Positions 1 to 47,301 are shown, numbered from the stretch's first letter. The stretch: DNA of 47,301 nucleotides from a virus (IMGVR_UViG_3300028840_007436:1-47301), one strand, 5' to 3'. A program made the numbers and translations. Notes: a model not told the origin generated them from the sequence alone.

Positions 1-855
1 ATTGAAGATGATGGAGGTAATGAGTGTTATGTAGAAATTGAAAAATTTGATGAAGTTGCAAATGAAGTGTGGCTATGGGTAAGGGTGCCAACAGTGTATT
101 TTGGTCAGACAACTGTTTTAACTCTGTACTATGATGTAGACGTAGTAGACAACACTTCCTATATTGGAGATACAGGTCAGGTTGCTGCTGTTAATGTTTG
201 GGATGCTAACTACCTTGCTGTATATCACCTAAATGAAAGTCCTGAAGGAGGAGCAACTGGAGCGATACGTGATTCTACAGTTGCAAACAATGCGACTCCT
301 TACGGCACTATGTTAGAGGAAGATCTTGTTAACGGAAAAATTTATCAAGGGCTGGCTTTTGATGGGTCAGATGATTACTTAAACTGTGGAGGATCAATAA
401 TTCCTAATGCAATTACGCTTGAAGCTTGGTGTTATGCGCCTAGTACAAGCGAACAATATTTAATATCTAATCCATCTGATGTTACTCATAATTATTACGA
501 TTATTGCCTCAGAAATGATCAATTTTTATTTTATACAACTTCTGGCTCATATTCCATTGGCTCCAGAACACCAACACCTGTAACTTGGGAATATATTGCT
601 GGTACTCATGAAAGCGGATCGAATAAATTTTTTGTTAACGGGGTTCTTAATGATAGCGGTACAGCATCTGGTAATTTAGACTATATCTTATTGGGAGAAC
701 TGGGAGATACCTATGTTGCAACCTGGAAGCCAGCAAATAATAATTCTGCAATTATTACAGATGAAGTTCGTATATCTAATATAGTTCGATCAGAGGCTTG
801 GATTAAGGCAACATATTATACGTCAATTGATGACTTAATTACATATTCAGAGTAA
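1..855 (+). CDS. Tail-associated DUF2341/LamG (concanavalin-like) domain protein, 5'-truncated
   Basis: LWVRVP..TVLTLYY, VWDANYLAVYHLNE, FDGSDDY, ITLEAW, DEVRISNIVRSEAWIKA motifs; the frame appears open back to the window start. Confidence 0.7.
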   Translation: MEDDGGNECYVEIEKFDEVANEVWLWVRVPTVYFGQTTVLTLYYDVDVVDNTSYIGDTGQVAAVNVWDANYLAVYHLNESPEGGATGAIRDSTVANNATPYGTMLEEDLVNGKIYQGLAFDGSDDYLNCGGSIIPNAITLEAWCYAPSTSEQYLISNPSDVTHNYYDYCLRNDQFLFYTTSGSYSIGSRTPTPVTWEYIAGTHESGSNKFFVNGVLNDSGTASGNLDYILLGELGDTYVATWKPANNNSAIITDEVRISNIVRSEAWIKATYYTSIDDLITYSE

Positions 856-858
856 AAA

Positions 859-1086
859 ATGAGTTTAATTAATTTATACGCAAAATTTTCAAAATTAACA
901 ACAACTGATTTCAGGGTTGGTACAGTTGTTAGCGTAGGAACAGAAACATCCTTATTAACAGATCCTAATGGTTATAGTTTCACTGCCATTGGGACAAGCG
1001 TTTCTGCTGGAAACAACGCATATGTAAGGGATGGAATTATTCAAGGACAGGCTCCATCTTTACCTATTAGCGAAACGTTAGTTTAG
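859..1086 (+). CDS. Small hypothetical tail-region protein
   Basis: 75 aa ORF tightly coupled to its neighbours. Confidence 0.55.
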   Translation: MSLINLYAKFSKLTTTDFRVGTVVSVGTETSLLTDPNGYSFTAIGTSVSAGNNAYVRDGIIQGQAPSLPISETLV

Positions 1087-1095
1087 GAGTGCGAT

Positions 1096-1515
1096 ATGGG
1101 CATAGCAACGTTAGAAGACACAAGTATTCCCTTAACTGTTACTCTTGGTGAAGATTGTGTCTGGAAGGATCAATGGGATTGGACTCCAGTTCCTCAAAAA
1201 GTCAGATTAACAATAGACGGAACTGCTGTTGTAGAAACCATTGCACCAAACTCAGCCACACAGCCAATTACTCTACACTGTAGTTGGCTAAATAAAGCAA
1301 CTGTTGATGATCTAATCCAGTTACGAGATAGGGCAGATCAAACAGTTATGACACTAACTCTATGTGATGGGACAACCAAAAGCGTATTGTTTTCTCATCA
1401 TAAGGGAATTCCAATTAAGGTTAGGCCAACTCTGGAAAGACCCGATTATGTGAATATTCCTGATCCAGATTGGTATGATGTTACTCTTAATTTGTTTGAT
1501 GCCTATGGTATGTAA
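1096..1515 (+). CDS. Hypothetical tail-region protein
   Basis: AGGAG RBS; 139 aa; W.DQWDW.PV.Q....IDG pattern resembles phage tail-associated proteins. Confidence 0.55.
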   Translation: MGIATLEDTSIPLTVTLGEDCVWKDQWDWTPVPQKVRLTIDGTAVVETIAPNSATQPITLHCSWLNKATVDDLIQLRDRADQTVMTLTLCDGTTKSVLFSHHKGIPIKVRPTLERPDYVNIPDPDWYDVTLNLFDAYGM

Positions 1516-1547
1516 ACAGGTTATGGAAAATTTTCCATAACCTGTTT
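1514..1547. repeat. Dispersed palindrome copy 1 (core GTTATGGAAAATTTTCCATAAC, 1520-1541)
   Basis: Perfect 34-bp palindrome AAACAGGTTATGGAAAATTTTCCATAACCTGTTT. Confidence 0.95.
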
Positions 1548-1589
1548 TGAGTTTGAATTGGGGAAGGCTCCTCCCTATTTTCAAAATAG

Positions 1590-1621
1590 AACGCCTCTGT
1601 TTTTTTAGGGGCGTTTTTTTT
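1590..1621 (+). terminator. Probable intrinsic terminator
   Basis: AACGCCTC...GGGGCGTT stem followed by a T-run. Confidence 0.5.
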
Positions 1622-1701
1622 ACATAAAGGGAACATACTATGGGACATCCAAAAAAAATTAACAGCATTAAAAAAATGATATTTCTTTTATAAATTTTTC
1701 T

Positions 1702-1920
1702 TTAATGAGAATAGTTATTATTATCCCAATCAGAATTTAAAATTGTTTGGAAAGTGTCATCTAATAATTCATCTGTTATGAGTTCTGAAAAATTCATTAT
1801 GATATTTTTAATATTAGACAATAATTCTTTATCAGATAATTGTGTAAAATCTGGCCCCTCTTTTTCTTTTATTTTAGTCGCAATAATTTTTGCTTGGTTT
1901 AAATTTATTTTCATCTTCAA
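1702..1920 (-). CDS. Hypothetical protein
   Basis: 72 aa ORF; start uncertain. Confidence 0.35.
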   Translation of the reverse strand: MKMKINLNQAKIIATKIKEKEGPDFTQLSDKELLSNIKNIIMNFSELITDELLDDTFQTILNSDWDNNNYSH

Positions 1921-2060
1921 TAACGTATAAAATGGTTTATTTAGTTTTTTTGTTAATAAAAAGTGAATTTTTAATTTGTAATTATGTAAAAAAAAATATG
2001 TTTAAGGTCAATCTTTTTATGGTGTCAAAATTTTGTCAATTCGTTCTATAAAGATACTTT

Positions 2061-2304
2061 TTGTTGACCATTTTGCAGACCATTTCTTGTAAAGCCTTGT
2101 CATATGGAGGTTACTCATCTTATTCGTAATCAGCAGGCCAGCGGTTCAAATCCGCTCGTCGGCTCTTCTTTAAAATCAATGATTTATATATAAATTAGGC
2201 TGCTTATAAAGCGGCCTTTTTTATTTCATACCTTAGCAAACTTAGACAAACTTAAGCAAATTGGAGGGTAAATTGCAGACCATTGCAGACCATTTTGCAG
2301 ACCA
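2061..2304. mobile_element. attP: core is the 3' half of tRNA-Thr(CGT) (about 2122-2164), with integrase arm-type repeats TTGCAGACCA
   Basis: TTCGTAA-TCAGC-AGGCC-AGCGG-TTCAAAT-CCGCT-CGTCGGC-T gives anticodon loop, T arm and 3' acceptor strand, but there is no 5' half; arm repeats at 2061 (variant), 2073, 2273, 2283, 2295; IHF-like AATCAATGATTTA at 2174-2186; adjacent to the integrase. Confidence 0.85.
2197..2222 (+). terminator. Terminator downstream of the att core
   Basis: AGGCTGCTT-ATA-AAGCGGCCT followed by a T-run. Confidence 0.6.
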
Positions 2305-2309
2305 TTTTT

Positions 2310-3287
2310 TTAATCAAAATTTAGTTTTTTGATCTCGTCCTTTAAGGTTTTTTCCAAGACATGAGTGTAAATTTGGGTGGTGGTTATCGAGGCATGTCCT
2401 AAAATGGATTGAACTATTCTTATGTCAATTCCGTTTTCAAGCATTTGGGTGGCTGCTGAATGTCTTAAATCATGAAAATTAGTATTTTCAATGTTACACA
2501 TTCTGGCAATTTTTTTATAATAGTGACTAACAGTGTCTTTATGCCATTGCCTAAAAATAGGCCCAAAGTTTTGTTTTTTCCCCATTGCTTCCAGAGCTTG
2601 AGGAATTAAAGGAATTAAGCGTTCTTTATGGCCTTTCCCTGTAACTTTAATAATATCATTAGATACATTCTGCCATTTAGCGTTTAATATTTCAGAGCGT
2701 CTGGTGCCAGTATATAGTGAGAATAATATTATACGATGCATTTCTGGCTTTGTTTTTTTTGCACAACTGATTATTAGTCTTCTTTCTTGGGGAGATAAAA
2801 CACGTTCTAAGGCTTTGCCAATTTTAAATAATTCAATTTTTATTTTCTTTTCAATATAATTTTCTTCATAGGCCCAGTTAAATGCTGCCCTGATATGACG
2901 TAGATAAACATTAATTCCAATATGACTAACGCCTCTATTTAGACAATTAATTTTAAAATCATTAATATGGTTTTTATTGATAATTTTTATCGATACATTA
3001 CCAATTGTATCTTGCAGCAAACGTAGTCCAAGCTCATCAGCTCTACGAGTATCATCTGAAAGATTTGCAGCAATTGATCTTTCTTCCATATATAATTTTT
3101 TGAAGTCATATAAATTGAGGCGTTTTTTCTTATCGAGAACTTTTATTTTTTGAGTATAATATTCACGTTTAAAGGCTTCAAAACGTTCTTTGGCAACATC
3201 TAAATTTTTAGTTTTTAAAGAGCGCACTTTGTTTCTTTTGATTTCAATGTAGTAAATCCCATCTCGTTTTTTTTTGAATATTCTCAT
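2310..3287 (-). CDS. int: Tyrosine integrase
   Basis: [38 protein letters not shown] (R-K-H-R-H-Y catalytic set); next to attP. Confidence 0.95.
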
Positions 3288-3538
3288 AATGAGTTCAAAA
3301 TATCTTTTGCAATTTGTGTGTTTTTGGCATCTATGTTAATTTGAGCCAATCTGTATTCATCAATTGACAACCTATCAAAGACCCATGCATTGGTTTTAAT
3401 GTCTTGATCCTTAAATGCTCTAATTTTCTTTTTTAGTGCTAATTCTTTTAAGCGTTTTACTCCAATTGAGGAATAAATGGAAGCTTCTTTTATTTTTAGC
3501 CACCTAGGGAATTGATTAATAACAATAGTTGATTGCAT
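3284..3538 (-). CDS. Excisionase-like HTH protein
   Basis: [28 protein letters not shown] winged-HTH pattern; overlaps the integrase start. Confidence 0.7.
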
Positions 3539-3539
3539 T

Positions 3540-3743
3540 TTATTTTCTAACTCCCTCCATCAGTTTAAATCTACCTTCTTTTGTGAGTGGGCAATTGACC
3601 ATATTGCCTTTACACCAGTCAGCATCTTTACGTTCGCCACTCATGTGGCAGAATTTATCTGGAAAAGATTTTGGTGTAGGATCTTGTGAAAATTCTTCAT
3701 AAAAAGGACACTGCATTATCTTTCTCCCATTTTTGACTGGCAA
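3540..3743 (-). CDS. Small Cys-rich hypothetical protein
   Basis: CPFY..C..C...CPL; probable start at MQCPF. Confidence 0.5.
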   Translation of the reverse strand: MPVKNGRKIMQCPFYEEFSQDPTPKSFPDKFCHMSGERKDADWCKGNMVNCPLTKEGRFKLMEGVRK

Positions 3744-4125
3744 TTTCTCCAGATTTTAAACATAGTGGCTTAGCATCTCTATTTCTTTCAAAATAATTAA
3801 AAATATCATTTAAGGTATTTATAATTTTTTGGTTGTGCGAAAAGCTGCTTTCCTCTATCATAGCAAGTAGAAAAGATACGACTGAAACAGTATGCCTTTG
3901 CTTTCCCTCCCACCCTGACGCTTTCCCAAAAAGTTTTATTCTATCGCTTATTTTATTTAGTTCATTGTAGGTTGGTTCTGGTAGCTTTGCTAATTCAGAA
4001 TCAACAAGCTTTAATAATTTTTCACACCTATTTTTAAGCCTTCCTGGGTTTAAACTTCCAACTATAAAATCAGGTAATGCCCTAATCATTGCCAATTCTG
4101 AATATTTTTCTATTTTATTTTTCAT
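3697..4125 (-). CDS. Hypothetical protein
   Basis: 142 aa ORF within the operon. Confidence 0.6.
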   Translation of the reverse strand: MKNKIEKYSELAMIRALPDFIVGSLNPGRLKNRCEKLLKLVDSELAKLPEPTYNELNKISDRIKLFGKASGWEGKQRHTVSVVSFLLAMIEESSFSHNQKIINTLNDIFNYFERNRDAKPLCLKSGEIASQKWEKDNAVSFL

Positions 4126-4127
4126 AT

Positions 4128-4547
4128 CTATTTATCTTTCCAGATTTTTAAACCTTTTTCAGCTCCTCTTGACACAATATATCCAGAAACACCAATTTTT
4201 AGAAGATTCCACATACTGGGAGGGATTTCTATCATAATGTGAATATCAAAAAGTGCAGAAAAATAAGGGTTTAAAATATAATTATTAAAAATAATTAAAC
4301 CAAATAAAGCCATTAAACCTGGCCTCCAGTTTTTTTGAAGCCAGCTTTCTCCTTTAATCTCTGAAATTATAATCTCTTTTTGTGATCTAATAAGCGCTTC
4401 AAATTCTTTTGCGTCTATTTTAGCTATTGCAATAGATAAAGCATTTTTGAGTTCACTCTTTTTATCCTTATCCTCAACTAATTCATCAATAACATCTAAG
4501 GTTTTTTCTATAATCTTTTCAATAACTGGAGTTGACTTTCCCCACAT
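4128..4547 (-). CDS. 3TM-type holin
   Basis: GESWLQKNWRP, hydrophobic segments, GYIVSRGAEK, typical of the 'holin of 3TMs' family. Confidence 0.75.
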   Translation of the reverse strand: MWGKSTPVIEKIIEKTLDVIDELVEDKDKKSELKNALSIAIAKIDAKEFEALIRSQKEIIISEIKGESWLQKNWRPGLMALFGLIIFNNYILNPYFSALFDIHIMIEIPPSMWNLLKIGVSGYIVSRGAEKGLKIWKDK

Positions 4548-4559
4548 AAGTCCTCACTT

Positions 4560-4595
4560 AAAATAGGTTATGGAAAATTTTCCATAACCTATTTT
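4560..4595. repeat. Dispersed palindrome copy 2 (core 4567-4588)
   Basis: AAAATAGGTTATGGAAAATTTTCCATAACCTATTTT. Confidence 0.95.
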
Positions 4596-4597
4596 GT

Positions 4598-4786
4598 TTA
4601 ATCTTCTTTCGGTTCGTAGCAAACAGCATTTGCGATATCCAATTGCTGTAAAGTTACTTCGACTGTAGAATAGATCAAATCGTTTAATTCAGACCAAGTA
4701 ATTTTTTTATCTGCCATTGCTTTCTCAATCTCCATCATTACTGGCATAGCAATCATCATGACTTTATTAATTTGACTAAAATTCAT
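4598..4786 (-). CDS. Hypothetical protein (probable start MNFSQ)
   Basis: AAGGAG RBS upstream of the ATG at 4786. Confidence 0.6.
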   Translation of the reverse strand: MNFSQINKVMMIAMPVMMEIEKAMADKKITWSELNDLIYSTVEVTLQQLDIANAVCYEPKED

Positions 4787-4814
4787 TTTTTTCTCCTTTA
4801 AATTAATTAATTGG

Positions 4815-4988
4815 TTACTTATCGTTTTCAACAACTTTTACGGACTTCTGGAACGCTTTAATTTGGTTTTCAAGCTCTTCAATTCGTGTTAGCAATCTTC
4901 TGATAATGCGGCCATCTTGTTTAGAGACACCTCCTAACTTCTGGAACAAAATCTTACCTAATGTTTTTAATCTTTCTGTTTCTATCAT
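4815..4988 (-). CDS. 57 aa hypothetical protein (absent from the ORF track)
   Basis: GGAG RBS; MIETERLKTLGKILFQKLGG...VVENDK*. Confidence 0.6.
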   Translation of the reverse strand: MIETERLKTLGKILFQKLGGVSKQDGRIIRRLLTRIEELENQIKAFQKSVKVVENDK

Positions 4989-5348
4989 TGTGCAATCTCC
5001 TTTTTTTCATTTTTTCAAAAAAAGAGATGAGTTTTTAAAAGCAACCTCCATTACGAATGAACAATAAAACTTTCCTTGAACCACTGAACTAATTTTTCTA
5101 AAAAATTATATTTTTTAGTGCAATGAAATTTTATCCTTTTAATTCAACCATGTATTGAAATTTAAACTCATCTCTTTTTTTGAAGCTATTTATAATAATT
5201 AGGAGCAGGAGGGGGAGTGCTCCTTGCATACACAAATAGCTTCAAAAAAATTATTTATTTTGATCCCTAATGTATGTATCCCAAATAATAATGAAAACAA
5301 TTATTACTGTAATTCCGATTATTGATAGACTTAATTCGATTATGTTTA

Positions 5349-5555
5349 CTACAAGTACCTTTCTTTAAATTCATAGAGCGCTTCTGAAATTTTATTTTTT
5401 ATTCTTGATTCAGCGATTTGAAACTCAGCGTCTGAAATAACAGGTTCAACTTTTAAAACGCCTTTAATCATATTCAGAGTTTCTAATATTTTATTCGATT
5501 CTTTTTCGTTTATCTTATTCTCAAGAATAATTATATATCCTTCATGTTCGGGCAT
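5349..5555 (-). CDS. Hypothetical protein
   Basis: 68 aa; translationally coupled; I..IKGVLKVEPV pattern. Confidence 0.6.
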   Translation of the reverse strand: MPEHEGYIIILENKINEKESNKILETLNMIKGVLKVEPVISDAEFQIAESRIKNKISEALYEFKERYL

Positions 5556-6019
5556 TATTTTCTGTTCCTTTTTCTTTTTTCTTTCTCTGTTGTTCTTGTT
5601 GTTTCCATATTGCGTACAGCACGTACTAAATATTTATTAGTCTTATTACTAAAAAAAACCGATCCTCTGTAAAAATCAAACCTCCAAGCAGAATCCTTAT
5701 CATAGGAATATTCTGTTGCAGACCAATATGTAGAATTTATACTGCAATCATGCAGTTGATTAATCTCCAAATAGTCAAAATAACAAACCATTTCTTTAAT
5801 GGTCGGTAGCCGCCAGTCATTATAAGATAAGATTTTTAAATCATTGCAAAAGTTTATTGCTTCAGACCAGCTTAGAACTGGTTTAAAAGTTTCAGACCAC
5901 ATTATATTGTTTTCTTCATCTATATAGGGGTTACCCAGTTTACTGTTGAGATAACCGTCGATAAAATTATTTAATTCTTTATTAAAGCATTCATCTCTTA
6001 TTAAATCTAGATGTTTCAT
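5555..6019 (-). CDS. DUF1566 (Lcl C-terminal, C-type-lectin-like) domain protein
   Basis: WSEAINFC, DWRLPTIKEM, YWSATEY, AWRFDFYRG, VRAVR. Confidence 0.85.
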   Translation of the reverse strand: MKHLDLIRDECFNKELNNFIDGYLNSKLGNPYIDEENNIMWSETFKPVLSWSEAINFCNDLKILSYNDWRLPTIKEMVCYFDYLEINQLHDCSINSTYWSATEYSYDKDSAWRFDFYRGSVFFSNKTNKYLVRAVRNMETTRTTEKEKRKRNRK

Positions 6020-6050
6020 AGCATCTCCGTATAGTAATTAAGTGATTAGT

Positions 6051-6701
6051 TTAAATATTATCAAAGATAATCGGTATTTCCTGCTTAAATGCTACCAGAA
6101 TATCTTTAAAAAGTGCCCTGATTTGGGGATGGGCCTTTATGGAAGCTCTCATATTAAACATATGCCTCCATTCTCTGACATTTGCAGTAACAACTATCTC
6201 TGTTTTCAAATCAATTGGCAGAACACCTCTCGCTTGTTCAGGACGCCAACCTAAATCAATAAGGTGCATATAATTTTTCTCACATTCCTGCATATGATTA
6301 ATCCATATAACAATGTCTGATTGCATTTTGGCTGCTTCTTTTAACAGCTCCTTTTTTTCGATCCAGACGGGCCGAATAAAATGTATATCATTGTGTTTTA
6401 TGAAACGTGTGCTTTCCTGAGAATAAGAAGCTAATCGATGCCTAACTAATTCATGAGTAACACCTCTATTGGTAATCAAACGAATAGACGCTATTACATG
6501 CTCAAGTACTGAGTGATGGCCATTATTAACAATCATTTGAACAAATTTCCTTGCAGAGTCTTCAGTAATCTTGTCTTCTGACTTATAGCAAGTGCGCCCT
6601 GCCTTTTCTATTGTCTTCAAGACATTTTCTGGTTTTTGCTCCCATTCCCAATATTGATCTATTATTTTCATATTATTTATTCCTCTCGTAAGAGTAAGCA
6701 T
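6051..6701 (-). CDS. thyX: FAD-dependent thymidylate synthase
   Basis: HHSVLEH, RGVTHELVRHRLASYSQESTR, ARGVLP, AHPQIR; probable start at MKIIDQ. Confidence 0.95.
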   Translation of the reverse strand: MLTLTRGINNMKIIDQYWEWEQKPENVLKTIEKAGRTCYKSEDKITEDSARKFVQMIVNNGHHSVLEHVIASIRLITNRGVTHELVRHRLASYSQESTRFIKHNDIHFIRPVWIEKKELLKEAAKMQSDIVIWINHMQECEKNYMHLIDLGWRPEQARGVLPIDLKTEIVVTANVREWRHMFNMRASIKAHPQIRALFKDILVAFKQEIPIIFDNI

Positions 6702-6904
6702 TCTTTATGCGGTATAATATAACCGTCTTCACTGGTTTCTAAACAGTCCTCCCCTGTACCAAAGCTCTTTCCGAACAGGCGACACTGATATGCTGTTCCA
6801 AAACGTGTTGATAATAGTTGAGGGCAAAATTCACTTGTTTTGAAATTTCTGGCACAAGTTACAGGTTTCTGTCCGTCTTCAAAGATTTCAATTGCAATTT
6901 TCAC
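6677..6904 (-). CDS. Cys-rich hypothetical protein
   Basis: 75 aa; coupled to its neighbours. Confidence 0.55.
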   Translation of the reverse strand: MKIAIEIFEDGQKPVTCARNFKTSEFCPQLLSTRFGTAYQCRLFGKSFGTGEDCLETSEDGYIIPHKECLLLREE

Positions 6905-7437
6905 AACTTTTCTCCGTTAGTTGCCAAGCAATCTCCGTTTATGCAGGCTCCCAAAGAGGGCAAGGCGGTATTAGGTCCAAAAGGGCAGTCAATGCATTTT
7001 GATTTTTCAACTTGCTCCAAGACTGCCATATCTTTCTTCTCGAATGTACGCTTAAAGCCATCTGGAATTGAAAAAGTTCGGTCATCAAATTCTGGTCGAT
7101 TGATTTCATACTCCATCAAGGCAAAACAGTTCCACACTGCATGAGCTAAATGATGCAGACCGTCTTTAGGATCTGACCGCTCACCTGCCCAAAAAGAATT
7201 TAAGTGTCTTTGCAGCGCTGCATAAATTCTAGAATAGCTTATGCCTTTTTCCCATGAGTGTTCTGGATACTCTATTCCAGCCCCTATATTGTACACCTTG
7301 GCAAGTTCCCATAGAGGATAAGGCGGTATTAGATCAAATCTGGCTTTATTGTCATCATATTTAGGAGCTTGTTCTAAATCTGATTTTTCTTTATTCACAA
7401 GTTCTATCTCCTTTAAGGTTTTGGCTATTGTTATCAT
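6901..7437 (-). CDS. dATP/dGTP diphosphohydrolase domain protein (DUF5664-like)
   Basis: KYDDNKARFDLIPP, SWEKG, YAALQRHL, DPKDGLHHLAHAVWN; probable GTG start at 7398 after AAGGAG. Confidence 0.8.
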   Translation of the reverse strand: MITIAKTLKEIELVNKEKSDLEQAPKYDDNKARFDLIPPYPLWELAKVYNIGAGIEYPEHSWEKGISYSRIYAALQRHLNSFWAGERSDPKDGLHHLAHAVWNCFALMEYEINRPEFDDRTFSIPDGFKRTFEKKDMAVLEQVEKSKCIDCPFGPNTALPSLGACINGDCLATNGEKL

Positions 7438-7451
7438 TCAATAGCATTTTA

Positions 7452-7486
7452 TCTATTATTTGATAGAATCAGAATTTATTTGGCAA
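7452..7486 (-). promoter_or_regulatory. Phage-specific promoter-like motif TTGCCAAAnAAAT-N12-AAAnAATAkA
   Basis: One of six fixed-spacing copies. Confidence 0.6.
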
Positions 7487-7531
7487 AAAAATTTAAAAAA
7501 ATTAATTATTTCTATTATTCAATAAAATTAA

Positions 7532-7711
7532 TTATTTATACAAACCATTGCCTAATCTTCCTGTTTCTTTTAGTTTTTTCAACTCTGCTCTTAGTTCTAA
7601 ATCTAAAATTTTTCGTTTTTTGTGGTATTCCAATTCTAAGGCTTTTAGCCTCTCTGAATATTGCTCAACTATGATTAATTCTTTTTCTAATAATGCCAAT
7701 TTATTCTCCAT
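7532..7711 (-). CDS. 59 aa coiled-coil hypothetical protein (absent from the ORF track)
   Basis: MENKLALLEKELIIVEQ...GLYK*; co-oriented with the operon. Confidence 0.55.
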   Translation of the reverse strand: MENKLALLEKELIIVEQYSERLKALELEYHKKRKILDLELRAELKKLKETGRLGNGLYK

Positions 7712-7792
7712 TTTTTTATTACCTTTTCAACTAAGTAAGTAATTAATTCAGACAAATTCAGACAAAAAAGGTAATATCAAAATTAACAAAAA

Positions 7793-7818
7793 AAGATATG
7801 GAAAATTTTCCATATCTT
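7793..7818. repeat. Dispersed palindrome copy 3, with a compensatory variant
   Basis: AAGATATGGAAAATTTTCCATATCTT. Confidence 0.9.
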
Positions 7819-9220
7819 AATTTAAGAGTTTAAATTCAGGTTCACTCTTAACATATGCTAAGCGCTGACGAGAATGCTTTAGTAGCATTGAGTGTTGATA
7901 ATCCATGAAATCAATAATAATAGAATAATTGTTTTCTTTTTTTCGCATAGTTCTACCACATCTTTGAAAAAATGCTGGAGCAGAAAGACCTCCGCCTCCC
8001 AATATTGCAGAGTCAATTGATGGTATGTCAATTCCTTCATCGAATATATTAGTTGCTATCAATGTGCTAAGCGTACCATTATCTAAGCCGTTTAATGCTC
8101 TTTTCCTTTCAGAAATGGAATTTTTCCCATTAATAAAATCGATAACAATTCGGTCTGAATGTATTTTAGGAATTAAGTTTCTTAAGATTCTGCCATGCTC
8201 AATGCTTTGTATAACGACAAGAGGCTTTTTTCCCATTTTTATTAATTTTGAAGCTTGCTCTGCAATTAAGTTATTTCTAATTTCGTTTTTTACGATTCCT
8301 TGCTGGTAAACCTCTTGCCAGGAGGAACAGTTCTTTTTAATTTTCTCAGTAATGGGCAGGAAAGCAAAATGAGGTCTAGCAATAATTCCCTCTTGAATTA
8401 ATTGTGATGGAGTTATTTCTGTTATCAATCCGCCTATCTCTCCCTTAAGGATAAGGTTGTCTCTGTTATGTTTTTGCATAAAAGGGGTAGCGGTAAGGCC
8501 TACTCGATAAAAGGCGTTCTCGCACTTCTCAGAGATCTTAAAGAAAGATTTTGCAGATATTCTGTGTGCTTCATCTACAATCAAGAGTTTATATTGATTA
8601 AGGAATTTTGCATCTTTTAGCATCTTGTATATTGTCTGTACTGTGCCGATAGTTAAAAAATTGTCACTATATTCTCCATTCCCAATTATTCCCATTATTT
8701 TTTTTACCCCTGGGATATGCCTCTCAAACCGTTCAGCCGTCTGATACAAGAGATTTTTTCGATGAGTTAAGAATAGTGTTGGTACACCAAGTGCTTGAAA
8801 TATTGATATAGCTACAACAGTTTTTCCTGATCCAGTTGGGCTTTGAATAACTCCTCGTTTATGTTTTAAAAAATTAGTAACTATCTGTTTTTGAAAATCG
8901 TATAGCTTAATGCCTTCCAGATCAAACGGGTTTTCAGCAGGATTCCCTGTTGGCTCTATTCGCTTATCAACTATTTGAAAAGGGATTTCGCTTGTAGTTA
9001 GATATTTTTTGACGATATCAAGCAATCCAGTCAGAAACTGGTTATGTCTCCGATTATACATAGATGCTTTTGCGTCCCAGGCATAATTGCCATATCTACG
9101 CTTAATGATATGAGCATTAGGGATTTCATAACTTAATACGTCATAGATTTCTTTATGTATCCAGTCTTGATCTGATTCTACTTTACAAAAACTATTGTTG
9201 ATATAGATAGTTGCTGACAT
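7817..9220 (-). CDS. SF2 DEAD/DEAH helicase (UvsW-like)
   Basis: SPTGSGKT, DEAH, GLTATP, EGIDIP, QRCGR. Confidence 0.9.
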   Translation of the reverse strand: MSATIYINNSFCKVESDQDWIHKEIYDVLSYEIPNAHIIKRRYGNYAWDAKASMYNRRHNQFLTGLLDIVKKYLTTSEIPFQIVDKRIEPTGNPAENPFDLEGIKLYDFQKQIVTNFLKHKRGVIQSPTGSGKTVVAISIFQALGVPTLFLTHRKNLLYQTAERFERHIPGVKKIMGIIGNGEYSDNFLTIGTVQTIYKMLKDAKFLNQYKLLIVDEAHRISAKSFFKISEKCENAFYRVGLTATPFMQKHNRDNLILKGEIGGLITEITPSQLIQEGIIARPHFAFLPITEKIKKNCSSWQEVYQQGIVKNEIRNNLIAEQASKLIKMGKKPLVVIQSIEHGRILRNLIPKIHSDRIVIDFINGKNSISERKRALNGLDNGTLSTLIATNIFDEGIDIPSIDSAILGGGGLSAPAFFQRCGRTMRKKENNYSIIIDFMDYQHSMLLKHSRQRLAYVKSEPEFKLLN

Positions 9221-9825
9221 TATCGCAGTGCCTCATGACATTGTTTTCTGATTTTATCTTCGTACTCAATTGGGATAAGGTAATCAGATTTATTAATGGT
9301 TTTGTCAATTTCTTTAAGCTTACGTATTATAGACCTCTGTTTTCTATGATCAATTGATATTTTTTCCTCAGTAATCAATAGTGTAAAATCTAATGTACTG
9401 ATTGAGGAAATAAGTTCATGCCAGATGCTTTGTCTTGCCTGGGTTATCCTGGTGATTCCAAATTTTTTATATAGAAAGATTCTATTAAAAATACCAAAAA
9501 ATTTATGTGTGTTCCTGTTGTGTGATACTTCCTCGATACTTTTAAAATAGGCTAACCTCTTTTTTTTCAGTATGTTTTGAAGGATTGTGGTTTGCCAGTC
9601 ATTTAAAAAATGATCATTTGCTAAGTCAGTATAATCAACAATTGGCACATCTGAGTCAGTAATTTTCTGCATCCTAATATTCCTGATATTCATTTTTCTA
9701 TAGAAAACCCCATTGTAAATATTAGGATTTGATATTAATGTGTCTTCCTCTGTGTATGAAAGGTAGTCTTCAATTTGCATTTGTTTTTTTATCCTCGCAT
9801 CAAACGTTACTCTCTCTTTATTCAT
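9220..9825 (-). CDS. Hypothetical protein
   Basis: 201 aa; GGAGG RBS. Confidence 0.65.
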   Translation of the reverse strand: MNKERVTFDARIKKQMQIEDYLSYTEEDTLISNPNIYNGVFYRKMNIRNIRMQKITDSDVPIVDYTDLANDHFLNDWQTTILQNILKKKRLAYFKSIEEVSHNRNTHKFFGIFNRIFLYKKFGITRITQARQSIWHELISSISTLDFTLLITEEKISIDHRKQRSIIRKLKEIDKTINKSDYLIPIEYEDKIRKQCHEALR

Positions 9826-9877
9826 TCCTTCCTCCCTCCATTCATATTATTGTTTATCTGTTACACCTGTCCCTTCA

Positions 9878-9912
9878 TATATTGTTTGATTAAATCAGGA
9901 TTTTTTTGGCAA
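9878..9912 (-). promoter_or_regulatory. Phage-specific promoter-like motif
   Basis: Reverse complement reads TTGCCAAAAAAATCCTGATTTAATCAAACAATATA. Confidence 0.6.
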
Positions 9913-10028
9913 AAAAATTTAAAAAAATTTAAAAAAATTAAAAAAAGTTTCCCTTGACATTGTCTGTCTGTTAATATAATTAATTAATTACTTAAATAAT
10001 TTTTTTTTAAACTATTAAGAGTCAATGT

Positions 10029-10211
10029 ATGGAAAAGAGAAAAAGAAAAAAATTAGAGGGTGTGCCTTGGGGTTTTAAAATAAAACCTGAGTATTTAAAG
10101 GCACTTCGTTTTTTGTCAGTTGAAAAAGACAAGTCTCTCTCTGAACTTGCCAACAGCGCAATATATAGTTATTTAAGTAAAAATAAGGACACAATTCCTT
10201 TTAAGTTATAA
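10029..10211 (+). CDS. Ribbon-helix-helix DNA-binding protein
   Basis: beta strand GFKIKP then EYLKALRFLSVEKDKSLSELANSAIYSYL. Confidence 0.7.
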   Translation: MEKRKRKKLEGVPWGFKIKPEYLKALRFLSVEKDKSLSELANSAIYSYLSKNKDTIPFKL

Positions 10212-10244
10212 TAATTCTATCGCAAGCATCACTATTACCTCCGA

Positions 10245-10283
10245 ATAAACCCAGGTCAAGATTTGGCCTGGGTTTATTTTTTT
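10245..10283 (+). terminator. Intrinsic terminator
   Basis: ATAAACCCAGGTCAA...TTGGCCTGGGTTTAT followed by a T-run. Confidence 0.7.
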
Positions 10284-10318
10284 CTGCCAAACAAATTCTG
10301 ATTCTATCAAACAATAGA
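10284..10318 (+). promoter_or_regulatory. Phage-specific promoter-like motif
   Basis: CTGCCAAACAAATTCTGATTCTATCAAACAATAGA upstream of the helicase. Confidence 0.6.
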
Positions 10319-10393
10319 CAAAATCTGTTTTTTTATTTACAAAACAGAAAAATCAGTAATTACTCACTAATTGAAAAAAGGAGGTAATATGGT

Positions 10394-12775
10394 ATGCTTA
10401 TAGACCAGGAATATCAAGACAAAATATTAGCATGTCTGTTAAAAGATCGTGATTTTTGTCTGGTTGCAGTTAGACACTTAAAACCAGAGTATTTTGAAGG
10501 GACAATACAACATAATATTGGCAAGATGGCCATAGACTTCTTTAAACGCTATGAGATCGCGCTGACGCCTATGGGCTTCACAGGGTATATGAAGGTATTG
10601 ATAAAAGATAAAAAGGCCGATATGGAGGACGTAGGGGCCTATATAAGCGAATTTAAGAGATTAAGAGAAATCTCAACGTCAGATAGCCGATATGTCCTTG
10701 AAGAATTAGTGTCTTTCTTGAAAAACCGTGAAATTAAAAAACTGATTGAAGATTCTATAGCCAAACTCTTGCCTAAAAACGACTTTCAATCGATTGAAAA
10801 GAGAATGGCTGGGATAGCCCGTATCACAACAGAGATCGAGAAAGAGCCTTATGATTATCTGGAAACAATCGAAGAACGTACCAAGAGGCGAACAGAGGAA
10901 TCAAAGATCAAACGAGTTGGTATTAGCACTGGTATTCGTCGTATGGATGAAGCGCTGCACAAGAACGGCTGGTTCCCTAAAGAGCTTTACGCAATTATAG
11001 CCCCGCCAAAGAAAGGAAAATGCGTAAAAACTGATACCTTATGTTTTACCGAAGATGGCTTAGTTGAGATTGGGGCCTATATTCCGAAGGAATTATCAGT
11101 AGATCAGTTTACGCCTAAAGAAATACAGATATTGGGAGTGAATGGCATGGAAGATACAAGCCATGTCTATAATTCAGGAATAACGCCAACTAAAAAAATC
11201 ATAACCAATCTTGGTCTTGAATTAGAGGGTACCTGGCACCACCCAGTTTTGGTAATGCAAAAAGGTCAGCATGTCTGGAAAGAAATGCAGGATTTAAAAG
11301 TTAATGACTGGCTTGTAGTAAAAACAGGCCAACAAATTTGGGGTAAACACGAAATGACTGAAGATATGGCAATGTCTATGTCAAAAGCGGCTAACAAAGA
11401 GATCCCAAAAGCCATCCTGCAATCTCCTAAGCAATATGTAAAATCATTTTTATCGACACTGTTAAGTATTGAAGGCTCTGTAATTAAATCAAATAAATCA
11501 ACTGTTCATTTTGAGATAACAATGGCCTCTAAAAAAATAATTCAACAAACTCAGATGCTCTTGTTAAACTGCGGCATAATATCAAAAGTTACATTAAAAA
11601 AATCATGCGCTACCAATGGGACTAAAATTGTGCGTGATTACTGGAAACTTAAAATATCTGGCCAAAACCTTGTTAAGTTCAAAAACGAGATTGGTCTGTA
11701 TCATTCCGAAAAGCATAATCTCCTGCCAGATGTTTTCAGTCCATCTACAGTTAGGGATTGGATACCAGAGTCAACTGGTTTGATGAAAGGGATAATTAAT
11801 GAGATTAGAAGCGCAGATTGGACGATTAGACGCTTATTCAACAAGTCCGAACACTATAGCATTAATCGCTTCATAAATCCTCCAGATGGCGAAGTAAGAC
11901 GGTTAACAATCAAATTTGCAAAAAGGATAATTGATAGGCTTGATAAAGCTGGAATATATGGGGAAGCGTCTGATCAATTACGATATATTGTCAGTGGAGG
12001 GTTTGCATACACTCAGATTAATTCTATTTCAGATAGTGAAGCGCATACTGTCGATTTTACCATACCAGGTACTCATAGCTTTGTATCCAATGGCTTAATC
12101 AGCCACAACTCTCAATCGCTCATATGGTTCTCAAATTGTGCAGCACTTCAGGGTTTTAACGCTGTACACTTTACCTGTGAGGTGTCGAAAGAGGTTGTGT
12201 CTGACCGTTTAGATGCAATGAACTCAAATGTTCAGATCAAACAGTTGCCAGAACGAATTCAGGAAGTTTCTGAGAAAGTCAAATCTATTGAAACAAAATC
12301 AAAGTTAATGATCTATGAATATCCCACCAAGCATCTGACTGTCAGCGAAATCGAGCGCCAAGTCCGAAAATTAAAAATTGAACAAGACATTCAAGCGCAT
12401 CTGATTGTTGTTGACTATGCAGATCTCTTAAAGCCGTCTTCTCGCTATAATGACAAATGGGAGGAACAAGAGGGTGTCTTTGAGGAGTTAAGGGCATTAG
12501 CAACCAAGATGAACCTCCCTGTTATAACGGCAAGCCAGGTTAATCGAGTAGGCTCAAAAAAGCATGTTATCAGTGGCGAAGATATTGCTGGTAGTTGGGG
12601 AAAGATCATGGTCGCTGATGAGATCATCACTTTATCCGCCTCCAAAGAAGAGATGGCCGAAAATAAACTAAGGATTCATTTTTCTGAATCAAGAAACTCG
12701 CCTTCCACTACCTTCAAGATATCAACAGCCTATAATTTCGGTCGCTTTTATACAGAGTATCTCGGAGATGAATAA
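10394..12775 (+). CDS. dnaB: DnaB-like replicative helicase containing an intein
   Basis: ISTGIRRMD, Walker A APPKKGK|S split by the intein, IVVDYADLL, TASQVNR. Confidence 0.9.
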   Translation: MLIDQEYQDKILACLLKDRDFCLVAVRHLKPEYFEGTIQHNIGKMAIDFFKRYEIALTPMGFTGYMKVLIKDKKADMEDVGAYISEFKRLREISTSDSRYVLEELVSFLKNREIKKLIEDSIAKLLPKNDFQSIEKRMAGIARITTEIEKEPYDYLETIEERTKRRTEESKIKRVGISTGIRRMDEALHKNGWFPKELYAIIAPPKKGKCVKTDTLCFTEDGLVEIGAYIPKELSVDQFTPKEIQILGVNGMEDTSHVYNSGITPTKKIITNLGLELEGTWHHPVLVMQKGQHVWKEMQDLKVNDWLVVKTGQQIWGKHEMTEDMAMSMSKAANKEIPKAILQSPKQYVKSFLSTLLSIEGSVIKSNKSTVHFEITMASKKIIQQTQMLLLNCGIISKVTLKKSCATNGTKIVRDYWKLKISGQNLVKFKNEIGLYHSEKHNLLPDVFSPSTVRDWIPESTGLMKGIINEIRSADWTIRRLFNKSEHYSINRFINPPDGEVRRLTIKFAKRIIDRLDKAGIYGEASDQLRYIVSGGFAYTQINSISDSEAHTVDFTIPGTHSFVSNGLISHNSQSLIWFSNCAALQGFNAVHFTCEVSKEVVSDRLDAMNSNVQIKQLPERIQEVSEKVKSIETKSKLMIYEYPTKHLTVSEIERQVRKLKIEQDIQAHLIVVDYADLLKPSSRYNDKWEEQEGVFEELRALATKMNLPVITASQVNRVGSKKHVISGEDIAGSWGKIMVADEIITLSASKEEMAENKLRIHFSESRNSPSTTFKISTAYNFGRFYTEYLGDE
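11021..12109 (+). mobile_element. Intein (363 aa) with a LAGLIDADG-like remnant
   Basis: Begins CVKTDT, block B GTWHHPVL, FLSTLLSIEGSV, ends HSFVSNGLISHN followed by Ser+1. Confidence 0.92.
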
Positions 12776-12801
12776 AAACTTTTAGTTTTCCCCAAAAACA
12801 C

Positions 12802-12837
12802 AAAACAAGTTATGGAAAATTTTCCATAACTTGTTTT
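12802..12837. repeat. Dispersed palindrome copy 4 (core 12809-12830)
   Basis: AAAACAAGTTATGGAAAATTTTCCATAACTTGTTTT. Confidence 0.95.
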
Positions 12838-13011
12838 TTTATTTTGTTCGTTTGTGACCTTTCCATAGCTTGTTTTGCAATCCCTTTTTTAAGGCAAAGT
12901 CAGTTTTTTAACAGTTTCATAAAAAATTTAAGGCCAAAATCAACAAAAAATGGATACCAAGTCCGTCAGGATTGCAAGTAAAATCAACAAATAAAAAAAA
13001 ATAAAAAAAGA

Positions 13012-13046
13012 TTGCCAAATAAATGAACTTTCATTTAAAAAATATA
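13012..13046 (+). promoter_or_regulatory. Phage-specific promoter-like motif
   Basis: TTGCCAAATAAATGAACTTTCATTTAAAAAATATA. Confidence 0.5.
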
Positions 13047-13193
13047 AAAAAGAAAAGAAAGGGGAAAATATTTATCTCTTAATTTCCGTGTTATTTATAC
13101 TGGGAATTGCAAAAGAAAGTGTTGACAGAAGAGAAAGAAAAAGAAAGAAACTTTTAAAGTTTTGGGTTTTGAAAAAGAAAGGAAAGAAAGAGC

Positions 13194-13346
13194 ATGGAAA
13201 AAGTAAACTATCAAAAAGCTGATATTTGGATTTGGACTTGTCCAGATTGCCATAAGGAAAATATAGAAGAAGAAGAGCCTCTTTACATAGAGACACTTGA
13301 ATGCAGCGAATGTCTTAAAACGTTTGAAGTTGGAGACGAGGAATAA
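13194..13346 (+). CDS. 50 aa zinc-ribbon protein (absent from the ORF track)
   Basis: MEKVNYQKADIWIWTCPDCHKEN...ECSECLKTFEV. Confidence 0.65.
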   Translation: MEKVNYQKADIWIWTCPDCHKENIEEEEPLYIETLECSECLKTFEVGDEE

Positions 13347-13350
13347 TAAA

Positions 13351-13386
13351 AAAACAAGTTATGGAAACTTTTCCATAACTTGTTTT
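13351..13386. repeat. Dispersed palindrome copy 5 (core 13358-13379, one mismatch)
   Basis: GTTATGGAAACTTTTCCATAAC. Confidence 0.9.
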
Positions 13387-13420
13387 TGTGTTTTGGATTG
13401 GATTGGATTGGATTGGATAA

Positions 13421-14353
13421 ATGAAGCGAATTAACTTAGAGAAGTTTATTACTGAAAATTGCAGTTATAGCTATTCAGGAGATGGTTCCCAGCTTATCAT
13501 AGAAGATGACTGTCCTTGGTGTGGTAAGTCAGGAAAGATATATGTCTCTGTTGAAGATAATATAGGCTTATGTTTTTATTGCTCTGAAGGCTTTCATGCA
13601 AATAAGTTTGTTAGAGCCATGACTGGAGGAACAAGTGCTGCCTTCAAAGCAATGGAAACAGAAGACAGTCGTTTTCTACATAAAGAGCGTGATACTGATT
13701 TTTGGGTTCCTGAAATGACATCTCTTCCAGATCATGCAATGCAGTATCTTGAAAAAAGAGGCATTTCTCCAGAGCTTATAGATCGCTTTTCAATTAAATA
13801 CAGCCCTGATAATATCCGTATTAAGAATAAATTAAAGTTTACTGGGAAAAGGATCATTATCCCAGTATATTCTATTGGCAGTAAGCTGGTAGGATGGACA
13901 GGACGAGACATATCTGGAAAACAAAAGATAAAATATTTGTTTCCAGATCACTTCAGAGCATCTCAGCATCTATATAATGCTAATACCATTAAAACAGATC
14001 AGCCATACCTGATATTGTCTGAAGGCGTTTTTGACGTCTACGGCTGGTATAAGGCAGGTTTCAAGAGTGTAGTGGCGTCTTTCGGGAAAAAGATATCTCC
14101 AGAACAACTTCGCATAATAAAGCGTTTAAAGCCAAGAGTTTTATTCCTGGCTTGGGATACAGACGCTTATTGGCAGAAGCAAGAGCTTGCCTCGAAGTTG
14201 ACTAATCTGCTGAAAGTCAAAATAGTGGACCTAAATGGTCGAGACTCTGACGAGCTTGAAAAAGACGCCTTATACGATGCCTTAATTAACTCAGAGGAAT
14301 ACTCATGGTCTGCCAAGATATATCATGGCTTACAGAGATTGGATAGCTGCTAA
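13421..14353 (+). CDS. DNA primase (zinc ribbon plus TOPRIM)
   Basis: CPWC..CFYC, RIIIPVY..GWTGR, KY, EGVFD, WDTD. Confidence 0.88.
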   Translation: MKRINLEKFITENCSYSYSGDGSQLIIEDDCPWCGKSGKIYVSVEDNIGLCFYCSEGFHANKFVRAMTGGTSAAFKAMETEDSRFLHKERDTDFWVPEMTSLPDHAMQYLEKRGISPELIDRFSIKYSPDNIRIKNKLKFTGKRIIIPVYSIGSKLVGWTGRDISGKQKIKYLFPDHFRASQHLYNANTIKTDQPYLILSEGVFDVYGWYKAGFKSVVASFGKKISPEQLRIIKRLKPRVLFLAWDTDAYWQKQELASKLTNLLKVKIVDLNGRDSDELEKDALYDALINSEEYSWSAKIYHGLQRLDSC

Positions 14354-14728
14354 GCCTTCCAGCCCATAAGCAACTAAAGTATCTTTCATTTCTTTGTCAA
14401 TTTTTTCATTAATTTCTTTCTTTGATAGACCTATTAGATCTTTACGAGCTTCCAATATATCGGTTAGTAAATTATAAGCTTCCAGGTTGGTACTCTTAAG
14501 AATTGCTGGCAGCAAGTTCTTAGGCATTTGATATGCTCTTAATACTTGAGTTAATTTTCCAAGAGGAACTGGGGTCTTTCCAGATTCAAACATAGACACA
14601 AAATTTGAGTGTCTTAGTTCTAAATCAGTTGCAATATCTTTTTGAGTAATCCCCTGTTCCTCTCTGTGTGTTTTTAGTAGCGAGCCTACTATTATATGAG
14701 CTGCTTTGGTTTTGTCTGTGTTTGCCAT
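14330..14728 (-). CDS. XRE-family HTH regulator
   Basis: LKTHREEQGITQKDIATDL...VSMFESGK. Confidence 0.8.
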   Translation of the reverse strand: MANTDKTKAAHIIVGSLLKTHREEQGITQKDIATDLELRHSNFVSMFESGKTPVPLGKLTQVLRAYQMPKNLLPAILKSTNLEAYNLLTDILEARKDLIGLSKKEINEKIDKEMKDTLVAYGLEGLAAIQSL

Positions 14729-15041
14729 ATTTATGATCCTTTTTTTTGAATTTAATATTAAAAAAATAAAATAATTAATTAAAAAAATAATTATTTTATT
14801 TTTTAATTAACTATAAATATAAAAAAGTTAATTGTCAATAATTAATCTATTAGTTATTTTACATGGTTAGCTTTTGCTAAAATAACTGTTGACAAGTAGG
14901 TTGAAATATGTAATTATATGAGCATCTTGGAGATATTCAGGGTGAAAATAAAAACGGTTTTAAAAGGGGGATAAAACGGTTTTACGTGTTTAATAATTAA
15001 ACTAATTACTTAATTATTTTAAAATAAAAAAAGGGGATAAT

Positions 15042-16979
15042 ATGTCAACTTTAGAAAAAGTGGCAAGAACGATATCGAATAAATACAATATAACCGTACA
15101 ATTTAAAGGACGAGATGCTATGACAAATGGTGAAACAATAATCTTGCCATCTCTTCCAGAAAATTCAGAGTTGACAGAAGAAGAGTTTCAAATTTTAAAT
15201 GGCTATCTTGATCATGAAGTTAGCCATGTTCTGCATTCTGAGTTTTATGAGATTTGTGATCCAGAGGTTAAGATGACCACTAACCTCTTGGAGGATATCC
15301 GTATTGAAAAAGAGATGTCTAAAAAATATCCTGGTGCGAAATTAAATCTAAATAATACCACTAATTACTTATTAGATAATGACGAGATGGATTTTAATCA
15401 TCCTTATGGGAAAATTTTTTACGAAGGGCGTAGACAAATTGGTTATGCCCTTCATAAAAAATATAATTTCTGCAATGAGATTAAAGACATTTTTGGTAAT
15501 GATTTTTTTGAGCGTTTGGATTCTCTGCAATCAACAAGAGACGCAGAGAGAATGGCTAAAGACATTCTTAAAATTTATAAACAAGAGCAACAAGAGCAAC
15601 AAGAGCAACAACAAAAGCAAGAACAAAAGCAAGAACAAAAGCAAGAACAAAAGCAAGAACAAAAGCAACAAAAGCAACAAAAGCAAGATCAGGAGCAACA
15701 GCAAGATCAGGAGCAACAGCAAGGACAAGAGAAGCAGCAAGAACAAGAACAAGAACAAGAACAAGAACAAGAACAAGGACAACAGCAACAACAGCAACAA
15801 CAGCAACAACAGCAACAGCAACAACAGCAACAACAGCAACAACAGCAGCAACAACAGCAACAACAACAACAACAACAGCAACAACAGCAACAACAGCAAC
15901 AACAGCAACAACAGCAGCAAGAGCAGCAAGATGGAGATCAGGGTGGGGATGCAGAATTAGAACAACCTAAAAAAATACCAGATTTAAGCAAATTTTCTGA
16001 TCCATCTGAAAAGTTAAAAACTAAAATAAGAACGATGCATGATAAGGCTTTAGAGCGTTCTGATTATCTTGTTTACGACAAATCAGAAGATGAGATGCTC
16101 CAGGTACCTGAAGCATCTAATGCTAAGAAATATAGTGTCTCTCGTTACAAGGGAGATAATCGTTCTCAGGAACGGGTTTTCTCTGATTTAAAGCGGTCTT
16201 TAGGGTCTTTAAATACAGTAAAAACTAAGATAGCGAATATGTTCCAGGCAAAAGTTTTTGAAAAATGGTTGAATGATAGGGATCAGGGAAAAATTAATAA
16301 TAGGGCATTAGCCAGAGTGCAAACTGGCAATAATAAAGTTTTTAAAACTAAGATTGCATCTAAAGAGTCTGATACAGCTATTATGTTTTTAGTTGATATG
16401 TCTTTTTCAATGGTCAGAGAAAATGATAGACACAGAATGGCTTTTCAATCTGTTGTGTTGTTTTTAGAAACGCTTAAATTAACTCGAATTAAAAGCGCTG
16501 TGTGGGGATATACAACTAAGATACCTACAAAAAGACCCTCAGAAGAGTGTTATAGCGTTGAGTATGGTCGGGTTGAGCCGTTAATGACTTATATATTCAA
16601 AAAGTTTGATGAGGCATATTCTAAGAAAGTTAAAAATCGTATCGGTAATTATATCAATTTAAGTCATGTTGAAAACTGTGATGGGGAAAATGTCAATCTG
16701 GCCGTTAGGCATCTCCAGACACGCAAAGAAAAACGTAAGATTCTTTTTGTTTTGTGCGATGGATATGTCTGTTCGTCTGCCTCTTCTAAAGTAGGAGAAG
16801 ATTACTTAAAAAAAGTTGTTGAAAATTCTAAAAAGAGAGGAGTTGAGGTAATTGGAATTGCAATAGGAGACGCAGTTAAAAAAGTATCACAGTTTTACCC
16901 TAAGCACATAGTTGTCAATGACGTTAAAAATTTATCAACTAAGCTTTTTGAGGGGCTTAGGAGCGTTTTAAAGGTTTAA
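15042..16979 (+). CDS. CobT-like vWA protein with a polyglutamine linker
   Basis: N-terminal GYLDHEVSH..LEDIRIE; MIDAS DMSFSM; KILFVLCDG; Gln-rich central tract. Confidence 0.85.
   Translation: MSTLEKVARTISNKYNITVQFKGRDAMTNGETIILPSLPENSELTEEEFQILNGYLDHEVSHVLHSEFYEICDPEVKMTTNLLEDIRIEKEMSKKYPGAKLNLNNTTNYLLDNDEMDFNHPYGKIFYEGRRQIGYALHKKYNFCNEIKDIFGNDFFERLDSLQSTRDAERMAKDILKIYKQEQQEQQEQQQKQEQKQEQKQEQKQEQKQQKQQKQDQEQQQDQEQQQGQEKQQEQEQEQEQEQEQGQQQQQQQQQQQQQQQQQQQQQQQQQQQQQQQQQQQQQQQQQQQQQQQEQQDGDQGGDAELEQPKKIPDLSKFSDPSEKLKTKIRTMHDKALERSDYLVYDKSEDEMLQVPEASNAKKYSVSRYKGDNRSQERVFSDLKRSLGSLNTVKTKIANMFQAKVFEKWLNDRDQGKINNRALARVQTGNNKVFKTKIASKESDTAIMFLVDMSFSMVRENDRHRMAFQSVVLFLETLKLTRIKSAVWGYTTKIPTKRPSEECYSVEYGRVEPLMTYIFKKFDEAYSKKVKNRIGNYINLSHVENCDGENVNLAVRHLQTRKEKRKILFVLCDGYVCSSASSKVGEDYLKKVVENSKKRGVEVIGIAIGDAVKKVSQFYPKHIVVNDVKNLSTKLFEGLRSVLKV
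15580..15929 (+). repeat. CAA/CAG-based coding repeat; 47 consecutive Gln codons at 15780-15920
   Basis: QKQE, QE and CAACAGCAA tandem units read directly from the sequence. Confidence 0.95.
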
Positions 16980-16980
16980 G

Positions 16981-17002
16981 GTTATGGAAAATTTTCCATA
17001 AC
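16981..17002. repeat. Dispersed palindrome copy 6
   Basis: Exact 22-bp core just after the stop codon. Confidence 0.95.
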
Positions 17003-17131
17003 TTGTTTTTTGTTTTGATTAGTAAAAAAAAGTAAAAAATAATAAAAAAAAGTGTTGACAAATGGAGCATATTAATATAAGTTATTAATTAATTTGATTT
17101 TATAGTGTTTTAAATAAAAAGGGGAGGGGAT

Positions 17132-18238
17132 ATGAAATTAAATAATGCTGATTTGTCAAAAGTAAAATGTTCTATATGTGGCTATGAGGATCATGTTTTG
17201 ATTCCTCATATTTTGAATGATCATAAAATAAAAATGTCTGAATATCAGGAACAATTTCCTGAAGCTCAGATATTGTCGCCTTTGGCCAAAGAGCGTCTGA
17301 AAAAAATCCAATCTGAAGGTCCAGAGATCAAGAAAAAAGAGTTTGATATCGAGAACACCTTTGGCGTCAAGGCATTTCAGAAAATCAATATAGTTGAAGG
17401 ATACGACAAGCCTTTTGAGACAACTCCTAAAGTTGATCCTGGTTATGTTTTTGACAGAGATAAGCTGAAACAAGTTCTTTATGCACTTCAAAAACCTAAA
17501 AAGCGTCTGTTGTTTTCAGGCCCGACAGGATCAGGAAAATCCTCTATTATAGAGCAAGTCTGCGCTCGTCTTAATCTGCCGTTTTACAGGATCAATTTTG
17601 ATTCAGATATCACAAGGGCCGACTTCATCGGTCAATGGATCTTGAAGGGGAAAGACATGGTCTTCCAGTACGGGTTACTTCCCCAGGCGATCAAACAAAG
17701 AGCCGTTCTATTACTCGATGAGATAGATTGCGTCAATCCCAGTGTTGGTATGGCCTTGCAGACGGTTTTGGAAGGTTCCAGCCTGACCATTACTGAAAAC
17801 TCAGAAGTCTTGGAGGTTCCAGAGGATTTTGTGATCTTTGGTACAGCAAACACTGTTGGCAGAGGAGATGAGTCAGGCTTATACTCAGGAACTACTCCGC
17901 AGAATTACGCTACGATGAATAGATGGTCTATGATTTCTATGTATGATTATCTTGATCGAGAAATTGAACAAGAGATTTTGATTAGAAAAACAGGCATTGA
18001 GGACAAGCGTCCAGACCGAATCTTGTCTAATATGCTAAAGTTTGCAAATTTGATCAGAGCGGCGTTCAAAAAAGAGGAATGCACTTGTCCGATCTCTACC
18101 AGAAATCTGGTCAACATATGTGAAATGATAGTAGATTTTGGGGATTTAAGGTTGGCTTATGAGTTGGGTTTTTTAAATTCTCTTGGGTCTGATGATAGAG
18201 AGTTTGTGGAGGCTATATACCAGCGCGTTTATTGTTAA
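17132..18238 (+). CDS. CobS-like MoxR-type AAA+ ATPase with an N-terminal zinc finger
   Basis: GPTGSGKS, LLLDEID, TANTVGRGD, ISTR; CSICG..H...H at the N-terminus. Confidence 0.88.
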   Translation: MKLNNADLSKVKCSICGYEDHVLIPHILNDHKIKMSEYQEQFPEAQILSPLAKERLKKIQSEGPEIKKKEFDIENTFGVKAFQKINIVEGYDKPFETTPKVDPGYVFDRDKLKQVLYALQKPKKRLLFSGPTGSGKSSIIEQVCARLNLPFYRINFDSDITRADFIGQWILKGKDMVFQYGLLPQAIKQRAVLLLDEIDCVNPSVGMALQTVLEGSSLTITENSEVLEVPEDFVIFGTANTVGRGDESGLYSGTTPQNYATMNRWSMISMYDYLDREIEQEILIRKTGIEDKRPDRILSNMLKFANLIRAAFKKEECTCPISTRNLVNICEMIVDFGDLRLAYELGFLNSLGSDDREFVEAIYQRVYC

Positions 18239-18265
18239 AGTAAACACTTAGTTAGTTTAGTTAAA

Positions 18266-18769
18266 ATGGGGAGGGAGGGGAAGATGACAGAAAGTGATTT
18301 TATGCGATACGCTAAATACTGGTTTAAACACCTAAGTGGTCTTGGCTATGCAGTTGAATATCAAGAGGTTTATAACGAGCTATGGCTAGTTAAGGAACAG
18401 GCGATGAGAAAGTTTATAACTAACGCAGGCACAAAGCAAAAAACATACTTGTATTCAGTGTTTACAAATCATGTACGCGCTTGGAAAAGACGAATGAAAT
18501 ATAATTATGTGGAAGTTAATTGCGATTATGTAGAGTATCTTGGAGAAACAACAGATCCTTGCGTTTTGTTAGATTATATAGGCGTTTTTAGCGATACTGA
18601 ATTGAAGTTGCTGGAGACAATGGTATCAGAGGGGTTTGAGGACAATTTATCCCAGCAACCAAAGCGAAACCTTAAAGCAGCGCTTATGGACAAGGCCAAT
18701 ATGCGATATAGGGCAGTTCGCAGCGGTATTGAGAATATTCGTTTCGCTTTGAGACAAGAGTTAAATTAA
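18266..18769 (+). CDS. Putative phage sigma-70-family factor
   Basis: QEVYNELWL..AMRKF..AGTKQKTYLYSVFTNHVR resembles region 2; FSDTELKLLE..IRFAL resembles region 4. Confidence 0.55.
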   Translation: MGREGKMTESDFMRYAKYWFKHLSGLGYAVEYQEVYNELWLVKEQAMRKFITNAGTKQKTYLYSVFTNHVRAWKRRMKYNYVEVNCDYVEYLGETTDPCVLLDYIGVFSDTELKLLETMVSEGFEDNLSQQPKRNLKAALMDKANMRYRAVRSGIENIRFALRQELN

Positions 18770-18798
18770 TCGATTACTTAATTTATAGAGGGGGAGTT

Positions 18799-19188
18799 AT
18801 GACAGCAATCGTAGAAAAACTTATGACAGACATTGAGGCAATTTTTCAGCCACCTAAAGACGGTAAGAAAGACTGTTTTGGGACAGCTTGTTTTCAGGCC
18901 AACTCTGAGAAATGTAAATCTTGCAATCAGGGTGTTGCTTGCCAGGCAGAGTTTGTTGAAAATTATGCTGATATTATGACCGAGTTTTCAAATGAAATCA
19001 ATGATTTGGCTGAGACTCTTGAAAAGAAAACAGAGACAATCGAAGTCACAGAGGAAATTATTGAACCAGAGGTTGTGGTTGAAGAAGATCCAGTTATTGA
19101 AGTTGAAATTAAAAGATCAGAACCAGAGGAGCCAGAAATTTCAATTAGTAGCTTATTCGATAGCTTTATAGCGTCTGCAACAAAATAA
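18799..19188 (+). CDS. Acidic hypothetical protein with a Cys cluster
   Basis: CFG..CF...CKSC....C; GGAG RBS. Confidence 0.6.
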   Translation: MTAIVEKLMTDIEAIFQPPKDGKKDCFGTACFQANSEKCKSCNQGVACQAEFVENYADIMTEFSNEINDLAETLEKKTETIEVTEEIIEPEVVVEEDPVIEVEIKRSEPEEPEISISSLFDSFIASATK

Positions 19189-19199
19189 AATAAAAACAG

Positions 19200-19221
19200 G
19201 TTATGGAAAATTTTCCATAAC
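19200..19221. repeat. Dispersed palindrome copy 7
   Basis: Exact core. Confidence 0.95.
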
Positions 19222-19248
19222 TTGTTTTGAGAAAAAAAGGAGTAATTA

Positions 19249-19632
19249 GTGATGGAAAAAACAATAGGATGGAGAAAAATAAGAGCTAAGTACAAGAGCA
19301 AATGCTTCCAGTGTAGTAAATCTCTGAGTGTTGGGGATAAGGTATATTACAACAAAGAGGATCTCAGTGAAGAGACACGGTTAAAACGTAGGCCCGAGAG
19401 TTTTATCTGTTGTACTGATTGCTATGATAAGTACTATAGAGGTCGGCAAGATAAAGATGTTGGCTTAAAAATAGATGAATTAATAGTAGAGGAGGGTGAG
19501 GCAGCCGCATTAAAAGGTCTGGTAGAAAAGGCTTATAGGGAGCCATCTGCGGTTTATGATCCTGAGAAACAGAATTGTAAAAAAGATATGGGATCGTTAG
19601 AGTATATTAAATCTAAGGCGCAGTTTGTTTAG
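19249..19632 (+). CDS. Zinc-finger hypothetical protein
   Basis: AKYKSKCFQC...CTDC. Confidence 0.6.
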   Translation: MMEKTIGWRKIRAKYKSKCFQCSKSLSVGDKVYYNKEDLSEETRLKRRPESFICCTDCYDKYYRGRQDKDVGLKIDELIVEEGEAAALKGLVEKAYREPSAVYDPEKQNCKKDMGSLEYIKSKAQFV

Positions 19633-19641
19633 GGGGCAAAG

Positions 19642-22600
19642 ATGATACATTGTCACAGCGAATACAGCCCTCTTGATGGCTTAGCAAGGGTTGAAGAGAT
19701 TGCAGAAAGACAATTGGAGCTTGGCTATCCGTTTGTATCAGTCACAGATCATGCAAGTATTAGTGCCATGACAGAGGTGTTCGTTGAGTCAGAAAAGAGA
19801 CATCTCAAGCCTATTATTGGCTGTGAGTTTTATCTGGTAGACGATATAGAACCCGATAAAAATGAGCAACGCTATCATCTGACTGTTTTGGCTAAGAATT
19901 GGTCAGGTGTTAAATCAATAATGAAACAATTGACGTTAGCGAATCAGCAATTTTATAAAAGGCCAAGATTGTCGTTTAAACAGGCCTTAGACTTCCAAGA
20001 TTGCATTATTTCTTCGGCTTGTTGTGTTGGTATTCTGTCGAGGCCAAACTATCAATCTCTGGCCACTCAGTTCGTTAGACAGTACAAGAATGACTTTTTT
20101 CTGGAACTCATGCCTCATGTTGTGATGGATTCAAAACAGCCAGGTAAAGACCTTCAGAAAATTGTTAATGTGAGGGCAATTTTTTTAAACTTACGGCAGA
20201 ATATCCCTCTAATTTTCACCAATGACTCACATTATGCTTATCCCAGTGATGCTAATACTCATGATATCTTGATGTCTGTTCAGTATAATAAAAAGATTGA
20301 AGACACTGCAAGCAATAGTAAATTTTATATCAAGTCGATGGCAGAGATGAAAGAAAGTCTTGATGCCCTAAAATATATACCGACAGCGTGTATCAGCAGT
20401 GCTGCATACAACATATATAAAATTTACAGCCAGATCAATATTCATATGCCTTCTTTTTCTGTGAAACTGCCACAAATTTATGAGGATGATATGGAGGCGC
20501 TCAAGAACGCCTTAACTATAGGCTGGCAGAAAAAGATATTGTCAAAAATGAATAGAGATATCTATCACAAGAGGCTTATGCATGAGATTGGTATTATCCG
20601 AAAACTTGGCTTTGTTAGATATTTTCTGATTGTTAAGGATATTGTTGACTGGGCTAATGCCAATGGCATTATGGTAGGTCCAGGTAGAGGCAGCGCAGCG
20701 GGATCTTTAGTATGTTATCTGTTGGGAATTACTCAGGTAGACCCTATTGAATTCGGATTGTATTTTGAACGATTTTTAAATCCTGATAGAATTGATCTGC
20801 CAGACATCGATATAGATTTTCAAGATAACAGAAGACATGAGGTTTTTGATTACATTAAAAATAAATATGGTCAGGAATATACTGGTCATATAAACACTTA
20901 TTCCAGAATGGGTCTGAAAGGTGCTTTTAGAGATGTTTGTCGCGTTTATGGCAAGCATATATTAGAAGTTAATCAATTGTCTACACAGATTGAAGATGCT
21001 GAGTCTTTTGATGAGGTTTCTGCTCTTCGCAGTTTTTACAATAAATCAGACGATAACAAAAAAATAGTTGATGTTGCTATTAAGTTAGATGGCATTATCC
21101 GTCAGTGCGGTATTCATGCTGCTGGTATGATAATTTCTGCCAATCCTCTTTTAGAGAGTGGGGTACTTGAGAGACGTAAGGGAGATACTTTTGTTGTCAA
21201 TTGGGACAAGAGACAGTGTAAAAAATTTGGATTACTGAAAATGGATATTTTAGGTCTAACTACATTGTCAATGCTAAGTTATGCGAAAAAGTTAGTTAAA
21301 GATAAAACTGGCAAATCTATAAATTTTAATAAAATTCCACTTGATGATAGAAAGACCCTTGATCTGTTTAATAGCGGCAAGACGCTTGGGTGCTTTCAGT
21401 TTGAAAGTGAGTCTATCCAGTCGCTTCTAAAAGATCTTAAAATCACTCGGTTCCTGGATATAGTAGATGCTACGGCTTTGCACAGGCCAGGCAGTATGAA
21501 TTCAGGTCAGACAAGTCGCTATGTGAAAGTCACAAGTGGCCATACCTTAGAAGACTATCTGTGTCATGAATTAAAACCAATATTGGCTAAGACCAAAGGA
21601 GTAATGATCTATCAAGAGCAGATAATGCAGATATTTTCTCAGTTGGGAGGGTTTACCTGGGCAGAGTCAGATACAATGCGTAAGATAATTAGTGATTCAG
21701 CAGGTAAGACAGAGTTCAACAAATATAGGGAAAAATTTATTGCAGGATGTAAGAACAATTCTATTAGCGAATACATTGCAAAACGTCTTTTTGGTGAGAT
21801 GGCTGAATTCGCAGAATATAGCTTTAACAAGTCTCATGCTGTTTCTTACACGCTGTTGTCCTTTTGGTGTGGATATTTGAAAGCCCATTACCCTCTTGAG
21901 TTTTATGCTGCTTCGCTATCGTTTGCGTCTGAGGAAAAAGCAATTGAATTGATAGAGGAGGCTACGTTTGAGAATTTTCATGTAAGGATGCCTGACATCA
22001 ATATATCGTTTCAAAATTATACAGTTCAAGATGGCCAAATCTGCGCTCCTCTTGGCACAATTAAGGGCGTAGGCGAAAAGGCCGTAAATGAAATATTAAG
22101 GGTTAGGAAATTACTTGATCCTCCTGTATATCGATCTCTTGAGCATTTTACAGATTCTATAGCGAAAAGGATTTGCAATATTCGCATTAGGGAAAGATTG
22201 GTTCAAGCGGGAGCTTTCGAGTCTCTTGGTGTTAAAGAGTCAGATAAGATTGAGCGTGACAAACAATTGAAAGAGTTTTTGTCAATATATGTTGATCTTC
22301 CAATGATACCAGAGACAGGAAATAAAGTAAATGAAGGCCAGTATGCTCTGTTTATTTCTAAGATATCTGAATGTTCTAAGCGAAATGAAAAAAACCTTAT
22401 GAGGCCTAAGAGATTTTCTAATGCAGCGCCGATTATGGTTATTAACAACCCTGTTAAGAGTGAAACAGAGAATTTGAAAGATAGGGGCACCAGACATCTT
22501 CTGACAATATTCAAAAAGTTTGGTCTACGACAAAAGCTTTTATATTATACGTCTGTTTTTAAGTGTCATTCTGATATCAATAAGGTGCCAAAATTCTGCC

Positions 22601-22863
22601 AAGATACATGCCTTGAGCATCTGCGTGATGAGATCAACGCTGTGCAGCCAAAGTTGATATTGTGCTGCTCTGCCCAAGCCACTCAGGTTTTTGAACCTGG
22701 AAAAAAGAAAAGTAAGATAAACAATAGGATTCTCTTCAACAAGGAATTCGATTGTTATGTCTTTTTCAGCCATTCTCCGCAGTATGCATTTTACCAAATG
22801 GAAAAAGTAGGAGATGTTTTTGAAAAAAATATTAAAAAAATATCAAAAATGATAAATAAATAA
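19642..22863 (+). CDS. dnaE: DNA polymerase III alpha-like protein with a C-terminal UDG-like domain
   Basis: PHP motifs HCHSEYSPLDG, TDH, TNDSHY; GPGRGSAAGS; PDIDID; KMDILGL; FNKSHA. Confidence 0.95.
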   Translation: MIHCHSEYSPLDGLARVEEIAERQLELGYPFVSVTDHASISAMTEVFVESEKRHLKPIIGCEFYLVDDIEPDKNEQRYHLTVLAKNWSGVKSIMKQLTLANQQFYKRPRLSFKQALDFQDCIISSACCVGILSRPNYQSLATQFVRQYKNDFFLELMPHVVMDSKQPGKDLQKIVNVRAIFLNLRQNIPLIFTNDSHYAYPSDANTHDILMSVQYNKKIEDTASNSKFYIKSMAEMKESLDALKYIPTACISSAAYNIYKIYSQINIHMPSFSVKLPQIYEDDMEALKNALTIGWQKKILSKMNRDIYHKRLMHEIGIIRKLGFVRYFLIVKDIVDWANANGIMVGPGRGSAAGSLVCYLLGITQVDPIEFGLYFERFLNPDRIDLPDIDIDFQDNRRHEVFDYIKNKYGQEYTGHINTYSRMGLKGAFRDVCRVYGKHILEVNQLSTQIEDAESFDEVSALRSFYNKSDDNKKIVDVAIKLDGIIRQCGIHAAGMIISANPLLESGVLERRKGDTFVVNWDKRQCKKFGLLKMDILGLTTLSMLSYAKKLVKDKTGKSINFNKIPLDDRKTLDLFNSGKTLGCFQFESESIQSLLKDLKITRFLDIVDATALHRPGSMNSGQTSRYVKVTSGHTLEDYLCHELKPILAKTKGVMIYQEQIMQIFSQLGGFTWAESDTMRKIISDSAGKTEFNKYREKFIAGCKNNSISEYIAKRLFGEMAEFAEYSFNKSHAVSYTLLSFWCGYLKAHYPLEFYAASLSFASEEKAIELIEEATFENFHVRMPDINISFQNYTVQDGQICAPLGTIKGVGEKAVNEILRVRKLLDPPVYRSLEHFTDSIAKRICNIRIRERLVQAGAFESLGVKESDKIERDKQLKEFLSIYVDLPMIPETGNKVNEGQYALFISKISECSKRNEKNLMRPKRFSNAAPIMVINNPVKSETENLKDRGTRHLLTIFKKFGLRQKLLYYTSVFKCHSDINKVPKFCQDTCLEHLRDEINAVQPKLILCCSAQATQVFEPGKKKSKINNRILFNKEFDCYVFFSHSPQYAFYQMEKVGDVFEKNIKKISKMINK

Positions 22864-22873
22864 AGGTGCTTAT

Positions 22874-23317
22874 ATGAATTGCACAATAAGTAAAAAAATT
22901 GAAGACTTGACAGGTAAAAAGTTCGGGCTTCTGACAGTTATAAGGCGAGACGATGAGCATTCGTCTGATAGAAATGTAAAATGGATCTGTAGGTGCGAGT
23001 GTGGCACTGAGATTTCTAGATACGGTTTCCGTCTGCCAACTTATAAGGTGCCAGCCTGTCCAGTTTGTAAGAGTAAGATTATGAGTAAGTCTAAACATCC
23101 TCTGTATTTTACCTATTATAGGTTGCCAAAGGATCAGACATGCCAAGAATGGTTAGATTCGTTTGAAAAATTCTCAAACGATATGGGCAGTAAAAAGAAA
23201 GGACAGATGTTATCCAGGAAAGATAAGGAAAAGCCGTATTGTAAGGACAATTGTTTTTGGGAAGACACTTGGAGAACCTGGGAATATAAAAAAAATCAAA
23301 ATGAAAGGAGAGACTAA
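22874..23317 (+). CDS. Degenerate HNH-type homing-endonuclease-like protein
   Basis: DLTGKKFGLLTV, WICRCECG, CQEWLDSFEKF..DMG, LSRKD...YCKDNCFW. Confidence 0.65.
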   Translation: MNCTISKKIEDLTGKKFGLLTVIRRDDEHSSDRNVKWICRCECGTEISRYGFRLPTYKVPACPVCKSKIMSKSKHPLYFTYYRLPKDQTCQEWLDSFEKFSNDMGSKKKGQMLSRKDKEKPYCKDNCFWEDTWRTWEYKKNQNERRD

Positions 23318-23760
23318 TGACAGAGAAGACAGAAAAATTCATGGAGACTAAGATTGATGAAAACGATTTAGACACTGAGTTATCTGAACAAGCAAGTCGT
23401 TTTTTGTTCGCTGCTCAAAAACATGCTCAGGCACAGGCAAGACATGATGCCTTGAAGTTAGAAAGAGACATTATTGTTGCTAAGATTGCTGAAGAGCTTA
23501 GATTTGCTGCGGAAAAAGACAAGCGTAAGATCTCTGAAGCGTTTATTGATAAACAGGTTAACCTTGATGAGCGATATCAAAATATACGTTCACAGATTAT
23601 CAAGTCTAGAGTGCAGCGGGATTATATGAGAGCAACAGAAAGAGCAATGTTCCAGCGCAAAGATATGTTAATCCAAATGGCCATAAGTCGTAGAGGGGAG
23701 TTGGAGACAATGGTTTCTGATTCTGTTAAGGGAGCTTCTGAGGAATATTGTATTGCGTAA
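23317..23760 (+). CDS. Helical protein, possibly a UvsY-like recombination mediator
   Basis: KISEAFIDKQV..DERY...FQRKDML; lies next to SSB and RecA. Confidence 0.45.
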   Translation: MTEKTEKFMETKIDENDLDTELSEQASRFLFAAQKHAQAQARHDALKLERDIIVAKIAEELRFAAEKDKRKISEAFIDKQVNLDERYQNIRSQIIKSRVQRDYMRATERAMFQRKDMLIQMAISRRGELETMVSDSVKGASEEYCIA

Positions 23761-23806
23761 AAAGCTTTTTACTCGGTAAAGGTAGAATTTAACTGGTAAA
23801 ATTATT

Positions 23807-23841
23807 TTGCCAAATAAATCTTTATGTTATCAAATAATATA
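23807..23841 (+). promoter_or_regulatory. Phage-specific promoter-like motif
   Basis: TTGCCAAATAAATCTTTATGTTATCAAATAATATA. Confidence 0.6.
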
Positions 23842-23892
23842 TGAGTGATTAAATTAATCGATTAGTTATTTTAATTGTTTTCAATTAAACAA

Positions 23893-23914
23893 GTCATGGA
23901 AAATTTTCCATAAC
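23893..23914. repeat. Dispersed palindrome copy 8 (one mismatch)
   Basis: GTCATGGAAAATTTTCCATAAC. Confidence 0.9.
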
Positions 23915-23928
23915 TTTAAATCAAAAAA

Positions 23929-24882
23929 ATGGAGGTAATTATGTCTACAGGTACAGAAATGATAATTAAAGACGAAGCGATGCTGGAAAGAATTATGTCT
24001 TTCAAGAAAAAAGATGATGTTGTCAGTGATTCTCAGAGAATTCCTGATCTACGAATTAACTACAATGAGGATTCAAAGCATCCTCTCGGAAAATGGGTGC
24101 TTGGCCAAAAAACAGATCAAGATGGCAATCTTGTCGATGATGGCTTTCTTGTCCAGAATATCGCTATTCTGACTATGCGAAAACGGTTTATTTATTTCGA
24201 TCAGGACAACATGAAAAACAATTGTCAGAGCAATTATTTTGTCGCTTACGATGAGTCCCGTAAAGGCTCTAAATACGGGCCTTGTGATAGTTCTTGCCAG
24301 TATCGCAGTCGAGATAGGAAGTCATATTGTCGCTGTGCGATAGATGTTTTCTGTTTGGCTTTTGTTGGTGACAAATCAATTGAGTGCATTATGAGGATTA
24401 AAGGGGCTAATTTCATGCCCTTTGAAGACTGGGTAAAGAAGGCCATTAAAATCAGAACATCAAATGGCTTGGTTGAGGTGCCGCCTTTCTCTTTCCTGAC
24501 ACATCTGAAAGAGACGACAAAGGAAAAGAACGGAAGCGTGACTTATTATGTTGGCAATTATGAAAGAGGCAAGATGTTCGGACTTGAAAATATAGAGAAG
24601 TTAGCGGTTAAGCGTGATAATGCGCTTGTATATATTGATTCTTATAATCGTAGCCATGCAGATGCTTTGGAGAATAAAAAAGAATCAGCATCTTTTTCCC
24701 AGTCTATGCCAGAAATTTCAGAAACTGAAAAGACAAGTGTTCTCAGCAACGATGAGTCTGAAGTTTTTGATGCATCGGAGTCAGAGGATATATCGGAGTC
24801 AGAGGATATAAGTGTTGGCGCAGATGATTTTGATATCGAAAAAAGTCTGGCAGCCGCTCTTAAGGAAGATATTATGGTTTAG
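23929..24882 (+). CDS. Probable single-stranded DNA-binding protein
   Basis: beta-rich core, long acidic C-terminal tail, upstream of recA; probable start 23941. Confidence 0.55.
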   Translation: MEVIMSTGTEMIIKDEAMLERIMSFKKKDDVVSDSQRIPDLRINYNEDSKHPLGKWVLGQKTDQDGNLVDDGFLVQNIAILTMRKRFIYFDQDNMKNNCQSNYFVAYDESRKGSKYGPCDSSCQYRSRDRKSYCRCAIDVFCLAFVGDKSIECIMRIKGANFMPFEDWVKKAIKIRTSNGLVEVPPFSFLTHLKETTKEKNGSVTYYVGNYERGKMFGLENIEKLAVKRDNALVYIDSYNRSHADALENKKESASFSQSMPEISETEKTSVLSNDESEVFDASESEDISESEDISVGADDFDIEKSLAAALKEDIMV

Positions 24883-24898
24883 GGAGGGTTGATAACCA

Positions 24899-25861
24899 AT
24901 GAGTTTTATAGATCAAATCTACAAAACTATCGGAGAGAACGATTGCAATCAAGATGTCTCTGACTGGTTATCAACAGGATATCTCCCACTGAATCAATCT
25001 CTCAGTGGGAGTTACTCTGGAGGCTTCCCAGTCGGGCGCTTAACAGAAATTTACGGAAGCGAGAGTAGTGGTAAGACGCTTCTTGCAACTATGGCATTGA
25101 TTGAAACACAGAAAAAGAACGGTTTAGCGATTTTCCTCGATTATGAACATGCGTTTTCTCTGAAACGGGCTAAGACACTTGGCTTGTCTGACGATAAAAA
25201 AAAATTCATCTATAAACAGCCTGATTCTGCGGAAGAGGGCTTTTCAATGTTGGACAAGATTGTAAAAATTGTTCGCAAGGATCAGCCAGATAAGTTTGTT
25301 ACTGTTATTGTTGATTCAGTAGCTTCTATGATCACTATGGAGGAACTGGCAGCGTCTTATGAGAATGGGAACATGAAGACCCGTCTGAGTTTGGCGGCAG
25401 TGATGAGTTCCAGCTTGAAACAGTTGTCTAAGATGGTCAGCAAAAGCAACATAACTCTGATTTTCCTAAATCAGACCCGTTCTAATCCAGGCGTTATTTA
25501 TGGCGAAAAAGAGAAGACTTCTGGTGGCAATGCACTCAAATTTTTTGCCTCTGTCAGAGTTAAACTGACAAAAAAGCAAAAAATTAAAAGTGGAGACACT
25601 ATCATTGGGGAAAATGTAGAAGCTACTGTGGTGAAAAACAAGGTTTATATCCCATATGAGAAAGCAACATATATTAGCAGTTTTAAGGTAGGGATTGATC
25701 TTGTGGCCAGTCATGTGGATGCTTTGCATGAAAAGAAGATGTTAGGATCTGCGGCAGGCTGGATGGAGTTTGAGGGCAAGAAATACCGTAGAGCGCAGTT
25801 GATAGAGAAATTCAACAAGGATTCAGAACTATACAAAAAGGCATTAATAATGTTCAAATGA
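24899..25861 (+). CDS. recA: RecA/UvsX-like recombinase
   Basis: GRLTEIYGSESSGKT, IVDSVA, FLNQTR, SGGNALKFFASVR, VKNKV. Confidence 0.95.
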   Translation: MSFIDQIYKTIGENDCNQDVSDWLSTGYLPLNQSLSGSYSGGFPVGRLTEIYGSESSGKTLLATMALIETQKKNGLAIFLDYEHAFSLKRAKTLGLSDDKKKFIYKQPDSAEEGFSMLDKIVKIVRKDQPDKFVTVIVDSVASMITMEELAASYENGNMKTRLSLAAVMSSSLKQLSKMVSKSNITLIFLNQTRSNPGVIYGEKEKTSGGNALKFFASVRVKLTKKQKIKSGDTIIGENVEATVVKNKVYIPYEKATYISSFKVGIDLVASHVDALHEKKMLGSAAGWMEFEGKKYRRAQLIEKFNKDSELYKKALIMFK

Positions 25862-25875
25862 TTGCAGAAAAAAAG

Positions 25876-25897
25876 GGTATGGAAAATTTTCCATATC
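25876..25897. repeat. Dispersed palindrome copy 9 (variant)
   Basis: GGTATGGAAAATTTTCCATATC. Confidence 0.85.
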
Positions 25898-25933
25898 TTA
25901 TATGAACCAAAAAAAAGGGAAGGAGAAATAAAA

Positions 25934-26638
25934 ATGAAAGACCTAACAATATTCGATTATGAAGGAAACGAAGTAAGAACTATTATTGGTGAAGACGGTG
26001 AACCTTGGTGGGTAGCTAAAGATGTTTGTGATATTCTTGAACTTGGTCACATTACCCAAGCGTTAAAAGGTTTGGAAGAAGAAGACCTGACTGTAACAAA
26101 GTTACAGTCAGGTGGACAAATTAGAGAAATGAAGATTATTAACGAGCCAGGTCTTTATACGCTTATTCTCAGGTCTAACAAACCAGAGGCAAAAAAATTC
26201 CGTAAGTGGATTACTAAGGAAGTCCTGCCGTCAATCAGGAAGACGGGTTCTTATTCAACCAAGCCGCTTTCAATGTCTGAACAAATTTTAATGCAGGCTC
26301 AGATGCTTGTTGCACTTGAAAAGGAACAAATTGAAACCAGAAGAGAACAGGAAAAGTTGAAGGCCGATCAACTTAAAATCAGCCACGAAGTAGATGCTAT
26401 AAAACATAAAATCAAAGATGATCCAGGATATTTTGCTATTACAGGTTATGCAAATATTTACGATGTTTCTATTGATGCTGAGATGGCTAAATACCTGGGA
26501 AAAAGTGCATCTTCTCTGTCCAGAGAAAGAGGTGTCCATATTTCCAGAGTTAAACATGGTCGCTGGGGCTATGTGAATGCTTATCACGAATTAATATTGA
26601 AAGACGTTTTTGATGAGTTTTTTGAGGGTGTGGTGTAA
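25934..26638 (+). CDS. BRO-N domain antirepressor-like protein
   Basis: GEPWWVAKDVC, INEPGLYTLILRSNKPEAKKFRKW..EVLPSIRKTGSY; AGGAG RBS before 25934. Confidence 0.9.
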   Translation: MKDLTIFDYEGNEVRTIIGEDGEPWWVAKDVCDILELGHITQALKGLEEEDLTVTKLQSGGQIREMKIINEPGLYTLILRSNKPEAKKFRKWITKEVLPSIRKTGSYSTKPLSMSEQILMQAQMLVALEKEQIETRREQEKLKADQLKISHEVDAIKHKIKDDPGYFAITGYANIYDVSIDAEMAKYLGKSASSLSRERGVHISRVKHGRWGYVNAYHELILKDVFDEFFEGVV

Positions 26639-26700
26639 ATTAAACAGTTACTTAATTTAACAGGCGTAGACTCGTTCTGCGCCTTTAGGGAGAAATAGAA

Positions 26701-27753
26701 ATGGGGAAAGTTTTGGTTGTATCAGACCCACACTTCCATAATCACAAGGTCCATTCTTTCAATAAAGAGGGAGTCAACAGCCGTCTGTATTTTATTGAAC
26801 AGGCTTGGGATAACGCTGTTGAGGTGGGTAAGTTAAAAGGTTGTTCGTTGATGTTAGTGGCAGGAGACATCTTTCATATAAGGGGGTTTATTAAGCCGTC
26901 TGTATTCAACAGGGTTGTTAACCTTATTGCCAGAACCGCTGAAATATTTCCTGTTATTATAATTCCTGGCAATCATGACCAGGAATCTTATCAAGTTGGT
27001 GAGTCTGCAATAGATTCGTTATCTTATGTCAAAGATGTTTATGTGATTAAGAAACCATCTGCATTGACTGTGAGGGGTATTAGGATACTTGGTATTCCAT
27101 ATATTCATGAGATTGAGGATTTTAAATTGACGTTTTTAAGTTTGAAGACAGAGTTTTCTGAATCAGAGTCCTCTGATATTTTTTTAATCCATCAGGGAAT
27201 TGATGACTTTTGCTTTGGCCGATATCCCGAAACAGGATTGACTTCAGAAGCGCTCAGAAGCGTTTTCTCTGGTTTTATTGTTGCAGGGCATTACCATACA
27301 CCAGGGAAAGATGAAAGTGGCAGAATTATTCAATCTGGAAGTCTGGTGCAGGATAATTTTGGTGATTCTGGAGCAAGAGGCTGTTGGATACTTGATACAA
27401 AAAAACAAACATCTCAATTCATAGAGATTGAGTCACCAAGATTTCTTACGATTACAGATGGGAAAGCCAAATCAGTGTCTGAGGTGAAAGATAACTATGT
27501 TCGCATTATCCACAAGAGTCCATCTACAGCAAAAAAGATTAGAGACAAGTGTATTAAAGAAGGTGCATTATCGGTTGTAGTCCAGATAGAGCGTGAGTTT
27601 GAGTCGTTTCATGAAAAGACTGTTGAGATTTCTGGCCCAAGGCAAATGTTAGAGTCATATATTGATATTATGCCAGAATATACTGAAAACAAAGAGCATC
27701 TTTTGTCTCTTTATGACAGGATTGTCAAGGGGGAAGTATGCAGTATCGTTTGA
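26701..27753 (+). CDS. SbcD/Mre11-like metallophosphoesterase nuclease
   Basis: SDPH, AGDIFH, PGNHD, GHYH. Confidence 0.9.
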   Translation: MGKVLVVSDPHFHNHKVHSFNKEGVNSRLYFIEQAWDNAVEVGKLKGCSLMLVAGDIFHIRGFIKPSVFNRVVNLIARTAEIFPVIIIPGNHDQESYQVGESAIDSLSYVKDVYVIKKPSALTVRGIRILGIPYIHEIEDFKLTFLSLKTEFSESESSDIFLIHQGIDDFCFGRYPETGLTSEALRSVFSGFIVAGHYHTPGKDESGRIIQSGSLVQDNFGDSGARGCWILDTKKQTSQFIEIESPRFLTITDGKAKSVSEVKDNYVRIIHKSPSTAKKIRDKCIKEGALSVVVQIEREFESFHEKTVEISGPRQMLESYIDIMPEYTENKEHLLSLYDRIVKGEVCSIV

Positions 27754-27968
27754 GATATAAAAGAAGTCTGACAGTTGTGCGTGATATGAATACGTTTAGC
27801 TGTGAGTTTTGCGAAGACGGAGATGTTTTTTTGTTTATGGGCAGGGCTGATGACAATAATCAGATCGTATTGAAAAAAAAAGATACGATTTTTTTGGTTC
27901 CTGCATATACTCTAAAATGTGACTTCGATCTTGTTCCAGAGATCAGTAAAGATGCGGAGTGGGCATAA
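27738..27968 (+). CDS. Hypothetical protein
   Basis: 76 aa; overlaps both neighbours. Confidence 0.45.
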   Translation: MQYRLRYKRSLTVVRDMNTFSCEFCEDGDVFLFMGRADDNNQIVLKKKDTIFLVPAYTLKCDFDLVPEISKDAEWA

Positions 27969-29896
27969 TGAAAATAGAAAGATTAACGATAGATAATTTT
28001 TTAGGAATTACCTTTGGTGAGGTTTCTTTTGACAAATCAGGCGTTTGTTTTGTTGAGGGAATCAACAGAGATTCAACAACTGCAACTAGCAATGGGTCTG
28101 GCAAGAGCTCAATATTTGAAGCGCTTTTTTGGAGCCTCTATGGGCAGACAAAACGAGGCTTAAAGGGAGATGATGTTATTCATAAAAACTCAAAACATTG
28201 CGAAGTGGTAGTTGTTTTCAGTGTTGCTCAGAATAAGTATGCAATTACAAGGGCTAAGAATCGCAAAGGTCAGGCGCATCTGAATCTTGTTGAGTATGCA
28301 GCAGGTGGGAAAGTTATTCCTTTGTCAAAGGGGACTGTTAAAGATACTCAGGCAGCTATTGAAGATATAGTTAAAATAAGCGCTCTAACTTTTTCCAAGA
28401 TGGCTTACTTTGGTCAATCGGATATTAAACCGTTTGCCAGCCTTACTGATAAAGAGCTTAAAGAGGTGTTTGAGCAAGCGCTTGGCCTGACTGTTTTGAC
28501 AGATCAACAAAATAAAATAAAAGGCTTTTTGACAGGTTTGGAATCTGTTGTGTCGTCTGAAGATAGAACAGAGCAGGGATTGAAAAATGAGATAGATTCG
28601 TTATCTACAAAAAAGGAATACTTGGAAAAACTCATTTCAGAGATTGCTGAGAAGAAAAAAGATGAACATGGTAAATTAATGCATAATCTTACCCAGTGTA
28701 AATCAGAGGTGGAAAAATTAAAGGGGTTTATTGATGACACTAACGTACAGGTTGCAGGTGTTCAGTCAGCTCTTGAGTCTATTGATTTTAAAAAACATAA
28801 AAACCAGATGGCTGCTTTTGTTGATTATCGGGACAAGCATAAAGAGATGTTGTCTAAAATTAATTTTCAGATTACCAATATGCTTTCAGAGCTTGATAAA
28901 ACTAAAGAGGCTTTGTCGTCTTTGAAACCTGGAGATGTCTGCATGACTTGCCACAGGGAATTTAGTGAATCAGATGTTTCAGTTGCTGGCTCTCGTTATA
29001 AAGACAGTATCGAGGAGTACAAAAAGGCTTTGCTTAATTTTTCTGCAACAAAAACTAAAATGCAAAAAAAGATTGTTAGCCTTTCTGAATCGATTAAAAA
29101 ATATGACGTGAAGGTTGATTTGGCAAGGAGCCAATATTCGGACAGGATGTCTCTGAAAGGCAAGTTAGAATCAGAAATATATAGTGCAAAAAGACGTATT
29201 GACAGCTTGCTTGTCCAAATATCAAACAATGAAAAAGAATTAGACAGTATTGATGAGCGCTATTCCTCTTATGAGCCAGAATTAAAAGGTGTTGTTGCTG
29301 AGTTGGAGGTTAAGGAAAAGGATTTGAAGGCATTAGAGGGGCGCAGAAACGTTATTCTCGCAGATATTAAAACAGGGAAGGTGTTAGAGTTTATATTCAG
29401 TAATTCTGGTCTAAAATCGTATATCTGTGATCATATTACCCCTGCCCTCAATAAGGTTATCAATCAATACATGCAGATTCTTGATCCTGATATAGAAATA
29501 GAGATCTCAACGATCAAAAAACTAAAGTCAGGTGAGTATCGAGACAAATTCTCAATAAGTGTTATCAATCAAAACGGCGCTGCTAAATATGAGGGGAACT
29601 CTGGAGGGGAGATGTCTAAGATTAATTTCGCTATTGCTTTAGCGTTCAATAATATAGTCAGAACAATAGCGGAATCTGAAATTAATTTTGTGTTTCTTGA
29701 TGAAGTTACAGAATCTTTGGACAGTGCAGGGATTGAAAGCGCATTTGATCTGATTCAATCCATTGATATAGATAATGTCTTTCTTGTGACGCATCTTAAA
29801 GAATTTGGTGGTTTGGTGTCAGATAAAATAACTGTTGTTAAGGAAAATGGATCAGCTTTTATCAATGGCAGGGTTGCAATTTCTAAAGCAGCATGA
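27959..29896 (+). CDS. SbcC/Rad50-like ABC ATPase
   Basis: NGSGKSS, coiled coil with CMTC zinc hook, SGGE, FLDE, LVTH. Confidence 0.92.
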   Translation: MGIMKIERLTIDNFLGITFGEVSFDKSGVCFVEGINRDSTTATSNGSGKSSIFEALFWSLYGQTKRGLKGDDVIHKNSKHCEVVVVFSVAQNKYAITRAKNRKGQAHLNLVEYAAGGKVIPLSKGTVKDTQAAIEDIVKISALTFSKMAYFGQSDIKPFASLTDKELKEVFEQALGLTVLTDQQNKIKGFLTGLESVVSSEDRTEQGLKNEIDSLSTKKEYLEKLISEIAEKKKDEHGKLMHNLTQCKSEVEKLKGFIDDTNVQVAGVQSALESIDFKKHKNQMAAFVDYRDKHKEMLSKINFQITNMLSELDKTKEALSSLKPGDVCMTCHREFSESDVSVAGSRYKDSIEEYKKALLNFSATKTKMQKKIVSLSESIKKYDVKVDLARSQYSDRMSLKGKLESEIYSAKRRIDSLLVQISNNEKELDSIDERYSSYEPELKGVVAELEVKEKDLKALEGRRNVILADIKTGKVLEFIFSNSGLKSYICDHITPALNKVINQYMQILDPDIEIEISTIKKLKSGEYRDKFSISVINQNGAAKYEGNSGGEMSKINFAIALAFNNIVRTIAESEINFVFLDEVTESLDSAGIESAFDLIQSIDIDNVFLVTHLKEFGGLVSDKITVVKENGSAFINGRVAISKAA

Positions 29897-29920
29897 TAAT
29901 TAATAGATTAGTTAGTTTAA

Positions 29921-29952
29921 AAAAGGTTATGGAAAATTTTCCATAACCTTTT
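29921..29952. repeat. Dispersed palindrome copy 10 (core 29926-29947)
   Basis: AAAAGGTTATGGAAAATTTTCCATAACCTTTT. Confidence 0.95.
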
Positions 29953-29965
29953 TGAAGGAGGGAAA

Positions 29966-30346
29966 ATGGCTGGTATGTCTCCGACTCAAAGGACAATTAA
30001 AGCGCTCAGAGATCAAGGTCTAAAATGTGCTATTGTCGAAAAATTCAATGCTTATGTAGGCCAGCATGGAGTTCGTCAGGATTTGTTCGGAATTATTGAT
30101 ATTATTGCTCTTGACCCTGAAAAAGGTATTGTTGGTATCCAGTCTACAGGGTCGGCTTTTTCTGAGCATTTAAGGAAAATCCTTGTTGAAAGAGCGCAAG
30201 ATACTATAGATTGGCTCAAAACGCCTGGAACGTCCTTATATTTGTATGGCTGGAGAAAAATAAAAAGAAAGCGAGGCGGTAAGCAAATGGTTTGGAAGCC
30301 TCGAATACAAGAGATAACTTTAGAAGATGTTTATGCTGTTGAATAA
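29966..30346 (+). CDS. Putative PD-(D/E)xK nuclease (resolvase-like)
   Basis: SPTQRTIKALR, DLFGIIDIIAL, GIQST. Confidence 0.55.
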   Translation: MAGMSPTQRTIKALRDQGLKCAIVEKFNAYVGQHGVRQDLFGIIDIIALDPEKGIVGIQSTGSAFSEHLRKILVERAQDTIDWLKTPGTSLYLYGWRKIKRKRGGKQMVWKPRIQEITLEDVYAVE

Positions 30347-30400
30347 TAAAAAATCCTTTTAGGTGTTCGTTTCTCCCTATTTTTAACACCTATCCCCCTG

Positions 30401-30436
30401 GAAAGCCCCTTGTATTTGCAAGGGGCTTTCTATTTT
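30401..30436. terminator. Terminator between convergent genes
   Basis: GAAAGCCCCTTG...CAAGGGGCTTTC. Confidence 0.75.
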
Positions 30437-30878
30437 AAACGAAAACAAGGTTAGCTTCGATATTTAAAACTTCTTCCCCTTGAACGATTATCAATCCTTG
30501 AGTGTTTTTGTCATGTTTAAAAAAAACATTGTGAAAAAAATCACATTCCTCTGTGTCTTTTCTTCGTAATAAATCGTCTGTGCTTTGCATGTAGGTTTTT
30601 ATAAATGATTTATTTGACAGGATTTTGTTTTGTGACTGATATGTCTGCCAGAGCATGTCATTGTTTTGTTTGATTTTTTCCCATTTTATTTTTTTTCCAT
30701 AAAACATATCCCTGTCAAAACTGAAGATAAAGATATGATTTGGGCTTATCATGATTGCAAATTGGAAAAAGAATCCTTTTTGCTGAATAAAGAAGTGATC
30801 TAGATCCTTAGAAAATCTAAGGAAATAATTGGTGTCAAGGTAATCGATTGTTGAAGTGGCTGTCTTGTAGGAAATCAT
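30435..30878 (-). CDS. Hypothetical protein
   Basis: 147 aa; GGAG RBS. Confidence 0.55.
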   Translation of the reverse strand: MISYKTATSTIDYLDTNYFLRFSKDLDHFFIQQKGFFFQFAIMISPNHIFIFSFDRDMFYGKKIKWEKIKQNNDMLWQTYQSQNKILSNKSFIKTYMQSTDDLLRRKDTEECDFFHNVFFKHDKNTQGLIIVQGEEVLNIEANLVFV

Positions 30879-31241
30879 TGGTTTTTTCTCCGTAACAGTG
30901 TTTTGTGGTTTAAGGTTGACATTCAGGTTGAGTTTGATGGCATTAAAGTTATAAAAAAGTAAAAAATAGTCAAGAAAAAAATTAATAAAAAAAATAAATA
31001 ATAATAAAAAAAAGTAATTAATTGCTTTATTGGGATATTTATATTGATTTATAATATGTTGATTTAAAAGATAATTGATTAATATAAAAATTGATTAAAA
31101 AACAGCATATTAAAGTAAGTTATTATCAGATAAAAATAAATAATAAGTTATTTTTTATGGTTTTTTTTGTGATTTTGAAATGGAGTATTTAATTGATATT
31201 TAAAAGATGTTGTTTGGAAAATTACTTTTTAAGGGATGGTT

Positions 31242-31682
31242 TTATTTGCTATCTTTGGTGCTTTCTTCACCTATTATTTGAGGGTCTTCTGCCATAGCTT
31301 TGATTGTCTCTATTAATATTCTTTTCATGTTCAGCTTGGCTGCATGATTGATCATATCATAGTAATCCCTTAGCTTTGGCAACATAGTAAAGACCTCTTT
31401 TCTTACTGTATATTGCTTAGGCATTTCGGTTATAATTTGATCCTGTTCGTTTGTCAGATCCTTTGGTGTTATTTCTAATATTTCAGCAAGACATTGGATG
31501 TCTCTTGGCGAAGGCGGTTGTATTCCAGATTCAAACTTATTTATTCTTGCGTAAGGCGCTTTAAAGTTTGGAAAAGCTAAGTTTCCAAGGTCTGTCTGGC
31601 TAAAACCCCTTAATTTCCTATAATATCGGAGATTCTCTCCGATTGTATTATTTTCTTTTTGTTTGGATATTTTTAGAGGCAT
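31242..31682 (-). CDS. XRE-family HTH repressor, divergent from the que operon
   Basis: IGENLRYYRKLRGFSQTDLG...INKFESG...LAEILEI. Confidence 0.85.
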   Translation of the reverse strand: MPLKISKQKENNTIGENLRYYRKLRGFSQTDLGNLAFPNFKAPYARINKFESGIQPPSPRDIQCLAEILEITPKDLTNEQDQIITEMPKQYTVRKEVFTMLPKLRDYYDMINHAAKLNMKRILIETIKAMAEDPQIIGEESTKDSK

Positions 31683-31854
31683 AGTTTTTGTCTAACTTTA
31701 AAAATTAATTTTTTTTATTTTTATATCTTAAAAATAATTTTTTTGTAAGGTTATTTTTTATTTAATTTATTTTTTCTTGACAGAAAATAGAGTTTAGCGG
31801 ATATTAATTAATTAATTAATTACTTAGTTTATTAAGGAGCCAAAAGGAGCCAAT

Positions 31855-32193
31855 ATGTATTACAGAATTATTAAAACCTTTGAGGTTGCTGCCAGCCATT
31901 GCCTTAATCTTGATTACCCTAGTAAGTGTAAGACCCCACATGGTCATAATTTTATGATTACAGTCCATTGCGAGTCAGAAGAGCTAGATAAAAACGGTAT
32001 GGTAATTGATTTTTCTGAGGTTAAGAAAAAAATTTCGAGCAAGATAGATCATAAACATCTTAATACACTTTTTGATTTTAACCCTACTGCGGAAAATTTA
32101 GCAGAGTGGATCTGCGATGAGTTGGGAGATAAATGTTACAGAGTTGACGTACAAGAGAGTGAGGGCAATGTCGCTTCCTATTTTAGAGACTAA
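31855..32193 (+). CDS. queD: 6-carboxytetrahydropterin synthase
   Basis: ASHCL, CKTPHGHNF, GMVIDF, DHKHLN, PTAENLA. Confidence 0.95.
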   Translation: MYYRIIKTFEVAASHCLNLDYPSKCKTPHGHNFMITVHCESEELDKNGMVIDFSEVKKKISSKIDHKHLNTLFDFNPTAENLAEWICDELGDKCYRVDVQESEGNVASYFRD

Positions 32194-32788
32194 ATATCCA
32201 GTTGTCGAAATTTTTAAATCTTATCAAATGGAAGGTTTTAATCAAGGAAAAGAGGTTGTTTTTGTTCGTTTTGCTGGTTGTAATTTAGAGTGTGCCTGGT
32301 GTGATACCGATTATTCTAAAGCGTTTGAGATGTCAATTCCAGAGATAATAGATGTTATTTCTGATTTTGGCCTTTTTGATATTGTCATTACAGGTGGCGA
32401 GCCTACTATACATAATTTAGAGCAGTTCTTGAAAGCGTTGAAGATGTTTAAATCTTGGATTGCAATTGAAACTAATGGCACTAATAAAATTCCTGCAAGA
32501 ATTTCTAGATATCTTGATTATATCTCTGTTTCCCCTAAGAGTTGCTCTGTTAATGTTTTTCAAGCAAATGAAGTAAGGATCCCTGTAGATGGTGGGAGTT
32601 TCACTATTGAGTATCTAAAGCGCATCCAAAGATTAATTGAGGCAGATCGCTATTATCTTTCCCCAGTTGAAAGAGATGGAAAATTTGAGTTTATATCAGC
32701 GGTTACTTTGCTAAATCAGATAAATGGAGAGGTTGATAAGAAATGGAGATTAAGCCTGCAAACACACAAGCTATTAGGAATTCGGTAG
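32117..32788 (+). CDS. queE: 7-carboxy-7-deazaguanine synthase (radical SAM)
   Basis: EIFKSYQMEG, FVRFAGCNLECAWCDT, TGGEP, ETNG, SPK, SLQTHK; probable start at MSLPIL. Confidence 0.95.
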   Translation: MSWEINVTELTYKRVRAMSLPILETKYPVVEIFKSYQMEGFNQGKEVVFVRFAGCNLECAWCDTDYSKAFEMSIPEIIDVISDFGLFDIVITGGEPTIHNLEQFLKALKMFKSWIAIETNGTNKIPARISRYLDYISVSPKSCSVNVFQANEVRIPVDGGSFTIEYLKRIQRLIEADRYYLSPVERDGKFEFISAVTLLNQINGEVDKKWRLSLQTHKLLGIR

Positions 32789-34002
32789 GTACGATAAAGT
32801 GTGAAGTATGCGGTAAGAATTTCAGAAGGATTACCAATACCCATTTAAAGTCACATAATATGACTATGGCTGAATATCAGTCTAAGTATCCAGATTCTCC
32901 AATTGATTGTGATGGGCTGGCGCATAGTCGTGTGTCTCATTTACGAGGAAAAACATATAGCGAGGTATATGGTGAATCTAAATCTTTTGAATTGAAATCT
33001 TTAAGGTCAGACAATGCAGATAAACAATGGAAGAGTAATGAAAAAAACCTGCGAGTTAAAGAGCTGGCGTTAATTCGAAAAAATGATCGGAAGTTACAAA
33101 AAAAACTTAAGAGAATGCGTAAGTATGGAGAACATAGAGAAAGCCGCGTCTGTAAACAATGTGGAAATGTTTTTATTTATAAGATTGGGAATCATACTAA
33201 TGGTTCTTTTTGTAGCAAGGCATGTTTTCATCAGTTCGCAAAGGAAAATGCATCTAATTACAGAATTAAAGCCTTAGCATTGTTGCCTAATGAATGTTTT
33301 TTTTGCGGTAATGGTGAAAAACTTTATGTTCGTCATATTGATGGTGATCGTTTCAATAACGATATTGAGAATTTGCAGATTCTTTGCGCTCGCTGTCATG
33401 CAAAGATACATAAGGAAGATATTAGAAAATCAAGAGAAGCAAAATTTGCTGAAAGGAAGTTGCTTCGCGGTATTCGTGATATATTAACTGCAATGAATCT
33501 TGATTTGTCTGATCCTAATTTTAAACATACTCCCTTCAGAATCCTACAGAGTTTTTATGAAATATTTGAAGGTCTTTATAACGAAGAAGAAATAGAGGAA
33601 ATATTGTCAACAAGTTTCCCTTCAAATTACGAAGGTATTGTTCTTGCAGATAATATTGAGTGCTTTTCTATGTGTCCTCACCACTTTTTGCCTGTTCAAT
33701 ACACAATAAATCTTGGCTATATCTCTATGCAGAAAATGATTGGCTTGTCCAAGTTGCCCAGATTGGCTGAGTTGTTAGCAAAAAGGCCCGTTTTACAGGA
33801 AACTCTAACGGCAGAGTTGGCAGATGTTTTATATGAAACTTTAGATGCTGATGGTGTTATGTGTGTAGTTGAAGGTCAGCATATGTGTATGACTATGCGA
33901 GGTGTTAAGCAGAGGTCTGCCTCTGTAATTACTTCTGCAATCAGAGGAACTTTTAAAGACTACAATGTTCGTACTGAGTTTTTGAGGTTAATAGGAAAAT
34001 GA
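32743..34002 (+). CDS. folE: GTP cyclohydrolase I with N-terminal zinc fingers and an HNH domain
   Basis: TPFR, SMCPHHFLP, GLSKLPR, QE.LT, HMCMTMRGV; N-terminal HIDGDRFNNDIENLQILCARCH. Confidence 0.9.
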   Translation: MEIKPANTQAIRNSVGTIKCEVCGKNFRRITNTHLKSHNMTMAEYQSKYPDSPIDCDGLAHSRVSHLRGKTYSEVYGESKSFELKSLRSDNADKQWKSNEKNLRVKELALIRKNDRKLQKKLKRMRKYGEHRESRVCKQCGNVFIYKIGNHTNGSFCSKACFHQFAKENASNYRIKALALLPNECFFCGNGEKLYVRHIDGDRFNNDIENLQILCARCHAKIHKEDIRKSREAKFAERKLLRGIRDILTAMNLDLSDPNFKHTPFRILQSFYEIFEGLYNEEEIEEILSTSFPSNYEGIVLADNIECFSMCPHHFLPVQYTINLGYISMQKMIGLSKLPRLAELLAKRPVLQETLTAELADVLYETLDADGVMCVVEGQHMCMTMRGVKQRSASVITSAIRGTFKDYNVRTEFLRLIGK

Positions 34003-34409
34003 AACTTAAACTTAAACTTAGACACTCTGACGTTCCGATCATTCCAGTTGTTGTCTCGTATTGTTTGATGAATAATGTCAATTCATTAACAATTGGGGCC
34101 TGGGCAGTAACTTTTCGCAAAGATGGACCTGTATTTTCGTTTTTCCTGAAACCGTCTACCAGAACTTATGATCTTATTGCTGAAGGCTTTTTGCTCAAAG
34201 TGTATCAGGATTCTGATTACATGCGCTTTTCCAGATCAATTGATAAGTCACAGTTCCACATTGACAATCTTTTTTTGGAGGCAGAGGTTTTCAGGGTTAC
34301 TAATTTAGATGAATATCGTTTAATAGAGGCTAAGGTTCTATGTTGTTACCAGATCGAGTATTTTCAGACTCTATGCAGAGGTAGAAATGAAAAAATTAGT
34401 CTTACTTAG
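33999..34409 (+). CDS. Hypothetical protein within the que cluster
   Basis: 136 aa; overlaps folE and queC. Confidence 0.5.
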   Translation: MKLKLKLRHSDVPIIPVVVSYCLMNNVNSLTIGAWAVTFRKDGPVFSFFLKPSTRTYDLIAEGFLLKVYQDSDYMRFSRSIDKSQFHIDNLFLEAEVFRVTNLDEYRLIEAKVLCCYQIEYFQTLCRGRNEKISLT

Positions 34410-35832
34410 CGGAGGTGTAGACAGCAAAGTCCTTTTGCATAGGGTTGTTAAAAAATTTGGTAGTGAAAATGTTTATGCTTTGTTTTTTGCTATGCCTAAT
34501 AACAGATCTCATCTGACTTATGCTTCACAGCACGCAAAACAATATAGTGTTGAGTTTTTTATTTATTCTGTGGATATCTATAATAGTAACAATGAGATAC
34601 CTTTTAGAAATGCAGCTTTTATTTCTTTATCTCTGTATTTTGCTAAGATAAAAGAGTGCGATGAGATTTATATGGCCATTAAACGAGCTGGCCAGCATTA
34701 CTTGATGAAGACATGGTATGACTGTTCAGAGGCGTTTGTTAGGGATGTTAATGCGATTGCTGAAGCAGGTGGGCTTTCGGTTATTGCCCCTTTTGTTTCT
34801 TGGTCTACAAGAGATGTTTTTGAATATGCTAAGGAAGAGTTGGTTGATATTTCTGATTGCATATCATGTGATTTTGCTATTGCAGACAAGCACTGTGGTG
34901 TTTGTGGCAAATGCCTTGAAACAGCTTATGAGGCACAGCAATCAGGTCTTAAAACGGCAATAGAGGCAGATGTCTCCAGTTATTTTAGAATTGAGGAATT
35001 TCGTTTATATATAAATAATCTGTGTCAGAAGAATTGCAGTTTTTGTAGTTATGATCATCTTAGAAAAAAGCCTGACTATATGGATTTAGATTTTTTTTCA
35101 ACTTATGTCATTCCGAAAATTTTAAAATGGGATATTCGCAGTGTTATGATTAGTGGCAGAGAGCCTCTATATAATATTCAGCATTTTGAGAAAATTATAA
35201 CATCTCTGCGCTATCTGTATCATAAGAAAATCTATATCAATACCAATGGGATAAACCTTAAATATCTGAGTTGTAGTAACAACATAGATAAAATCTATTT
35301 ATCCCTCAATTATAAACACTTTGATATCTGTGAACTCAGTAATGCTCTGAAAAAAAAGATTACTTTATATTTTGTTCCTACCGAACCTATTGGCTATGAA
35401 TATTTGAAAAAAATTTATTTAGAGGGATATTTAGATCAGGGTGTTGATTCTATTTATCTACGTATGCCTATCTCTGTTGAGACAAGACCTTTTGTTAACG
35501 ATAAAACCAATTATCTAAATTGGTTGACGTATTTAAGCAAAATTGGGTTTACAGTTGAACCTCCATTTACTCATGATTCCTGTCAGCGATATAGAAGAAA
35601 TCTGACTATCCTTACAGATGGTGAGGTTTTGCCTTGCGCTAAGGACAGTTATAAAGAAATTTATGCAGGTTCTAATTATAATATAGAGGATCTGACTTTA
35701 GATATGTTGATGGGTGTTCCTGCCAGAAAGCAACTGTGTCCGATAATGGCTCAGGAGCAGCAAAATAGGATTAAATATGAGAGTTTTTTTGGCGACTGCC
35801 GAATCAGTCAGAAGCAGAGTCTATCTGCTTAA
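34387..35832 (+). CDS. queC: QueC-like preQ0 synthase fused to a radical SAM domain
   Basis: LSGGVDS, IPFRN, DCS..F, SC..HCGVCGKC; then CQKNCSFC, SGREPL, NTNG, TDGEVLPC. Confidence 0.85.
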   Translation: MKKLVLLSGGVDSKVLLHRVVKKFGSENVYALFFAMPNNRSHLTYASQHAKQYSVEFFIYSVDIYNSNNEIPFRNAAFISLSLYFAKIKECDEIYMAIKRAGQHYLMKTWYDCSEAFVRDVNAIAEAGGLSVIAPFVSWSTRDVFEYAKEELVDISDCISCDFAIADKHCGVCGKCLETAYEAQQSGLKTAIEADVSSYFRIEEFRLYINNLCQKNCSFCSYDHLRKKPDYMDLDFFSTYVIPKILKWDIRSVMISGREPLYNIQHFEKIITSLRYLYHKKIYINTNGINLKYLSCSNNIDKIYLSLNYKHFDICELSNALKKKITLYFVPTEPIGYEYLKKIYLEGYLDQGVDSIYLRMPISVETRPFVNDKTNYLNWLTYLSKIGFTVEPPFTHDSCQRYRRNLTILTDGEVLPCAKDSYKEIYAGSNYNIEDLTLDMLMGVPARKQLCPIMAQEQQNRIKYESFFGDCRISQKQSLSA

Positions 35833-36595
35833 ACACAATGTTCAGAACGTTTTATTTTCGTATCATATCATGAACAAGGGCAAGTTTGGCATTAACAATT
35901 ATGAAGCCGCAGATAAGCTCTTGTTTGATTTTAAAGGCAAGACAATTTTTTGTGATTCAGGGGCAGCCACTCTGCAAAAAGGGGTTACTCCAAAACAGTT
36001 TGATGACGTAGTTGTTGCTTATGGTGAGTTCCTCAAGAGATACTCTAAGCATTTTATCGGCTGTGCAGAGATGGATATATACAATCTGTTTCCAAAGGAA
36101 AAGATTCAAGAGGTGCGAAGGTATTTAGAGCAATTCTGCAATAATTTGATCCCTGTCTGGCATGTTAATATGGGTCTGAAAGACTGGAAGGCGTTTCTTG
36201 ATAATTATTCTTATGTAGCAGTAGGCATCACGAAGTTGGTTAAGGAGCCTGTTTTATTCAGATTGGTTAGGTTGGCTTACGAGGCTGGTGTGAAGGTTCA
36301 TGGCTTTGCTGTCACTACTAATGAAAAAATGATCAATATCCCTTTTTTTTCGGTAGACAGTTCAACTTGGATTAATGGGGATAAGTATGGAGAATATCAA
36401 GAATATGTGAATGGCAAAGTCATGAAATTCAAGAATGTACGAGCTAAAGAGAATATTAAAAGACGAAAGATCGAGCATGTTAATGTTTTTCTTAAGCCAA
36501 GCTTGAAGACGGAAAGAAATTTACTTGCCTTTCAGAAACTTGAAAAACACGTAACAAAATTATGGGCTAAGAGAGGAGTCGTTTGGGATGGCTAA
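35777..36595 (+). CDS. DpdA-like TGT-fold DNA 7-deazaguanine transglycosylase (putative)
   Basis: DSGA, IPVWH, KVHGFA, PFFSVDSSTW; directly after the preQ0 synthesis genes. Confidence 0.75.
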   Translation: MRVFLATAESVRSRVYLLKHNVQNVLFSYHIMNKGKFGINNYEAADKLLFDFKGKTIFCDSGAATLQKGVTPKQFDDVVVAYGEFLKRYSKHFIGCAEMDIYNLFPKEKIQEVRRYLEQFCNNLIPVWHVNMGLKDWKAFLDNYSYVAVGITKLVKEPVLFRLVRLAYEAGVKVHGFAVTTNEKMINIPFFSVDSSTWINGDKYGEYQEYVNGKVMKFKNVRAKENIKRRKIEHVNVFLKPSLKTERNLLAFQKLEKHVTKLWAKRGVVWDG

Positions 36596-37175
36596 AAAAA
36601 AGACAGATTCTTTATTTAAAAATTTTAAAGAGATTGCACTTGATAAGATAGCTACAGCCGATTGGAATTATAAAACAGATGATCCAGTTCTCTTAGAGAA
36701 GCTGGTAAATAATATTAAAACAAATGGTCAAATTGAGAATTTATTGGTTAGGAAGCTTGAAACTGGGTTTTATCAGTGTGTAAACGGCAATCATCGTATA
36801 GCTGCTTTGAATAAATTAGGAATTAAAACGGCAGTTTGTTATGATCTTGGAGATATATCTGATTACCAGGCTAAGCGTATAGCTATAGAGACGAATGAAA
36901 CAAAATTTGAGACAGATCAAGTTAAGTTGGCTGAGTTGATTGACGAGTTAAATTCTAAATATTCAATTGAGGAACTTTCTCAAACCATGCCCTACACTGG
37001 CGAAGAGATACAGGCGTTTAAGGATATGTTAGATTTTGACTTTTCGGAGTATGATACAGCAACAGACAATGACATAGATTCTGGTTCTGAAAAGGAAGAC
37101 AACAGTGAATTGTTTGAAATCGAATGTCCTCACTGTGGGGAGAAAATTTCTTTGATAGGTCAGGAAGTTGTTTGA
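36588..37175 (+). CDS. ParB/Srx-like domain protein associated with the modification cluster
   Basis: L.NNIKTNGQIENLLVR, VNGNHRIAAL; C-terminal CPHCG. Confidence 0.8.
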   Translation: MAKKKTDSLFKNFKEIALDKIATADWNYKTDDPVLLEKLVNNIKTNGQIENLLVRKLETGFYQCVNGNHRIAALNKLGIKTAVCYDLGDISDYQAKRIAIETNETKFETDQVKLAELIDELNSKYSIEELSQTMPYTGEEIQAFKDMLDFDFSEYDTATDNDIDSGSEKEDNSELFEIECPHCGEKISLIGQEVV

Positions 37176-37218
37176 GAATGTAAAATAACGATTTGAGTGC
37201 TTAATTTTTTTTATTACT

Positions 37219-37730
37219 AAAACAGGTTATGGAAAATTTTCCATAACCTGTTTTTGTTTTTAGATTCTGAAGTTATATAAATAATTGAAAAAAATTCATA
37301 TCATTTAAAAAAAACTGTTGACATAAAAAAGACAATATGCGATAAGTAGTTTAAGTTAGACGAAAAAACAATCAAACAGGTAAAAAAGGGGAGATAGACA
37401 TGATTAAATTTGTTATTCGCTATGATGAAAAAGCCAAAGCAAACTCAAAAAGATGCAATCATGAAATGAAAGTTTCCGAATATACTTTGGCTCAAGAGTG
37501 TGTAGAAATATTAAGAGAACAGGGATATAAATCAATTCATTTAATGGCTAAATAAAATAAAAACAAGTTATGGAAAAGTTTCCATAACCTGTTTTTGTTT
37601 TTAGATTCTGAAGTTATATAAATAATTGAAAAAAATTCATATCATTTAAAAAAAACTGTTGACATAAAAAAGACAATATGCGATAAGTAGTTTAAGTTAG
37701 ACGAAAAAAACAACAAACAGGTAAAAAAGG
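37219..37730 (+). repeat. About 171-bp direct repeat (37219-37389 and 37560-37730) containing palindrome copies 11 and 12 and a sigma70-like promoter
   Basis: Near-identical blocks offset by 341 bp; cores at 37226 and 37567; TTGACA-N17-GATAAG at 37318 and 37659. Confidence 0.92.
37400..37555 (+). CDS. 51 aa hypothetical protein between the direct repeats (absent from the ORF track)
   Basis: GGGGAG RBS; MIKFVIRYDEK...HLMAK*. Confidence 0.65.
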   Translation: MIKFVIRYDEKAKANSKRCNHEMKVSEYTLAQECVEILREQGYKSIHLMAK

Positions 37731-37745
37731 AAACGATTAATTTTT

Positions 37746-37780
37746 TTGCCAAATAAATAGTAAAAATTTTAAATAATATA
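37746..37780 (+). promoter_or_regulatory. Phage-specific promoter-like motif
   Basis: TTGCCAAATAAATAGTAAAAATTTTAAATAATATA. Confidence 0.55.
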
Positions 37781-37826
37781 TAAACGATTAAACTAAACAC
37801 TTACATAATTTAAAGGAGATAACATC

Positions 37827-38681
37827 ATGGCTAATACAGCAATCACTGAACTCATAGTAAATCCAGTTAATGAGAAAATTTATGGCACTAACGTTTCAGG
37901 TATAGAGTTTGATACTTTGGTGGAAAGTATCAGGATTCAAGGGATTATTAGTCCGATTGTCATAACGAAAGAGAAAAAGATTCTCTCTGGCCACAGACGA
38001 TACTTTGCAGCGAAGCAATTGGGACTTTCAAAAGTGCCGACAGTGGTAAAAAATGGGTTTAAAGATGAGTTTGAAGAGATGGAAGCGATTTTAGAAAGCA
38101 ACAAGCACCGTGACAAAACTAACGAACAAAAAGCAAACGAGTACGTTATGTATCGCACTCTCGAAACTGCCAAAGCAAAAAAACGTCAAGCGGCAGCAGG
38201 CAAAAAAAAATCTAATGATGAAAACAAAGAAGGGATTAGCGAAGGGGCAGCCAGAGACTTGGCAGCCAAAAATATTAACTGGTCTGGTAAGACCGCTGAT
38301 GCAGCCGTAAAAGTTGTTGGTGTCATTTCTCAGTTAACTGAGAAAAAAATGGAAGATGAGGCCGAAAAACTCAGAGAAGAATTGAACAAAAGTGTTAACA
38401 AAGCCAATAAGTCAGCCAAAATAATCTTGGATCGCTTGGAAGGTAAGGAAACTGAGGAATTGCCGCCTGCCGAAAAAACCGAAGACATGAAAAAAATTGC
38501 CAAGAGGGTTAAGAGATATGCTGAAAAGATTGCCTCAGATTTGGTCTATGTCAAAATGGATGAGCTTACCACAAAAAATAAATTTAAAAACGATCTGAAA
38601 ACAGCCTTGACACTTCTTGAAAAGGAAGTTGGGGACTGGTTAGACAACAATCCTTTTGAAATGCCAGGAACAAAAAAATAA
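37827..38681 (+). CDS. ParB N-terminal domain protein
   Basis: LVESIRIQGIISPIVI, ILSGHRRYFAAKQLG, ESNKHR; HTH-like ARDLAAKNINWSGKT. Confidence 0.85.
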   Translation: MANTAITELIVNPVNEKIYGTNVSGIEFDTLVESIRIQGIISPIVITKEKKILSGHRRYFAAKQLGLSKVPTVVKNGFKDEFEEMEAILESNKHRDKTNEQKANEYVMYRTLETAKAKKRQAAAGKKKSNDENKEGISEGAARDLAAKNINWSGKTADAAVKVVGVISQLTEKKMEDEAEKLREELNKSVNKANKSAKIILDRLEGKETEELPPAEKTEDMKKIAKRVKRYAEKIASDLVYVKMDELTTKNKFKNDLKTALTLLEKEVGDWLDNNPFEMPGTKK

Positions 38682-38688
38682 AACACCA

Positions 38689-38709
38689 AGAGGGGGTAAA
38701 CCCCCTCTC
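38689..38709 (+). terminator. Hairpin, probable terminator
   Basis: AGAGGGGG-TAAA-CCCCCTCT. Confidence 0.55.
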
Positions 38710-38816
38710 ACTTCTTTGTATGCGCTACAAGCGATTTAAAGGCTTAAGGCATATAAAGATATTCGTTAGCAATAAAAATGCAATAGAGACGATCTCATGC
38801 AATCTAAGGGGGTATT

Positions 38817-39005
38817 ATGGGGAAAGGTGGAATTGTGAAAGTGATAAAATTGGCAATTGCCAAACAAGATTCAGTTTTGGCAGGTAACATTGCCAACTAT
38901 CTCAGATTCAACATGGGCTTGACGTATTCTGCTCAGATCGAGTTGGTTGAAAATTCTGGCTATGAGTTGGCAGACTGGGAAGAGTTACTTTTAGAGTCTA
39001 ATTAA
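38817..39005 (+). CDS. Hypothetical protein
   Basis: 62 aa ORF with RBS. Confidence 0.5.
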   Translation: MGKGGIVKVIKLAIAKQDSVLAGNIANYLRFNMGLTYSAQIELVENSGYELADWEELLLESN

Positions 39006-39019
39006 ATAGGAGAATAGAG

Positions 39020-39232
39020 ATGGCAATTAAAAAGAAACCAAAACAAATGTTTATTGATCTTACAGGGCCACAAGGTAATGCATTCTATCTTTTGGGAGTA
39101 GCCAGGAGATTTGCCAATCAACTGGGACTTGACGCAAATAAGATCACTGAAAAGATGGAGTCAGGCGATTATGAAAATTTAATTGAAACTTTTGATAAAT
39201 ATTTTGGTCATTTTATAACTCTGTATCGTTAA
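39020..39232 (+). CDS. Small conserved-looking phage protein
   Basis: IDLTGPQGNAFYLLG...SGDYENL..FDKYFG; AGGAG RBS. Confidence 0.7.
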   Translation: MAIKKKPKQMFIDLTGPQGNAFYLLGVARRFANQLGLDANKITEKMESGDYENLIETFDKYFGHFITLYR

Positions 39233-39262
39233 TAAATTAAGTACTTAGTTAGTTCAAAACAG

Positions 39263-39284
39263 GTTATGGAAAATTTTCCATAAC
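39263..39284. repeat. Dispersed palindrome copy 13
   Basis: Exact core. Confidence 0.95.
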
Positions 39285-39312
39285 TTGTTTTGGGGAAAAA
39301 GGGGGAGATATT

Positions 39313-40371
39313 ATGTATGCTCATCAGGTAATAGAGCGTCTGGAAACGGTTCGTAAAAGCTCTGATGAACTGCAAGAGGTTTCTGACATTAACAAATTTC
39401 TTGTTTCTTTAATTCAGAAATCTCAGAGATTCCATTTTGGTGATTATGAAATTTTAACCAACGCTATTGAAAAGTATGCAGATGTCTTTCCAGCCTTTAC
39501 AGGCAGGTGTGGGGAAGATATCCGTTTGCCTTATGATGTTTGCTGGTTTGATTATTTCCATAAGCCTATACAGGGAGGGTGTAATTTTGATATTTTTGGC
39601 AGAGAAAAGGTTCATGTTCCAAGGAGAGCTGTGCTGTTGGTTGGCTTTCACAATGCCCCTCATATGTTTGAGGGTTTTAAAAGTAATGTACCAGAGGAGT
39701 TTTGTTTTGACCCTAATACAGCTTTTTTTATGATATCTTTTTTTTATTACGCAGATATCATGAGATGGGAGGTCTGCCCAGCGGTATTTTTAATTTTTCC
39801 CAATCCAGCAAATTATTTCATTCCTAATAATATAAATAAAGAGCTTTCTTTTTATTATTTTGGAAAAGGGGATCAGAGAGCAACTTTTGTTGCTTATTTT
39901 TTATATCCCAATAATTATTTTTACTGTAATAATCAGGGGTTGTCTAAAAACCAGTTGTTGACTGTTTTTACCGAGGATAACGGAGAAGAGTTTTGGGCTG
40001 TAAATTCGGCTTTGATGATGCTTAATTGCAAGAATATCGCTGTAAAAACAGAAAAAGCTCCTCGTAAGCTAAATAAAAAGCGCCTCAAGAGTAAAAAACG
40101 ACCTATTCTTGATTATCACACTCTTAATGTTTTGTTGCCTAAGAAAAATTTTTTGAAAGCTTCTGGTTCTTTGCCAGGCCAAAAGAAAAGAGTGCATTTG
40201 TGTCGAGGTCATTTTAAGTATTATTCAGAAGATAAGCCGCTTTTTGGGAAAGTGACAGGGAGGCACTGGTGGCAGCCGCAAGTTAGAGGAGATCAAAACC
40301 AAGGCATAGTTCTTAAAAAATATTCAGTTAAAAGTCAGGAGGCTGTAAGTTGTGGAGGATTGCAGGTTTAA
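39313..40371 (+). CDS. Hypothetical phage protein
   Basis: 352 aa; C-terminal RVHLCRGHFK..PLFGK..WW.PQVRG motif. Confidence 0.7.
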   Translation: MYAHQVIERLETVRKSSDELQEVSDINKFLVSLIQKSQRFHFGDYEILTNAIEKYADVFPAFTGRCGEDIRLPYDVCWFDYFHKPIQGGCNFDIFGREKVHVPRRAVLLVGFHNAPHMFEGFKSNVPEEFCFDPNTAFFMISFFYYADIMRWEVCPAVFLIFPNPANYFIPNNINKELSFYYFGKGDQRATFVAYFLYPNNYFYCNNQGLSKNQLLTVFTEDNGEEFWAVNSALMMLNCKNIAVKTEKAPRKLNKKRLKSKKRPILDYHTLNVLLPKKNFLKASGSLPGQKKRVHLCRGHFKYYSEDKPLFGKVTGRHWWQPQVRGDQNQGIVLKKYSVKSQEAVSCGGLQV

Positions 40372-40789
40372 CCGAAAGAAAGATTCTAAAAAGAAAATAG
40401 AATGGTTTAGCGTAGAACGTGATGGGTATCCAGAAGACAATTTGCGCTTGCTAACATATTCAGAAATTTATGCAGAGGATTTGACCAGAGCTTATAGGGT
40501 TGTAGACAGCACTTTCTTAAGGAAGATGGAGGAGGTAACACACTTCATAATCTTAACACCTCCCAAGAGTCGCAGCCTGCCCAAGGAAAAAATCGCATTT
40601 TCAAAAAAAATAAAGCAATATCTGAAAAACAAAGAGACAGCTCAGTTTCTGTATAAAAATACAACAACAAGTGTTAGCCAGATCGCTCGTCATATTGGAG
40701 TATCTGCCGCAACAGCAAGTAACATGATTGACAACAAAGATCCTCAGTATGTTTGCAAATACCTGAAGGAAAAACTTGAAGAGCGTTAA
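40352..40789 (+). CDS. Hypothetical protein with a C-terminal HTH
   Basis: SVSQIARHIGVSAATASNMI. Confidence 0.6.
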   Translation: MEDCRFNRKKDSKKKIEWFSVERDGYPEDNLRLLTYSEIYAEDLTRAYRVVDSTFLRKMEEVTHFIILTPPKSRSLPKEKIAFSKKIKQYLKNKETAQFLYKNTTTSVSQIARHIGVSAATASNMIDNKDPQYVCKYLKEKLEER

Positions 40790-40891
40790 ATATAGTCAAA
40801 TATTTATTTATTTACTTTAAATTAAATTTATTTTATTATTATGTTTATTGTATATTTTTAATAACATAATATAATCAGGGGGATAGCAAAA

Positions 40892-41473
40892 ATGAAAATA
40901 GTGTGTAACTGTGGAAAAGAAATAAATTCTGAAATTCAAGAATGCCCTTTTTGTGGTGTAATTGTTAAAAAAATGATTGATGCTAAGGCAGCTAAAGAAA
41001 AAAAACAAAAACCTAAGAGGATTGGGATAGTGCCAGTTGTATTGTTAGTAATTTGTTCTGTTTATTCGCTAATCTCCAGCTCTTTAATGTTTTTTGTTTT
41101 TATGAGTTCGGTTGTTTTTGGCATTATGAGCCTTATGCCTGGGTTTAAAAATAAGATAGACACTAAAGCTTATTCCTCTCTTTCTGTAACTATGGCTTTT
41201 ATAATCATCTACCAGCTTTTAAGCTCTTCGTCTTCGTATATGGAGCGCTCTATGTCTTCCAGTAAAATCAATACGTCTTCTTTGATTGGTATGGAGTATA
41301 CACCTAAGAATGCAGGCTTTTTAGCTGATCAATATGGCTATCCAGAAACCTTGCCTGGAACAAATAATAAATATTGGATAGCTTACTTCCCAAATGGTGA
41401 TTTTACAATAACCTCCAATAAAGATACTAACAGGATAATATCAGTTAAAAGAGGTCGTCATTCTGAAATATAA
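40892..41473 (+). CDS. Zinc-ribbon membrane protein
   Basis: CNCG..CPFCG followed by 2-3 hydrophobic segments. Confidence 0.65.
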   Translation: MKIVCNCGKEINSEIQECPFCGVIVKKMIDAKAAKEKKQKPKRIGIVPVVLLVICSVYSLISSSLMFFVFMSSVVFGIMSLMPGFKNKIDTKAYSSLSVTMAFIIIYQLLSSSSSYMERSMSSSKINTSSLIGMEYTPKNAGFLADQYGYPETLPGTNNKYWIAYFPNGDFTITSNKDTNRIISVKRGRHSEI

Positions 41474-41497
41474 GCTTAGTTGTTCTTCTAAAAATAG

Positions 41498-41519
41498 GTT
41501 ATGGAAAATTTTCCATAAC
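41498..41519. repeat. Dispersed palindrome copy 14
   Basis: Exact core. Confidence 0.95.
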
Positions 41520-41613
41520 CTGTTTTATTTTTTTCCTTGCAATAAATTAATTAATTAGTTAGTTTAATTATATGATAATTAATTTTCTTTTTTTTTAATT
41601 TTTATGGGTCGAA

Positions 41614-42180
41614 TTGATTATGGCAGAAAAAAGAAGATGGAGTGGAAGAAAGACGATTCTGAATAATGAATTGATTAAGCAGATAAGTGATCTGGTGATC
41701 AAAGGGCATACAGATTCAGATCTATCTGATATTCTTGGTTTTAACAACACTTGTATCTATACATGGTTAAGAAAAGGAGAGGCTGGAACAGCACGTTCTA
41801 TCTATACCAAATTCTATAAGGAATACAAAAAAGCTAAGGCTACTCTATATAATTTGCACATAAAAAATATTGATAAAGCAGCATTTTTTGGCCATGAGTG
41901 GGAAGAAACCAAGACTACCTATAGGAATGTTAAGGGCAAAAAAACACTGATTGAGGAAGTTGTAACGAGGAAAAAATCTACACCTTCTTGGCAAGCTTCA
42001 GCTTGGCGTTTGCAAAGGCTTTTGCCAAGTTTATATCACCTGGAGCATTTGGATACAGGGTTTGATCCTCAAGAAAAAGCACGTCAAGTTAATGAATACA
42101 TGAGTCAGTTGCAATCCAACATTAAGAAACCTGAAGATTTCGAGGAAAAAAGAAAAAAAGATAATGATTCCTCTGTCTAA
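41614..42180 (+). CDS. Terminase small subunit
   Basis: GRKTIL, HTH, WQASAWRLQR; overlaps the large subunit. Confidence 0.75.
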   Translation: MIMAEKRRWSGRKTILNNELIKQISDLVIKGHTDSDLSDILGFNNTCIYTWLRKGEAGTARSIYTKFYKEYKKAKATLYNLHIKNIDKAAFFGHEWEETKTTYRNVKGKKTLIEEVVTRKKSTPSWQASAWRLQRLLPSLYHLEHLDTGFDPQEKARQVNEYMSQLQSNIKKPEDFEEKRKKDNDSSV

Positions 42181-43468
42181 GCGTAACTATCCTTTACGGC
42201 CTCATTATACCCAATCCTGTTTATTTCATTCACAATCTAGATTTAATGTAGTTCCAGCAGGAAGGCGTTCTGGAAAAAGTGAGTTAAGCAAGCGAAAGTT
42301 AGTGGAAAAAGCTTTTTCTCCTTGGAAGTCAGAGCCTCCAAGATACTTTGCTGCTGCCCCTACATATAATCAGGCCAAGCGTATATTCTGGCAAGATTTA
42401 AAAGAGCTAATTCCTCCTCCTCTTAGGTCTAAACAGCCATCAGAAGGCAACTTAATAATATATTGCATAAGCGGTGCTGAGATTCATGTCCTTGGTATGG
42501 ATAAACCAGAGCGCATTGAGGGCTCTCCCTGGGATGGAGGTATTGTAGATGAAATAGCCAATATAAAACCTCATGCTTGGGGAGCCAATATTCGCCCTGC
42601 TCTTTCTGATAGAAATGGCTGGTGTTGGCTGATAGGTGTTCCTGAAGGCAGGAATCATTATTATGATTTATATCAAAATTCCTTGTCTCCAGAATATCTT
42701 GATTGGTCTGGCTTTACATGGAAGTCAGCAGAGATATTACCAGATTATGAGATAGAGGCTGCTAAGAGAGATTTAGATGAGCTAACGTTTAGGCAAGAAT
42801 ACGAGGCTGATTTTGTGACTTTTCAAGGGCAGGTTTATTATTGCTTTGATAGGTCAATTCATGCAGCCACTAAATTTGAGTATAAACCAAATTTACCATT
42901 AATAATTGGCCTTGATTTTAATGTGTCGCCTGGTGTTGCTGCTATTATGCAGGAACAAAATCTTCCTAATGGTTTGTCTGGAACAGCCGTTATAGATGAG
43001 ATTTGGATAGAAACAAACTCTAACACTGTGAAAGTTTGCAATCAGATTCTGCATCAGTATTCCAGACATCAAGATTTAGTTTTTGTATATGGAGATGCAA
43101 CAGGTGGGAACAGAGGAACAGCAAAGGTTCAAGGATCAGATTGGGACTTAGTTAGCAAAATTTTAAGGCCTGTTTTTGGCAGTCGTTTTGTTCTAAAGGT
43201 GCCAAAGGCGAATCCCTCAGTTCGCTCCAGAATTAATGCAGTAAACTCACGGTTAAAGAGTATGACTGGGGATGTCCGTATGATGATAGACCCCAGGTGT
43301 AAACAGGTTATAAAAGATTTGGAAGGTACCAGGCTTGCTGATTCTACTGAGTTTGCCATAGATAAAAAGAATGACCCTCAGAGAAGCCATATCAGTGACG
43401 GACTGGGGTATTATGTAAGTTTTGAATTCCCTGTTAGAGATCGCAAAGTTACAATACAGAGCATTTAA
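42164..43468 (+). CDS. terL: Terminase large subunit
   Basis: AGRRSGKS, IVDE, PEGRNHYY, RQEYEADF, GLDFN, HISDGLGY. Confidence 0.93.
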   Translation: MIPLSKRNYPLRPHYTQSCLFHSQSRFNVVPAGRRSGKSELSKRKLVEKAFSPWKSEPPRYFAAAPTYNQAKRIFWQDLKELIPPPLRSKQPSEGNLIIYCISGAEIHVLGMDKPERIEGSPWDGGIVDEIANIKPHAWGANIRPALSDRNGWCWLIGVPEGRNHYYDLYQNSLSPEYLDWSGFTWKSAEILPDYEIEAAKRDLDELTFRQEYEADFVTFQGQVYYCFDRSIHAATKFEYKPNLPLIIGLDFNVSPGVAAIMQEQNLPNGLSGTAVIDEIWIETNSNTVKVCNQILHQYSRHQDLVFVYGDATGGNRGTAKVQGSDWDLVSKILRPVFGSRFVLKVPKANPSVRSRINAVNSRLKSMTGDVRMMIDPRCKQVIKDLEGTRLADSTEFAIDKKNDPQRSHISDGLGYYVSFEFPVRDRKVTIQSI

Positions 43469-43478
43469 TTTAAAATAG

Positions 43479-43500
43479 GTTGTGGAAAATTTTCCATAAC
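43479..43500. repeat. Dispersed palindrome copy 15 (one mismatch)
   Basis: GTTGTGGAAAATTTTCCATAAC. Confidence 0.9.
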
Positions 43501-43679
43501 CTGTTTTAAAATACGATATTTACAAAATAGGTAGTAAAAATATTGTTTTTGTCAGTTTTTTAAGTGTCTGAATTTATTGATAGCGATAGCTGATATCCCG
43601 AGGGTTGATAAAATCAGGTTTAAAAAAAATATAGTGATCTAAGTTGTTAAAACATATTGATTAATCAAGGAGCCAATCA

Positions 43680-43844
43680 ATGTTTGAAGAGATAACAGAG
43701 AGAGTTAAAAAAAGTACGCAAGATCAATATGTTAGCTTCCGTTTGGATTGGGTGACAAAGGGCTATATTCAGGAAATTCTTGGCGTTTTGGAGGAGAAAA
43801 TAAACGCTTTAGAGGATAAAATACGATATTTACAAAATAGGTAA
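43680..43844 (+). CDS. 54 aa hypothetical protein (absent from the ORF track)
   Basis: AAGGAG RBS; MFEEITERVKK...RYLQNR*. Confidence 0.6.
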   Translation: MFEEITERVKKSTQDQYVSFRLDWVTKGYIQEILGVLEEKINALEDKIRYLQNR

Positions 43845-43973
43845 TTTTGGCGTTAAATGTGGCTTTTTTTAACATATTGTTTTTTAAATAGATTTAGACG
43901 TTAGTTTTATAGACCCTCGGAGATATGGCCATAGCCCTAAAAAAAATATAGTGACCTAAGTTGTTAAAAAGGT

Positions 43974-44312
43974 ATGATTATGCCAGATAAAACAGAAATA
44001 AAGCCAACTTTTTGTGATTGCATGTTATGCAAAGAAATCACAAAAAAAGTTAGAAATAGAAACAAAGCTGAAAACAAATCAAAACAGTTTAAAGACAATA
44101 GAATCTGGCGCATCTTTCCAGGAGAATGGTGTCCTAAATGTGATACCCCTGTTGCTGTGTTTACAGCTCCTCTTTTACCAAATGGCTTTGCCTATGACAA
44201 AGATCCGATTCAATGCCCTCATTGCAATAAAAAAGGTCATTTTTCAATTGGTGTTAGGAGTCAATTTTTCCCTGCCAGAGTTAGGAATGTTATTATTTGG
44301 GAGGATGAGTAA
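43974..44312 (+). CDS. Zinc-finger hypothetical protein
   Basis: CDCMLC, CPKC, CPHC. Confidence 0.55.
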   Translation: MIMPDKTEIKPTFCDCMLCKEITKKVRNRNKAENKSKQFKDNRIWRIFPGEWCPKCDTPVAVFTAPLLPNGFAYDKDPIQCPHCNKKGHFSIGVRSQFFPARVRNVIIWEDE

Positions 44313-44652
44313 TGCATCAAAACGTAGATGCTGTTTTTTGTTCAGGTGGCTCAATATTTCAAAATATTTTTTTTGGTTTGGTTTTTTAGAATCTATTACA
44401 GATGTTCTAAGCAATATAGATATAGGTGCATTATGGTTGATGTTTCTATCTCTGGCACTTTTGTTATTGATTTTGTTAATAAGGCAGCTATGAGGCGTTT
44501 TGTAGAAAGCCTTAATATACAGGAAATGAAAGTGCAGTGTAGATATATGTGGGAGTGATTTAAAAAAAATATTCTTCAGAGCCTCTTTGGATTAAGCATT
44601 GCTTTGTTTTAACGAGAGGCTTTTTACAATATGTTTTTTTGAGGAGAAAAAA

Positions 44653-46171
44653 GATGGCTGAAGAAACAATTTTTAAACAGGTTAGTGAGCCTCTGGCAGA
44701 ATATGAAGCGTATATGGAGCGTCTTTATTTAATAAACACTCTTTTAGGTGGCACTCATGCAATGAGAGAAGCTGGTACTATGTTCCTGCCCAAAGAGCGT
44801 GGAGAGGAACAAATCAATTATGAAGCACGTCTGAAAAGAACCGTTTTGTTGAATGCTTTTAAGAGAACATTGCAGAAACTAACTGGGGAGGTTTTTGGCC
44901 GTAAAGAGACTTGGCATATTGATATGTATCCAGAACAAGAAAAAAACCAATCTCCTGCCTTAAAAAAACAAATGTATACAGGTGAATATGACGACTGGGT
45001 AAATAATATTGATCTTGCTGGAACAGATTTAAAAACATTTTCTCAAAATGTTTTTTTTCAAGGTATTGCTGATGGCATTACACATATCTTAATTGATTTT
45101 CCCTCTGTGTCTTCTGAAAAAACAGAAGCGGAGGCTAAAATAGAAAACATCAGACCTTATGCTGTTCATATTAAGGCAAAGGATCTTATTGGCTGGCGTC
45201 ATGAATACAGAAACGGAGTCCCTGCTCTTACTCAGATTCGTATTAAAGAATCTGTTCAGGAACCAGATGGGGACTTTGGTGTTAAGACAGTTGATTATGT
45301 TCGAGTTGTCAATGAAAATGATTGGCAGCTTTGGCGCAAGCTTGACGAAGATGAGGGCAAAATTAAAGATAAGGATAAATGGGTATTGGAACAAGAGGGA
45401 GCGCTTACGCTTGGGCACATACCTCTTCTTTCCTTTATTCCTGGGGAACGTCAATCTGCAACCTGCATGACAGCTATTCCTCCTTTGGAGGATCTTGCTA
45501 ATCTTAATCTTTGTCATTGGCAATCTTCATCTGATCAAAGAAATATCTTGCATTATGCCAGGATGATTATCTGGTTTGGCAAAAACTTAGACGTAGACGA
45601 TGAGGGCCAGGTTAAATTTGGTGCTAACCGCCTTATTCATTCCAATTCAACAGACGCTGATCTTAGAGTGGTAGAGCATTCAGGTGCAGCTATTGATGCT
45701 GGCAGACAAGATCTGAAAGATCTTGAATCTCAGATGGCCCTTTTTGGTTTGACGTTTATGTTGCCTAAGCAATCTGGTTCAATCACAGCAACTGAGAAGG
45801 CTATAGACGCTGCTGAAAATGAATCAGCACTGAAACAATGGGCAGGAGAGTTCAGTAGGTTGTTAAATCATATGTTCCAGGTTATGGCAGATTGGAAAAA
45901 ACAGCAATTTAATGGCATTATTGAAATTTCAACAGACTTTAGAGATTTTCTGGATTCTTTTGAGTTGGATATTCTTCTGAAAGCGTTTCAGGTCAAGCTG
46001 TTATCCAGACAGATTGTTTTTGAGGAATATAAACGTAGAGGCTTGGTAGATACTGAAATAGATTTTATTGATATGGTGGCTCAATTGGAAGATGATCAGA
46101 GATCGTCTTCAGGGAATGAGTTTGGTAATTTGGCAGGATCAATTTTGGGAACTCAGAAAGAGATTTTTTAG
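44653..46171 (+). CDS. Portal protein (DUF4055 type)
   Basis: LLGGTHAMREAG..FLP, YEARL, PPLEDLANLNLCHWQSSSD, TATE; follows terL; GAGGAG RBS before 44653. Confidence 0.88.
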
Positions 46172-46313
46172 CGAGGTAGTATAATGGCAATGCACAGGAA
46201 ATGGTGATATAGGTTCGATTCCTATGGTGTCGATGGCAATGCCTAAGGCGCTTAGTGTAATGGTAACACCCCTGAGATCTGTTATGTTGGTTCGAGTCCA
46301 ACCCTCGCTTCCA
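46170..46313 (+). ncRNA. Double tRNA-like RNA: two D arms, two T arms, cross-paired acceptor stems, no anticodon loop, encoded 3' CCA
   Basis: AGCGAGG/CCTCGCT-T-CCA; D arms GTAT-AATGGCA-ATGC and GTGT-AATGGTA-ACAC; T arms ATAGG-TTCGATT-CCTAT and GTTGG-TTCGAGT-CCAAC. Confidence 0.75.
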
Positions 46314-46324
46314 TTTCAAAACAA

Positions 46325-46346
46325 GTTATGGAAAATTTTCCATAAG
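46325..46346. repeat. Dispersed palindrome copy 16
   Basis: GTTATGGAAAATTTTCCATAAG. Confidence 0.9.
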
Positions 46347-46365
46347 CTATTTTGAGGGAAAAAAT

Positions 46366-46623
46366 ATGACGACAAAATCTAATGTAATTCAGCTAAAGCA
46401 AGATATTTCCTGGGAAGAGCAGGTTAATGAGTTTGTTAAGGGTTTAAAAGAAAAAAAAATAACTCATGCAGTTGTTGCCTATCGTTCTGAAGATGGCAGT
46501 TTTCAGTATCGTATTTTTGGTGCAGATCACGCTACTTATATGGTCGGTATGTTAGAGAGAGTAAAGCAAGATATACATAATGCAGATTGGTTTGGCTGTG
46601 ATGACTGCGAGGTTTGCGACTAA
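46366..46623 (+). CDS. Hypothetical protein
   Basis: 85 aa; GAGG RBS. Confidence 0.6.
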   Translation: MTTKSNVIQLKQDISWEEQVNEFVKGLKEKKITHAVVAYRSEDGSFQYRIFGADHATYMVGMLERVKQDIHNADWFGCDDCEVCD

Positions 46624-46937
46624 TTCTATTTATTTGTCTGAGTTTTCTGTATTTTGTTGGTGCTGCAATTTGGTTAAGTTTTAATAAATCTATGTTTATA
46701 GATAGTGCCAGACAAGAGGGTGTATATTGATTAAGTTTTGGCGATTGGGTAGTTGCTTACTTGGTTTCAGTTTTTTTGTGGCCGATAATGTTGTGAGACT
46801 TTTCAGAGCGGAAGATGACCCCTGAAGGACTGTTGATGCATAAATTTTTCATTATTGTCAATTTTAATATTTTTTATTATTATGGCTTTTTTTTGATTAA
46901 TAAATGTTTAAACAATAATGAAAAGGAGTTAAAGCTT

Positions 46938-47301
46938 ATGAAAAAATTGACAATAATTTGCATGGCTGTCGTTTTGTTGCTTGGATTCTCTGGATCGGCA
47001 TTTTCATCTGTAATCCCAGCAAGTGAGCGTGCAGCTTTAATTGCTTTGTATAACAGTACCAATGGAGATAGCTGGACGGATAATAGTGGATGGAAAACTC
47101 TTCCTCTTGCTGATGATGGGTTTGGAGAAGATGAGAGTAGTTGGTATGGGGTATTTGTTGGAAATGGTGTGGTTACAGAGCTTAATTTTCAAGAAAACCA
47201 ATTAACAGGTTCAATTCCTTCTGAAATCAAAAATTTGACTAATCTGTACTCTCTTTGGCTTGAAAGTAACCAATTAGCAGGACCTATTCCTGCTGAAATT
47301 G
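46938..47301 (+). CDS. Secreted leucine-rich-repeat protein (plant-type LRR), 3'-truncated
   Basis: AAGGAG RBS; signal peptide MKKLTIICMAVVLLLGFSGSAFS; cap ERAALIALYNSTNG..W..WYGV; repeats NQLTGSIPSEIKNLTNL..L.LESNQLAGPIPAEI. Confidence 0.85.
   Translation, partial: MKKLTIICMAVVLLLGFSGSAFSSVIPASERAALIALYNSTNGDSWTDNSGWKTLPLADDGFGEDESSWYGVFVGNGVVTELNFQENQLTGSIPSEIKNLTNLYSLWLESNQLAGPIPAEI

Follow-up and report, generated by a model that had tools for sequence, protein, structure and literature searches.

The window, the whole stretch of 47,301 nucleotides analysed here, is half of an uncultured temperate phage of about 87 kb. An overlapping record, 99.8% identical to it over positions 1-15915, contributes the other half of the phage. 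The window carries a tyrosine integrase beside an attP candidate, a tRNA-like 3' fragment that was read by eye and that ARAGORN did not match in a tRNA scan. Its replication module resembles those of SSU5-like and Rhizobium phage-plasmids (30-32% DnaE identity), and the gene set of the phage includes two XRE genes (14330 and 31242) and one RHH gene (10029). A 7-deazaguanine cluster lies directly upstream of the region of a ParB-fold gene, here called parB (Table 1). The promoter-like motif and the second dispersed motif directly upstream of parB suggest that the gene would be expressed early or in the middle of lytic growth.

The original prediction described 16 intergenic copies of a 22-bp palindrome in the window. 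A motif scan placed all 16 cores at exactly the predicted starts: nine are perfect, five have one change, and two have two; everything else in the window differs from the motif at 6 or more positions. At up to three mismatches there are 16 matches against a shuffle mean of 0.01, and 0 of 100 shuffles reached 16. All copies are indeed intergenic once the copy at 25876 is read with the BRO-N gene starting at ATG 25934 (ribosome site GGGAAGGAG) and not at TTG 25862. Most palindromes are no more than 35 bp from a stop codon and have U-rich 3' flanks, and only 2 of the 16 (4567 and 7795) are in minus-strand operons. The two copies said to lie upstream of parB each head a 171-bp repeat. Extending the scan to the rest of the genome added 6 sites, for 22 in the whole phage, and the 14-bp core of the motif was found dispersed in two near-complete unrelated phages, a provirus, and two cyanobacterial plasmids. 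The largest gap between sites was said to cover the que cluster. This holds in the window (29926-37226, 7300 bp) but not in the whole phage, where a gap of 15 kb runs across the tail genes. Site spacing was not significantly more even than that of random gene junctions (p 0.07).

Table 1. Palindromes, genes, and other features of the window (positions counted from its first nucleotide; "." marks palindromes, which have no strand).
Feature	Position	Strand	Remarks
Palindrome copy 1	1520..1541	.	4 bp past a stop codon, between convergent units
GC hairpin terminator	1588-1617		separate; beyond palindrome copy 1
tRNA-like 3' fragment, attP candidate	~2100-2170		beside integrase
Tyrosine integrase	2310-3287 (region 2100..3287)	-	
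Palindrome copy 2	4567..4588	.	occupies the 50-bp gap ahead of the holin gene (minus-strand operon)
Palindrome copy 3	7795..7816	.	paired change GATATGG/CCATATC; adjoins helicase stop
Palindrome copy 4	12809..12830	.	DnaB stop 33 bp before; right-arm-like half site at ~12860-12877
Palindrome copy 5	13358..13379	.	centre A to C; precedes primase gene
Palindrome copy 6	16981..17002	.	1 bp past CobT-like stop; TTGACA ~52 bp downstream (promoter by eye)
Palindrome copy 7	19200..19221	.	
Palindrome copy 8	23893..23914	.	between promoter-like motif (23807) and ribosome site; 14-bp core perfect
Palindrome copy 9	25876..25897	.	between recA and BRO-N gene (start taken as 25934)
Palindrome copy 10	29926..29947	.	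follows sbcC
7-deazaguanine cluster (QueD, QueE, FolE, QueC, TGT-like)	31855..37175	+	directly upstream of parB region; palindrome-free
Second ParB_N protein	36588-37175	+	no HTH match; within the 31855..37175 stretch
Two 171-bp direct repeats (97%)	37219..37730	+	each with a palindrome and a sigma-70-like promoter
Palindrome copy 11	37226..37247	.	left edge of first 171-bp repeat
TTGACA of the 171-bp repeats	37318 and 37659		repeats flank a 51-aa ORF and lead into parB
Palindrome copy 12	37567..37588	.	centre T to G; left edge of second 171-bp repeat; parB 240 bp downstream
Promoter-like motif TTGCCAAATAAAT	37746 (region 37746..37807)	+	directly 5' of parB
Second dispersed motif near parB	37791	+	directly 5' of parB
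ParB-fold protein, 284 aa, likely cognate protein	37827..38681	+	ParB N-terminal NTP-binding fold, HTH, helical C-terminal part
Palindrome copy 13	39263..39284	.	
Palindrome copy 14	41498..41519	.	ahead of small terminase promoter region
Palindrome copy 15	43479..43500	.	large terminase stop 10 bp before
Palindrome copy 16	46325..46346	.	follows portal gene

The true palindrome is 30-36 bp long in most copies, with AAAACAG/CTGTTTT flanks. Its 14-bp core, TGGAAAATTTTCCA, is invariant except for the central pair in 22/22 sites and is common to nine other stretches of DNA. Symmetry itself appears to be maintained, as originally suggested: 236/242 arm pairs of the 22-mer are complementary, compared with 231.8 when right arms are re-dealt (p 0.003), in a test whose copies are not independent, the GATATGG/CCATATC form perhaps being a single variant that was copied. 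Flank pairs behaved similarly (87/110 against 80.8, p 0.04). The central base pair is self-complementary in 20/22 sites in the phage and in 65/66 across the nine other elements.

The parB product matches PF02195 (E 2.5e-11) and contains GHRR and ESNxxR, the Box II GxxR and Box III residues; G55, R58, N92, and R95 are conserved in 149-150 of 150 homologs. Its HTH lies at residues ~140-172 (model helices 140-148 and 154-172; AlphaFold pLDDT 87), a region in which homologs conserve RD..A..G.SG[KR]T and in which Pfam HTH_ParB finds no match. The best solved fold matches are KorB (8qa9, top), Noc, and ParB (7ng0, 7ol9, and 7bm8). The protein scores 48.3 bits against TIGR00180, under the cut-off of 58.45, and is also under the Noc cut-off. 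It has neither the ParA-binding motif (L/F/I)G(K/R)G(L/F/I) nor a fused enzyme domain. No ParA match was found among the 62 + 36 ORFs scanned, which cover the phage except for a few kb and three small ORFs, and the ParA domain PF13614 is absent from the other site-bearing phage records G310, G312, and G001.

Single-protein searches for close relatives of this ParB gave nothing useful. A scan for a variant core that was blind to protein content found two multi-site phages, 100% and 90% complete, with 10 and 14 sites. Both encode this ParB family (E 4e-33 and 2e-35), and in both the family gene itself is free of sites. Provirus G001 has 8 exact cores and one more inside its family gene, L051/L052 has 3 sites and a family homolog at 27%, and in L040 a site lies 2 bp past a 31% homolog. 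Two cyanobacterial plasmids that encode the family, found via the protein and not the motif, carry 4 (W03) and 10 (W04) sites; they also encode ParA, distant from the family genes. As background, the family was absent from the other single-match viral loci (0/84), and single-match loci with a family gene had the match inside that gene in 14/14 cases. Of the 50,697 records of cultured phages, one had a match to a family member. No family match was obtained in three fragments with multiple sites (23, 14, and 10 kb; 46, 29, and 21% complete). Tail genes are common to G310, G312, and the 23-kb contig, which were therefore counted as a single lineage; about four lineages are independent. Among the 91 proteins of the phage, ParB and a generic SF2 helicase were the only ones to match three of the nine other site-bearing stretches, in a table that undercounts since tblastn missed the G001 homolog found by blastp and profile. 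The family profile gave 2 matches in 301 genomes of one phylum, both to the N-terminal domain only. L060 and L061 encode distant family members with different recognition helices and have no dispersed sites. The proposal of a genome-wide site system is supported.

The palindrome also occurs within family genes, where it translates as M-E-N-F-P. Among 149 profile hits, 37 have the pattern [EG]N[FSL][PS] within the 22 residues that precede the HTH, compared with 2/2126 other windows; this count is alignment-based and covers 149/150 proteins, and alignments A2 and A3, chosen from parsed hits, are biased toward the motif. In-gene copies use three frames (MENFP, YGNISI, and WKNFST), and other 26-28-bp palindromes occupy the same spot in relatives. 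Therefore, the constraint acts on the DNA. The motif goes with a G-[KR] that starts the recognition helix (29/75 against 8/74, p 1e-4, uncorrected for relatedness). We had expected every in-gene palindrome to have dispersed copies as well, but plasmids W01 and W02 have the in-gene copy only, and in 11/12 in-gene loci the fetched 10-20 kb contained no more than one additional near match. Many relatives contain only the in-gene palindrome, and dispersal is not a rule of the family. The linker of the 37827 protein itself reads DENKEG and its in-gene site has decayed, so in this phage the link between ParB and palindrome rests on co-occurrence and HTH likeness.

We propose, with a probability of roughly 60%, that the 22 palindromes are docking sites for the phage's own partner-less ParB, which would act as a genome-wide clamp like KorB or Noc. 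It is very probable that the protein recognizes the core as a dimer, with one half-site per HTH. By analogy with CTP-using ParB, Noc, and KorB, the protein would load at the double-stranded palindromes, bind nucleotide, close, and slide, and sites ~4 kb apart would let it cover the phage chromosome during lytic growth. There it would dampen or insulate transcription, both where genes meet and at promoters lying 20-200 bp from a site. We consider this sequence of events somewhat more probable than its opposite; repression or insulation as the outcome of loading is drawn from analogy only. The family's site may have arisen within the gene itself, in the codons for the linker, with an autoregulatory function; this lineage would later have lost the in-gene copy to decay while further copies spread to gene junctions. 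The long A/T flanks, which are peculiar to this phage, may give transcript ends an additional RNA hairpin function. A bolder version, which we regard as doubtful, is that a widespread class of ParB-fold proteins of phages and plasmids encodes its own site in the linker and scatters copies over the genome as a self-address, and that the clamp in this phage covers the chromosome and directs the neighbouring 7-deazaguanine modification or nuclease machinery so that phage and host DNA are distinguished.

This reading has several precedents. KorB of IncP-1 plasmid RK2 is a ParB-fold CTPase with an HTH that represses from short palindromic operators (OB) of 16 bp, lying 4 bp to >1 kb from promoters (PMC11790492, as far as its text is available). 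In contrast to KorB, the 37827 protein is only 16% identical, belongs to a phage and not a plasmid, has a different site sequence and no identified IncC/ParA or KorA-like partner, and has many relatives with the site in linker codons; repression here is an analogy. The available text of PMC7383237 gives 14-bp palindromic cores for parS and NBS, read by ParB-type HTH dimers (here predicted), and describes Noc as an orphan ParB that works without ParA, like the 37827 protein. The core TGGAAAATTTTCCA differs from TGTTTCACGTGAAACA and ATTTCCCGGGAAAT, and its sites belong to the genome of a phage. ParB-fold orphans are common on phages and, like this one, lack the ParA-binding motif and reside on mobile elements, although that set includes methyltransferase fusions; the nucleotide such a protein binds is not predictable (available text of PMC12704722). 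HerB/YfjB is also a ParB fold without this motif on a mobile element, and HerB acts on host chromosomal sites (PMC13370423, available text). The available portions of these two papers give no DNA site for the phage proteins, and the word palindrome is absent from the main text of PMC12704722. We found no published description of such a ParB-palindrome system in the literature outside subscription journals and supplements.

The present case pairs a protein with a 14-bp site and adds a rule for reading that site from linker codons. Questions of binding, nucleotide use, and function can therefore be addressed together in Escherichia coli. If the proposal is true, phages employ a sliding clamp like KorB or Noc as a genome-wide layer of control or marking beside the repressor circuit, and ParB with its palindrome would add a new orthogonal ParB/parS pair to the tools for labelling DNA.

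We asked how well other explanations account for these observations. The same ParB could mark phage DNA as self and recruit or repel enzymes such as the 7-deazaguanine system or the SbcCD-like nuclease. parB directly follows the que cluster, fusions of ParB to N6/N4 methyltransferases are among the structural neighbours of its product in the Atlas, and DNA modification during packaging is predicted for phage ParB-terminase loci (available text of PMC4738411). However, this protein has no fused enzyme, the que proteins match 0 of the nine other site-bearing stretches, so that the link is not conserved, and within the window no site-free stretch is longer than the one over the que cluster. We consider self-marking unlikely.

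The clamp is favoured over partition because no ParA was found. Under a centromere model, dispersed parS sites would borrow host ParA or SMC to position or segregate the unintegrated phage. The ParB fold with intact Box II and III residues and the phage-plasmid-like replication module are consistent with this model, and phage N15 has dispersed centromere sites. The missing ParA and ParA-binding motif argue against it, and with an integrase and an att candidate the phage is able to integrate, which leaves no obvious need for partition. Of the candidates suggested originally, comparison selected the ParB protein, but a role in partition is improbable.

It is similarly improbable that the copies work mainly as RNA hairpins at gene ends, whether as intrinsic terminators or as stems for RNase III-type processing. 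The longest copies fold as 16-bp stems of about -20 kcal/mol, six copies within the first 20 kb carry a terminator-like flag, and the copies lie just past stop codons. Arm mismatches on the transcribed strand favour G-U over A-C by 12 to 4 (one-sided p 0.04), but a C-to-T change on the coding strand would account for 9/12 of the G-U cases. A hairpin with a U tract is present in long copies, weak at 23893 (-8.1 kcal/mol, the weakest of six folded) and 46325, and not kept elsewhere: the nine other elements retain just a 14-20-bp core, mostly without U tails. The would-be loop remains self-complementary, which an RNA loop would not need. An Rfam search gave 0 matches at gathering score. Furthermore, the next start codon is 5-45 bp beyond many copies, leaving no promoter space, and an RNA role would leave the tie to one protein family unexplained. 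A secondary role in this phage is possible.

Many conserved intergenic sites are known from other temperate phages, such as the conserved inverted repeats of phiC31 and the repeated elements of SPbeta. A role as operators or stoperators, read by an XRE or RHH protein acting as repressor, would suit a temperate phage with two XRE genes and one RHH gene, and mycobacteriophage stoperators are many conserved intergenic sites genome-wide (PMC9283540, available text). Those are asymmetric, are oriented with transcription, and serve as binding sites of the immunity repressor, whereas this palindrome is symmetric and tracks a ParB-family gene. XRE homologs were found in 0/5 other site-bearing elements, a search that short proteins can escape. 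The XRE/RHH control regions (9825-10029, 14728-15042, and 30878-31855) have no palindrome and carry instead the second motif, AAYTAA-N4-TTASTTA, whose shuffle control is partly circular, the pattern being derived from the same sites. This directional motif fits a repressor better and is the better candidate for an XRE operator, and we give little credence to the suggestion that the palindromes serve as one.

Recombination points for module shuffling by a tyrosine recombinase, also suggested originally, are just as far from probable. The same 20-mer ends five recombinase-associated elements, beside CATAA-N6/7-TTAT junctions, and the 171-bp duplication starts at a palindrome. However, a second assembly is collinear through every site (43,360 aligned bases), a symmetric centre would give no direction, the N6 flanks are not kept in other phages, and the integrase already has arm-like repeats near att. 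Contigs of three DNA runs end at repeats, and such contigs cannot reveal rearrangement.

Finally, although public contigs break at the copies as they do at repeats, a host REP-like repeat, named originally as a refuting case, or an assembly artefact can be practically dismissed, as exact matches to the 20-mer number 12, all of them single, among 185,579 species genomes, with one copy in each of four such genomes, and the same copies with the same flanks recur in two further assemblies and two public runs. BRO-N was rejected as the binder: the internal palindromes of the BRO-N genes differ between the window and G001, whereas both have the same dispersed core, and the internal palindrome of the window's BRO-N gene occurs once.

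A scan of the window found the 22-mer palindrome at exactly 16 positions with zero to two mismatches each, confirming every copy in the original prediction. No further match in the window was closer than 6 mismatches, and shuffling gave a mean of 0.01 matches. Most copies are palindromes of 30 to 36 bp, and the window annotation places all of them between genes, as had been claimed. A 55-kb record matching window positions 1 to 15915 at 99.8% adds head and tail genes and six more sites. The phage total is thus 22 sites in 86.6 kb, with a mean spacing of 3.9 kb; the spacing of these 22 sites was not significantly more even than that of random gene junctions (P = 0.07). The palindrome is not a common host REP-like repeat: among 185,579 species genomes, its exact 20-mer has 12 matches, all of them single, and all four matching genomes examined have one copy each.

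Scanning viral and metagenome contigs for the pattern revealed further multi-site elements, which have 39 to 54% GC and almost no genes in common with the window phage. We counted 14 cores in G312, 10 in 47 of the 50 kb of G310, 10 exact cores in a 23-kb contig, 8 in the provirus G001, 7 in L074, 4 in G311, and 3 in L052. TGGAAA-NN-TTTCCA is kept in all of them, and the outer bases differ element by element. Tail genes are common to G310, G312, and the 23-kb contig; therefore, we treat these three as one lineage.

We asked which protein accompanies the site. The provirus encodes a homolog of the ParB-fold protein at 37827 (E = 7e-36), the L051/L052 locus has a 27% homolog, and in locus L040 a site lies 2 bp past the end of a 31% homolog. 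In a forward test, we scanned for a variant core without using the protein and then looked for its family in the multi-site records. Of these records, two reach a completeness of 90% or more; each has a family member (E = 4e-33 and 2e-35), and neither family gene contains the site itself. One more near-complete record, in which two core matches are adjacent, gave only a short match in the helix-turn-helix (HTH) region (E = 3e-4), and the family was not found in three multi-site fragments. Two pattern scans gave 98 single-match viral loci, some of them redundant; 14 encode the family, with the match inside the gene in 14 of 14, and none of the other 84 does. The presence of the family in unrelated site-bearing elements supports what had been one of several candidates: ParB at 37827 is probably the binder of the palindrome (probability, about 0.8).

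The in-gene copies lie in linker codons. The palindrome translates as M-E-N-F-P, and in the provirus it is located just before the HTH. Across 149 of the 150 top-scoring profile hits, [EG]N[FSL][PS] occurs within 22 residues before the HTH in 37 family members, versus 2 of 2126 other windows. All three reading frames are used, and the cyanobacterial plasmids W01 (Gloeocapsa) and W02 (Brasilonema) carry other palindromes, of 26 to 28 bp, at the same spot. Thus, it is the DNA symmetry and not the peptide that is conserved. Plasmids W03 and W04 have an exact in-gene copy plus three and nine dispersed copies, respectively. Several of these directly follow stop codons, three are close to the relaxase region, and each plasmid has one core within its relaxase gene. 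Two findings count against a simple rule that in-gene palindromes are also dispersed: W01 and W02 lack dispersed copies, and most in-gene loci have no additional copies nearby. The gene at 37827 has lost its in-gene copy but has two copies upstream. The provirus also has a BRO-N gene with a palindrome that differs from that of the window BRO-N gene, in a comparable place; such in-gene sites may be widespread among phage DNA-binding proteins of other families.

The predicted structure of ParB at 37827 (pLDDT, 87) combines an N-terminal ParB fold with an HTH at about residues 140 to 172 and C-terminal helices. Its best solved-structure matches are KorB, Noc, and ParB (15 to 20% identity), and the residues of Box II and Box III hardly vary across the family. 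KorB with OB (PMC11790492) and Noc with NBS (PMC7383237) are known site systems of the ParB type, the kind to which this pairing would belong. By analogy, we somewhat favor a KorB/Noc-like clamp that would act on transcription or genome organization. Self-marking of phage DNA by ParB is unlikely. A role in partition is more doubtful still: no ParA was found in the window phage or in three other phages with sites, and the protein lacks a ParA-binding motif and scores below the TIGR00180 cutoff. A pair of sigma-70-like promoters precedes parB, together with a phage-type promoter motif and a second dispersed motif, an arrangement that suggests expression in lytic growth. Sections of a 2025 survey list orphan phage ParB-fold proteins and give no DNA sites for them (PMC12704722). 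In a search of open-access main texts, we found no publication describing this palindrome, dispersed sites that serve stand-alone phage ParBs, or sites encoded in linker codons.

Could the palindromes act primarily as RNA hairpins? Their stems reach about -20 kcal/mol, copies follow stop codons, and transcribed-strand mismatches are G-U more often than A-C (12 versus 4). However, 9 of the 12 G-U cases are equally explained by a C-to-T change on the coding strand, and a self-complementary central pair is present at 20 of 22 sites in the window phage and at 65 of 66 elsewhere, which fits a two-fold DNA site. We give the RNA reading little credence as the primary function; in the window phage, the copies may serve secondarily as terminators or processing sites.

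Recombination points for module shuffling, also proposed originally, are highly improbable. No rearrangement was seen at the sites in 43 kb of a second, collinear assembly, although the 20-mer TTATGGAAAATTTTCCATAA does mark one end of five recombinase-associated elements (L024, L029, L050, L057, and L059). These resemble recombinase-in-trio transposons. In them the 20-mer is flanked by an inverted 6-bp target copy; three interrupt istB at the Walker A codons, and L050 has three tyrosine recombinases. We read the 20-mer there as convergence on TTATG/CATAA arms.

The window encodes a tyrosine integrase adjoining a tRNA-like fragment, DnaB with an intein, primase, a CobT/CobS-like pair, DnaE, RecA, SbcCD, a 7-deazaguanine cluster, two ParB_N proteins, terminase, and portal. 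The best hits for DnaE in a set of 50,697 phage records come from Rhizobium and SSU5-like phages (30 to 32%).

Positions of further motifs and features (window coordinates unless a record is named)
Feature	Position	Observation
AAYTAA-N4-TTASTTA	4805, 6035, 7732, 9978, 14840, 15000, 17078, 18238, 18764, 23852, 26638, 29898, 31810, 37791, 39235, 41545	About 5 further in structural half of phage
Third motif	7474, 9900, 10284, 13012, 23807, 37746	TTGCCAAAYAAAT, then TYAAAT about 17 bp past TTGCCA
attP candidate, mid-contig	2060-2305	By eye: 3' part of tRNA-Thr(CGT)-like sequence (about 2100-2170), flanked on either side by GCAGACCATT repeats; no ARAGORN tRNA call
RHH promoter spacer	9959-9970	Five clustered assembly differences
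CAA/CAG repeat	15580-15990	Long; encodes poly-Q/E tract of CobT-like protein; length varies between assemblies
DnaE	19642-22863	C-terminal UDG-like domain
Palindrome within BRO-N antirepressor-like gene	26085-26113	One 13-bp-arm palindrome in variable segment
FolE fusion	32743-34002	Ros/MucR-like zinc finger and HNH domains
Degenerate tRNA-like sequence	46232-46313	CCA end, just 5' of last palindrome; no ARAGORN or Rfam call
Likely oriT region	W04 229819-230129	Three clustered cores between mobC-like/relaxase genes and next operon
Sensor-like moron, head-tail region	L049 14140-16650; L043 1832-4366	SBP_bac_3, Hpt, and PAS domain proteins

The palindromes can scarcely be XRE operators, another of the original candidates, since neither XRE protein has a homolog in G310, G312, G001, W03, or W04. 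Repressor operators or stoperators are more plausibly represented by AAYTAA-N4-TTASTTA, which gave 29 matches versus 1.5 by chance, with a pattern derived from the same sites on which it was scored. Most copies point in the direction of transcription and closely follow a promoter -10 box or a stop codon, ahead of a ribosome site; copies are also present in the XRE and RHH control regions. The third motif, located upstream of replication genes, is likely a phage-specific promoter; its reader may be the protein at 18266 to 18769, which resembles sigma-70 region 2 and was an Atlas lead (24% of one cluster).
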